Below are positions 1 through 64,000 of a stretch of DNA of 64,000 nt, in pieces. Each line of letters starts with the position of its first letter. Within the stretch, counting starts at the first letter, position 1. The DNA lies in contig NC_134030.1 of assembly GCF_964204645.1 (NCBI RefSeq), forward strand, positions 18,436,210 through 18,500,209. The letters run 5' to 3'. The position numbers and the translations under genes are program-made. This stretch comes from Tubulanus polymorphus (Eukaryota > Animalia > Nemertea). A model generated the notes under the pieces. The model did no database searches. It was not told where the DNA came from and saw only the letters and a list, made by a program, of their open reading frames with translations.

Positions 1-3000
1 CATCGACTCAACAAGTTACATGTGACCCTCCAGCTGTCGTTCAAAAACTATCAAACTCTCAGTGGAATATAACGATACCTACCGTAAATAGTACCACAAC
101 TGACTATAGAGGGCGGTGTTTAGCTGACGGTAAAAATGAAAGGGTCATTGATGTCGCTGGTTATCATCACGCCGGTCCAACTGATGAACCAGGTAAGATT
201 CTACGTAGGTCAGAACTCACCGGATTTTATCTGAATGCCAGGTTTTCTGAGTACAGAATGTTACAGTTTTGTCCCTGAAGTCAAAATCAACCAACATACT
301 CTCAAAATCCTAAACCACCGATGTATATCACGGTTGATCAAATCGATTAGTTTTAGATCCAGATGGAGGTAAAGTGTTCGGTGCTGTAATCGGTGTACTG
401 ATATTACTGATTCTGATAACACTGTTTATACTGTGTCTTTGTGGCTGCTGTAAGTTTTACCTAAAACCATCATTTAATCTAAGAAAAACAATAATAAATA
501 AACTGCAGAAATAGAATACTGTATTATTTCTAATTGACAGTGCGGTACAGAAAACCCCATGATGAACTGTGTAGATGTGGAAATTGTAAGTTCTGTAAAA
601 ATTCATATACATAATGTTTAAAATTGAAGAACAGCTACATTTAAAATTGCGTACAAGGCTTCAGGGGTCCATCCAAAATTATCCACTTTCCCCTCTGTAA
701 AAACGTACTCCCCAGTGATGAAAGAGTACTTGAAGGATGGGTCACTGAGTAATAACAACGGTTGTTTGTGTACGTACATCTGTATGAACTACGCATTATT
801 AAAACAGAAAATATCATTATGTAAGATAAAACGCTGTACATTTGTGTAATAATCCTGTGTACCAGTACTGTGTTTCTATAGAAAACCTGCTGATAAACTG
901 TTTAGTTGTAATTGTCGCACCAAGAACCCCCGAATAACAGTGAACTATGTGTTTGTTGTTGCTGTAAGTTCCATAGAAAAATACCATCCCAGAATCTTAG
1001 AAAGGTTGACTGCAAAATAAAATACCATATTATTTTTTTTTTGTTTTCAGTCACTCCTTTCCGCACTACTGATGATCCAGTGGATTCTACTCAAGGTAAT
1101 GAAGATAACTACTTTAGCAACAATATTTTCCTATATCTATTACTGTATCATGAATATACAATTATTTAGATAATATATGACACCTGACTGTATTTGAAAT
1201 TGTAGCATGTTTTTATATTTTATCATAAAATAAGTTTATTCTAATGCAATTGTTTTTACATTATATAATCATACTATAGGATACGTACATGTTGTTACAA
1301 TGATTTAAATATATAAAGGACCAATGGTCCAGTGGCTCGCCAAACTGGTGTGAAGTAAAATATTTGTTATGTATAGGCTACTAGTACGCAAAAATTAATT
1401 TCATTGAAAATTAAAAAAAGAAAAATATACATGTATCAAAAAGGACTTAATTTTGGTCAGTGATAACTGACTTTTTAACGAGAATGAAATCTTCGAGAAA
1501 TTGATTATGGGAATTTTTGTCTCAACAAATTAATGTTCATTATCTTAATACATCCCTGGAATGACATATAAAACTAAATATAAACATATAAAACTATAAA
1601 ATATAAACACATAAAACTATGAGTGACCAAGTTAATGCAAATTTGAGGCCAAAAAATTTATTGCCTGACTGACATGGTTTGTAATAATTTCATTATAGGA
1701 TTGCTTTTAGTTGGCAGGCAAGCTTTACATCTTCACTCCAGACAAATCGTTGTTACGCGCGATATACACCGTAGCGCGTTTTGACTGATACATACACGCA
1801 GTGAACACGAGAGTATAAGGCGATATTGCATACGCGACTGTACACGTCTCTTTTCAACGCGAACGCTCATCACTGTGCCACGAACTAACATAAATAACAA
1901 ACTAATATAACAAACTAATTAAATAATCAGGCTTCAAAACGGATCGTTAATGCGAACGTCAATAAAATGACTTCAATTAATGATGACAAAACAATTATTT
2001 CAGTCCAGACATATCTTAGAAAATTCGATGCTATCAGCTGATCAGTATCATCAGTGAATCAGCCGTGTGGCGAACACGGAAGTAAATTTCCGCAATTTGA
2101 AACCAGAATTTTGTCAGATATCGTGATTCAACGTTACGATATGCACGGGATTTCAAAACTAGATGAATCATTGAACATATCGCACACAACAAATCGTTAT
2201 ATCATACGCCTTGAGTATAAGTATTCGCGTTAGAAATGATGAATATGAAACTCTTCAATTGTGCCGCCATTTTGTTTAGCGAAATAGCGCACTTTGCTGA
2301 TCCACCTCATTTACATATTCAACGAATGCTATGACGTCATGATGGAGTCTTTGAAAGCCCATAACTACCGAAAAAAGCGTCGGATCTTAGCGAGATAAAA
2401 TTCTTCGGACACAGATAGCATTGATTTTCACATGTGTAAATTTGGACAGTTGAAGATGCTGCATAAAAAACGTGCAAAGATAAATCGAATTTTTGAAACT
2501 TTTTGGTTGATTTCTCAAAAATATGAAACCCACGGCTTTCAACTTTGCGCACCATAAAGAAAAACAAATTACGAACTATATTTTTGCCGTTCCGTTCAAT
2601 TCGCCAATTAGTAGTGAAATCACAGGCTACTGAAATTGCGTTTGAGAGTGCTAAAAATAGCTTTGAGCGTAGTCTATTTAAGCATACGAATGATTATCGA
2701 TCGGCCAGACCGTTGACATTGCCAAAAATGTAAGAACAAGTCAGCGATGACGGTACAAAGAAAGCCGGTACTTGTGTTATGTATCACCCTAATGAGTTAC
2801 AAAAGTTAAAAGAGAACAAGTGAAAGAAAAAAGAAACAAGAAATTTAATTTAAATAAATTATTTGACGCCTGCGAAAAAATGTAGAATTTTTGGGATAAG
2901 CTAATGTGGAATTGCAAATTTGAAATCGAATCTTTTAAGAAATTTGGGGAATTATGAGATTCGGTGATTGGGCAGGTGATACAGGTCTTCGACTGCAGTA

Positions 3001-4784
3001 GTCTGGTTTAATTTTTTTATTGAAAATTGTCAATAATTGATAACTTGCGACCGACTTCATTCACTATTGCCTCTAAGCTGGTCTGCAACTTCATTGCCTC
3101 CATAGTTGAAGAAAGCGCTCTTCTGATGTCTGCTTCATCATGACTTCGAGCATATCGTGTGGCCTAGCCAGCCGGCCTGGCCGGTCACCGGCCTTGGCTG
3201 TCACTCGATAACCTCTTGAGTCTGGGTTGATGTAGACATTGTCATTTAAAATAACTTGTTTATGTTATTCTGTATGAATTACGCATGTGTCTTGTATGTT
3301 GTATTTTCTTATTTTAAAATTTGTAACTTTATTGAATTTGAACTCTATTTGAATTTTATATGTAATAAGGATCAATAAAGAATTGAATTGAATTGTCACC
3401 TAATATACGTGCCATCAGAGGACGCGGAGCCGTATATGACAGCTATGCTATTATAAATTGCTAATCTTACGAAACCTGCATACCCCTTATATCGAACATC
3501 TTCTAAAACATTTGAATATTGAAATTATATATTTACACATTTTTATATTGACCGCTTGTAGGCGCCGATGAAATTCACGCCGGCCCTACACAGATCGTAG
3601 ATAGCTTCGTAATTCCACCGGCATCCCCATGTCAGGGTCTTGCTTTTATATCAGACTTCAACATCGTGTATACATCCGCCATTTTGACCGAATAATCCGA
3701 TTTACTTATCATTTCTATTTATGCCTGCCGCTTCTGATATAATCATACATCCATTACTATCACAATACGTCTTCTAATGATATTCAATGCAATATAACAT
3801 TTCGACGTTCAAATAGAAGTCATTACATAATCACAGGAAGCCATTCTACATCTTTGTCAATAATATTTTGCCAAATAGCTTTCATGTGTACACATAGACC
3901 TGTGACGTTTTGCACGTCGATTTACGGTTGTCGTTTGTAAAATGACGCTGAATGGTTAACATTGTTTAGGTTTCATAATGGTAACGTTTTATAAGCGTCA
4001 AAAAAACAAAGAGAACTTATAGAAAATAAATCATTACAAAAACGTAAAAATATCATGAACACATTATGTATCTATAACTTAATGTGAGGAGTAATGTAAA
4101 TTGTTTGTTTTGTTAAATCCTTCCATAACTAGCGGAATTTTGTCCGCAAAATAAGCTTTGCTATATATGAACTGTCTTCCTGTGGCTTTAAGAACATTCA
4201 CTTTTATAGAACTCGAAAATTTCTAGACCTTCTTTGAAACTGATGAAGATAATTAGTTAGGTAGAATGAAATGCTGAATTATTCTTTATTCACAGTGCCG
4301 TTGAGACCAGTTGATAATGAACCAGGTGGATTTACTGATGATAATGAGGATGCCTCCTCAGATGAACTGTGTCACTGTTGCTGCTGTGAGTTCTATAAAA
4401 AATACCTTCTATGAAACTGATAAAGATTGATATTCAGTAACTGAAGAATAAACTGCTGTATTATTTTCTATTTGCAGTGATGTTAAGGAAACATGTTGAT
4501 TGTCTGTGTAGACGTGATAGCTGTAAGTTGTATAACATTAAAACTAATGATATCACACAAAATCAAACGTTGAGTTATATGATGTTTTAAGTGTTGATAG
4601 AGGGCGAAGAAATTATATCTCGAAATATATCAAAAATTAATTTCCGATTAATGTCCAAAATAACGACCATGCATCAGTGAATTTGAGATAAATGAACAAG
4701 AATTCATTAAAGCGTACGGTGTGAGCGTAGCAGGGTGAATGGCAATCTCACCCTCGGGATTGGATACTATTATGAAGACGTTTA

Positions 4785-4825
<41 letters not shown>

Positions 4826-7800
4826 GGCTTTCATGAATTATACCAATAAAGCTTTCGGGAACATAGTTATAGTAGGGTTCAGTTATCAGCGGTTAAACAA
4901 TATCAACAAGTAGTGCATGGAAGCTGGAGTTCATGGCCAGTATTGCAGTATCAGACAACCTGCATGGATATGTACATACATGAACATAAATAGAAATTAT
5001 ATAAATAAACAAGTGTGGAAGTGACGTATGTGTCTACCTAGGTAAACCAAATATGGTGCAGCCATGGACTCCGTTGAGTGCAAAAATATATTTTTAGAAA
5101 ATTGTGACGTGTGCAGACACGTCATTGCCCATACATGGATGGGAGGAATGTTGTGACGTATGAATACGTCACAAGCCATGAATTCCAAGCCATATGTGGA
5201 AGAGGACCTGCACACGTTACACAAGAGAAAGTGATATAAATAGGGAGGTTTTTGTAAGCACGAGATAGTAAAGAGAGCTACATCTGTTTACATCTAGTAA
5301 GAAGAAATAAACGAAAGATAATTTTAGAAATTGTTAAGTTATTTCTGGGAGCCGTGTAAGAAGTCAAGACCAAGGACTGAGATCTGATCTAAGAGAGTGT
5401 CCTCGCACCATCATTGAGAGGAATTATTACCACGACGCTAGTTGGACAACCCAACCCGGATTCACAGCACTGGAAGATATACGGACCATAACATAGGTGG
5501 AGAATCCATACCCACAACACTGGTGGAGAACAGTGGTGTATCCTGCACCTCTCGCTGCCAAGCGATCTAGTATATTGGTCAGTGAACACGGGGTGAAGTA
5601 AAAGTATAAGATGAACGTTACATTGCGTAACCGTAATAACATAAAATACGGGCCGCTACCGCGGGTTAAGTTGAAATATTGCGGATAACTCGATCTGTGT
5701 ATAAAAATCATTCCCGTTCAGATTTAAGGAGTAATGATATTCGGTTCCTGTCCGTAATATGCAGTTGATATCACCAGATGTACTTTGTTTTTGTGAATTG
5801 TGAGTTTCTAGTAGAGGGTGATTGTGTCTTGTGATAACTTCGAGAAATCAATGATCAAATAGAATGGTTTTTGCGAAATCGTGTTTTGGATGGTTAGGAT
5901 TGACGGCTAACGAAACGGTTTGCGAATACGAAGCGTAGTGAACTCAATTTAAGTTGATTTGATGAAATGGCGAGTGATCAAGACATTGTGCGTATACTTT
6001 GGAATCAATCGGCGAATGGAAAATCGTGCGGGAAGACGACCTTGGACAAGTTTAATGGACTCCGACCCTTGGACATAAATATAATGATGATGTATTAACT
6101 TTTGCATGCTTATACTGTATAAAAAATGTGTGTTTTTGGTTGAATCGGAAAATTAAATTGAGCGTATTATTGATATTTATTTCCAAATGCTGGGTTTATT
6201 AGATTAGATTACTACGCAGTGCTGATGTATACATCGTTGTTTGTTGCAGGCTTAGGTATTTATTCTAGGAATTTTTTTCCCGATTGTTTTACTCTGGCTA
6301 TATAGTCTATATGATGTTGCGAATGCTATTTTTGCATACGTCTTATTCATAACAGCGTTAACTCGTTCACTGCTATCATGAAGATACCAAACAAATGTCT
6401 GTGGTTATAGGTTAGGTATTTATGTTTGAGTAGTATTGTGGGTATTAGATATATGTTAGTTGTAGATAATAATTTGTGCCAAAGGAATTCTTTGGGGTTG
6501 AGCGCTCAATGGTGAAGCTTACCGGAAGGTTTTAATTGAGAGTATAATTATGAGTTTATAGTTTATGTCGAAATAGTTTTAGTGGATTTGGGAGCCCCTG
6601 ATAAAAAGAGTGAGGGATGCTCAAGGGGTAGTCCTGAAATAGGGCAGAGGTTTGAAGCTTGAGGAATGCGTAGATGATTAATTTATGTGCCAGTAAGAAA
6701 TTCGAGAGTAAAATCCCAGATGAAATCAAATTATATTCCAAGTGATTGATGAATGTTATCATTTCACCAAATGTGATATTTCACTGGATTTTCAGGTAGC
6801 AACATAGAATCATTTTCAAGTCGTTAGGGTACTTAGTTAGGGTACTCATGATTCTCGAAAAAAAAACCAATTTGTCCTTATCTTCCAATCGTCATGATGT
6901 AGTACATTTCAAATTCATTTTCATTACGCTATACGAAAGCTACCCTGCCAAAATCTAATCTTATCATAAATTTGCTATGGTGGCTGATTCAGGACAAGTC
7001 AATATTTTTTAGCCCACTTGGGACCTTAGTGGGCTATTGCGTTCACTTTTCGTCCCTCATCCGTCCGTTCGTCTGTAGACGGAATCCAGTTATTTTTGGA
7101 AGTTCTGAAGACGCTTCAAGGTAATATCTTGATATTTGGTTTACATATGTATCTACCCTAGACACATCCGCAGCCCAAAAACTGGCCCTGTCAGATTCAA
7201 GATGACCGACTGGCAACCATTGTTGTTCGCCAAAATCAGCACTTTTTACACAATTTTCAAGTTTTCGAGGGAAATTTTGAAGACGCTTTGATCAATTACC
7301 TTGATCTTTCACATATAATAATATATTTGTATCCTCTAAGGGCCCATCAGCATGAGAAAAATTGGGTCGATCGGACTCAAGATAACCGTCCTATGACCTT
7401 TTTTGTGCCCAAAAATGTCAATTTTGGCCCAAATTCTGAGTCCTGTACCTTCCTACTGGTTTGCTATTTTACATTGAACATTGTGGTGGCTATTCTATGG
7501 ATAGGGATCTTTAATAGCTGAGACAGTTATTTTTAATGCACCAATTATCACGCAATTGGCGGCCATCTTGGTGTCACCAGTACTCATTCGTAAGTCGAAA
7601 AAGGTTTTTCCACATTATATTGATATCTAACCATATTTTGTTACCACAATCAATTGTAAAGTTGTAGCTCATAATATGTTCTATCATTGTCGTGAGTTTC
7701 AAGGTCAGTGGTGTTTGTATATGGCCACCAGGGGGTGTTGAATGATACATTAACTTAGTATTTTGATATCATATTTGTACCTATGCATATTTTGTTACCG

Positions 7801-10800
7801 CAATCAAGTTCAAAGTTGTAGCACATGACATTGGTTATAATTGTGGTGAGTTTCAAGGTCATTAGTTATTCGGAATGGTCACCAGGGGGCGTTGAATAGT
7901 AGAATAACTTAGTACTTCCTTATTAGATTGGTACCTAGGCATATTTTGTTACCATGATCAATTGCTCCACCAAAAAGCGCAGAAACATAATTTTCTGCAG
8001 TTTATAAGGGAAATTTTGAAGGCGCTTCGATCAATATCCTTGATCTTTCAGACATAGTTTTATTCCCATAGGACCCATCATCATAAGAAAAAAATTGTAT
8101 TACCTAAATTAAAAATCGTATTTCACGCATAACTGGAACTTTCACTCGGCTGACGAAAAACGAAAAGAGCGATTCAGAATTTGAGGGCCTTGTTCCGGAC
8201 AAAAATGAGTTTTTTTGCCCGAAAAAAAATGATTTAAAATAAAATTTGTTTTTAGAACGCGCTGAAATAAATATTTTCTTTTAGCAAATTTTTCTTAATC
8301 GATTTGAAATTTTGAGAAATAGAAATCTCCCCAAAAATCCCAAACTGATTTTATATTTTACAGATGTTGTTAAAATTCAGAAATGTCTGAAAGAAACGTA
8401 CAAACGGATGATCGATGCTGAAAATTACAAAGAGGTTTGGTGGAGCGATAAATTCATCAATTTCAACGACTTCTTCACCCAAGAACACGCGAAAATTCGA
8501 TCCCGAAAAGAGAGAAATGAAAAATGTGAGGAACAGTCAGTGATTTTACCCGATGATTTCGAGAAGCTTTTCTCTCATGACCAGCCCGAAAAGAAGCATG
8601 TGTGCCTCGTAGGTGAACCCGGTATGGGTAAAACTACACAGATAAAAAAGCAAGTGTTGTCATGGGAGAAGTCGCCGTTTCTAATGGGGTTTCCTATGTT
8701 ATTCTATATACCGTTAAATGCTCTGCCCGCTGATAACGCTTGTATTTATACGTACATTTACGAACATCTTTTGAGTCGAGAATTCAGAAAGGTTTCGTCG
8801 GTCGATGCTTTTAAGAGATTCGTACAGGAAAATGCAGATAAATCGATATTTTTGCTAGACGGCTTCGACGGGTTGAAAAACGATGAGGCAAAGGAGGACA
8901 TCGTACACGTGACCAATGGATTACAAAAAGCGCATATCGTCATAACAACACGTGAGTCCGGGGGCAGCATGATCGTCACTGATCCCAAATACACCGTTAT
9001 ATCGATATCCGGCTTCAAACAGGAAGAAGTCATCGAAATAATGAAGAGAAAATTCCCCACGCGCGATCCAAAACAGCTATTTAACAAGCTTAGAGACGCA
9101 GCGTCACCTTTATTTAAAAGTATCTACTACAACCCGCTGATACTACATATGTTTTGTTTTCTGTATATGAACAAGGAAAAAAATTCGATGACGATTCCAT
9201 CCAAACTCACCGATATCTACATCGATTTGACATGTTTTCTGATCAATAAACGCGAGGGCATCAAGTTGTCTGAGAATTGTTTTTTTGACGACATCGAAAA
9301 TTCGGAAGCGCTTCAAGAAATTTGTCAAGTCGCGTATGAGACGCTCCTTCGGCATCAAAACAGCTTCAGCGAAAATCGTCTCAAACTCGAATCGAACATG
9401 ACGGCTTTGACATGTAAGGAGGTGTCGCCGCGACAGAAATCAGACCGCTCCGTCCAGCTGCGGTTCATACACAAATCTGTGCACGAATTTCTGGCGGCGG
9501 TCCACTCGGTCGTGCAATTCAAAAACAGTGATGAAATACCCTGGAACAAATGCGCGTTTGATCAACTACCGGATGAACTTGAAAAATATGGTGAATTATA
9601 CCCGAGATTCATGGCAGGGCTGCTGCATCGTCACAAGCGTAACCGCGGCCTCGGTGAACTGTTCAAGACTTTAATAGATAAACATTTAAAAGCAATCACA
9701 ATAGACGAGGCAAAATATGAGGATTCACTTGTATTTATAGACAGTTCCCTGATGGCGACCCTTCCCGATTATGAAAGCTTCATCGAACTCCAATCTCAAA
9801 GCTTTTGGTTACCCGATCAGTTTTCTATCTACCTGAATGAAGCTGACTGGCCGGACGACGCCATTAGTGAAATAGTTCACTGCATGGAGAAGATGTTAAT
9901 CGTAAATCGATGTAGCATGTTCAAAATGAACATACTCGCAAAAATACTCGAACACAAACAATGCCCGATCGAGGTAGTTTACATGTTTACCAACGAACTG
10001 AAACCCGACCAATTGTTCGCTGATGAATACCGCGCATTAGAAACAGCCATAGCGAGTAACACTAGTCTTCAGGGTATGGTAATCGAGATAGGCGGGGATT
10101 TTCCACCGTCAATAGACACATATAATCCGTACTTGACTTTGTGTCAGAAGAGCAACAGAATGAACTGGTTTGTGGGCCTAGATAAAGACTACATTGGTTT
10201 GTGTTACAAGAAACTCGATTGTGGATGGATTAAGACGAGTCGAGTGATTGAATCTGAAAATCAGTTGACCAGTGGTGATCCATCCACACAAAACATAGAA
10301 GAAATTTTGTCTATCAAAACTGAGGCTTTAAGTGCGAAACTTTTAAGTGATATTCAGAAATCTTATCCATCCCCAAAGCATCTGTCTCTCCGCCTGTCTC
10401 GCGATAAAGGCAAAAATATAATCGGAGAGCTGACAAGTATAGTACCGCGATTGAAAAGCTTACATCTCCAAGACGCAGGAAAAGACGAAGCAATCAATGA
10501 AAATGTGACCGGTGAAGAATTAAGAAATTTCAAGAACGCCTTAGAATGTTCAGAGATCGAAACAATTGAGCTCAATCTGAAGGAACTAACGACATATCAA
10601 TTGAAAGAAATCAGCGATGGCATCGGCTCAATGAAAAATCTAAAACGCCTTTCCTGTCACAGACTTGATTTTGAAATAAGCCGCATTCTAGATCTACGGC
10701 GGCGGCTGACTGTATTATCAATACGTTTGCGGTCAGAAGCCGATGGTAAAGCACTTCTTCGGTATCTAAAAACGGATGCGGTAAATCAGCTCCAAGAAGT

Positions 10801-11083
10801 CCGTATTAGTAGCTATCTTGAAGGAACCGAACAGCATAACGCCATCTTACGACAACTTAAACACGTTTCATCGCTTCGTAGATTAGAGTTCCACGTTTTT
10901 GAAGTGAGGTTTAATACACAGGACGATTTATTCGATATCGTCGAATTAATCGAAAATCTTCCGCACCTTTCTGACCTGTATATCATTTGCCGAGTCGGCG
11001 ACCGCGATATGATAAAAATCTACATCAAATCAAAACTTAAGGAACTCAATAAACGAGTAAGAGTACATTTAGATATTTTATAG
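1..11083 (+). CDS. Predicted membrane-anchored NLR, 5'-partial: Ig-like ectodomain exon + TM + Cys-rich linker + NACHT + LRR-like region
   Basis: Exons <1-192, 357-449, 541-585, 1051-1095, 4296-4385, 4478-4522 and 8364-11083 all have AG/GT boundaries, all introns are phase 1, and they join into one open frame. TM exon reads DGGKVFGAVIGVLILLILITLFILCLCGC. The joining of these exons to the NACHT exon is inferred. Confidence 0.65.
4788..4822. repeat. (TA)n microsatellite
   Basis: Pure TA run. Confidence 0.95.
4900..5530 (+). mobile_element. Possible degenerate LTR followed by a primer-binding site
   Basis: TATA-like tataaata (~5235) and aataaa (~5306), ending ...cacaaca, then TGGTGGAGAA (5521-5530), resembling a tRNA 3'-complementary PBS. 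No second LTR or pol found; 5' boundary uncertain. Confidence 0.35.
7005..8090. mobile_element. Non-autonomous Helentron/HINE-like element with internal tandem units
   Basis: T-run start, short hairpin agcccact...agtgggct, (tccg)-type microsatellite, and repeated ~150-170-bp units (ttttgttacc...gagtttcaaggtca...caccaggggg) at ~7640, ~7790 and ~7945. Confidence 0.5.
8364..11083 (+). CDS. NACHT NTPase + LRR-like terminal exon (NLR-type)
   Basis: Walker A GEPGMGKT (8612), Walker B IFLLDGFDG, sensor-1 VITTR, NPLIL, winged-helix FIHKSVHEFLAA, and C-terminal LxxLxL repeats (LKSLHL, LKRLSC, LRRLEF, LSDLYI). Acceptor ttttacag ends at 8363; the ORF-track start at 8312 is intronic. Confidence 0.92.
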
Positions 11084-12791
11084 TTAAAGAAACTTCTTCT
11101 CTGTGAACAGAATTTCACTGATATTAAACCGCATTTTTCCAATACATGACATACAAAGACATCAAGTTCAACAATTTATTCTATACATCATAAATACTGT
11201 AATTTTATGTTGGAGATGCCACAAGTTATGGATTATACAGAAAAGCGATAAAATGTGTTATCTGATACATGATGGAGGATTCTAAACCATCGAGGACCGG
11301 TCTATAAACTGTGGTTTATGAATGGACGAAAAGTAAACATGAAAATGATTCATATCATATTCTTTACGTCTCCCTTGGACAGGTATGAGTAAAACTCACC
11401 TTACTCGTCAGACTTTTGAGTAACTGGGACAAAAATCAATTTTCTAATTTTTTATTAGCATATCCCCCTTAACTCGCATTCGCTCAAGTATTTAATAATA
11501 ATGATAATCTTTATTTATTTAAGCATAATAAATTACATACAATTAATTTAAACGCAATAATGGCAATCAATGCATCGACAAGCCTAGTGGCTGAACTCAT
11601 AGAAGAGGCCAATGCCCTAAATTTTCCGCCCCTAATTCACATTCACTCACCTCGAACCAATTTTTGTCGGTTCCAATATGTCGGAGATATAGACACTGTT
11701 CGTTGTATTTTACCTCGTACATTTAGTCTAATAATTATCGTTTGTAAGTTGTAAAACATACATAATCTAGCTTAGCGGTTCTTTATGAGACTATGGAGAA
11801 AAATAGGACTCTCTGTAGTAATTAGTCTATATTGTATTATTCTATAACCTTGGAGATGTTAACACCAGAGATGCTGGGTCTTACTCAATACTATGGAACT
11901 GTGGACTGTGGTTTATAATAAAATCATTGTAATTTATGTTATTTGGTTGTATGCAATTTCTGTGCTATATTAGGCGAAAACAATTGCAAAAATCTTTGGC
12001 ATAGAGACCCGGCGAAATAAAATCCTGCCGGCCGGCTGAAAATTAGTTCGTGGTTTACAAGAAATGAAATCAAAACCGTTAGGCGTTCAGGCGGGTGTCG
12101 ATATGTCTTCCTGTCGTTCTTTTTTTCATTTTATTGGGGTTCGAGCTTACCAGTCTTAGAGGTCACGAGTTTGGTTACGGAGTTGAAATGCTATCTCACG
12201 GTTGTTGAGCAGTGACTAATAAACAATTGTTGTGTGTCGGATGAATTTGTTAGACAATTTATATTAAATGTGGTGTTCACAGTGGTTGTTGTTTGTGATA
12301 TTGGACATAGGTACCAAAGATCTGTGTGCCTTTGTCCTGTGTCAATCAGCCAATTCAAGGCACGTTGAAGAATGTAAAAGACATTTTTGACAATTTTATC
12401 ATTCAGTTGGAGCAGGGAAGTGTGATCACACTTCCCTGGTTGGAGTAAATGTAGGCCTAGTAGTAGTGATTACTCAGTTCTGATGTTTGTGATGCCTGCG
12501 AACCTCTTTATGCCACATTTTACTTGTAAAAGCTGGGTATATTGGCTTTAAAAAAGAAGGGTTGATTCCAAGTATTTTTATTGAAAATAGACTGTTGCAT
12601 GCCTGGTCAATATGAACAAAATTCATGTTAAAAAAGTGTATATGATAATCAACCACTGTCTACCGGGTCATTTTTTAGGGATTTTGAAACAGGGTATCAT
12701 TTTTTGCCTAATCACTGGAAATCTATTGATACATCATCAAGTAATTGTAATAACATTAGTTAATCATAAAAGATATTTTCTGCTTTTTTAT

Positions 12792-13108
12792 CACAGTGTA
12801 ACAGAATTGTAGTGTACATGAAATACAGTGTAACTGAATTGTAGTGTACATAACTGAATTATAGTGTAGCTGAAATATACAGTGTAACTTAATTATAGTG
12901 TACATGAAATACAGTGTAACTGAATTATAGTGTACATAACTGAATTATAGTGTAGCTGAAATATACAGTGTAACTGAATTATAGTGTACATGAAATACAG
13001 TGTAACTGAATTATAGTGTACATAACTGAATTATAGTGTAGCTGAAATATACAATGTAACTGAATTATAGTGTACATGAAATACAGTGTAACTGAATTAT
13101 AGTGTACC
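12792..13108. repeat. Compound minisatellite (agtgtaactgaattatagtgtacatgaaatac variants)
   Basis: Direct tandem repeats visible in the sequence. Confidence 0.9.
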
Positions 13109-15917
13109 GTAGTTGAAACATAGTTTATTACTAAAACAAACTTTTCTTAAAGCTCAATCTTACAATGTTTTGCTTTAAATACAGTGTAACTGTTTGTAGA
13201 TACTTAAGACGATTTTCCACCAGCCCCCTGGCCTCACGACGCGTGATTTCATTACTGGCGCTGTCGTGCATGACGTCATATATCGATTTGCGAAATACTT
13301 CCTTGTTCGGTAAAACGTTCGCTGATTGGTCCATTTAACGGGAAACCAACAGAAGCCTAATGTCGTTTGTTACAAGCGCTGTGATTGGTACGACCGGATT
13401 CTGGTCGGCTAGTAACGACTCCAACGACTCGTGAGGTCAAGGGGTTCGGCGAACAGCTTTAGCGTAGTGGGTTCGAATCCCTTGACGGGTGAAGATGGGA
13501 TCGCCGACACTGTGAAAAACCAGGGAGATCGTGGGCTCCTGGTAAACCAGGGAGATCGTGGGGTCCTGATAAAACCAGGGTCGCGGGCTCCAGGTACAAC
13601 TTTATGCTGTGATTTGTGCTAGATATTGCTAATAACGTAACGTGCTTATTCTATTCGCTTAATAAAAAAAGAATTTATCTATAGAAATAAAGGCATTGTT
13701 TTCTTGCATCTGGGGTAGAATCGACCCGGGTCGGATGAAGTCGGCGGATGTTATAAACTGTATGCAGTGGAGATTGATTGCAGTAGAGACCCGCAGTTTA
13801 TAGAGCGAAGATGGATTATAACAGTTGGACATGTTAAAGTTAACTGACCCCAATGAAATGCGACATTTGGTTGTTTTACCATTATTGTCTTACGCGTGAC
13901 GTTGTACCATTCATCAAGAACGTAGTGTCCGATATAACCGCAGTGTTGGTTACAATCACACTGCCAGGACTGGGTGAATCGTGCCATAGACCTGTTTTAC
14001 CACCGGTACGTATATCTTCACATCTAGAGGTGTTAGTTCATCTCCCGTAAAATCAGACAAAATATCTATACTTACCTCTTGTGAATAAGTTCAACTAAAT
14101 ACAAGATGTTACTTGATAAAGGTGAGTTATTGAGGTTTCAATTTCTACTACATGTGTTAGAAATATCCTCTCTTCAGAAAGTGCTGCTACAAACACTCTG
14201 AAAATGTCTTAATTCAGGTACTTGTCACAGACCAGTTTTGGAAGTGAAGGCTGTCTGAACATGAAAGTGAAACCCTGCATGATCAGGATTAGAGGGCGGT
14301 GATGAAATATCAAATGTCTGTCACAGGGATGGACAGAGACTGCTCATCTATTGGTTAAAAACATTAGAAATAAGCTACGTACATTGTACATTGTAGGTAT
14401 TTGTAGGTATTGCACAGACTACAATGTTCATGTATCGAGTCGAATCCTGATGGTGATTGTTGCATTTTTTTCAGATGATCTCTTCTTCCTCAGGATCTGG
14501 ATGCTGCCAATACGAGCTGACGAAACAAACCCGACCGGATAGATAGGTGGTGAGTAGATGACCAGATCATAATGTGTTACATGTATCAAGTAAGATTAAA
14601 AGTTCTAATAGTAATCGTTACGTTTTTATTTCAGATCCAGCTCTTCTTCCTCAAGACCTGATTGCTGTCAATCAGTGCTGACTAAACCAACGGATACTAA
14701 ATTAGTTGTCTTCACACCTTCCTCACTTCTTCGGGACCTGATTGCTGTCATGCTGGGCGTATAAACTGCAGTTTAAATGTGCACGGTCCGATAGAAGATG
14801 ACTCCCGTGGAAATGATAATCCAGAAACTGCTCACATTAATTCGGTGAGCAGACATTTTAACTGTTTGTGGTATATAGGAAACACTTCATCAATGATACA
14901 ACGCAACTATTTGACTAGGTTTAAATCACGTTTCAACCACGTTTTTCAAAACAGTTGTTTATTTGATTCCCAGAGAAGCTTCAACTGTTTTCAAACGCTT
15001 AATTTTGTAGGGAGCCGAAAGTCAGGATATCACCGACCTGAAGATGAGCAAGGTTTACTAAACACAAGCCAACGCAAATCAAGGCGTCCAGTGAGAAGTA
15101 CCGATATTAGAACGGGTGATTTTATAACGTGTTTTGTATTAAACTAGTTTGTTTATCCGTATTTTCAATAGAATTCGTGAATCTATATTTTATTTCTTGT
15201 GTTTAGAGGTTAAATTTCAAATTATGAGCTACCTCAGGTAATTTGAATTGATTTGGTAGAGAAAAACGAATCATATAATTCTAGCTATCAATTCGTAGAG
15301 GTTAAAATAGTATGAAAATAATTCTGTTTGTTTTACTAATGTTCGAATTGTACAATATAAAACCACCGTCACGACCAATAATGAAATGATATCTAACTTA
15401 TTTGAAGAAGTAAAAATTTTGTGCCCGAATTTTTATTTTCCTCCAAAAATATCGCGATTTCAGTTAATGTTTGAGTAATCAGTGACTGTAACTACCATTA
15501 AAACTGACATAAGTTATGTAGGTTAATTCCCACCAGTTGTTGCCACGGCAACGAATTATGATGTAATCTTTTTGTGAAAAATGAAGTTTAAAAACGAGTT
15601 ATTTTTTGGAATTCAAACAGAATGAGACGTGTTTGTCTCCACTGTTTTAGGCGGTATTTTGAGTGACGATTCCATTCGATCTTTCATCAAAATCGACAAT
15701 ATACATAGTTTGTATCAGTAGGCTATACTTTCAATAAAATAAGTTAATTATGATTCTAAATGTTATCTGTCTTACTTTTCTGTGGATGAATTTGTTTCGA
15801 AGGATATACGTAAATAAAATGATGAATGCGATCAGATCTAAACCTTGTCATCTTCAAAGTGCGCGGATAATAAGGTTCGAACCTGATTTCGCCGGATCAG
15901 AGAACATTTCCCGAGAC

Positions 15918-15972
15918 TAGACTGGTTTCCTTTCCCATTCAATATGGAAGATAGAGACCGGTAACCAGTCTA
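15918..15972. mobile_element. Tiny Mutator-like MITE, copy 1 (55 bp)
   Basis: TIR tagactggtt...aaccagtcta; flanking direct repeat ttcccgagac at 15908-15917 and 15973-15982. Confidence 0.7.
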
Positions 15973-15993
15973 TTCCCGAGACGAACTGCCATG

Positions 15994-16053
15994 TAGACTG
16001 GTTACCGGTCTCTATCTTCAATACCATATTGAATGGGACAGGCAACCAGTCTA
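15994..16053. mobile_element. Tiny Mutator-like MITE, copy 2 (60 bp, opposite orientation)
   Basis: Same TIRs; 9-bp flanking direct repeat actgccatg at 15985-15993 and 16054-16062. Confidence 0.7.
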
Positions 16054-16583
16054 ACTGCCATGCAAAGGAGTGGTTGTAACTGATTGTATTTTATACAGAC
16101 ACGTTTACAATATTATATAGTTCACGGTCAGCATTATAGCAACCATTACTGACAACATGTTTTGGAAGAGCATTTTTGCGGCCGTAAGATTTTTCTTTTC
16201 TAAGGCGAATTTTCGACTTAAAAACTTTGTCGCAAATCATACATAAATCTTAACTGTGCATCAGTTATTTCATATTCCGGCGGTAAGTATGCGCTGTTAT
16301 CTTAGTTCACAGAAATTCCGCTATCGTTATTCATAGGGGCAGCACTGAACGGTTCTAATTTAACACAGCCTCGCTATTCTACTGTGGCATGCGAGGAATA
16401 CAGATATTTTCGTTATCATTACCGTGCAACGCTAGCTAACTTCAAAACATAGAAGTGTCAGCTTACACTTCTTTGTTCAGAATAATCCGTAAATACAGCT
16501 TTTAAAGTGATAGAATCATCCTAACGAGTAAAATCCCACAATAAATGTATTAAATGATAAATGTTTATTTAAAACATATAAGA

Positions 16584-16985
16584 AATATTTCTGATGGTTA
16601 CTACCAACCTTCTTCAGTCTAAAATGACTTGCCAAATAAACACACGGTATTAATACATGAAATAGGATACGAATCGCTGCGCATTACGTTACGGGGACTA
16701 GAGCACTGACATATCTGGAAAGAAGTTTAGTATGGGGGCTGAAACCATTATTGAGGTTGACAGAACGATCGGAATGAGTGGTAATCAAAGCAGATTCAAC
16801 TATGTCGTTTAGTGCGACCACTGTTGGGAAAAATAATATTGGCTCCAGAAAAATCAAAATTGTGTCCGGTAACCAAAGAATGAGAAACTACCCTACTTTC
16901 TAATTTGACCCCATTGAATACATCTCGTTTATGTTCTTTAATATGTTCCTTAATATTCCTACCAGTTTCCCCAACATAACGTAAT
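16584..16985 (-). mobile_element. Penelope-like element 3' remnant (GIY-YIG endonuclease fragment + degenerate hammerhead)
   Basis: YVGETGRNIKEHIKEH...HSLVTGHNFDF is typical of Penelope GIY-YIG domains; CTGAAGA...GAAAT lies downstream on the minus strand at 16584-16618. Confidence 0.75.
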
Positions 16986-17707
16986 GTATTTTTTAAAGTA
17001 TTATAGAAATTAATCTTTTGTGTGCTTTTTTTCACAGTTATCAACGAGGATAAAATGAAGAGTGAAAGAATTGATGATTTTAATTTAAATCGAAGATATT
17101 TCTGCGATATTACAAGGCCTGCAGTTAGTTTGATTTGATAAGTAAATTATTTTCTTCTACCTAAAACAACTAACAGTTAACAGACATTTTAATTCAAAAT
17201 ATCATAGATAATCGATTATTTATTGATCGAAATTTATAATTGATAAATAATTCCAATAAACGTAAGAAATATTTTAGAGCATGTAGTTTTTAGCGAACTC
17301 AATTTTTTCTGAATCTAAATTTGAAAACATTATTATTTCTAAATCAATTGAGATGATAACTAATTCAAATCAAATAATTATCAAAACAAATTGAGTGTTT
17401 TGAATAACTTAACTTTTAATATTGTTTGAATAATAATGAAAGAATAATTAACTTAAATCAATATAACTGCAGGCCTTATCGCGGCAATATCATTCATGAC
17501 TTCATGAAAGGAACTATCGGCTGCTACGATCAGCTCAGAAAGGTCCGACACTTTTTTTCATCAAACGTTTTTACTTTTCGCTTCCTCCGTTTGCTTAAAC
17601 GCTCGGATATATTAAACATTATCAATCCATCATCGAAGTATTCTGTTAAACTTCCTCAACCAGAGCGATTATTGTAATAGATGTGAATCAATCCTTTCGA
17701 TATCACG

Positions 17708-20700
17708 ATGACGAAGACAAGTTTGTTCTTAATAATCTGCACAGTTTTACTATTGGGAAACTTATACATTGCAGAAACATCTGGTGCTAATACGAATGAA
17801 ATAAGTAAGTTACTGCGGCCTCCGTTACTCGCCTTAGTAATTATATTTCTATCGGAATTGCGAATTCAACCGATGACGTCAGAGTCAGTGCCGTAGAGAT
17901 TTGTCACAGGCCCTATTAAATGTTACTGACAAAAGATAATCAGAAGATTTACAAACTATGGCGGAGAGTCTGTCTGACTCCTACGAGCAATTATCTAATC
18001 TAAGTTAGATAATCGCTCGGAGGTCTGACTCGCTGATTTGACCGCAAACATGATTATTAACGAAATTACGGACCAAAACGTCGCACGAAGAGCAGGTGTG
18101 ACAGACAGTAGTTGCCAATAAGGGCATGCGAGACTAAAATTTGATTTTCAGTAATAGCAGCGGCGGCCACATTAAACACAACCAACGTATATTGAATAAC
18201 AACAATTTTATATGATAGTTTGACTGTGATTTAGTTGGTAAAGACAATGGTTTTACAAGCCTACGTTACGTGGTTGCAAAATTGGGCTTGAAAATGTGAT
18301 ATTCGTGCAGTAATTTTCACCAAGAATCTGATGGTTACACGGGATCGTAGAGCTTCAGAGATATCCCTAGAAACAACCAGTATCAGGGCTGGGTGAAGCA
18401 GTAATTACGATAATTGAAGAAATCTCAAACTTCTAAATTGTACTGATAGAATTTATTATTTTGAAACCACAACGTTTCGGCTGTTGATAAACAGCCATCA
18501 TCAGTAATGACGATGGTGGTCATATTGAAAAACCGCTATATTTCAAATGTAAGGGGTGATCTCGATTGAATCTATGGATTTACTTTTTCCTTTGGCCCTA
18601 AGGGGACCATGCCAAAGGGAAACTCCAGAAGTGGTGTTTATTTGACAGATTCGGTGAATGGGCTCCGTCATCAGTAGATATGGGGCAAAATCATTGTGAA
18701 CGATTTTGGAATTTTCATAATTCAAGAAATATATTGATACGGTTTTAAGTAAATACTTCCTCGATTTATCCGCTGATTATGTGTCAAGAATGCGGGCAAG
18801 CTAATGACGCAATTAGCGGAGATTACTGTATTCATTCGTGATGATTTATCTTGCACTTAGCTAGCTGTTAGAAATATCCAAAGTCTATTTTGTCATTTGA
18901 AACTGTTACCCAGTTGTGTTACCCAGTTATTGAATAGTTATGGTATGTATAGTTTTTATACGGTATACTGACTTCAGTCTGTTATAAGTGTGAATGATTC
19001 AGTGTACTTTATACTTGACTTACCCCTATAAACTGTACCTATATAAATATCTGTTGACTGACCACAGAGAGTCCCAGCCACAGTACTTTAATAAATGTAC
19101 GTGCTTTGTAATATTATACGTCTGGAGTCGTCGTTAGTTTTATGGGTTTTAGTTCGACCCTGGAGCTTGGATCCGAAAAAGAATTGGGTATTTCGGCCCT
19201 GGAGTTTCATCCGTAACAGAAATTGGGGGCTCGTCCGGGAGCCACGGACTTTGAAGACGACTTTTTGCACATTTGGACGTGTTTATGGCAGAACCAATGA
19301 AACGAGGAAAAGTTTTTGCAGTACTTCTGTTGTTATCTGTGCTGTTTTATAAAGGTACTGTACCGTTTCATATTTGGTATCGTTTTGGGCTCGTAGATAT
19401 GTTGCCCTCTGTGGAATCGTTTATTGATTCGCCAAGTAGCGAACAAATTGAGACTTTACGTAAAAGTGAATTAGTTCAGCTTGCTGAGCATTATAACGTC
19501 TCATTTAGAAAATCACAGAAAAAGGAACATATTAAACTCTGTATTATAGAACATTGCGTCAAATCTGGTCTTTTAAGCGACGTTGAAATGCAGCAGGCGA
19601 TTCCTGAGAAGACAGAAAATGAGGCCGGAGAAACGGAAGCTACATTAATTCGTAGAATGGAGCTCGAGTTCGAAGCGAAGGAACGAGAACGAGAACGCAA
19701 ACACCAATTAGAAATCAAACGTCTTGAGAGTGAACATCAGCTGCGCTTTTTGGAGTTGGAGTCACGTGCTCCGCAAGGCTTTCCGGCACATAGGAATGAG
19801 TTCGATGTCACTCGTCACATACGTCTAGTACCGAAATTTCAAGAAGCTGAAATAGATAAGTACTTTTTACATTTTGAGAAAGTAGCCAATAATCTAAAGT
19901 GGCCTAGAGAGTGTTGGACATTGCTACTCCAAAGTGTTTTGATTGGAAAAGCTCAAGAAGCATATTCATCTCTCTATGCCGAAGAAAGTGCTGACTATGA
20001 TATAGTTAAGACTGCTATATTAAAAGCTTACGAACTTGTACCGGAAGCTTATAGACAGAAGTTTCGTAATCGAAAAAAATCTCCCAATGAAACATATGTT
20101 GAGTTTGCCAGAGAAAAGGAAACGTTATTTAGTCGTTGGTGTGATTCAAAAGATGTAAAAGACTATGATTCTTTGAAACAATTGTTGTTAGTAGAGGAAT
20201 TTAAACAATGTATTAATAGTGATATTAGAACATATGTCGATGAACAGAAAATAGATAGTTTGTCAAAAGCTGCCAGCTCTGCTGATGATTATGCTCTGAC
20301 ACACAAAATCAGCTTTGAGTCAAGTTCTGCTAGTAATTTTCCGGCTTCGGATTCTCGAAATGTGTCAAAATTTCAAAGAAATTTCAATAATCATAGTAAT
20401 ACGCAAAATTGGACTCAGAGTAGAAGAAATAAAGGTATTTGGTGCAATTACTGTAAAAAATCCGGTCATACTCTAAGTACATGTTTTTCTCTTCAGAAAA
20501 AGAATGAGAGGGGAGAGAACCAGAGATCAGAGACAAAACCGATCGGTCTTACAGCAACTCAACGTATTAAATCCAACCCTGCAGTTCAACCATTGTATAG
20601 CAAGAGTTATAATCCATTTATAGTAGACGCTTTATTGTCATTCGAAAGTACCGATGAACCAGTGAGTATTAAATTACTTCGCGATACGGGTGCCTCTCAA

Positions 20701-23700
20701 ACTTTAATGTTGGAGAGTCTTTTACCGTTATCTGGTAGTACTTTTATCGGTGAACATGTTCTCATTAGAGGAGTAGGTTCGGAAATTATCAAAGTTCCAC
20801 TCCACAGAGTTTATCTGGATTCTGATTTAGTTCGCGGTTCTGTAGTTGTGGGCGTTCAGTCGTCACTACCTATTTTGGGTGTATCTATGCTCCTCGGTAA
20901 TGACTTGGCTGGTGGTAGAGTACACATTAACCCTTTAGTCACTACAGATCCTCTACTTAATGTAGATACTGAAAGTTTAGAGAAAACATATCCTGGAATT
21001 TTCCCATCATGTGTAACTACTAGGGCTATGTCGCGATGTGCTGATTAGATAATGGGATCTAAGCCCTGTTTAGAAAACAAAGAGTTTTCTAATGAAATGG
21101 TAGATTCGTTTCTTGGTCGAATTTTTGACGAAACGTCTACCGGTTTCATTTCACCTAATAAAGATGTATCATCAAGGTCAAACCTTATTGATTTGCAGAA
21201 TGTCGAACCAGAGTTCAAGACATTTTTAAATTCTGCTTCCGATTCAATTGAATCATTAACTGGTACTCCTTCTGGATATTATTTTCAGTCTGGAGTGTTG
21301 ATGCGTAAATGGCGACCTCCAGATATTCCAGCAAGTAATGAATGGAAAGTTTATCATCAGATAGTTGTTCCAACACCATATCGGAATGATATTTTAAGTT
21401 TAGCTCATGAAACTTCGCTTGCTGGTCATCTGGGAGTCACCAAGACTTACAACAAAGTCTTAAATCATTTTTTCTGGCCTGGTTTAAAGCGTGATGTTCA
21501 AAATTTTTGTGCATCCTGTCGACCATGCCAGGTGTCTGGTAAGCCTAACCAGATAATACCCCCTGCACCTCTTATTCCGATTCCAGCGTTCGGGGAGCCG
21601 TTTGCAGAGGTTATTTACGATTGTGTAGGTCCATTACCGAAAACTAAATCAGGGTTTCAGTATTTGTTGACAATAATGTGTAAAGCAACACGTTTCGCTG
21701 AAGCTATACCGTTAAGGAATATAACTGCACCACTTATCTGCAAAGCATTGGTTAAATTTTTTACGCTGTTTGGGTTACCGACATCGGTGCAGTCTGATCA
21801 AGGTTCGAACTTCGTATCCAATATATTCCAACAGGTTATGTATCAGTTAGGAATTAAACAAAATATTTCTAGCGCTTACCACCCTGAATCTCAGGGAGCT
21901 CTTGAACGTTTCCATCAGACCCTCAAAACAATGCTTCGAACATATAGTACACAACATGAGAAAGATTGGGATGAGGCAGTACCATTTCTACTTTTTGCTA
22001 TGAGAGAAGCAGTTCAAGAATCCCAGGGATTTAGCCCTTTTGAGTTGGTATTTGGTCACCAGGTTAGAGGTCCATTAAAACTAATTAAAGAAAGATGGCT
22101 TGATAAAACTGATGAAATTAATTTGTTAACATATATTTCCAATTTCAAAGAACGGTTGTATTCTGCATGGGAATGTGCTCGTATGCACCTAAAGCAAGCA
22201 CAGGGACGTATGAAAACCTGGTATGACAAAAAAGCTCGTAATAGAGAGTTCAAAAAAGATGATAAAGTTTTGGTGTTATTTCCATTGAAAGGTCATCCGT
22301 TTAAAGCTAAATTTCATGGTCCGTATGTAGTGCAAGAAAAAGTGAACGATGTGAATTATATTGTTTCAACGCCTGACCGTAGAAAAGCTACTCAATTATG
22401 CCATGTTAATATGTTGAAACGTTACATAGATCGTCCACAGTCTGTCGGTATGATTTCAATTGCTGAAAATAATTCTAATGAAATATGTATTTCAAATTAT
22501 ATTGAAGATCCATTGCATCTAGAATCTGATTTCGATAGTTCTAAATTAGTTCCTATTGCACCTGGTTTCAATAACAGCAAGGCAATAAACAATATAGATG
22601 AAAAAGTTTGTCATTTGGGTTCAAAAGAAAAAGATCAATTATTGCAACTTATTAACGACAATAAGCATCTTTTTACAGATCAACCTGGTCTAACATCTTG
22701 GGCATCTCATGATGTCGATGTTGGGGATGCTACTCCTATCAAACAGCATCATTATAGAGTGAACCCACAAAAAGGTGAAATTATGAAACAGGAGGTTATT
22801 TCTATGATTAAAATGGCCGTAGCTGAGCCTAGTGAAAGTGAGTGGAGTTCTCCCTGCTTGCTAGTACCCAAACCTGGAGGTAAGTGGCGTTTTGTAACTG
22901 ACTTTAGAAAAGTCAATGCTGTGACTAAGTCTGATAGTTACCCAATGCCACGAGTCGACGATCTTATTGATCGCATTGGCCGAGCCAAATATGTCAGTAA
23001 ATTCGACCTAACAAAAGGGTACTGGCAGGTACCTCTTTCTGAAAGAGCTAAAGAAATAAGCGCTTTTGTGACCCCTGACGGATTATTTCAATATCGTGTA
23101 ATGCCTTTTGGCATGAAGAATTCTGCCCCCACCTTTCAGCGGTTAATGAACAAAGTAGTGCGCGGGCTAGTATGTGTTGTAGTATATTTGGATGATATCA
23201 TTGTTTTTTCCGACACTTGGGAAGAACATCTACAACAAATAAAAGATCTGTTTCATAATCTCACCGAAGCTAATTTAACTGTTAATTTAGAAAAAAGCGA
23301 ATTTGGTAAGGCCACAGTTAAATATCTAGGCCATATAGTGGGACAAGGTCAAGTACGCCCCATAGATGCAAAAGTCAAAGCTATAATTGAGTATTCACCA
23401 CCTTCTAACAAGCGTGACATCATGCGTTTTTTAGGAATGGCGGGATACTATAGAAAGTTTTGTAAAAATTTCGCACAAGTCACTGTTCCTTTGACCGAGT
23501 TGCTGAAAAAGGATGCAAAATTTGACTGGAGTGAAACTTGTGAGAAATCTTTTCAATCGGTAAAACATTTGTTGATGTCAACTCCTATTCTCGCAGCTCC
23601 AAATTTCGATAAACAATTCAAGCTTACTGTTGACGCCAGTGATTCGGGTGCTGGCGCAGTTTTAGCTCAAGATGATGATGACGGTTTGGAACATCCTTTG

Positions 23701-26700
23701 TGTTTCTTTTCAAAGAAGTTTGTAGCTGCGCAGAAAAATTACTCGACAATTGAGAAAGAATGTCTGTCTATAATCTTAGCTTTGGAACATTTTGATGTTT
23801 ATACAAGAATGAAAATCTTTCCAGTAGTTATATTTACAGATCACAATCCATTAACTTTCTTGTACAAGATGCAGAACAAGAATAAGCGTCTCATGGCTTG
23901 GAGTGTGATATTGCAGTCGTATGACTTAGACATAAGACACATTAAAGGACGCTGTAATGTGGTTTCAGATGCCCTTTCGCGCTCATAATATCATGTAATA
24001 ATTAATGTGTAATGTATTGTTGAAATATTCCGAATTGTTGTGATCTGAAGATTAAATATGTGTTTGTTTGTATTTTTGTCGAATTTTGTAGAATGTATGT
24101 ACATGTATTTTTTCTAGAAATACATCTCTGAATCTTTTAAGGGTGAGGGTGTTACCCAGTTGTGTTACCCAGTTATTGAATAGTTATGGTATGTATAGTG
24201 TTTATACGGTATACTGACTTCAGTCTGTTATAAGTGTGAATGATTCAGTGTACTTTATACTTGACTTACCCCTATAAACTGTACCTATATAAATATCTGT
24301 TGACTGACCACAGAGAGTCCCAGCCACAGTACTTTAATAAATGTACGTGCTTTGTAATATTATACGTCTGGAGTCGTCGTTAGTTTTATGGGTTTTAGTT
24401 CGACCCTGGAGCTTGGATCCGAAAAAGAATTGGGTATTTCGGCCCTGGAGTTTCATCCGTAACAAAACAAATAGGGGGCCCGTGATAAACTCTGAAAAGA
24501 TATCGCCATATCTCCTCCAATGACTTATAACATTATAAAGTGCAAAAGTCGTTGTAGTTTAGGCAATGGATTCTTCTCTCCTGACCAATACTGCTTATCT
24601 TTTGCTATAGTTTCACTACATGTGGCCTCCACCGAGCACGGGACATGTTTAGTTAGCGAAAGACTGGCGTTTGAACTCCCTAAAAGACCCGAAATCCTAG
24701 AAACATGCGTTGCGTAACATTTACTGATTTATTAAAGGATTCTCTTATATTCCATTCCGTCAATCACAGATTTACTACAAATTCTAAAACATATTTCTAG
24801 AGACGATTCGAGTTCAGCGACCGGCTGTTCTAATAGTCGTCTTTTCATTAACGAGTCTTACAATGCTTGGATGATGAAATGTAAACATTATTCTCTCACA
24901 GCAGAGGCCAGCTTGTCTTACAGACGTCTTTTCATAAACGAGTGTTTTTAACTCTTTACGTGCTAACTTTCTTAATTTCAGATCGTGCTAACTTAATTTT
25001 TTAAAAAAGAATTTTCAAAAATAACGGGTTTTCATACTTCTAGAGGGTCTAATACCCTTCCCTAAACTCAAATAGGATAACATTAGTTTCAAATTCTAAG
25101 AAGAGCGTCGCGTTTTCTAATAATCGATTTTTTATGGACTTTTTCTGGAAAACTGTTTTTTATATTTAGTTGTGAAACCACCGCGAATGAAGTCCAGATA
25201 TCTGACGTCACGGCTCCACAATGCCCTCGTTATCCCGGAGATCATCGAAGAAGAGATACACATTACTAGACGGAGCGAAGGTAGAGAGACAGAGAGATGA
25301 GTTTAAAGACGACCTGCTCGATAATTTAATGTTTGGGGCCCAAATATAGCGTGGATACTAAGATTCTTTGTGTGGTGAATTACCGCTCTGTTTATACCCC
25401 TGGGGGTGGTATTAACTTAAACCCGGGAGACTTACTCAATTAATATTCAGTTAAAATTAGGTTAAAATTCCCTATCGTTATTTAAACATAAGGCGGACGT
25501 TGCATCCAATTTATTGTCTCCACGTTTTTGTGGAACTCTTTGGAAAATTGATCTGAACAAATTTAAACACAGTCTGATCTTTATAACCATGATACAGCTT
25601 TTACTATGAACAATTTTTTCATACAAATTTAAAGATTTTTATCATCATTACTTAAGTTGAAATATAAAACCAGTAACTGAATGATTGACATAATCTGAAT
25701 ATGTTTATTTACAGACGGTCTCCCAGTGATCGCTGATGCATCGGGGAATGATTTAATGAATTATGAGGTGAAATTGAATGAAGGAGAATCAAAAACTTAC
25801 ACGTGTAAACACGATAAAGGGAGAATAAACTGGGAATATCTATTAGAAAATGATGATGAGTGGAAACTTTATTCATCCGAGAAACAATTAACAATCCGTG
25901 GCGATATGACACTCAATAAATCACAAATCAGATGTTTCTCCAGTATCGGAAAGTCCGTGAAAACGTCAGCAAATGGTTTAAAAGTAACAGTTATTCCCAA
26001 GCCTAAAACTACACCGGGTGACCCTACTGGTAAGTGTAAAAGGCGGGAGAGCAGTTTATAGATCCCCCTATGACGTCATTAACACAATCAAGCATGTTTA
26101 AGTGTATAATTTTTCTAGGTGCGGCTCGGAGCTGGAGGCGAGTAAACGACACGACTGTTCATATGATATACAATTACAATGTAAAAACAACTGTCACGTG
26201 TAAATGTGGTAACGATGACGCAATACATGCTACTAGACTAACCGGAAACACGTGGTCTATTCAGATCCCCGATAATAAAACCTGCACGTATAAATGCACT
26301 GATAACTTTAATATAGACATCGAAAACAAAGGTTTGTACATGATAATTATTCTGAATATATAGTTCTCGAATGGCCGCTAGGAGTGCTGATTTGTTTATG
26401 TTTTCAGATGATACTGGTCGATATTTCAAGAACTGGCGAGTTGAAGGTCGAGTGGTGAAATGGACCGCGCAACAACCTGGAATCGTGTTCACTGTTGCCC
26501 ATCGTTTTAAAGCTAACAATCGATTCCTCAGCGACGGAAATGTCGCGAGCGAAGCTGTTAACGATCAAATGAGTTTAAATTTGACGTTTCCGACAAATTT
26601 GACCGGAAAAGTGGCAGTTATTGTGAAATTCACGTGGAAACATGGTGCAACAACCCGCAGCATGGAAAGAGAATTTACCTTTAAAATCGGTAAAGATGGC

Positions 26701-28937
26701 AGCACTGTCGTGGAAAATAGCGAAACAGGTAGGAGTAAGAGTTAAAATACTGGCCGCTAGGGGGAACTAGTACCTATCTACTAACAGTTAAAAGTTGCGG
26801 TTGTTGAACTACCATAAAAGCGTAAAACACAAATTTTAGCATCATTTTTCATCATCAGATATAAAACAAGGACTGTTTTAATATGACTATTTCTATTTCA
26901 ATCACCACATGTCATAATAAACTTTTTTTCAACTGGCCCGAACGTCCTAGTGATGTCACAGCCTTTACGGCTCTGTTCAGGTCCCTATAATCGAACTAAT
27001 AGTGGTAGAATTGTCAACTGTTAGACGTGAGGTTTCGAAGCCTGAATTTATTTTTCATTTTTCCTTTCAGACAAAGCAAATACTGATCCACCAAAGGTGA
27101 GTATCTAGTTATTTTATTGTATAGATAGTCGAGCTGGATGTCAATTTATTCAGTTGTTTGTCTTTATTTTGCATAACATGCATTTCAAGTTTATATTGTA
27201 TACTGCGCATTGTATACAGACTTCATTGTCAATGACAATGCGATATTTACCATAAAAGCAATTTGAAATTTAATTTCAATTCATTTGTTTTTATTTTGCA
27301 TTACATGTATTACAAGTTTAGTATAAAATCTTACTTTGGGAGATATCCGTGAAATATCAAACTTCATTATCCTATCACTTTTAAGCTTTCAAGCCTCCAA
27401 TACCGACCAGAATGGCCTAAAATTGTCTTCAATTCCTACCGTTTTCCGAAGGAGGTCCCCAAATCCCCTGTCAATGGCTACCGCATTCGTGAGGCATGGA
27501 TACAGTTCTCTGGCAGTGGTTGCCTCCACAAAAATCCCCGTCGCTCTACGATCTTGGTCTAACATCAGACACTCGGTGAAGGATAACGCAGCCCGTAATA
27601 TTGAGTGCCCTTATGCGATTTGGAACACTCTTGATCCACGTCTAAACCTGTCGTGATTTAAACACAGTACATAAGCTATTTTCATATAGGATACCACGTT
27701 TTAAATCATTACGGGTTGAATATTGTTGATGATCGCAGTAACAAATATGCGATTAAATGATCGTTCGTGATAGTAATTTAATCATTGTTATATCTTTCAG
27801 ACGACATCGGACCCCAATCACTGGATTGTTATCGGCCTCATATTCTCATACATCGTCGGTGGAGCGGCTGGATACTTTTTGATCGTTGCTATCGCTGTTA
27901 TTACTATTCGCAGGTATGAACTCGACATACCCTCCCCCACCCCCACCTCCCGGTATGAACTCGACATACCCCCCCCCCCCCCGTGTTGATAGGAAAAACC
28001 CACAGTTGTTATACTTTGACGGTTTCGAAGTGTTGACTAAACTTCAGCTAGATCTTAGTCGATCTCCTTCTATCGCCATCGATATATATTTAAATACAAC
28101 ATCGAATTCGTTGTAAGTTAAGGAGAAAAGTCAGTAAGTCTGGATGATGATAAAAATCAAACCGACCGGTGGGTTAATTTAAACAGTTAACGATGTTTAC
28201 TTTTAAAAATAAATGCCGGGATCACGAGATCGGGACTCGAACCTACTGTGCAAAACCAGTTTTTGCGATGAGAGTCTTAGGTGTCTGTGTCAAGACTTTT
28301 ACGAAAATCAGAGCTTAAAAGAGAGCACTCAACGTAATACCATTTGTCATTAAAATGTTTGGTTGTACGTTTGGCACCAATTGTGGAATAGTGCAAAATC
28401 GGTACTAGATTTCTGTTATTTTGCAGTTCACAACCTTTTCGAAATACGTTGAAATTAACTGTAAAAAATGCTGCATAAATTACACATTTCAGATGCAGAC
28501 GACGTTCGTCCGGTGAAGGTCATGTGGATACTTCAACACAACCGCAACAGCTTGAAACCGGTGAAGGTCATGTGGACACTTCAACAGCACAGCAACAGCT
28601 TGAAACAACAAATGACGAGTTGAACATCTACGAAGACCCGGACGACAGAATTCCCGAGAATGTTTCAAAAAGAAAACTTTTGAGAAATACTGGATTACAA
28701 CAAAGTCATAAAGCCATGAGAGCCGAAAAGGAGAACGATACAACTCCTCACATGGCTATGGAAGCCGGTAAGGGCAAAGATACAACTCCTTATATGGATA
28801 TGGGACCTGGGATAGAAGAGGACACATACATGAGCACTGAAGGCCCGATAGACGTGACAACTCCTAGCGCCCGTGGAGATACAGACACAGATCAATACAT
28901 GAATCCTGAAGCTTTGAAGAAGACGACGTATCCTTAG
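17708..28937 (+). CDS. Type I Ig-superfamily receptor, copy 1 (SP, Ig, Ig-like, FN3-like, TM, Tyr-motif tail)
   Basis: Exons 17708-17804 (signal peptide), 25170-25280, 25715-26029 (Ig with C...W...C), 26119-26331, 26408-26728, 27071-27096, 27801-27913 (TM WIVIGLIFSYIVGGAAGYFLIVAIAVITIRR) and 28493-28937 are phase-compatible. Tail contains IYEDP, YMDM, YMST and YMNP. Confidence 0.8.
18470..18505 (-). ncRNA. Minimal hammerhead ribozyme core (Penelope type)
   Basis: Minus strand reads CTGATGA-T-GGCTGTT-TATC-AACAGCC-GAAAC-GTT: conserved core plus a perfect 7-bp stem II. Confidence 0.6.
18904..19218 (+). repeat. 5' LTR
   Basis: Direct repeat of 24150-24464; contains tatataaa and aataaa. Confidence 0.97.
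19399..21048 (+). CDS. gag: Gag (capsid/SCAN-like region, CCHC knuckle) + aspartic protease
   Basis: CNYCKKSGHTLSTC zinc knuckle; LRDTGA and LLGND protease motifs. First plausible ATG at 19399 (ORF track opens at 19273). Confidence 0.9.
   Translation: MLPSVESFIDSPSSEQIETLRKSELVQLAEHYNVSFRKSQKKEHIKLCIIEHCVKSGLLSDVEMQQAIPEKTENEAGETEATLIRRMELEFEAKERERERKHQLEIKRLESEHQLRFLELESRAPQGFPAHRNEFDVTRHIRLVPKFQEAEIDKYFLHFEKVANNLKWPRECWTLLLQSVLIGKAQEAYSSLYAEESADYDIVKTAILKAYELVPEAYRQKFRNRKKSPNETYVEFAREKETLFSRWCDSKDVKDYDSLKQLLLVEEFKQCINSDIRTYVDEQKIDSLSKAASSADDYALTHKISFESSSASNFPASDSRNVSKFQRNFNNHSNTQNWTQSRRNKGIWCNYCKKSGHTLSTCFSLQKKNERGENQRSETKPIGLTATQRIKSNPAVQPLYSKSYNPFIVDALLSFESTDEPVSIKLLRDTGASQTLMLESLLPLSGSTFIGEHVLIRGVGSEIIKVPLHRVYLDSDLVRGSVVVGVQSSLPILGVSMLLGNDLAGGRVHINPLVTTDPLLNVDTESLEKTYPGIFPSCVTTRAMSRCAD
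21052..23988 (+). CDS. pol: Pol: integrase, reverse transcriptase, RNase H
   Basis: HHCC (AHET..GHLG..CASCRPC), IN DCVGP/SDQG/ERFH, GPY/F, RT YLDD, RNase H DAS...E...TDH. Same frame as gag-pro, separated by one TAG. Confidence 0.95.
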   Translation: MGSKPCLENKEFSNEMVDSFLGRIFDETSTGFISPNKDVSSRSNLIDLQNVEPEFKTFLNSASDSIESLTGTPSGYYFQSGVLMRKWRPPDIPASNEWKVYHQIVVPTPYRNDILSLAHETSLAGHLGVTKTYNKVLNHFFWPGLKRDVQNFCASCRPCQVSGKPNQIIPPAPLIPIPAFGEPFAEVIYDCVGPLPKTKSGFQYLLTIMCKATRFAEAIPLRNITAPLICKALVKFFTLFGLPTSVQSDQGSNFVSNIFQQVMYQLGIKQNISSAYHPESQGALERFHQTLKTMLRTYSTQHEKDWDEAVPFLLFAMREAVQESQGFSPFELVFGHQVRGPLKLIKERWLDKTDEINLLTYISNFKERLYSAWECARMHLKQAQGRMKTWYDKKARNREFKKDDKVLVLFPLKGHPFKAKFHGPYVVQEKVNDVNYIVSTPDRRKATQLCHVNMLKRYIDRPQSVGMISIAENNSNEICISNYIEDPLHLESDFDSSKLVPIAPGFNNSKAINNIDEKVCHLGSKEKDQLLQLINDNKHLFTDQPGLTSWASHDVDVGDATPIKQHHYRVNPQKGEIMKQEVISMIKMAVAEPSESEWSSPCLLVPKPGGKWRFVTDFRKVNAVTKSDSYPMPRVDDLIDRIGRAKYVSKFDLTKGYWQVPLSERAKEISAFVTPDGLFQYRVMPFGMKNSAPTFQRLMNKVVRGLVCVVVYLDDIIVFSDTWEEHLQQIKDLFHNLTEANLTVNLEKSEFGKATVKYLGHIVGQGQVRPIDAKVKAIIEYSPPSNKRDIMRFLGMAGYYRKFCKNFAQVTVPLTELLKKDAKFDWSETCEKSFQSVKHLLMSTPILAAPNFDKQFKLTVDASDSGAGAVLAQDDDDGLEHPLCFFSKKFVAAQKNYSTIEKECLSIILALEHFDVYTRMKIFPVVIFTDHNPLTFLYKMQNKNKRLMAWSVILQSYDLDIRHIKGRCNVVSDALSRS
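24150..24464 (+). repeat. 3' LTR
   Basis: Direct repeat of 18904-19218. Confidence 0.97.
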
Positions 28938-30270
28938 TTGGTGGAAGATACCGATGAACCTGTGGAAGATGATAATTAACTTTATTCGTATGCTTCTGTG
29001 CAATATACAACTCCATATATGGATATGAAAGCCGGGAAGGGCAAAGATACAACTCCTTAATAGATATGGAAGAATTGTACTCAAACCGTAAATAGAAAAT
29101 GTTAATCTGCACAGATTTAACCTTTTAAATTGTTAGATTTAATTGTGCGAAGACAAATAGTAATGTGTGGGTTTTTATTCAAATAGATTTTATTTGCTGT
29201 TTTTGTTTTTTGTAAATATAACGAGCTTTCGGGCGAAATCTCGTAATGATTATTGAGTTAATTAGGAATAGATAAGATGGGATTCTCAACTTTAGGATGG
29301 TTTGTAAATAGGTTTAATTGTATTAGGTATATAAACCTAGTGCTGGGAAAACGCCCATAACATCGCAATCGGCACTAAACTATGTATAAGGATTATTTTG
29401 AATTGATCAGGATTCTTAACTTAATAGGTCTTAAACCTCTAAAATTGTTTTACTTTAATGAGTAAGCGCGAAGACAAATAGTAATATGTAGGTTAATTAG
29501 ATTTTTTTGTACAAGCTTAAGTCATTTATAGCAAATATCTAGATTCTTTTTTGTAAGTACGCGTGAGATTTTTAGAGAAAAGGGAGTTATGGGATAAGGA
29601 TTGTTTTGAAGAGATCAGATACGATTCGTAATTTTAGGACAGTTTGTGAATAGATTTGTAATAGGAATATAACCTCTAGTGCTGGAACAACACCGTGAAC
29701 ATCACAATCGACACAACGACGAAGATGAAGCTGATAAATTATTAGCACAATGACCTTACCGATAGAAATACATTTTAGAAATATATAAATAACCAAGGAT
29801 TTAGTTAAGGTCCGACGTTTTAAATATAGGCGATATTTGTAAAGAGATCGGTATTTTTACTTCACGCTCCGAGTGAAAGACTAAATAAAAGAATATTCTA
29901 TAACTATATTCTGCAGCTTTGTTTGAATTATTTCGGAATTAAAGATTTTTTGAGCGGCGTTTTGTTAGTTAACATATTACAATAATTCCTTTTGGTGAAT
30001 AATGGATTGATTTTTAGTAGAGACCCACAGTTTAAAGAGCGAAGATCGATTAATACCAGTTAGACATGATACTGTGTCCAGAGTCCGATGGCCAGCCCAC
30101 AGACGAATTAGACGTTTTTTCTTGGTGAAAAACTTTTGCGATGTGTTTTGTTTTGCCGTGTCTGTTGGAGTCAGAAAACAAAACGCCGAACAGAAAAACG
30201 TGTTTTCCGAAACTTCACCGCTTCTTTTGGGAACAACATTTTTTGTCGTCGAAAACGTAATTTTCCAATA

Positions 30271-30430
30271 CCCAGTGAAGTTCATTACTTGTTCCTTATT
30301 CCTTATTCCGTTAATTATTGAGAATTCATCTCCCAATAAGGAACAACAAGTTACTTGTTCCTTGTTCCTTATTGGGAGATGAATTCTCATTAAGTAACGG
30401 AATAAGGAACAAGTAATGAACTTCACTGGG
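30271..30430. mobile_element. Palindromic MITE (duplicated at ~37407-37570)
   Basis: cccagtgaagttcattacttgttccttattcc ... ggaataaggaacaagtaatgaacttcactggg; nearly the whole element folds back. Confidence 0.75.
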
Positions 30431-30457
30431 GGTATTTTCTAAATGAAAATGAACTTT

Positions 30458-30720
30458 TCAAACTACGATGGATGTACTGGGGTTGATAATGAAATAAAGG
30501 CATAATAAAGCATTTTTGTCATTTATGAAGGTTTCACAGATCATGATGATATCTAGAACTATTATTTGCTTCGCTAAATTATCGATTATTAATTTCAGTT
30601 CTTGTAATTTACACGTAAGACTATGAATATTGACTTGTAGGACAGTCAAGTTTGATGGATTAATCTTAAACTTGCTACCAAGTTTATTAAGTTCAACATA
30701 GGGACATCGTTCATTATCAA
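30458..30720 (-). mobile_element. LINE ORF2 AP-endonuclease 5' fragment (duplicated at ~37596-37860)
   Basis: VLQVNIHSL..KL.EL......DIIMICETF matches the N-terminus of LINE APE domains. Confidence 0.7.
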
Positions 30721-31084
30721 ATGACTGTTAATCATCTATTATACTTTTTAAGTATAAATCTTGATCATTCGCATGACCAACAAATTTGTTTTTTAAATCT
30801 GCATTACCGAGACACATAATACAGGAGAAAAATGACACGGTGTCAACTACTTGCAGCATAATAGCACCAGAGTGTCTCCGAGACAACAATAGCTAAACTT
30901 AGCTAACAATATATAATGAGTAATTAATTCCTTTCTGCGGAAGATTTGTTTCCGTTAAAGCTTTCCTTAAATGATGGCGCACTTTACACTTAACATATCA
31001 AAAAGGAAAATCGCAAAAATCGTGTGATATAAAATATCTGACTATTTGAAGTTGAATTGTTACAATATTAGTGATATACATTAG

Positions 31085-31187
<103 letters not shown>

Positions 31188-31284
31188 GGTGTATATATAT
31201 GTATCTATATATGTATAAAACTTCCTCAATCAGAGCGATTGATTATTTTAGATGTGAACCAGAACCAATCCTTTCGATATCACG

Positions 31285-34200
31285 ATGACGAGGACAAGTT
31301 TGTTCTTAATAACCTGCGCGGTTTTATTTCTACTGGGGAATTTATACATTACAGAAACATCTGGAGCTATAAGTAAGTAACTGCGGCTGTCATTACTCGT
31401 CTTAGTAATTATGTTTCTATCGGATTTGCGATCCGTTGAGGGGTCCCCTTTTTCCCACCCCTGTCAGGTAACCGATGTACCCTCCCAAAGGCTAATATTA
31501 TCTTTAAGCGATTAGGGGAGTTCAGTATCACAGGTCACTAAAATCTTGCCTTTTCTAATTTGCTATCTTGATAAAACGTTCAACTCTTTTTTGGTGTGGA
31601 TTTTGGGATGTTATTGTTCGGGTTTGTCTTTTCGGAGTGCAACACCGTAAATTCTCACGCTCGACGTTTCGTTAAAACCGCCACATTCCTTCCGCCGCAG
31701 TCCCGTAGCTGGTGTTATAACGAGCTTTGGACTGAAGTGCGGTCGTGTTTGAAATATCACCATTTCGTTACATTTTGCTTCGTATTTCGTTCTGTACTTT
31801 AGCGGGACCCTAAATCACGATGTTAATACGGCTTTCTGTAAAATATAAACCAACCGAACGTAGAGAAAAACATGAAAAAATATCTTAACCTCTCCAAAAA
31901 ACACGTCATTTTAATGGACGACACCGTCCCTGGTATGCGACTAAACCAATAAATGTGAAAAGGAAGTTCCACGAGTCTCACGTATCAGATATGAATAACA
32001 TCAGCTGATATTGTCAAACCGATATTAAGCTGTAAACATTATTCTCTCACAGTAGAGGCCAGCTTGTCTTACAGACGTCTTTTCATAAACGAGTGTTTTT
32101 AACTCCTTACGTGCTAACTTTCTTAATTTCAGATCGTGCTAACTTAATTTTAAAAAAAAAGAATTTTCAAAAAATAACGGGTTCTCATACTTCTAGAGGG
32201 TCTAATACCCTTCCTCAAATAGGATAGATTCCGATGGTTTCTGATGATCTAGTAATTCTAAGGCGTCCACAATTTAGAATAATGTTGTTTAATTTTCCAA
32301 TCTCAATCGACTAGAAATCAGAGATCATTAGTTTCAAATTCTAAGGAGAGCGTCGCGTTTTCTAATAATCGATTTTTATGGACTTTTTCTGAAAAACTGT
32401 TTTTTATATTTAGTTGTGAAACCACCGCGAATGAAGTCCAGATATCTGACGTCACGGCTCCACAATGCCCTCGTTATCCCGGAGATCATCGAAGAAGAGA
32501 TACACATTACTAGACGGAGCGAAGGTAGAGAGACAGAGAGATGAGTTTAAACACAATCTGCCCGATCATTTAATGTTTGGGGCCCAAACATAGCGTGGAT
32601 ACTAAATTTCTTTGTGTGGTGAATTACCGCTCTGTTTATACCCCTGGGGGTGGTATTAACTTAAACCCGGGAGACTTACTCAATTAATATTCAGTTAAAA
32701 TTAGGTTAAAATTCCCTATCGTTATTATAACATAAGGCGGACGTTGCATCCGATTTATTGTCTCCTCGTTTTTGTGGAACTCTTCGGAAAATTGATTGGA
32801 ACTAACGTGATTTTTGTAACCATGATGCAGTTTTACTATGAGCCATTTTTTCATACAAATTTAAAGATTTTTATCATCATTACTTAAGTTGAAATATAAA
32901 ACCAGTAACTGAATGATTAATAGAAGCAGAATATGTTTATTTACAGACGGTTTTCCAATGATAGTTGATGCAGCGGGGAATGATTTAATGAATAATGAGG
33001 TGAAATTGAATGAAGGAGAATCAAAAACTTACGAGTGTAAATACGATAAAGGGAGAATATACTGGGAATATCTATTAGAAAAAAATGATTTGTGGAAACA
33101 TTATTCATCCGAGAAACGATTAACAATCCGTGGCGATATGACACTCAATAAATCACAGTTCAGATGTTTCTCCATTAACGGAAATATCGCGAATACGTCA
33201 GCAAATGTTTTACAAGTAACAGTTATTCCCAAACCTAAAACTACACCGGCTAACCCTACTGGTAAGTGTAAAAAGCGGGAGAGCAGTTTATAGATCCCCC
33301 TATGACGTCATTAACACAATCAAGCATGTTTAAGTGTATAATTTTTCTAGGTGCGGCTCGGAGCTGGAGTCGAGTAAACGACACGACAGTTCATATGATA
33401 TACAATTACGATGTGAAAACAACTGTCACGTGTAAATGTGGTAACGATGACGCAATACATGCTACTAGATTAACCGGAAACACGTGGTCTATTCAGATCC
33501 CCGATAAAACCTGCACGTATAAATGCACTGATGACTTTAATATAGACATCGAAAACAAAGGTTTGTACATGATTATTATTCTGAATATATAGTTCTCGAT
33601 TGGCCGCTAGGAGTGCTGATTTGTTTATGTTTTCAGATGATACTGGTCGATATTTCAAGAACTGGCGAGTTGAAGGTCAGGTGGTGAAATGGACCGCGCA
33701 ACAACCTGGAATCGTGTTCACTGTTGCCCATCGTTGTAAAGCTAACAATCGATTCATCAGCGACGGAAATGTCACGAGCGAAGCTTTTAACGATCAAATG
33801 AGTTTAAATTTGACGTTTCCGACGAATATGGCGGGAAAAGTGGCAGTTATTTTGAAATTCACGTGGAAACATGGCGCAACAACCCGCAGCATGGAAAGAG
33901 AGTTTACCTTTAAAATCGGTAAAGATGGCAGCACTGTCGTGGAAAATAGCGAAACAGGTAGGAGTAAGAGTTAGAATACTGGCCGCTAGGGGGAACTAGT
34001 ACCTATCTACTAACAGTTAAAAGTTGCGGTAGTTGAACAACCATAAAAGCGTAAAACACAAAATTAGCATCATTTTTCATCATCAGGTATAAAACAAAGA
34101 CTGCTTTGATATGACTGTTTCTATTTCAATCACCACATGTCATAATAAACATTTTTTCAAGGGGCCTGAACGTCCTAGTGATTGCACAGTCTTTACGGCT

Positions 34201-36069
34201 CTGTTCAGGTCCCTATAACCGAACTAATAGTTATCAACAACGCATAATGATAAAATTGTCAACTGTTAGACGTGAGGTTCAGAGATCGAAGCCTGAATTT
34301 CTTTTTCATTTTTCCTTTCAGACAAAGCAAATACTGATCCACCAAAGGTGAATATCTAGTTGTTTTATTGTATAGATAGTCGAGTTGGATGTCAATTTAT
34401 TTAGTTGTTTGTTTTTAATTTGCATTACATGCATTTCAAGTTTATATTATATACTGCGCATTGTATACAGACTTTCTTGTCAATGACAATGCTATATTTA
34501 CCATAAAAGCAATTTGAAATTTAATTTCAATTCATGTGTTTTTATTTTGCATAACATGTATTACAAGTTAAGTATAGCATCTTACTTTGGGGAGATATCC
34601 GTGAAATATTAAACTTCATCATTTTATCACTTGAAAACAAGTCCCTTTCTTCTCAGTCTTTGGTTAGAATTTTACAACAATGTCCAGTGCTTTTAAGCTT
34701 TCAAGCCTCCAAAATCGACCAGAATGGCCCAAATCTTTAATCGTTACCATTTGGCGGGGAAGGTCCCCACACCCCCTCAATAGCTATCGCGCTCGTGAGG
34801 CATGGAGCTCCCTCGAGATAGGACCCTCGATCCACGCCTGAACCCGTAGCGATTTTAAACGCAGTTAGGTATTAATCATTTCATCATTATTATATCTTTC
34901 AGACTACATCAGACCCCAATCACTGGACCATTACAGTACTCTACATCACGAATGGAGCGACTGGATTCATTTTGATCGTTCTCATCGCAGTATTCACTAT
35001 TCGCAGGTACGAACTCGACATAACCTACCCCCACCTCCCGGTATGAACTCGACATACCCCCCCCCCCCCCGTGTTAATAGGAAAAACCCACAGTTGTTAT
35101 ACTTTGACGGTTTCGAAGTTTTGACTAAACTTCAGCTAGATCTAAGTCAATCTCCTTCTATCGCCATCGATATATATTAAAAACAACATCGAATTCGTTG
35201 TAAGTTGAAGATGAAAAAATTAAACATGTTATAATACAGAGTGCCAGATCAGTGAGTTTGCTGCCAGTAAGTCTGGATGATGATAAAAATCAAACCGACC
35301 GGTGGGTTAATTTAAACAGTTAACGATGTTTACTTTTAAAAATAAATGCCGGGATCGCGAGATCGGGACTCGAACCTACTGTGCACAACCAGTTTTGCGA
35401 AGAGAGTCTTATGTGTCTGTGTCAAGACTTTAATGAAAATCAGAGCTTAAAAGAGAGCACTCAACGTAATACCATTTGTCCTTAAAATTTTTGGTTGTAC
35501 GTTTAGCACCAATTGTGGAATAGTGCAAAATCGGTACTAGATTTCTGTTATTTTGCAGTTCACAACCTTTTCGAAATACGTTGAAATTAACTGTAAAAAA
35601 TTCTGCATAAATTACACATTTCAGATGCAGACGACGTTCGTCCGGTGAAGGTCATGTGGATACTTCAACACAACCGCAACAGCTTGAAACCGGTGAAGGT
35701 CATGTGGACACTTCAACAGCACAGCAACAGCTTGAAACAACAAATGACGAGTTGAACATCTACGAAGACCCGGACGACAGAAATCCCGAGAATGTTTCAA
35801 AAAGAAAACTTTTGAGAAATACTGGATTACAACAAAGTCATAAAGCCATGAGAGCCGAGAAGGAGAACGATACAACTCCTCACATGGCTATGGAAGCCGG
35901 TAAGGGCAAAGATACAACTCCTTATATGGATATGGGACCTGGGATAGAAGAGGACACATACATGAGCACTGAAGGCCCGATAGACGTGACAACTCCTAGC
36001 GCCCGTGGAGATACAGACACAGATCAATACATGAATCCTGAAGCTTTGAAGAAGACGACGTATCCTTAG
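31285..36069 (+). CDS. Type I Ig-superfamily receptor, copy 2
   Basis: Exons 31285-31372, 32414-32524, 32947-33261, 33351-33560, 33637-33957, 34322-34347, 34903-35006 (TM WTITVLYITNGATGFILIVLIAVFTIRR) and 35625-36069; same phases as copy 1, open frame. Confidence 0.8.
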
Positions 36070-39000
36070 TTGGTGGAAGATACCGATGAACCTGTGGAAG
36101 ATGATAATTAACTTTATTCGTATGCTTCTGTGCAATATACAACTCCATATATGGATATGAAAGCCGCGAAGGGCAAAGACACAAATCCTTAATAGATATG
36201 GAAGAATTGTATTCAAACCGTAAATAGAAAATGTTAATCTGCACAGATTTAACCTTTTAAATTGTTAGTTTAATGAGTAAGTTTGTTTTTTGTAAGTATT
36301 ACGAGCTTTCGGGCGAAATCTCGTAATGATTATTGAGTTAATTAGGAATAGATAAGATAGGATTCTCAACTTTAGGATGGTTTGTAAATAGGTTTAATTG
36401 TATTAGGTATATAAACCTAGTGCTGGGAAAACGCCCATAACATCGCAATCGGCACTAAACTATGTATAAGGATTATTTTGAATTGATCAGGATTCTTAAC
36501 TTAATAGGTCTTAAACCTCTAAAATTGTTTTACTTTAATGAGTAAGCGCGAAGACAAATAGTAATATGTAGGTTAATTAGATTTTTTTGTACAAGCTTAA
36601 GTCATTTATAGCAAATAACTAGATTCTTTTTTGTAAGTAATCGTGGGATTTTTAGAGAAAAGGGAGTTATGAGATAAGGATTGTTTTGAAGAGATCAGAT
36701 AGGATTCGTAATTTTAGGACAGTTTGTAAATAGATTTGTCATAGGAATATAACCTCTAGTGAGGGAACAACACCGTGAACATCACAATCGACACAACGAC
36801 GAAGATGAAGCTGATAAATTATTGAATTATTGATTCTCAACTTGTAGCAAACACGTAACACCTTTTAGAATGTTCGGACTACAATTATATGATGTTCACA
36901 GGAGCAGCACAATGACCTAACGAATAGAAATACATTTTAGAAATATATGATTAACTAAGGATTTAGTTTAGGTCCGACGTTTTAAATATAGGCGATATTT
37001 GTAAAGAGATCGGTATTTTTACTTCACGCTCCGAGCGAAAGACTAAATAAAAGAATATTCTATAACTATATTCTGCAGCTTTGTTTGTATTATTTCAGAA
37101 TTAAAGATATTTTCAGCGATGTTTTGTAAGTTAACATATTACAATAACTCTTTTTGGTGAATAATGGATTGATTTTTAGTACTAGAGACCCACAGTTTAA
37201 AGAGCGATGATCTTAGTATGGTGCGGCCAGCCCACAGACGAATTAGACGTTTTTTCTTGGTGAAAAACTTTTGCGATGTGTTTTGTTTTGCCGTGTCTGT
37301 TGGAGTCAGAAAACAAAACGCCGAACAGAAAAACGTGTTTTCCGAAACTTCACCGCTTCTTTTGGGAACAACATTTTTTGTCGTCGAAAACGTAATTTTC
37401 CAAACCCCAGTGAAGTTCATTACTTGTTCCTTATTCCTTATTACGTTAATTATTGAGAATTCATCTCCCAATAAGGAACAAGTAACAAGTAACTTGTTCC
37501 TTGTTCCTTATTGGGAGATGAATTCTCATTAAGTACCGGAATGAGGAACAAGTAATGAACTTCACTAGGGTATTTTCTAAATGAAAATGAACTTTTCAAA
37601 CTACGATGGATGTACTGGTATTGATAATGATATAAAGGCATAATAAAGCATTTTTGTCATTTATGAAGGTTTCACAGATCATGATGATATCTAGAACTAT
37701 TATTTGCTTCACTAGATTATCGATTATTAATTTCAGTTCTTGTAATTTACACGTAAGACTATGAATATTGATTTGTAGGACTGTCAAATTTGATGGATTA
37801 ATCTTAAATTTGCTACCAAGTTCATTAAGTTCATCATAGGGACATCGTTCATTATCAAATGACTGTTAATCATCTATTATACTATTCAAGTATAAATCTT
37901 GATCATTCGCATGACAAACAAATTTGTTTTTTAAATCTGCATTACCAAGACACATAATACAGGAGAAAAATGACACGGTGTCAACTACTTGCAGCATAAT
38001 AGTACCAGAGTGTCTCCGAGACAACAAATAGCTAACTTAGCTAACAATATATATGAAATATCAAAAGGCTATTTGAAGTTAAATCTGGAAACTCTGCAGA
38101 CAGACATCAATCAATTGTCGCGTTGGTAGAATTTTAGTACTTTTAAAGTCACATTTAGGCTTAAAGCTACAAATACATCGAAAAAGCCAGTATATAAATA
38201 CAATCATTGGAATCATCAGAGCCTAAGCTTTCATTTCATTGCAACTTTACAGAATTCAACCGATTACTGACCAAGATATTTGTTTTTTTATCTCAGGGTT
38301 GAATCATGACTCATCAATTTAGGGTCATATTGTAGCAAATGCCGACCGGTTTTTAGGACGTTCGTTAGACGAACGTCCTTATGTGATCGGTTTGCCGGTT
38401 GATGACGCACTTCCGATTTGGTTGACAGACGTTTAAGGTCGTTTTAAAGCCAGTTAGTTAGAGATTTCCTCAAATTCCGCATCAGAAATGGTGTCTTCAA
38501 GTTGGGATTGAATTTGGTTAAGAATAGTTGGTTAGTTTTTGCTGTGCCCTCTTGAAAAAATGCTCTTCACGCCGTTTATGTGACATCACACATCACGTGT
38601 TGCTTATGACGTAGTGATCGACAGAAGTGCCATTTTTAAAATCGTTGTATCGTGGATGTTAACTTTAGAGGACCGTACGAAGTCTCTTTGAAGGTGAGTG
38701 TCAACATATAGGCCCTATGGTGACCTAACTTAATTCCTTGTGAGCGCACAGAGGCCCTGTGAGAATTTAGAGACGTTCGCAGCATTGAAAATTACGCAAT
38801 GGTCCGCTCGACACGCACACACATGCTGTCAGTTTGACCTACGTGACTAAATACAGCCGCCATGAATGAATCAGAAGCAATCCACTTCAAATTTTATGTG
38901 AATATCATAATTATTATTTATCCGATATACACCAATAAACCTTTAAGAGAAAGGTATTTGGCGTCGGATTCTGTACCGAAAATCCCGGATTGTTACACTG

Positions 39001-41087
39001 CATAGTTTTTTTAGTAGGGTTCTTTTAATATTTTGCCTATAAGCCATTTGATGGACACGTGGGGCGGGGCTTGCGATCTGCCGATGACGTCAGATGTAAA
39101 CAATAATATAACCACGTGCATCGCGCACATGTGTAAACAAACCTGGCAACAAATTAGATTTTTTGGCGCCAAAACTTTTTTGATTTTTTCTTTTGTCCAA
39201 TGATTTTTCAACTGGAGCCAACTGCTATGCCATTAGATTGTACAATCAAGTATTCACGTTTTATAGACTCTCTCTGAAATAATTCTTGTCCAGGGGACAT
39301 GTATTGAAATATCTATTGTCGTTGTTTTTGTTTTTTTTTTTATTTTTAGGATATAAACAGCCTAGAAGAAACATCATCTGGCAGACACACATTTGACTAC
39401 AGATCATATCCTGTTATAAAATGTGTTTAATAAATATTTTACTCAAGTTTTCCTGACTACTTTTATTTTATGGTTATCTAAGTACAAGGCAAACATAGGT
39501 GGGGTTCCTTTGGCCCTCCGAATATATAGGACCAAAAGGGGTATTTTATGCCATTTGGATTTATTTTTGCTTAGAAAATTTATTCAAATACTTTTTGGCG
39601 GGCAAATTCAAATTCTGAAGGGTAGGACTAGTCCAACCCCTAAATCCGCTTGTATTCAGTCTCAACGTTAAAACCTTCACCGGCTTCCTACTCAATTTTT
39701 TGAATAAATGTAAAACTTATTGCAGTATTTATGGTTGATTTCTCGATTTTTGAATCCCAGAGAATAATTTTTGAATTACGCAGTAGGATGACACTTAGCC
39801 GGTATTCAAATTTTCCAATCAATGTGGGAGGTGTCTAGGTCTATATGCGTTTCACAAACGAACGTCCTCTTTTAAAGTTTCTTTCTAGTTTTACTTATAT
39901 ACTGGGTTTTCTGATTATTTGAAAACATAGGTCTGTAGGGCATAATCTCTTCTTTCTAGCAATATACAACTTGCTATGTTTATGTTAACTCAGTGATGTG
40001 TATGAGTCAAATTGCGGCGATGCGCGTGTCCTTTCAGAGATAGGCCTATTATTGAGTTCTTTAATCCTTGACATTCGTAGGCTGGCTTAATCCATTCATG
40101 TATCAAGTAAAGTAACACATCGATTCTATAACTCTCTTAGGCCTATAACAGAGCAAGTGAAAAGCCAAGCAAGCTGATTAATTCAATTCATCAACAACAT
40201 GCACCTAGTCGTTGCTCGAATTGAGACATGAAGATATATTTGCCGATAATCTAAAAATAATAAAGAAGGCCTTCTCCCAAAATTAAAGTTAACTATTATT
40301 TTTATATAGCCTAGGTATTGGTTCATCTGTTGCCGAGGGAAATGGATGCCCCAGTGACTCCAGATGATGGCCAACAGGTATGCCAAGTCAGGTTCTTGCT
40401 GATTTTGATTGGATTTTATTCCGGAAACTAATCCGTGCATGCATGTGAAACTGATATAGGCCTATATTGTATGATTTATTTTTATAGGATGTTCTCGAGT
40501 CATGTTCAAGGCCGATGCAAAGCCCTCGCAGCAGTAAGGTATGAAAAATAAGTCCTATTTTATCTCCCTGAATTAGTTGGTCTCTAGGAGAAATACCACT
40601 GCTATTCAATGAATTATTCACTTATTTTTCATAGGATGTTCTCACGCCATCATCGGAGTGTCAACTAGGCCTAAGTGTGACACCGAGCCCTCGCAGCAGT
40701 AAGGTATGAAAAATCAGTCCTGTTTTATCTCCCTCAAAAAGCGTGTCTGACGGATAAATGTATTTTAACGGCAGAGAAGAATTTAATCAGCAGTATTTAA
40801 TGTTTCCCTTTTAGAATTCTAAAAGGAAAAGCCATTTCGGAACGAAAAGGGTGAATAAAAAGATGAAATCAAAAATTGAAAAGATGATAGCATCAAGTAA
40901 GTATAATAATTCACAAGTTGTGTTCAAATTCTACTGTTAAAAAAGTTGAAGCTGCTTGGGGTTTGGTTCGATTGAATGCTTAGATGTGTATCTCGTCACT
41001 TGGTAATATAATTGATTTGGGCAATAAAAACATTGTGTTACCAACTAGATAATATCAATCTTTTTCACACGCAACTTATTGTATGTG

Positions 41088-41239
<152 letters not shown>

Positions 41240-42286
41240 AATTGTTGATATTACAATAAATTCTGTAACTCTAGCATAAAATGTACCTGCCCAATTATGG
41301 TGTTTGTATCCCTAAGAATTAAAAATCCTAGGATCTATGTTATGTAGTTTACTTAATTTATCATTTGTACAGCCTTACCCCAAGATATTATGTTAATTTA
41401 TTCTGGTTCAATACAATAAAACTATGTTTTCTTTAAAAGTTAGATTGTGGTGGTTTCTGTTTTCTTTTGAACTTTGCTCTTCAAAAATTGCTATGCATGG
41501 ATTACATACATATAGTCAAACCCATTATCCAGATCTTTTTGATTGACCAGTAAAAGATTTAGGCCTACAGTAAAATCCAAGCAATGTCATAATCTAGATA
41601 AATGGTTCTTGTTATAAAGGTGGATCATAGATATCTGAATCAAATGATCAGGATGTAATAGGTTGGCTATAGTATGAAATGCCAGAGCAAGGACGTTTAT
41701 TCCAATTTCTGCATGTAATGTTCCATTAGAGACCGTTTGAACATCAGCTGTTGAGTAGTGTACAAAAAACGGCCATTTGGAGAAAACAACCCCATTCATC
41801 ATTGAACGGTCCATTTAATTAGGTAAGTAATAAACATGAATGGTAAGTTGATATTCTTTCTACTGCACATAATCTGTAGCTTTGAAACATAATACACAAA
41901 TTCTAAGTGACCAATTAATATAATTTAGATACTTGATGAGACGAGAAGTTACACAATATCTGTGTATGATGAATAATGAACGAAATCCCACAATAAATTC
42001 AGCCAAAAATGAAAATTTCTATATTTAAATGATTACATTATATATTATATTATAGATATAGTCATTTTATTAATAGAATAAATTTTCTCAAACTCAAATC
42101 TGGAATTCCAATTTAAATACATTATCTGTATAAAATTACACTTGGATCATCACCTATTCCTGGTTCAATTCAAGACTGATTGGAAGGCATTAGTCTCCTG
42201 TTAAATACAATCTTTGTTTTAGTAATAAATATTTGTTTATCTACAGTGTACCACCTGAATGTTTATCGAATGATTGCTTTGTCTAG

Positions 42287-44788
42287 GAAAATGCAGAAGA
42301 AATCTTCCTACGTGCGAAAACGCGGAGCTGGTCGAAAATTTTGACAAAGAAGACGTAGAAGACCTTGCTGCACCATTGGATCCGTTGCTACCTGTTAATT
42401 CCGCATCAGATACACAGTCAGCAGTTCTAAAAAAAAAATAATCACAGAAAAAGATACAGAAATCAATCAATTGGAAAAGGAGATAGACACATTAAGATCG
42501 CATTGTGCAGAAGCAGACATTAGGCAAATAAGTCACGCGCAGGAAATTACAGAACTTTTAACGAATTTAAATCAGCTGAAAAATGAAAACAATGAGCTTT
42601 CTCGTCAGTTAATTGAATGCAATGTCAAAGTTCTCAAGCTTCTAGGTCAAATAATAAGATCATTGAAGTTAAAACGAGTGATGAAAAAACTGGGATTTTT
42701 AAAGGCAGTAAACTCAATCATCCAATGTCAGCCGCTTCCTACTGTAAATTAGAAACCCCAACAATTCAATCCAGCAAAGCTAAAACAAGGACACTTGATG
42801 AAAGAGCTTCTAAAATTAAAACTGTATGTGAAATATTATCATCTTGCCCGCGGGAAGATGATGAAACTGCATTTACATTAGGGCATATGATAAGTCGTTA
42901 CCCACAGTTGCTATCCAAAGCCTTAGAATACGCAAATTACAATTTATTCCGAACACTGACTAGTGATGAAGCAACCGAAATCAAACTAGCTCTACGGCTT
43001 TCTATGAAGCAACTTCCTAGATTTGAAACGCCTCACAACTAACTTTCCCACTAATTCCCATATTCCCATCAGCTAATGAGATCCGAAAAGAACTGCAAAT
43101 TATCTCCCATTCATTGTCAAGGGAACTGAGGAGATGGAGATGAACTCAAGGACTCGTGAAAAGAAATCAGTGCCATTTGTAATTGTAAACGACGTAATTG
43201 GATATGTCGAAAACAGCGTGCAGAAACTAAATTCAAACTATTCGCTTATTCATTCCAAACATTTTCATAATGAGATTTGGTTAAAAGTAGGTGTTGATAA
43301 GGGCGGAGGCAGTACAAAGATGGTATTTTCAATTATCAATGGACCGAGTCCAAATAGTCCAGATTTTTCGGAATTGATAGGGTATTTCGAGGCAGTTGAT
43401 ACAACTGATAATCTGAGATTGATCTTCGGCCGTTTTAGAGACCAACTTGAAAATATCCAGAGTAATGAAAACGTTTGTATCGATGGAATAAACCGCGCGT
43501 ATAGAGTTTTTTTATAATGGCGACATCCATTATTCGTGTCAGCTGATGGGGCACCAAGGCTCCACGGCATCTTTTCCTTGCCTGTGGGGCTTGATTCCAC
43601 TCGAGGACTTAAGGAAAAAAATTGGCGAACCTCACAGCCCTCATGTTAAACGATACCAACTGCGGGATATTCAGCATTACATAGAAAACGCAAACCATAT
43701 CACAGATAATCTTCATGTTATCGGACCAAAGTCATTTAGCATAAATGGAAGAATGCTATTTCAGCCATTTGACATGGGTCATCTGGTTATCCCCCCGTTA
43801 CATATTTCATTAGGTTTCGGTCTCAATTTCTTTGAAATCCTCGAAAAAAGATGTCAAGCATTAGACGAGAAAACATTGAATAATCGAGATCCGCAATTCC
43901 GGGAAAAATGGCAGAGCGCGTCTAAGGAAGTTTCATTACTAGAAAATGAACTGACGGAAAAGAAAGAAAAAATGAGAGATTATCAGAAAACGATCGACTT
44001 ACTTAAAAAGGCCAAAAAGCATCGTTCAACTCCATTCCGATGTGGTGCACCGATATGTGTGATTCGGGACATTCCTAATCCATCTGGCGAGTTTTGTTTC
44101 TGTTTCACCTGTGATAATCCGTATCACGTGTCGCGTGTCAATTCTATTTACGCTCCGTCTCTTGATTTCATTACCCATTTTCAGTGCGTAGATTGTGCAT
44201 CAGGTGTAACAAAGTCTGTCACCGCTGCAAAATTGCTAAAAGAACAAGAATCGGACATGATGAAACTGAAAGACATAGATATTCCATCAATTAATATATA
44301 CAACTTGCTCCCCGAAAAAAGAAACTTTCAGAAATCTATGCACAAATTCAAACCCAAATGGGCCCATTGCAACTCGATCTGAATAAAAAGTTGAATGCTA
44401 TCGGGTGCGATCGCCAAGCATATCACTCAAATTCGTTCGTAGGGAACCATATTCATAAGTTATTTCTTATAGATACGAACAAAAACATAAACAATCCAAA
44501 TAAACTGCTTTCAGTATTAGACGCATATCCAGATGAGAAAAGGGTACTCTTGCAATTATTCGAAAAGTTTGAGGAACTTTATTCATTGTATACTGCATGC
44601 CGTTTTCTTATAAAATCTGGAACATGGTATATCAAAGCATGGAGCTTGGGGGTTATTGTTTCGTTTGGAAAATTCGCGGGGAACCATATACCAAAATCTC
44701 TACACAGTTCATCCAGTTTATCAATTTCATCTTGTGAAAGAAAACGGCATGCAGTATACAATGAATAAAGTTCCTCAAACTTTTCGAA
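42287..44788 (+). pseudogene. Frameshifted RAG1/Transib/Chapaev-like DDE transposase with inserted PHD-like finger
   Basis: Ordered motifs across frames: IKLALRLSMKQL, WLKVGVDKGGGSTK, VFL/NGD, GHQGSTASFPCLW, IPPLHISLG, SFVGNH, and (inverted) ITPKLHALIYH. Multiple frameshifts; termini not found. Confidence 0.7.
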
Positions 44789-46159
44789 GACAAGGCAAGG
44801 AAGGTGACCCGGGTTCGAATCAAGTATGCAGACACCCATTTAGTTCAAATGCTCAAACCACACCTAGCGCACTTCAATTCAGGACAAGTGAACACGATCA
44901 ATCATTATCCACCGATGAGTTTGGAACAAGCCGGAACAAGCGATGCAGGATACTGGTCATCCTGTTATTATGCCAACGGTGTCTCGGTCATTTGTCTCTA
45001 ATAAAAAAAGAAGAATAGTAGGCCTCGGTAACACCAAACATAATATATCCAGAAACAGTTATTAAACCATTCCCTTGATGAAAACATTTTTCTTTTCAGT
45101 AATTGGTATTCCTGCCGCATTTCGTAACCACCGAATAATCAAACTCGATTAAAAAAACAACTCGCCGGCATGGTCACCTGGGGAGTGACAATGAACACTT
45201 TGAGATATAGCCGATCGTCGCCTCACGGGTGACTGAACTACTGACCTAAATGTCCGCTAGATAGCGAACTAGTCGAAGGTGGCGGCTCTAACTGCATTGT
45301 GGCATGCTTTAGGGCTGTCTTACATTCGATGAAATGCCCAAACCGTGGTACTTCACGAAATTGCACAAAAATTCCACGAAATGTCGAGAATTTCATTTTT
45401 TTTCATTTCCTGCTTGATGGGTTCTCAGGTCTCCGGTAGATGCCGCTACCTCAGATGAGAAATATAAGGCCTTTGTGATGGTTTTGTCCGTGCGCAAAGA
45501 CGCGATCACGGCAATCGCGGTCGTTGTTCGATATGAATGAAGCGTACATGCGTATTTGTTTCTTTTTAATAGCCAAGATATAATTACTTGAAATTCACTT
45601 ACTTCATTATTTATCGAGGTCAGAAATGAGAATTACCGAGATTGTACACATCATCGCAAAATCACGTTCTTGTTTCATCCAAATACATTTGAATATCATC
45701 AAAATATTGTGATACATGAATGTAAGTTGTTTGAATTTTTGACGCAGTAAAAACCGTTATAATAATGTTTATATACATTGATTCCTAGTATGCGTCATGG
45801 GTTCTGTGTGAGTGGATGTGCACTACGTCATCAATGTTGGCATTTTAAGATAACAATGACAATGGTGACTTTTGGCAATTATTTTGTAACTAAATATATT
45901 TCAAAACTCTACATTTTTTTTCGATGAATTTTGACAATCATTTTTTAGGGGATGAGTGATACGTCAGACAATATATCGGGGTTAGACTGGTTGCCAGTCA
46001 ATTCAATTCAATTATTGATATTTTCAAAACTAAAACAACTATATTGGTCCTTGATGTTACATTGTATATAATCAATGTCGTGTTAAGTTCTTTTTTTATT
46101 GTCGACAGAATAAATCAATGCGTGTGTTGTTTTCAAGGTGACAATGGACTTTTTAAGTT

Positions 46160-46680
46160 TTACTTGTTAATTAGTTTTAGACCCGTGGTATGGCCGCGCG
46201 ATAAAATTTCTAGCTCCGCAACCAAGGGCCTAGAGCCCTTTTTTAATGTTTCCTATTTGTAGGAGACCCTCCCCGGGTCCCTGAGAAGTTTCAGAGCCCT
46301 AGGGCCCCTATTAAGGTAGCGCAAGATGTTAGAAGGGGGGTCGTTTTTTAGGTCTCAACTTAGTGCATTTTCGCCTATATTAGACGCTCATTTTTGCGGT
46401 CTGGTCAGGGTCCGCCCATGCCCAACGGACCCCCGCGCCCAGGGTTTTAATGGTTCTGTATCATCTACAGTGCCCCTTCTAAATACCCGACAAGTTTCAG
46501 AGCCCTAGTGCCACTATAAGGGGTCGAGCGAGTCCCAAGAAAGTGGTCGCGATAAAGTTTCTGGCTCCGCAACCAAGGGCCTAGGGCTATCAAGGTCGGG
46601 TGGGATGCTAGAAGGGGTCGGTTTTCAGGTACCAACTTAGTGTATTTTCGCGTATAGACGCTTATTTTTACGGTCTGGTC
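46160..46680. mobile_element. Interspersed GC-richer repeat with two internal direct units
   Basis: cgcgataaa..tttct.gctccgcaaccaagggcctag at ~46196 and ~46548; caacttagtg.attttcgc at ~46357 and ~46633; aagtttcagagccctag occurs twice. Confidence 0.5.
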
Positions 46681-47004
46681 TTTATTAAAATCATATCTGT
46701 ACTAATAGGAAACATTACTGCCAAGTCAGGGTTTTGAACAGTCACTCAGATATTGTGACCCATAAATCAAAGCAAACAGTTCAGACTCAACTTGTAATTG
46801 TCTAAAATAACTTTCACGTTTATTTTGATGCTCAAGATATAAATTACTAGATTTCCGATAGATGGCGCATGCGATACATAATCAATTGCCAATAGTCGCT
46901 ATTAGCTATTCCAGTAATTTAATAGTTCAACAAAACTCCAACTGATACAATCACTCAACATGTAATTAGAAAATATCGTCAACATTTATTCATGAGTACA
47001 TTAT

Positions 47005-47325
47005 AAGTTTTTGAAACATTAAAAGCTTTTGATTTGAAACATTTAAAGTGTTGAAACATTGAAAGCTTTCGAAACATTGAAAGTTGTTGAAACATTGAAA
47101 GTTTTTGAAACATTAAAAGTTTTTGAAACATTGAAAGTTGTTGAAGAAACATTGAGAGTTTTTGAAACATTAAACGTTGTTGAAACATTTACAGCTTTTG
47201 AAACATTGAAAGCTTTTGAAACATTGAAAGTTTTTGAAACATTGAAAGTTGTTGAAACATTGAGAGTTTTTAAGACATTAAAAGTTGTTGAAACATTTAT
47301 AGTTGTTGAAACATTGAAAGTTAGT
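47005..47325. repeat. 18-bp minisatellite (tgaaacattgaaagtttt)
   Basis: Tandem repeats; the ORFs at 46979 and 47059 are by-products. Confidence 0.92.
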
Positions 47326-48048
47326 TAACATTTAGTTAATCATTTGTAGTAATAATAATTTCATGCAAATTTTCCCTCAAGCGAAAATGTTTACATCAAT
47401 TTAAAATCAGACACTTATAAGAAAAATATCAACTTTTCCTCAAATCGAATATAATTGTTATTATTAATAAGTAAATATTGATTATTAATGCCACGAAAAA
47501 GCTTGTATACAAATGAAAATACATGATGTTAAAATAAGTTCTATAGAAAAAACTGTAGATTTTAGGTCATGGTTCTCATTGTAAGTCATGGGGTTCAATT
47601 CACCTCGCCTTCCCCTGCCTGACCACTGCCTGCCGCCTGCTGATTGATTTGCATAGTCACGTGATTATTCGATACAAAGCATCGTTGGAGATGTATGACG
47701 TCACGATGGATTAGTTACTGTGACGTCACGCGATGTAGAATGACGTCATGGGTATCTATGACGTCACATAGCGTATAACACCATGTGATATTAACATGCA
47801 CGTCACGTGATTAATAAACATTTGACGTCACACTATTTCAGATGCTCGATGTGATGTGTTAACAGATTGTGTTATTAAATTGTGAATTCAGTAGTTTATT
47901 ATGATTTCATACCATTGTCACTGGGATTCAGTTTTTTCTTTTCATTTTCTTCGGTTTCATCCTGGAAAATATCGAATATATGAATATAGTCGCCAGGCAA
48001 CGATAACAGGTGCCTTCGCTGTAATCGAGAATGAACTAAATTCATGAC

Positions 48049-51000
48049 TTAATGATTTCGTGTATTTACTATAAGTTGAGGATTGGATGATGAAGTAATT
48101 ACCGGCGGTACTCTGATCGGGGTTCGTTTGCCTCCACATTTATAAAACAGTAATTTCCCTCCGACGACGATAAACGAGAAAATAACCATCACAGTAAGAA
48201 TGATCATAATACCAGCAAAATGGTGAATAGTTAACGGTTCAATTTCATCTTTATCTTCCTTGGTAAACACTTGACATTTACCTCGCTGTCTCAACCAACT
48301 ATAGAAACATAAATCATATATTACTTCTGTGTCAAATCTACAGTTCTACATTAATTTGGGTTTATGCAGTTCCACAGTTTTGTGGGTAAGGTTTGACTCT
48401 GAATCCAGTTCCACAGTTGTGCGAGTTGAATTCTACTGTGCACCCGGTTTTAGAGTTGTGGTGGGTTTAATTTAACTGTGGCCTCGGACTAAGTTTAAGT
48501 TGAATTCACTAATTCATGGCCTGATCGACCTTGCCTTCACTCAATAAAGCTTGCATCGCGTTTTGTATGTCAGATTTTAGCACATAACCTCGACGCATGG
48601 CGAACGCTAATGGTTGAATATCTACCAGAGATGTAGAAACCATCAGATCACATCTATCTGCTCGCCCTGTTTATACAAACAATCCGTTATTAGGCTGAAA
48701 AAATTGATACCTTGTTTCTCCGCTCTGCTGAGCTTAAATGTTGACCCGGCCGGCCGCCTATCTACCCTATACATTACTTTTTTTAAAAATCGTGATCAAT
48801 TTTACCATAACAGACCCGGCCGCTATAGAAATGAACTGTTTACAAATTTTATCATATTTTACAAAAATGACCCGGCCGCTGCGGAGAAACAAGGTATCAT
48901 TTTTGTTTAGCTTTAAAATATTAAAATATTACTTAAATCTTACTCCCATATAGAACAAACAATAGAAAGTGACTCAAACAAAGACCAATATTCCATTGGA
49001 CCACAAAAACTGAAATCTGTTTTCGTCACATCCATGAAGCTATAAATGTAACAAGGTGACATCTAATTGAATGTCGTTTTATATATTAATATCAATTCTA
49101 TATGATATTCTAATATTACTAATGTTTCAATATTTCATTATTTGTAACTTATATTATTTCGAATATTCATGCAGTATAGAAACATATCTAACACTGATGG
49201 AGTTGATGATTTATAATTTCTGTGTCAGGCGTTTGGGATTAGTATCAAAACATCCTCTGAATGCTGATCACCATGAAAATAATGTTTGTTCCGCAATATT
49301 TTTATGAATGTTTACTGTCAATGTTGTCTCTTTAGAATCTTAACCAGGCAACGAATTTCCACCAATTATACTGTGATCAATCTATTTTTTGCCATATCAG
49401 AAGAACCGGTTTGTGAGATGATTTTGGGTCACATTTGTTTTCCAAAATTCACAAATTAAAGACCGCAGTGTTTTGTATATGAATATTTCTTCACTTTTTT
49501 TATTAGGTTTCGTTCCCCTGGGACCCGCTATAATCACGGTGCGATAATTAACTTGTATTTGACGGTCATTATGACGCGTTGTGAGGTCATGTTTATTTTA
49601 CCTGCTGCGTAATAAAGACGAACCCAGTTACTGATGAATATTCTAGTATCAGAATTCGTATTGTTCTCTACTGTTGATATTCCTTCAATCGCTGATTTCA
49701 CTGTTTTCCATTTAATCGAGTCCCCGCTCTTCAGAACATGTTGAGCTCGATCTTCAAAATATAACTCAGTGGCGCCGTCTTTTATCAAGAATATCTCATT
49801 GCCTTGTTCTCTTTGCGTTGTTTCTAGTTGTTCGAATGTATTGATTTTCGGGTAGTTCTGTTCGGTGAGGAAGTTCGCTAGATTACCCGTGTAACAGCCT
49901 ATAACTATCAGCGCGAAGAAGAAGTAAAATGAGCTGAACACGCGCATGTGCAACCGAACCGGTTCATAGGGGGCGCCAGCTTGAATGATAGTACTGTACG
50001 AATACCAGAAACTCTGCTTCAGATCGCACCTGGTGTCCGGGTCGTTGTCCGCTCCGCTAGGATTTAACCGGTAGGCGGCGTAGTAAAAGATGGCGCTGGC
50101 GATCAGCGCGATAGCGAGGGCGAACCAAACTTTCAAATCAAACGGTTTCGCGAATCCGAACATGTTGTAATAGGAATGTTTCTTATACATGAATGATATT
50201 CCGTCGAATATGTAACCGTCAGTGAATTCAAAATCGGCTAAACGTTGTTTATTTGACGATATTCCACCGACCAGTATACTGACGTTAAACAACGAGTTTT
50301 GCTGCCAGAAAGAAAACAAAATACACATAAAGGTCGCGTGTGATTAATGAACTTAGGATCAAACCCGCTGAGACCCCTAACCGTGGAGTATATGCATTAA
50401 ATAGGAGTCTTTAAAGAGAATATTTTTGACGGGGTTAAGAGAAAAGAAGCACGAGTGCAAATAGGTCGAGGTTAGTATCACTGACACAAACAACACTTAC
50501 TAGATAACCAAATACTCCCGACCAATCACCTGTGTGCTCTAATTTACCGTATCTAGTAACGGGTAATAACTGGAATTTCACATGTAAACCTTGATAATCG
50601 CGGAGATAACGTTTTATCTTTTTCAAGATGTCGACGCATAAACCTTGAAAGTCAGATAAACTTCTCGTTCTATTGTCGTGTTTATAGTCGACTGTATTGA
50701 TAGTTTTATGAAAGATAAATGGCTCATCCTGAAATCACATTGAAATAAGACATCGCATCAATAATTATACCAAACTATCATACACGCCGGTGGATGGTCA
50801 CGAAGACTTACAAGTACTACTGTTATTCGTGCCCCTCCGCCCCCCTCCCCCGCTCAGCTACTGACCTGCCGAGGAGACTTACCAGTACTGCTGCTATTCG
50901 TGCCCCCCCCCGCTTAGCTACTAACCTGCCGAGGAGACTTACCAGTACTGCTGCTATTCGTGCCCCCCCCCCCCCCCCCGCTTAGCTACTGACCTGCCGA

Positions 51001-51136
51001 GGAGACTTACCAGTACTGCTGCTATCGTGATCGTTTTGACCTTATCTCGTTTTGCTGATTTGAACAAATGTGGTAAAGTTTTATCATTCGACAACCACAG
51101 TTTCGAGTCCAAAGGTTTAGATTGGTCGTTTTTTAC
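48049..51136 (-). CDS. Divergent ionotropic glutamate receptor / IR-like subunit (5' end unresolved)
   Basis: Exons 51136-51011, 50728-50501 (DEPF..FQGLCVDIL..YG..GDWSGVFGYL), 50301-49602 (M1, pore SFWYSYSTIIQAG, M3 CYTGNLANFLT), 48666-48510 (CDLM..LAFAMRRG..LLSEGKVD) and 48298-48049 (WLRQRGKC, M4). Phases 0,0,1,2 are consistent. Confidence 0.85.
48692..48913. mobile_element. MITE in an iGluR intron
   Basis: TIRs aggctgaaaaaattgataccttgtttctccgc ... gcggagaaacaaggtatcatttttgtttagctt; internal gacccggccg repeats. Confidence 0.65.
50803..51025. repeat. ~60-70-bp minisatellite carrying copies of the iGluR splice donor
   Basis: Unit gaggagacttaccagtactgctgctattcgtgcccccc...; on the minus strand each unit holds GCAGTACTG|GTAAGT. 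Confidence 0.85.
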
Positions 51137-51729
51137 CTGTTGATTGTTTATAATCTGTTCACGGCACGTTTGAGTGAAGCCGGGTTATTGTACTGTTCAA
51201 ACACCGGCAGTTGTAACAGCGATTATTATTCTCGTGAATTCGTTACAAACATATGCGGCATTACCGCGGACGAGATTACCCGAGTCTCCACGGGTATCTC
51301 TTCTCCCGGAGTCTCCCTCAATAGGGGCTCCTCCTCCGATGGAGCCTCCCTCTCTAGTGACGTCCACTCCCGGGACTGGCGTACGCTGAGTTGATATATA
51401 CATCTAAACCTTACCCATCCTAAACCTAACCCTCTAAATATTTCAATTAAAATATTTCGATGTTTTAGTTTTTAATTGATATCCGCCTTGATACAGCACC
51501 GTCAATGGACGGCATCCGGGAGGAGAAATGATCCTTTCATTCCTCAAATTGAATTAATTCAATGTAACAATAATGAAATATAGAAGGAAATAAAATCATT
51601 ATTATTCAAAAACCGCTGTTTTTCTGGTTAGTACAGAAAACAAAATACAACGGCTAGGGTTAGTACAGGTACAACACTGAGTTAGTCTCATTCAAGTTGA
51701 TCATACTGTTCGACTGTGTCTGTGTGAAT

Positions 51730-58068
<6,339 letters not shown>

Positions 58069-58440
58069 TCACCTCTTATCAAACAACAAATCAATTCAAG
58101 CTCTTTATATTCATCCTCATTATATCAAGTTTTATTTGATGTCATCTAGTTTTATGTTAAAAGAAATTACTTGTATTTTTTTAGAAGATTATGTTATAAT
58201 TTTGTATCATGAGATCTCTGACTTGATATTAATCAGATAGATGATAATTTCACATATTAACCTGTACATAGCATTTCTAATCTTCCTCTAATTAAAGAAT
58301 GTATCCAATTTGCAATGTTCTCGGGGATTAATTACATTTTCTCTTTGATTGCAACCTTCTTACCGAACTTCGCGAAACCATTCTACATTTCTAAACTCCA
58401 AGTTTCCAATTAGCAAAATGTATCGAAAACGGTTAAGATA

Positions 58441-58566
58441 TGTACAGACCCCTCCTATCGTAAATTGAACCCTCTTATTGTCAAAAGAGCCCTCCTATGG
58501 TAAATAGACCCCTCCTATTGTAAAAAGACCCCTCCTATTGTAAACAGACCCCTCCTATTGTAAATA
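58441..58566. repeat. ~21-bp minisatellite (agacccctcctattgtaaa..)
   Basis: About 6 tandem copies. Confidence 0.85.
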
Positions 58567-58667
58567 ATATTACATTGCAAATGATCTCGTTTATGTTTTC
58601 AAAATGTTTTTACTTTTCTCTAAATATATGTAAATATTTGTGTAAACAAAATTATTTTTGTCCTCAG

Positions 58668-58703
58668 CAATATTTCGACTATAACCTGATAGTCATCTTC
58701 AGG
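58668..58703 (-). ncRNA. Minimal hammerhead ribozyme-like core
   Basis: Minus strand reads CTGAAGA-T-GACTAT-CAGGTT-ATAGTC-GAAAT-ATT. Confidence 0.55.
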
Positions 58704-60009
58704 AATCTTAAGGTTATCGTCGAAACGTCGAATGAATAAATTTGTAACTTAAAGGAAACTTTATCTTTCGTCGTATTATCATGGGGTTTTCCATATGTCA
58801 GTGTTGCCAAGGAAATAGTTCCATCAAAGGTGGATTAAAATCAGACTCATAAACTTAATACATAGTTATTCATTTGGAACAAACTAGTATTGAGTGATGA
58901 ATAATGATATGTAAATCTCACATGCCGCAGAAGAATTTCAGGAGGTTCAGTCAGATATCAACAGTTCAGTGCTGCCCATAGCGGAGTTTCTGTGAACCAA
59001 AATATCAGCAAGTTATATCTCGCACCTGACAGATGGAAACGTCGTGTATTTATATACTTTAGATTGTTCGAATTGAATAAATTTCTTGATTTTGAAATTC
59101 TTTTTATTTGTAGTGCGTTTTTATCTTATTACCCGTTCACCAGGTTTGAGTGTGATTATCGCACTATATCAGCAAGAGTTTATATTTAACGCCGGAACGT
59201 GATGTTCTAGATTCTAGAAATTAACACAAAACAAATTAATTAAAAAACAATTTGTCGAGATATATGTCGATCGAACAACCATAAAAATGTTAATGGATGA
59301 TATATACGTACAATATATATTAAAATTAACTGATTAATTTAACACTGGTTAAATGAACTCAGACTTTATAATAATATATTCATTTCACTTTACATCAGAC
59401 TAAAACATTTAAACATTTAGCAGAGTAAAACAATTAAAAGTACATTTTTTGAAATAAAAGTTTTCTAAAGCGCGATTTAAAAGAAAAAACGGCGGGAGCT
59501 TCAAAAAGATTTTTGTGTATTCCATAATGTAATGAAAGTAAAAGCACCACGACCAGCAACACGGCCAGCAACACGGCCAGCAACTCGGGTGTTACTACTT
59601 TTGACTAGAAATAGACCTGTTGGTATAAAGATGGTTTTGGGCTTTGTTGTGTAATACCTCTCTAATAAAAGATAGAAGTCACCTTTTGAAAGAACAAACT
59701 AAAACAACTGCTTCACTTCAATGGTTGTACAAATACCATGTGGATGAAATTCGATCTAGTAGGTACCCGATTACAAACACCAGTTTGGTTTTGTTTATCT
59801 TCATTTCTAGTTTTCGTTTCATGTTTTCCCGCTAAATAAACTTGAACTTGAACTAAGAACAAGGACAAACATTGGTTTATCGACTTGAATAATTTAATTA
59901 AAACAGCTAACCTTCCCTCCCTTTAATACGAGGTGAATTCAACCATTAGAAGCTCCACCTAACCCCCACTCACTTACCGTTAAACACACGGAATACACAA
60001 TACTTACAA

Positions 60010-60677
60010 TTTAACACAGTACTCGCAGTTTAACACAGAACTTACAGTTTAACACTAAACACAGAACTAACAGTTTAACGCAGTACCCGCAGTTTAACAC
60101 AGTACTCGCAGTTTAACACGGTACTCGCATTTTAACACAGTACTCGCAGTTTAACACAGTACTCGCAGTTTAACGCAGTACTCGCAGTTTAACACGGTAC
60201 TCGCATTTTAACACAGTACTCGCAGTTTAACACAGTACTCGCAGTTTAACACAGTACTCGCAGTTTAACACAGTACTCGCAGTTTAACACAGTACTCGCA
60301 TTTTAACACAGTACTCGCAGTTTAACACAGTACTCGCAGTTTAACGCAGTACTCGCAGTTTAACACGGTACTCGCATTTTAACACAGTACTCGCAGTTTA
60401 ACGCAGTACTCGCAGTTTAACACAGTACTCGCAGTTTAACACAGTACTCGCAGTTTAACACAGTACTCGCAGTTTAACACAGTACTCGCAGTTTAACGCA
60501 GTACTCGCAGTTTAACGCAGTACTCGCAGTTTAACGCAGTACTCGCAGTTTAACGCAGTACTCGCAGTTTAACACAGTACTCGCAGTTTAACACAGTACT
60601 CGCAGTTTAACACAGTACTCGCAGTTTAACGCAGTACTCGCAGTTTAACACAGTACTCGCAGTTTAACACAGTACTC
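60010..60677. repeat. 19-bp minisatellite (gcagtttaacacagtactc) derived from the lectin gene stop-codon region
   Basis: More than 30 tandem copies; the minus-strand unit GAGTACTGTGTTAAACTGC equals the last codons plus TAA of the 60664 ORF. Confidence 0.92.
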
Positions 60678-62606
60678 TCAGTTTCATGTAAGATTTACCT
60701 CCAGTTTTATATGTGTTTGTTTTTTGTGCTGTGGTTTTGACAGCTGTGTATAGGTGGCACTGTAACTCACCGGAAGTTACTGGTGAACACGTGATCCCGA
60801 TACAGCGTGTTTTCGCGTCACACTCAGCGGCGCATTCTACACAGGATCTGACGTCATTATTCACTGATTGCAATAATACATTATCAGTCCAATCTGGATG
60901 ACGTCCATACCAGCCAATGACGTCACTTCCCGTTTCAGCTACATAGCATTTAGTTGTTGTAGGTGTCGCTGCAGTCGGTTTAGAATTAGATGTGCCAGTG
61001 TAACTGGTTCCTGTGGTGGGTGGTACTGATGTGGTACTCATAGTGGTGCTGGTAGAGGCACCTGTGGTGGATGGTACTGATGCGGTACTCACAGTGGTGC
61101 TGGTAGAGGCTCCAGTGGTGGATGGTACTGATGCGGTACTCACAGTGGTGCTGGTAGAGGCACCTGTGGTGGATGGTACTGATGTGGTACTCATAGTGGT
61201 GCTGGTGGAGGCTCCTGTGGTGGATGGTACCGACGTGGTACTCATAGTGGTGCTGGTAGAGGCTCCAGTGGTGGATGGTACTGATGTGGTACTCATAGTG
61301 GTGCTGGTGGAGGCTCCTGTAGTGGATGGTACCGACGTGGTACTCATAGTGGTGCTGGTAGAGGCTCCTGTGGTGGATGGTACTGATGTGGTACTCACAG
61401 TGGTGCTGGTAGAGGCACCTGTGGTGGATGGTACTGATGTGGTACTCATAGTGGTGCTGGTAGAGGCTCCTGTGGTGGATGGTACTGATGTGGTACTCAC
61501 AGTGGTGCTGGTAGAGGCACCTGTGGTGGATGGTACTGATGCGGTACTCACAGTGGTGCTGGTAGCGCTACCACTCGTAGCGGTACTACTGGTAGCGATG
61601 GTAGTAGTGAGTTTATCAGTAGCTGGTATTGAAGTAGTCGTGATAGTTAAATTATATCCTGAAAGAGTCAATTCACAACAAACACATAATAATCGTGTAT
61701 ACACAAACATATAGATTACCAGACGAGGTTTTGTTCTTACCGTAAACTTCCACTTCACACAAAGTCAAAGGTTCAGTACCCAACGGTTTAGTGACGATCA
61801 CAGTATTTCCGGCCATGTGACCGGGACAGGGGAATTCTTTCACCTCTGATGCTTTCATGCTTTTTGCCTGTTCGGCACAAATAAGATTCGGCGGTATATT
61901 CGATAAATTCATTTTAGGAGGAGACTGGTCTGTAGTAACCAGAATTTTGAATTTCTTCAAACGATATTCTGCAATATAAACGCTTTAATTTAAACTCTAT
62001 TAGTCGAGGAATTCATCAACAATTCTAAGATAAAAACCCAGTATGTACAAATTAAAAGAATTTTAAAATCGAGAATTTATTTATTCAAAAAATCTTTCAA
62101 CAATTTTGTTGCCACTGTTTTGATTGATTTTCGAAAATGAACACTTAATATTCGAAGTTTAGAAAAACTTAACTTACCAAATAAATCTCTATTCGCTAAT
62201 ACAACACTGGTAACATTATACACGTGATCTAGTTCGACTTTCCACCAATAGGGGGCCGGTCCAGACCAGTCTCCGGTATGACTGCACACCCTTAGTTTAG
62301 GTCCTTGATCGCCATCGACGGCTAAACTCGGATATCTGACTTTCTTCGTTACGCATTGGTCAGTAGGTCTACCTAAAGCTAAATTCGGACGAGCCTCTTC
62401 GACTTGACTGTTAGAAACTACTGAAATATAGAAATAGTTTTGTGAAATTGTTTTCGATCTCTTTCAATTTCAAAGTTATGGAAAACAATACATCGATAGT
62501 ATTCAGTGACGTCAGAGTTGAATATAAATAGATTACCTGAAATATTGAATATAAAACGATGAAATGTAGTAAGTAACAAACAGATTCTGAAGATTGTGCG
62601 GCTCAT
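60664..62606 (-). CDS. Secreted F-type lectin (fucolectin/F5-8C fold) - mucin repeat - PAN/apple protein
   Basis: Exons 62606-62537 (signal MSRTIFRICLLLTTFH...), 62420-62178 (NLALGRPT.Q..AVDG..CSHT..WWKVEL..V.LANR), 61968-61741 (..LTLCEVEVY) and 61658-60664 (17-aa STTGASTSTTxSTTSVP repeats, then SCVECAAECDAKTRC.G...C.LY). All introns phase 1. Confidence 0.85.
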
Positions 62607-62940
62607 TTCTGAAGATTGTGCAGTTTATTCCACGTCTTCATAGATTTATCCTTGACTCCGGAATGAATACCGCGGCAACAGTGACGACAGTTGAAACTGA
62701 CGTGTCTACTATTCAAATATTCACATTTCACAAAACACATATCGGTTTACCGTATTTACGGTTAATATTTAAATTCAACATCAACGGAAAATCATAGAAA
62801 ATGTAATATGTTGGACTGGTTTAAAGTCCACTTAAAGTGAGCTGCGAGCTGCGGTTGGTGACCGAATAAATGTTTTAATATTTGCATCGTTGAAGTTTTG
62901 GAAACCTGCAGTTCATATAAGTGTTAACTAGAACTCAATG

Positions 62941-63168
62941 ATTGAGTCTACAGATCCACAGTTGAGTCTGCAGATCCACAGTTGAGGCTACATATCCACA
63001 GTTGAGGCTACAGATCCACAGCTGAGGCTACAGATCCACAATTGAGGCTACAGATCCACAGTTGAGGCTACAGATCCACAGTTGAGGCTACAGATCCACA
63101 GTTGAGTCTTCAGATCCACAATTGAGGCTACAGATCCACAGTTGAGTCTACAGATCCACAGTTGAGGC
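62941..63168. repeat. 20-bp minisatellite (gttgaggctacagatccaca)
   Basis: About 11 tandem copies upstream of the lectin gene. Confidence 0.92.
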
Positions 63169-64000
63169 AATTAGAAAAATAGCCAGTTCTGAATCCTGTG
63201 GGGATTTTTTTTCTCCGTATTTCCGTTGCCTTCTTGAAGGGGAGGGGAGGAGGAGAGGAGGGGCCTTTTGGACAGGGAGGGGAGGAAAGGAGGGGGCTTT
63301 TGGAAGGGGAGGGGAGGAAGGGAGAAGGGGAGGAGGGAGGGGGAGGATGGCCCATGTGGGTGAAAGAAAACACTTACTTCTCCAAGGAATCCATGAATAT
63401 ATTGAGAAATTCAATTTTAGTCTCAATACTTACAATGCTTACTACTCCTGATTATATTAATGATTGTGCGTCTATTACACTGTGTATTGTTGTATTACTG
63501 TGATAGATGTCGCAATAGTGATAGATGTCACACACATTGACAAATATATATCGTACCATCACAATCTCATGAATATCCAAAAATACGTTATTTTTCTCGC
63601 TGAAGGTTCTTGATAAACACAGTGCAGGAGACGGTCAAACATTATGTAAATCGTGCCGATTTTCTGTTGCCAAGAAACTATAAAAAATGGGTCTTGATAT
63701 CGCCAAACTGTTTTTTGACCGACCGCTAGAGTATATTGTGCCTGAAACCCGATATCACAAGGTATAAATTCAATTATAACATCACCCAAATACACCGAAC
63801 ACTGTATCACGGGAAATGATGTTCATGGGCAGTGAATCGATTTATTTCATACAGCAATAAAGCACCTACTCGGCTGGTGAAAAGTTTCCCACTAAAGTTC
63901 GTTTATTATTTATTCTCGGTGGTTTCTGTGGCTCAGTGCTCGTAATATCGATAATCGGTTTTTTTCATTAACGAACTCGGAGCATAGTCCGGAGCCGTCC

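Follow-up and report, generated by a model that had tools for sequence, protein, structure and literature searches.

A Tubulanus polymorphus gene with an Ig-like ectodomain, a transmembrane segment, and a NACHT-LRR tail in one reading frame

Exon structure and open reading frame of the gene

The 64,000-nucleotide stretch of Tubulanus polymorphus DNA analysed here (the window; positions 18,436,210 to 18,500,209 of contig NC_134030.1) includes the 3′ part of a gene that spans 61 kb and starts about 49.6 kb before the first position of the window. The features of this gene in the window are as follows.

1–192, + strand: 3′ portion of the exon encoding module D, the ectodomain module nearest the membrane (domain 11 of 11); residues 1086–1174 of database protein P0017, 100% identity
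357–449, + strand: transmembrane (TM) exon, 93 nt, phase 1-1, with a Cys cluster at its end; hydropathy peak of 3.38 at P0017 residues 1177–1191
541–585, + strand: juxtamembrane micro-exon, 45 nt, basic and Cys-containing; identical in P0017, homologous exon in paralogues
866–963, + strand: remnant of a Cys-rich linker exon, 98 nt, out of frame and skipped in the gene model; paralogue match
1051–1095, + strand: linker micro-exon, 45 nt; splice sites and frame, P0017
4296–4385, + strand: acidic linker exon, 90 nt, with a Cys cluster at its end; P0017, spliced joint 4385^4478 in run X1
4478–4522, + strand: last linker micro-exon, 45 nt; P0017, both flanking joints in one X1 contig
8364–11083, + strand: single exon encoding the whole NACHT (NBD, HD1, WHD, and HD2), the LRR, and the stop codon, with a phase-1 acceptor; Pfam, Foldseek, joint 4522^8364
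8870–8872, + strand: Gly codon replacing the extended Walker B Glu; alignment with 14 paralogues

The original prediction, made from the sequence alone, was that six small exons and the NACHT exon have canonical phase-1 splice sites and give a stop-free frame. AG acceptors and GT donors were found at the borders of the six small exons; the acceptor of the first, which begins about 75 nt ahead of the window, precedes the window. The small exons after the first are 93, 45, 45, 90, and 45 nt long, all multiples of three, and each small exon is open in the phase-1 reading only. The acceptor AG of the NACHT exon ends at 8363 (GT-AG, phase 1), and the six small exons joined to this exon gave 1075 codons with a sole stop at 11081–11083. 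An acceptor one base later (8365) was ruled out because 29–81 stops appeared in the joined frame. The exon chain of P0017 (2186 amino acids) is identical to the proposed one, with 100% identity in each exon. P0017 further includes a signal peptide and 11 Ig-like domains. The predicted exon chain was thus borne out, and the gene model is already in public annotation.

The skipped remnant at 866–963 matched repeat families D3 and D4 and paralogue P0021. The paralogue copy is 2 nt shorter, and the corresponding exon is in use in paralogues.

Spliced transcript

One contig of public run X1 (run kind not on record) contained the GT..AG spliced joints 4385^4478 and 4522^8364, with 36 and 30 letters, respectively, on the shorter side. 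Its depth was 161, compared with 18–24 in unspliced intron contigs. Since the exon 5–6 region has no second genomic copy at >85% identity and the contig was placed at ≥92%, the contig was assigned to this gene; a retrocopy or paralogue was ruled out as its source by the same lack of another copy. The joint 4522^8364, at which junction reads had been proposed as a check, is present in a spliced contig. Read support consists of this one contig from one run, which ends short of the TM exon.

It is highly improbable that the annotation merged two genes, namely an Ig-TM receptor and a cytosolic NLR borrowing only the last linker exons. This explanation draws on the confinement of read support to joints downstream of 4296 and on a database model that is perhaps partly predicted. 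However, the interval from 449 to 8364 contains no alternative terminal exon of the family, exons 5 and 6 come after the TM exon in paralogue models, and exon 6 joins the NACHT exon directly. The same join occurs in three named paralogues of this design (LOC141906709, LOC141906642, and LOC141906708).

Receptor part of the protein

P0017 has a signal-peptide-like hydrophobic N-terminus and one TM segment, as judged by hydropathy and not by a dedicated predictor. The upstream signal peptide sought as a check on the prediction was thereby found; it is encoded at the gene start, as mapped by coordinates from the database protein model. The single hydrophobic segment lies at about residues 1177–1200 with basic residues on its inner side, and none was found in the tail. 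A Cys-rich linker of 80 residues connects the TM segment to the NACHT.

The ectodomain consists of 11 Ig-like modules in the order ABC-AB-AB-ABC-D. In the whole-protein Pfam search, P0017 matched I-set (E = 1.6e-9), Ig_2 (E = 5.4e-9), and C2-set (E = 3e-7); single modules scored weakly alone. The Atlas look-alikes all belonged to the Ig clan, and a PDB sequence search with the ectodomain gave only weak Ig matches. Module D alone had no Pfam match, so that its Ig fold stands without Pfam confirmation. D is the best conserved ectodomain module, with 92% identity among paralogues, and the distal modules A and B show 76–78%.

Four findings support the prediction of a type I membrane protein whose tail is an entire NACHT-LRR: the database model, the signal peptide, the single hydrophobic segment, and a splice joint that leads directly to the NACHT exon. 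Based on sequence, annotation, and reads, the gene very probably encodes a type I protein in which a signal peptide and an ectodomain of 11 Ig-like modules are followed by one TM helix, the linker, and a NACHT-LRR tail with no effector domain.

NACHT-LRR tail

The NACHT was recognized by Pfam with 55.7 bits against a cut-off of 26.7 (E = 6.9e-15), accompanied by weak matches to NLRC4_HD2 and, in the LRR, LRR_14 (E = 8e-4). In the structure model, the LRR half forms confident beta-alpha repeats (about residues 470–905 of the exon product; pLDDT mostly 60–90), and the NACHT half is of low confidence (pLDDT <50). The best Foldseek match of the tail was NLRC4 (4kxf, E = 2.8e-13), and the top matches were NLRC4, NAIP, and NLRPs; TM-scores against NLRC4 and NAIP were low, owing to the poorly modelled NACHT half. 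The tail as modelled is folded like NLRC4 minus the CARD.

Pfam detected no death-fold family in the linker or in five open stretches that occur within the two long introns. A death-domain exon hidden in these introns was rejected, given that no family match and no Pfam match in the five open stretches were obtained and that the read joint skips the intron. The tail itself has no death-fold domain, in line with the prediction for the NACHT exon. A death-domain exon between 4522 and 8364, named among the findings that would contradict the predicted architecture, was not found in these searches, and the joint 4522^8364 is direct.

Walker A, the sensor 1 Arg, and the WHD His are all intact in this copy. 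The extended Walker B Glu is kept in all 14 aligned paralogues and, in the assembly, is Gly in this copy alone. Contigs over position 8871 all read A (Glu), but they are possibly derived from paralogues. The equivalent change inactivates NOD1 and makes NOD2 autoactive (PMC4158908).

Paralogues and exchange of the NACHT-LRR exon

The search of this genome for TM+NACHT paralogues, which had also been proposed, yielded five further loci with Ig-TM in line with NACHT, making six with this gene. All of the roughly 20 NACHT exons examined have one common phase-1 acceptor. The same phase-1 NACHT-LRR exon occurs in cytosolic paralogues behind short, partly RHIM-like N-terminal ends. These cytosolic sister NLRs are 62–68% identical to the present tail, and the closest kin of its NACHT are cytosolic paralogues of the same genome. 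The RHIM-like core in their short N-terminal repeats was called by eye, with the pattern in five of ten named paralogues, and no Pfam match to RHIM was obtained in them.

Monophyly of the membrane-type NACHT exons was rejected (p-AU = 0.00044). Because the membrane-type copies do not form one clade and the cassette exon is common to cytosolic paralogues, these sequences point to repeated swapping of the NACHT-LRR cassette among genes. The tandem Ig receptor family has at least 20 members, and a one-exon, phase-1 NACHT-LRR cassette was probably set behind the ectodomain and TM of this family. Such a history would illustrate a route by which receptors of this design originate, with a symmetric cassette of one exon passing, in a single genome, between cytosolic NLRs and an array of Ig receptors. 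About 13 sister receptors have the same ectodomain and a helical tail without NACHT (predicted model pLDDT 37, Atlas matches <0.9); a CARD-like start in this tail is a guess.

In paralogue comparison, dN/dS was <1 in every region. The NBD value was 0.63 in membrane-type copies versus 0.36 in cytosolic copies, compatible with relaxed constraint in the former. This raised value, the broken NACHT copies nearby, the out-of-frame linker exon, and the Walker B change would suit a decoy, a dominant-negative form, or a drifting chimera, that is, a young exon-shuffling product of a birth-and-death cluster that is transcribed and weakly functional or inhibitory. On the other hand, the 2186-codon frame is open over many exons, the transcript is spliced, six loci share the design, and no region departs from dN/dS <1. 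We regard such a product as distinctly improbable.

Comparison with known NACHT proteins

The architecture is not unprecedented, as Ig-TM-NACHT proteins and TM-containing NLRs have already been published. In the sea cucumber Apostichopus japonicus, the Ig-TM-NACHT protein AjNLRC4 recognizes microbes with its Ig domains, dimerises, and signals via the NACHT on the inner side (PMC8699970). AjNLRC4 and the present protein have in common Ig outside, a TM helix, NACHT inside, and no death-fold domain. However, two Ig domains were called in AjNLRC4, which has two TM helices (the second after NACHT) and no LRR (PMC8699970), whereas the present protein combines 11 Ig-like modules with a single TM, a Cys-rich linker, and a complete LRR. 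By hydropathy, no second hydrophobic segment follows the NACHT in this tail. An N-terminus with Ig and a single TM was present in 0 of the 146 nearest outside NACHT relatives, two of which have other hydrophobic segments. The phylum differs, and this indirect count gives no sign of shared descent of the fusion, which may have arisen separately from that of the sea cucumber through shuffling of the one-exon module.

AjNLRC4 is the sole Ig-TM-NACHT protein with a tested mechanism (PMC8699970), and a phagocytic or adhesion receptor of its kind, whose NACHT docks actin or other cytoskeletal partners instead of acting as an oligomerising switch, would be in keeping with the lack of an effector domain and the loss of the Walker B Glu in this copy. 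We consider this quite unlikely, since AjNLRC4 has a second TM and no LRR, the autoinhibitory architecture is fully retained in this tail, and the count among outside relatives means that the two proteins need not share a function.

AjNLR-new has the reverse topology (PMC13133943). In anthozoans (PMC5094078) and sponges (PMC12909245), TM-containing NLRs resemble this protein in having a NACHT-LRR predicted to be membrane-bound. The anthozoan proteins have 3–5 clustered N-terminal TM helices with no Ig ectodomain described (PMC5094078), in contrast to the single-pass receptor with a signal peptide and a large ectodomain found here. Our literature search found no description of this design for a spiralian.

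Mammalian NLRC4 and NAIP have the same domain order as this tail (NBD-HD1-WHD-HD2-LRR), but they are cytosolic, bear a CARD or BIR N-terminus, and are 11–12% identical to it. NAIP serves as a sensor without an effector part and nucleates a sister NLR.

Possible function

Animal NLRs are generally taught as cytosolic sensors. An immune receptor role is probable for the Ig-TM-NACHT-LRR protein. Variable membrane-distal Ig modules would recognize the surface of a microbe, a parasite, or a foreign cell as non-self, and this binding would cluster the receptor; the linker cysteines, probably palmitoylated, would keep the tail at the membrane. Clustering would lift LRR/HD2 autoinhibition, leading to nucleotide exchange and oligomerisation. 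Because it has no effector domain of its own, the tail may have a sensor role like that of NAIP towards NLRC4 and nucleate cytosolic sister NLRs or other partners, with cell death, inflammation-like signalling, or phagocytosis as the output. We infer that outside recognition is coupled to the NTPase in this way; the whole ligand-clustering mechanism via sister NLRs is tentative, although it is the likeliest of the explanations considered. The variation of distal modules A and B, the intact Walker A, sensor 1, and WHD His, the NLRC4-like fold, and the AjNLRC4 precedent favour it, and the absent Walker B Glu, the RHIM called by eye, the higher NBD dN/dS of membrane-type copies, and the poor NACHT model speak against it. 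A surface receptor with a whole NACHT-LRR would be a test case for whether ligands that cluster on one side of a membrane can drive a STAND switch on the other, and the LRR missing from the sea cucumber precedent is retained here.

The LRR is complete and evolves faster than the rest of the tail (dN 0.33–0.35, dN/dS 0.8–0.9). This would fit a tethered sensor or guard, in which Ig-TM only determines where the NLR sits, whether at the plasma membrane, the phagosome, sites of cell contact, or next to the NACHT-less sisters, and the LRR senses a cytosolic ligand or tampering with those receptors; the sisters with the same ectodomain would be natural guarded partners. Yet the ectodomain is diversified and expanded beyond the needs of an anchor, and dN/dS exceeds 1 in no region, so that we hold this to be unlikely.

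A further reading is that outside binding to the single-pass receptor directly gates a complete autoinhibited NACHT-LRR, which relays to cytosolic sisters of the same cassette that bear an amyloid motif (RHIM-like), with the NLR exon swapped repeatedly among variable Ig receptors, possibly in allorecognition. It is rather doubtful; if true, it would represent a modular recognition system without tested precedent in animals. The likeness to the RHIM-NACHT proteins of amphioxus and PFD-NACHT proteins of fungi (PMC4262963) concerns the cytosolic paralogues with RHIM-like repeats, not this gene.

Gene model and splicing

All splice sites of the six small exons (1-192, part of module D, the membrane-proximal ectodomain module; 357-449, TM; 541-585; 1051-1095; 4296-4385, exon 5; and 4478-4522, exon 6) were found where the original prediction had placed them. 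Each exon was open solely in the phase-1 reading, internal lengths being multiples of three, and joining them to the NACHT-LRR exon from 8364 gave 1075 codons with the sole stop terminal. Moving the NACHT acceptor by one base destroyed the frame, and every predicted peptide was reproduced from the joined exons. The database protein P0017 (2186 aa), encoded by the window, contains the same exons and no others within the chain. The window spans contig C6:18436210-18500209, and P0017 begins ~49.6 kb upstream of it, at C6:18386576, with a segment resembling a signal peptide. P0017 skips one exon-like remnant, whose counterpart is used in paralogues:
866-963, 98 nt, out of frame in this gene, part of one repeated exon unit together with the small exons

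Hydropathy analysis of P0017 showed a single strong hydrophobic segment, the tail being free of such segments. Between the end of the TM and the first residue of the NACHT exon product, the linker carried 12 cysteines in 91 residues. We conclude that the gene is real: it is an Ig-TM-NACHT-LRR receptor, a variant of a rare known type.

We compared four public sequencing runs, none recorded as RNA, over 3900-9800. In one of them (X1), a single contig of depth 161 carried the GT..AG joints 4385^4478 and 4522^8364, the latter being the predicted junction into the NACHT exon, whereas the unspliced intron contigs of X1 had depths of 18-24. Neither joint was present in the other three runs over this range, and exons 5-6 had no second genomic copy above 85% identity. 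The X1 contig directly supports the join into the NACHT exon and speaks against an obligatory death-domain exon. This splice support comes from a single contig of a single study, and the contig and the annotation are not independent because the same data were probably used for annotation. That the gene model is an annotation merge is highly improbable. Within the last intron, 4829-5727 is repeat-derived, showed divergent contigs at high depth in all four runs, and looks like an LTR remnant.

Ectodomain and gene family

The ectodomain of P0017 consists of 11 modules with two or four cysteines each; these fall into four types and are arranged ABC-AB-AB-ABC-D, whereas sister genes mostly have one ABCD each. 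Ig identity is based on Pfam matches on whole P0017, weak single-module Pfam matches for A, B, and C, and Atlas look-alikes; module D, the one in the window, had no Pfam match of its own. Among paralogues, the distal modules were the most variable (76-78% identity, compared with 92% for D).

The module D exon has more than 20 genomic copies, chiefly clustered in tandem at C6 21.7-22.8 Mb; ~13 of the genes concerned have a long helical tail at their end and no NACHT. About 17 tandem Ig-TM genes lie at C6:21.68-22.83 Mb, with ~37 kb spacing across much of the array; most of them end in a helical tail of 600-1100 residues. Our search of this genome for TM-NACHT paralogues gave six loci with Ig-TM in line with NACHT-LRR, this gene included. 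The join is a short Cys-rich linker in three (this gene, LOC141906709, and LOC141906642) and a helical tail in the other three (LOC141906708 and loci on contigs C19 and C9, these two inferred from exon order alone). About 10 further NACHT-LRR genes encode cytosolic proteins whose N-termini are short and repetitive. A RHIM-like core is present in half of them, and a Pfam search of these N-termini gave no RHIM match. The cytosolic group includes:
P0001, P0005, P0010, P0012, P0013 (contigs C8, C9, C56), cytosolic proteins with one to five RHIM-like repeats as sole N-terminal feature

The phase-1 acceptor position was identical for every NACHT-LRR exon examined. With one label inferred, protein and DNA trees needed 2-3 label changes for the membrane-type exons (those behind Ig-TM), and their placement as one group was rejected (p-AU 0.00044, same labels). 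Repeated swapping and gene conversion are both compatible with this pattern. Broken NACHT-LRR copies with stops were also seen at C6 17.52, 17.77, and 18.17 Mb and at C12 8.72 Mb; the acceptor context of the 17.77 Mb copy is near-identical to that of this gene.

Relatives outside this genome

Among 1.8 billion proteins searched with a profile, no close relative appeared beyond this genome's own family. The next-best outside matches (E 1e-42 and weaker) were NLRs with death-fold, HEPN, or tandem-NACHT designs, and, judged by hydropathy, an Ig-plus-single-TM N-terminus occurred in 0 of 146 outside relatives. These sequence comparisons suggest that the Ig-TM-NACHT-LRR fusion may be lineage-specific. 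Our literature search found no paper on nemertean NLRs with this design. The Ig-TM-NACHT design is shared by AjNLRC4, a tested surface receptor of a sea cucumber; however, AjNLRC4 has no LRR and carries a second TM (PMC8699970). Cytoskeletal docking of the AjNLRC4 kind is a quite unlikely role for the present receptor. Anthozoan and sponge TM-NLRs are membrane-bound by prediction alone (PMC5094078, PMC12909245), multi-pass in the case of anthozoans (PMC5094078).

NACHT-LRR tail and possible signaling

In Pfam, NACHT scored far above the cut-off on the tail. The predicted tail structure was confident across the LRR half and poor across the NACHT half, and Foldseek with this model ranked NLRC4 top, followed by NAIP and NLRPs. 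Walker A, sensor 1, and the winged-helix His were all intact. At 8870-8872, the extended Walker B Glu is replaced by Gly in this copy only, against Glu in 14 of 14 aligned paralogues. Contigs covering this base read Glu and may be paralogous, so the Gly is provisional. In NOD2, an identical Glu-to-Gly substitution (E383G) is autoactive, and mutation of the equivalent residue inactivates NOD1 (PMC4158908). By a simple pooled pairwise estimate, dN/dS was below 1 in all tail regions, with peaks in HD2 and the C-terminal LRR. A decoy or drifting chimera is an improbable reading of this gene, and we rank it below docking.

The architecture, the splicing into the NACHT exon, the cassette structure, and the distal variation are supported by data. 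As for signaling, a ligand would cluster the ectodomain, the linker may be lipid-anchored, and autoinhibition of the tail would be released. The signal might then be relayed via cytosolic sister NLRs that bear effectors, a step proposed because the receptor lacks an effector domain. We infer this mechanism as a whole and give it slightly less than an even chance; that the receptor is instead a tethered sensor or guard is unlikely, if more probable than docking.

Other features of the window

A young LTR retrotransposon lies downstream of the gene:
18904-24467, + strand, element with 319-nt terminal repeats (18904-19222 and 24150-24467) 99.4% identical
19273-21048, + strand, SCAN-domain ORF
21052-23988, + strand, ORF with integrase ahead of reverse transcriptase

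We take this domain order to recall Gmr1-like Ty3/Gypsy elements. The remaining features were:
~24900-30900 and 32000-38050, + strand, two tandem copies of a receptor-like gene, 93-98% identical, related to LOC141907918
42617-45018, + strand, broken-up ORFs, probably the remains of a mobile element; one has a DUF1280 match (E 1.7e-20)
49534-50328, - strand, ionotropic glutamate receptor-like channel exon (Pfam Lig_chan, E 1.6e-21)
60664-61758 (- strand) and 59995-60684, ORF of mucin-like Thr/Ser repeats, weakly matching PAN and adjoining a 19-nt tandem array

The tandem receptor-like gene is possibly a paired partner of the NLR receptor. LOC141907918 has an Ig-TM design, and its tail bears tyrosine motifs. 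In the two copies, the exons for the tail, at ~28500 and ~35630, contain numerous Tyr motifs and in-frame stops, and a signal-peptide-like exon match was located at 17708-17797, upstream of the retrotransposon.

Follow-up and report, generated by a model that had tools for sequence, protein, structure and literature searches.

As a rule, NLRs are regarded as sensors within the cytosol, and an arrangement of paired Ig receptors is associated with vertebrates. In vertebrate paired receptor clusters (KIR, LILR, Siglec, CD300 and the NITR of fish), closely related Ig ectodomains are joined to signalling tails of several kinds. Plant NLRs can carry integrated decoy domains, and guard/guardee pairs are also known in plants. 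Signalling tails with YxxM/YxN motifs are found in CD28, DAP10 and CD19. One receptor of the Ig-TM-NACHT type has been described before, in the sea cucumber Apostichopus japonicus: this protein, AjNLRC4, is reported to have two transmembrane (TM) segments and to be without LRR (PMC8699970). Here, we describe a stretch of 64,000 nucleotides from the nemertean Tubulanus polymorphus (contig NC_134030.1, positions 18,436,210 to 18,500,209, forward strand), referred to as "the window", in which an NLR gene is followed by two Ig receptor genes, A and B. We discuss which of the extracellular domains are related, and what the position of these genes as neighbors may mean.

Genes in the window

The window genes were modelled from the RefSeq models of paralogues together with splice-site logic; searches used single exons or RefSeq proteins. 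The exons of the NLR gene are as follows, in window coordinates:

1..192, + strand: NLR ectodomain exon d4, 3' 192 nt, a small Ig-like membrane-proximal domain (translation)
357..449, + strand: NLR transmembrane exon, phase 1-1 (matches P0004 447-477; splice sites; hydrophobic stretch)
541..585, + strand: NLR Cys-rich juxtamembrane exon (matches P0004 476-490; splice sites)
4296..4385, + strand: NLR cytoplasmic linker exon (85% identical to P0004 509-541; splice sites)
8364..11083, + strand: NLR terminal exon, with NACHT, a helical region and a weakly LRR-like C-terminus (Pfam NACHT)

The d4 exon is cut by the start of the window; the full exon begins 78 nt further upstream and is 270 nt long (L001:1423-1692, phase 1-1). 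The window d4 is 92% identical to residues 353-441 of P0004, and its AF2 model has seven strands (pLDDT 68). The window NLR and P0004 are colinear exon by exon, over eight exons. The terminal exon, whose closest paralogue is 69% identical, contains a NACHT domain scoring well above the Pfam cut-off (PF05729, 55.7 bits against 26.7), while LRR_14 scores 19.1 bits in the window NLR and 16.9 bits in P0004, below the cut-off of 40. In the RefSeq paralogues P0002 and P0004, a signal peptide, an Ig ectodomain, a TM segment and a cytosolic NACHT are parts of one product. The 20 kb upstream of the window NLR yielded no signal-peptide exon, and no RefSeq protein was returned for this copy, which may be truncated.

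The two receptor genes lie downstream:

17708..17788, + strand: receptor A signal-peptide exon (82% identical to P0021 1-28)
18904..24464, + strand: LTR retroelement inserted into the first receptor A intron (domains: SCAN, integrase, RT, RNase H)
25715..26029, + strand: receptor A exon D1, a diverged Ig of the d3 type (hhalign match to the d3 profile)
26119..26331, + strand: receptor A exon D2, the exon of the earlier comparison (translation)
26408..26728, + strand: receptor A exon D3, without Cys and of no known family (90% identical to P0022 534-641)
27801..27913, + strand: receptor A stalk and TM exon
28479..28937, + strand: receptor A cytoplasmic tail exon (YEDP, YMDM, YMST and YMNP motifs)
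31285..31371, + strand: receptor B signal-peptide exon (100% identical to P0027 1-29)
32946..33263, + strand: receptor B exon D1 (P0027)
33351..33560, + strand: receptor B exon D2 (100% identical to P0027 172-241; translation)
33636..33959, + strand: receptor B exon D3 (P0027)
34900..35007, + strand: receptor B stalk and TM exon (P0027)
35611..36069, + strand: receptor B tail exon (100% identical to the P0027 tail; motifs)

Receptor B has a RefSeq model, P0027. The signal-peptide exon of receptor A lies 6.6 kb past the NACHT stop, and the spacing is equal in two further blocks. The D2 exon has eight copies in the genome, and the D2 of receptor A is modelled by AF2 as a beta sandwich (pLDDT 82.5). 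The tail family has about 70 genome matches; in Pfam, the receptor tail matches no family. Among the extracellular domains, d1 (Ig_2, 29.2 bits) and d3 (C2-set_2, 22.5 bits) pass Pfam cut-offs; d4, D1, D2 and D3 have no match to any Pfam Ig model. Separately, the LTR element of receptor A is missing from the paralogous block, where its flanks abut.

These models agree with what the sequence-only reading of this DNA had used as its starting point, a comparison of d4 with the D2 exons of the two receptors. Its peptides are reproduced by frame 3 of 1-192 and by exons 26119-26331 and 33351-33560; the exon coordinates are correct, the splice sites fit, and P0027 uses the D2 exon of receptor B, there placed at 33350-33559, with 100% identity.

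Two receptor families and the Ig exons between them

Together with their paralogues, the genes of the window fall into two families. In family 1, the order of parts is signal peptide, Ig domain d1, d2, Ig domain d3, the small Ig-like d4, TM and a Cys-rich juxtamembrane part. In the window gene, P0002 and P0004 this is followed by a giant terminal exon with NACHT and LRR-like regions; P0015-P0020 instead end in a short tail rich in Cys. For only about 5 of 29 d4 exons do the next 16 kb downstream contain a NACHT exon. In family 2, a signal peptide and an ectodomain are followed by a Thr-rich stalk, a TM segment and a tail rich in YxxM/YxN motifs. The ectodomain of family 2 is either one d3-type Ig (P0028, P0030-P0036) or the series D1-D2-D3 (the two window receptors, P0021 and P0027). 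In P0022, D1-D2-D3 is preceded by additional Ig domains at the N-terminus and followed by another TM segment and an ITIM-like tail with the motif SVYGEV; the D1-D2-D3 series is found with two kinds of tail, YxxM and ITIM-like.

The connection between the families runs through d3. The d3 domain of the NLR family is 43-51% identical to the single Ig of YxxM-tail receptors of the P0034 and P0036 type (E 8e-20, 3e-30), and the stalk, TM and tail of these single-Ig receptors match those of window receptor B (E 8e-54). The D1 of the window receptors aligns with the d3 profile in hhalign with a probability of 62-66%, below the 90% level (P 6-7e-5); against shuffles the match has a z of 7.7, and 0 of 152 shuffles reach its score. 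By sequence comparison, a d3-type Ig exon is thus common to both families, and the D1 of the window appears as a diverged d3. If D1 is a diverged d3, then d3-d4 aligns colinearly with D1-D2, and a single colinear two-domain alignment of 119 columns is indeed obtained. A homology of d3 with D3 was also considered and rejected: Smith-Waterman comparison gives a z of 3.9, but hhalign gives P 0.19.

The sequence-only reading had proposed that one ectodomain module was shuffled either onto a phosphotyrosine tail or onto an NLR. This holds through d3 (E 3e-30); the pair of exons on which it had been based, d4 and D2, does not carry it. The phase-1 ends of both exons, put forward in the same reading, are confirmed, but exon phase was rejected as evidence for kinship: every ectodomain exon of both genes has phase 1-1, so phase cannot discriminate.

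We consider it probable that the locus holds two adjoining lineage-specific receptor families with interchangeable phase-1 exons, in which a common Ig module is carried by two kinds of chassis, the NLR and the phosphotyrosine-tail receptor. The module would have reached both through shuffling of exons, or through unequal recombination between phase-1 exons in tandem. The ectodomains would bind extracellular ligands, and the output would be either NACHT oligomerisation or, given PI3K/Grb2-type motifs, SH2 recruitment.

How far d4 and D2 resemble one another

Whether the sharing extends from d3 to its neighbor d4 depends on a much weaker resemblance. There are two explanations for it: (i) the D1-D2 of the window arose as a copy of the entire NLR-type d3-d4 block and has since diverged, making d4 and D2 true homologues; (ii) the resemblance reflects chance together with the constraints of small disulfide-bonded Ig-like sandwiches (V-T-C in the B strand, x-I-x-I in the E strand and Y-x-C in the F strand), with D2 and D3 acquired elsewhere. 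We rate the first as a possibility somewhat short of an even chance, and the second as about evenly balanced between true and false.

Searches by sequence speak for chance and constraint. The motif given in the sequence-only reading fits neither peptide ungapped and describes a gapped alignment only. After correction, none of the tests shows the similarity that it proposed to be significant. BLASTP of d4 against D2 yields no alignment at E<=100, and genome-wide profile scans give no d4/D2 cross match at E<=10. The Smith-Waterman score is 42 against 27+-5.2 for shuffles (p 0.015); the corresponding z of 2.8 is no better than those of d1-d3 (3.1) and d1-D1 (2.6). Two hhalign runs give P 0.013 and 0.0078, but 5 of 200 column shuffles equal the observed score, and a generic Ig pair, d1-D1, also reaches P 0.012. 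The HMM cross scores, 3.5-4.5 bits, take ranks 6 to 13 in a set of 1849 six-frame open segments from the local DNA; they fall among non-coding open frames. Sequences intermediate between d4 and D2 were not found: a protein search with the D2 profile gave only two real clusters, its four other matches being low-complexity artefacts, and the divergent d4 subfamily resembles D2 less, not more (p 0.15).

Both AF2 models are compact Ig-like sandwiches of 6-7 strands in the same order, and 11 of the 50 top structural matches are common to the two. Both models give generic matches in Foldseek and VIA. Foldseek searches of the PDB gave neither model a match with E below 0.04, and profile searches of PDB sequences return only noise. 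A language-model atlas likewise gave nothing usable, with weak leads only (<0.9) for D2 and no usable match for d4.

Several observations nevertheless point toward a copy of the whole block; among them, the colinearity, the reciprocal best match and the cysteine spacing also speak against chance and constraint. The d4-D2 match is colinear with the supported d3-D1 match, and in hhalign comparison of seven local domain profiles, d4 and D2 pick each other as best match (P 0.0078). In 8 of 8 d-family proteins, the D2 HMM picks out d4 in register, with single-test P values of 0.00025-0.03. The two domains have the same predicted seven-strand order and the same, unusually short spacing of 32 residues between cysteines, unlike d1, d3 and D1. 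Finally, d3-d4 exon pairs precede the receptors of each block by ~20 kb. Taken by sequence, the d4-D2 match is indistinguishable from generic Ig-fold similarity and is not significant alone; it appears to exceed chance only marginally. The d4-D2 exon pair contributes little by itself to the case for a common module, which is made by d3.

Linkage of NLR and receptor genes

An NLR gene followed downstream, on the same strand, by a tail receptor gene is found in at least four intact blocks (the window, 18.35-18.38 Mb, 22.29-22.23 Mb and 22.31-22.29 Mb) and in two decayed ones. This recurrence is the main argument for the paired sensor, decoy or guard system that the sequence-only reading had suggested, or more broadly for a functional pair in which a sensor is accompanied by a decoy, guard or co-receptor and both would see one ligand by means of related Ig modules. 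A D-type signal-peptide exon lies 6.2-6.6 kb past the NACHT stop in three mapped blocks (one with a decayed NACHT), and the signal-peptide exon of a single-Ig receptor lies 8-9 kb past it in two blocks. In addition, the Ig of the partner is always d3-type or d3-derived. Block duplication, however, accounts for the linkage. Between blocks, the NLR part is ~80% identical and the receptor part 93-97%, with a step at ~15.5 kb in the window; the two parts therefore have separate histories. Moreover, the Ig of the partner is no closer to the d3 of its own NLR than to that of others, and most d-family and tail-family genes are unpaired. We consider a functional pair very unlikely. The more specific proposal of a conserved two-gene unit, in which both proteins recognise the same ligand class, via d3-d4 and D1-D2, and differ in output (NACHT oligomerisation as opposed to PI3K/Grb2-type signalling), also seems improbable; if true, the unit would be a paired-receptor system with an NLR as one partner.

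Comparison with known systems

With a common Ig module on different chassis as the preferred reading, a single cluster would carry one Ig exon type on three chassis: membrane-anchored NACHT proteins, short-tailed membrane proteins and YxxM-tail receptors. It would illustrate concretely how shuffling of phase-1 exons can connect a STAND ATPase with a module for recognition outside the cell, and its genes could serve as matched natural chimeras for asking what an externally driven NACHT does.

In layout, which is all that was compared, and in the approximate positions of its parts, AjNLRC4 matches P0002, P0004 and the window gene. The worm proteins differ: a single TM segment is predicted for them, and they have a juxtamembrane part rich in Cys and a C-terminus with weak resemblance to LRR. 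A further difference is that PMC8699970 describes no sharing of Ig domains with tyrosine-tail receptors.

As with plant decoys and guards, a domain of the worm NLR is homologous to a domain of a host protein encoded nearby; in the worm, however, the common domain is extracellular. No head-to-head NLR pair of the plant type was found at the worm locus: the partner is not an NLR, and it lies downstream on the same strand. The repeats YMDM, YMNP and YIDM in the worm tails fit the PI3K p85 and Grb2 SH2 consensus, as do the tails of CD28, DAP10 and CD19, a resemblance of motifs without sequence homology.

The vertebrate paired receptors share with the worm locus their tandem clusters and the generation of combinations of Ig ectodomain and tail through exon shuffling and duplication. 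Here too, a homologous ectodomain domain occurs in genes with different cytoplasmic parts. In the worm, however, the common domain is 43-51% identical rather than near-identical, and any activating or inhibitory roles would be those suggested by tail motifs. One of the alternative outputs differs as well; in the worm it is not an ITIM or a charged TM segment but a complete NACHT/LRR-like STAND module.

Organization of the NLR gene and its neighbors

The window, C6:18436210–18500209 of Tubulanus polymorphus, opens inside a predicted membrane-anchored NACHT gene (the NLR), whose ectodomain exons are designated d1 to d4. Two receptor genes, A and B, with ectodomain exons D1 to D3, lie in tandem 3′ of it. 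The features are as follows (window coordinates):

5′ of the window: Ig exon d1, exon d2 and Ig exon d3 of the NLR
1–192: NLR exon d4
357–449: NLR transmembrane (TM) exon
541–585: NLR Cys-rich exon
4296–4385: NLR linker exon
8364–11083: NLR terminal exon, 2.7 kb, with NACHT
18904–24464: LTR retroelement, in intron 1 of receptor A

The predicted exon order of the NLR is colinear with its RefSeq paralogues P0002 and P0004, which are laid out as signal peptide, Ig, x, Ig, d4, TM, Cys-rich linker, NACHT and a weak LRR-like end. Exon d4 is cut by the window edge; in full it occupies L001:1423–1692, a stretch overlapping the window (270 nt, phase 1-1). The 20 kb upstream yielded no signal-peptide exon, and RefSeq returned no protein for this copy, which may therefore be truncated. 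The NACHT exon shares only 65–69% protein identity with its nearest paralogues, compared with 78–92% for the ectodomain exons, i.e., the cytoplasmic module has diverged faster. An 82-bp tandem array (4.8 copies; L005:5104–5496, about 4.5–4.9 kb 5′ of the window start) abuts the real d1 exon upstream, each copy comprising the splice acceptor and first ~20 codons of d1. In a paralogous block of the same contig (C6:22280000–22289000), 3–12 copies of this type of repeat precede each of several d1 exons.

Receptors A and B have a predicted layout of signal peptide, D1, D2, D3, stalk/TM and a tail with the motifs YEDP, YMDM, YMST and YMNP. The RefSeq model of receptor B, P0027, uses the D2 exon exactly. 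Between A and B, identity is 77% for D1 (25715–26029 vs 32946–33263) and 96% for D2 (26119–26331 vs 33351–33560). A short exon (25166–25231 and 32410–32475), also present in P0027, encodes what is left of two Ig domains, fused together; both are complete in P0022. The ends of the LTR retroelement match each other, and its long ORFs (SCAN-type gag, integrase, RT, RNase H) are intact; it is missing from the paralogous block, where its flanks abut.

Elsewhere in the window, an open frame at 49534–50328 (− strand) matches Lig_chan, a ligand-gated ion channel family (E 1.6e-21), and probably represents one exon of a gene for an ionotropic glutamate receptor. Long overlapping open frames at 42274–45015 (+ strand; up to 296 aa) have no Pfam match and may be a mobile-element remnant.

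Similarity between d4 and D2

The sequence-only reading had likened d4 to D2 and proposed that one ectodomain family was joined either to an NLR or to a phosphotyrosine tail. The exon peptides translate as it gave them (bases 1–192 in frame 3; 26119–26331; 33351–33560), and both compared exons do end in phase 1, at canonical splice sites. Its shared motif, taken literally, matches neither peptide, being the summary of a gapped alignment. Exon phase is uninformative about kinship between d4 and D2, because every ectodomain exon of the NLR and receptor genes alike is phase 1-1.

BLASTP returned no match between d4 and D2 at E≤100. The Smith-Waterman score was 42, against 27±5.2 for shuffles (p 0.015), and a divergent d4 paralogue fared worse (p 0.15). 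Comparison of the two exon families with hhalign gave a probability of 3–5% (P 0.013–0.008, 26–29 columns) and a score reached by 5 of 200 column shuffles. The family HMMs score each other at 3.5–4.5 bits, ranking 6th to 13th among 1849 open six-frame segments, mostly non-coding. Whole-genome profile scans, which the earlier reading had proposed as a check, gave no cross match at E≤10. Neither domain is recognized by Pfam, and the D2 profile, searched against 1.84 billion representatives, found only two real clusters, each bearing D2 itself.

An all-against-all hhalign of seven local domain profiles places this likeness in context. The best pair was d3-D1 (probability 66%, P 5.8e-5), followed by d4-D2 (P 0.0078) and d1-D1 (0.012), with all remaining pairs above P 0.06. 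By itself, the d4-D2 match falls short of significance. In a second run, d3-D1 gave a probability of 62% (P 7.4e-5), the alignment spanning 58 columns between strands B and F; its score of 30.2, compared with 11.6±2.4 for shuffled profiles, was reached by 0 of 152 shuffles. Two-domain profiles of RefSeq proteins (d3-d4 vs D1-D2) could be aligned in colinear order over 119 columns (P 0.009). Together, these matches indicate that d3-d4 corresponds to D1-D2 in order, which raises the prior for d4-D2 kinship without proving it. We consider true homology of d4 and D2 possible, at somewhat less than an even chance. P0021, a receptor paralogue (C6:22240299–22244060), lacks any D3 exon; D2 is therefore membrane-proximal there, like d4 in the NLR.

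A d3-type Ig domain shared by NLRs and tail receptors

Genome-wide, the exon for the receptor tail gives about 70 matches. Used as the query of a word search, the tail retrieved a set of RefSeq single-Ig receptors (P0028, P0030–P0036), in which a signal peptide of the same type is followed by one Ig domain, a Thr-rich stalk, a TM and a tail of YMDM repeats. Their Ig is d3-type (51% identity to d3 of P0004, E 3e-30; for P0034, 43% identity to d3, E 8e-20). Stalk, TM and tail are common to these proteins and receptor B (54% identity, E 8e-54), with no ectodomain alignment by BLASTP. Because they combine a d3-type Ig with this stalk/TM/tail, the single-Ig receptors bridge the NLR and window-receptor families. 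The proposal that an ectodomain occurs on either an NLR or a phosphotyrosine tail is thus borne out by the d3-type Ig, but not by the d4-D2 pair itself.

Modules also vary within families. Of the genome's 29 d4 exons, about five are followed within 16 kb by a NACHT exon of the same strand. A twelve-gene d4 array at 21.69–22.09 Mb contains no NACHT exon; its RefSeq models have short Cys-rich tails, some with single domains missing or doubled. Conversely, many NACHT exons bear unrelated N-termini. D1-D2-D3 is found with a YxxM tail and, in P0022, with three extra Ig domains, a different TM and an ITIM-like SVYGEV motif. In a divergent subfamily (C6:20.43–20.52 Mb), a d3-like and a d4-like exon (the latter with about 50% identity) occur together with a Gly-rich TM exon; exons resembling the tail are located 2–3 kb away, convergent on the opposite strand.

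Linkage of NLRs and tail receptors

An NLR is followed by a tail receptor on the same strand in the window, at 18.35–18.38 Mb (P0004, then single-Ig P0032), at 22.29–22.23 Mb (three D-type genes) and at 22.31–22.29 Mb (single-Ig); two further blocks have decayed. blastn aligns the window colinearly with the 22.2-Mb block, with identity stepping from 80–90% over the NLR to 93–97% over the receptors at about 15.5 kb, meaning that the two parts have different histories. The step is sharp (near ~15500, about 80% upstream vs 97% downstream) and covers introns and intergenic DNA. This pattern suggests that the receptor part alone was recently converted or arose by a younger duplication. The partner receptor's Ig resembles the d3 of the NLR beside it no more closely than it resembles other d3s and, with the blocks colinear, the linkage is explained by block duplication. 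Functional pairing of an NLR with its downstream receptor is conceivable, but gains no support from these comparisons.

Comparison with known systems

The Ig-TM-NACHT type of membrane receptor is already described: sea cucumber AjNLRC4 carries its Ig outside the cell and its NACHT in the cytosol, with the TM near residue 480 and the NACHT near residue 600 (PMC8699970), a layout like that of the worm NLR. We found no literature on such genes in nemerteans. The logic of the cluster resembles that of vertebrate paired Ig receptors; unlike in those systems, one of the alternative outputs in the worm is a NACHT module.
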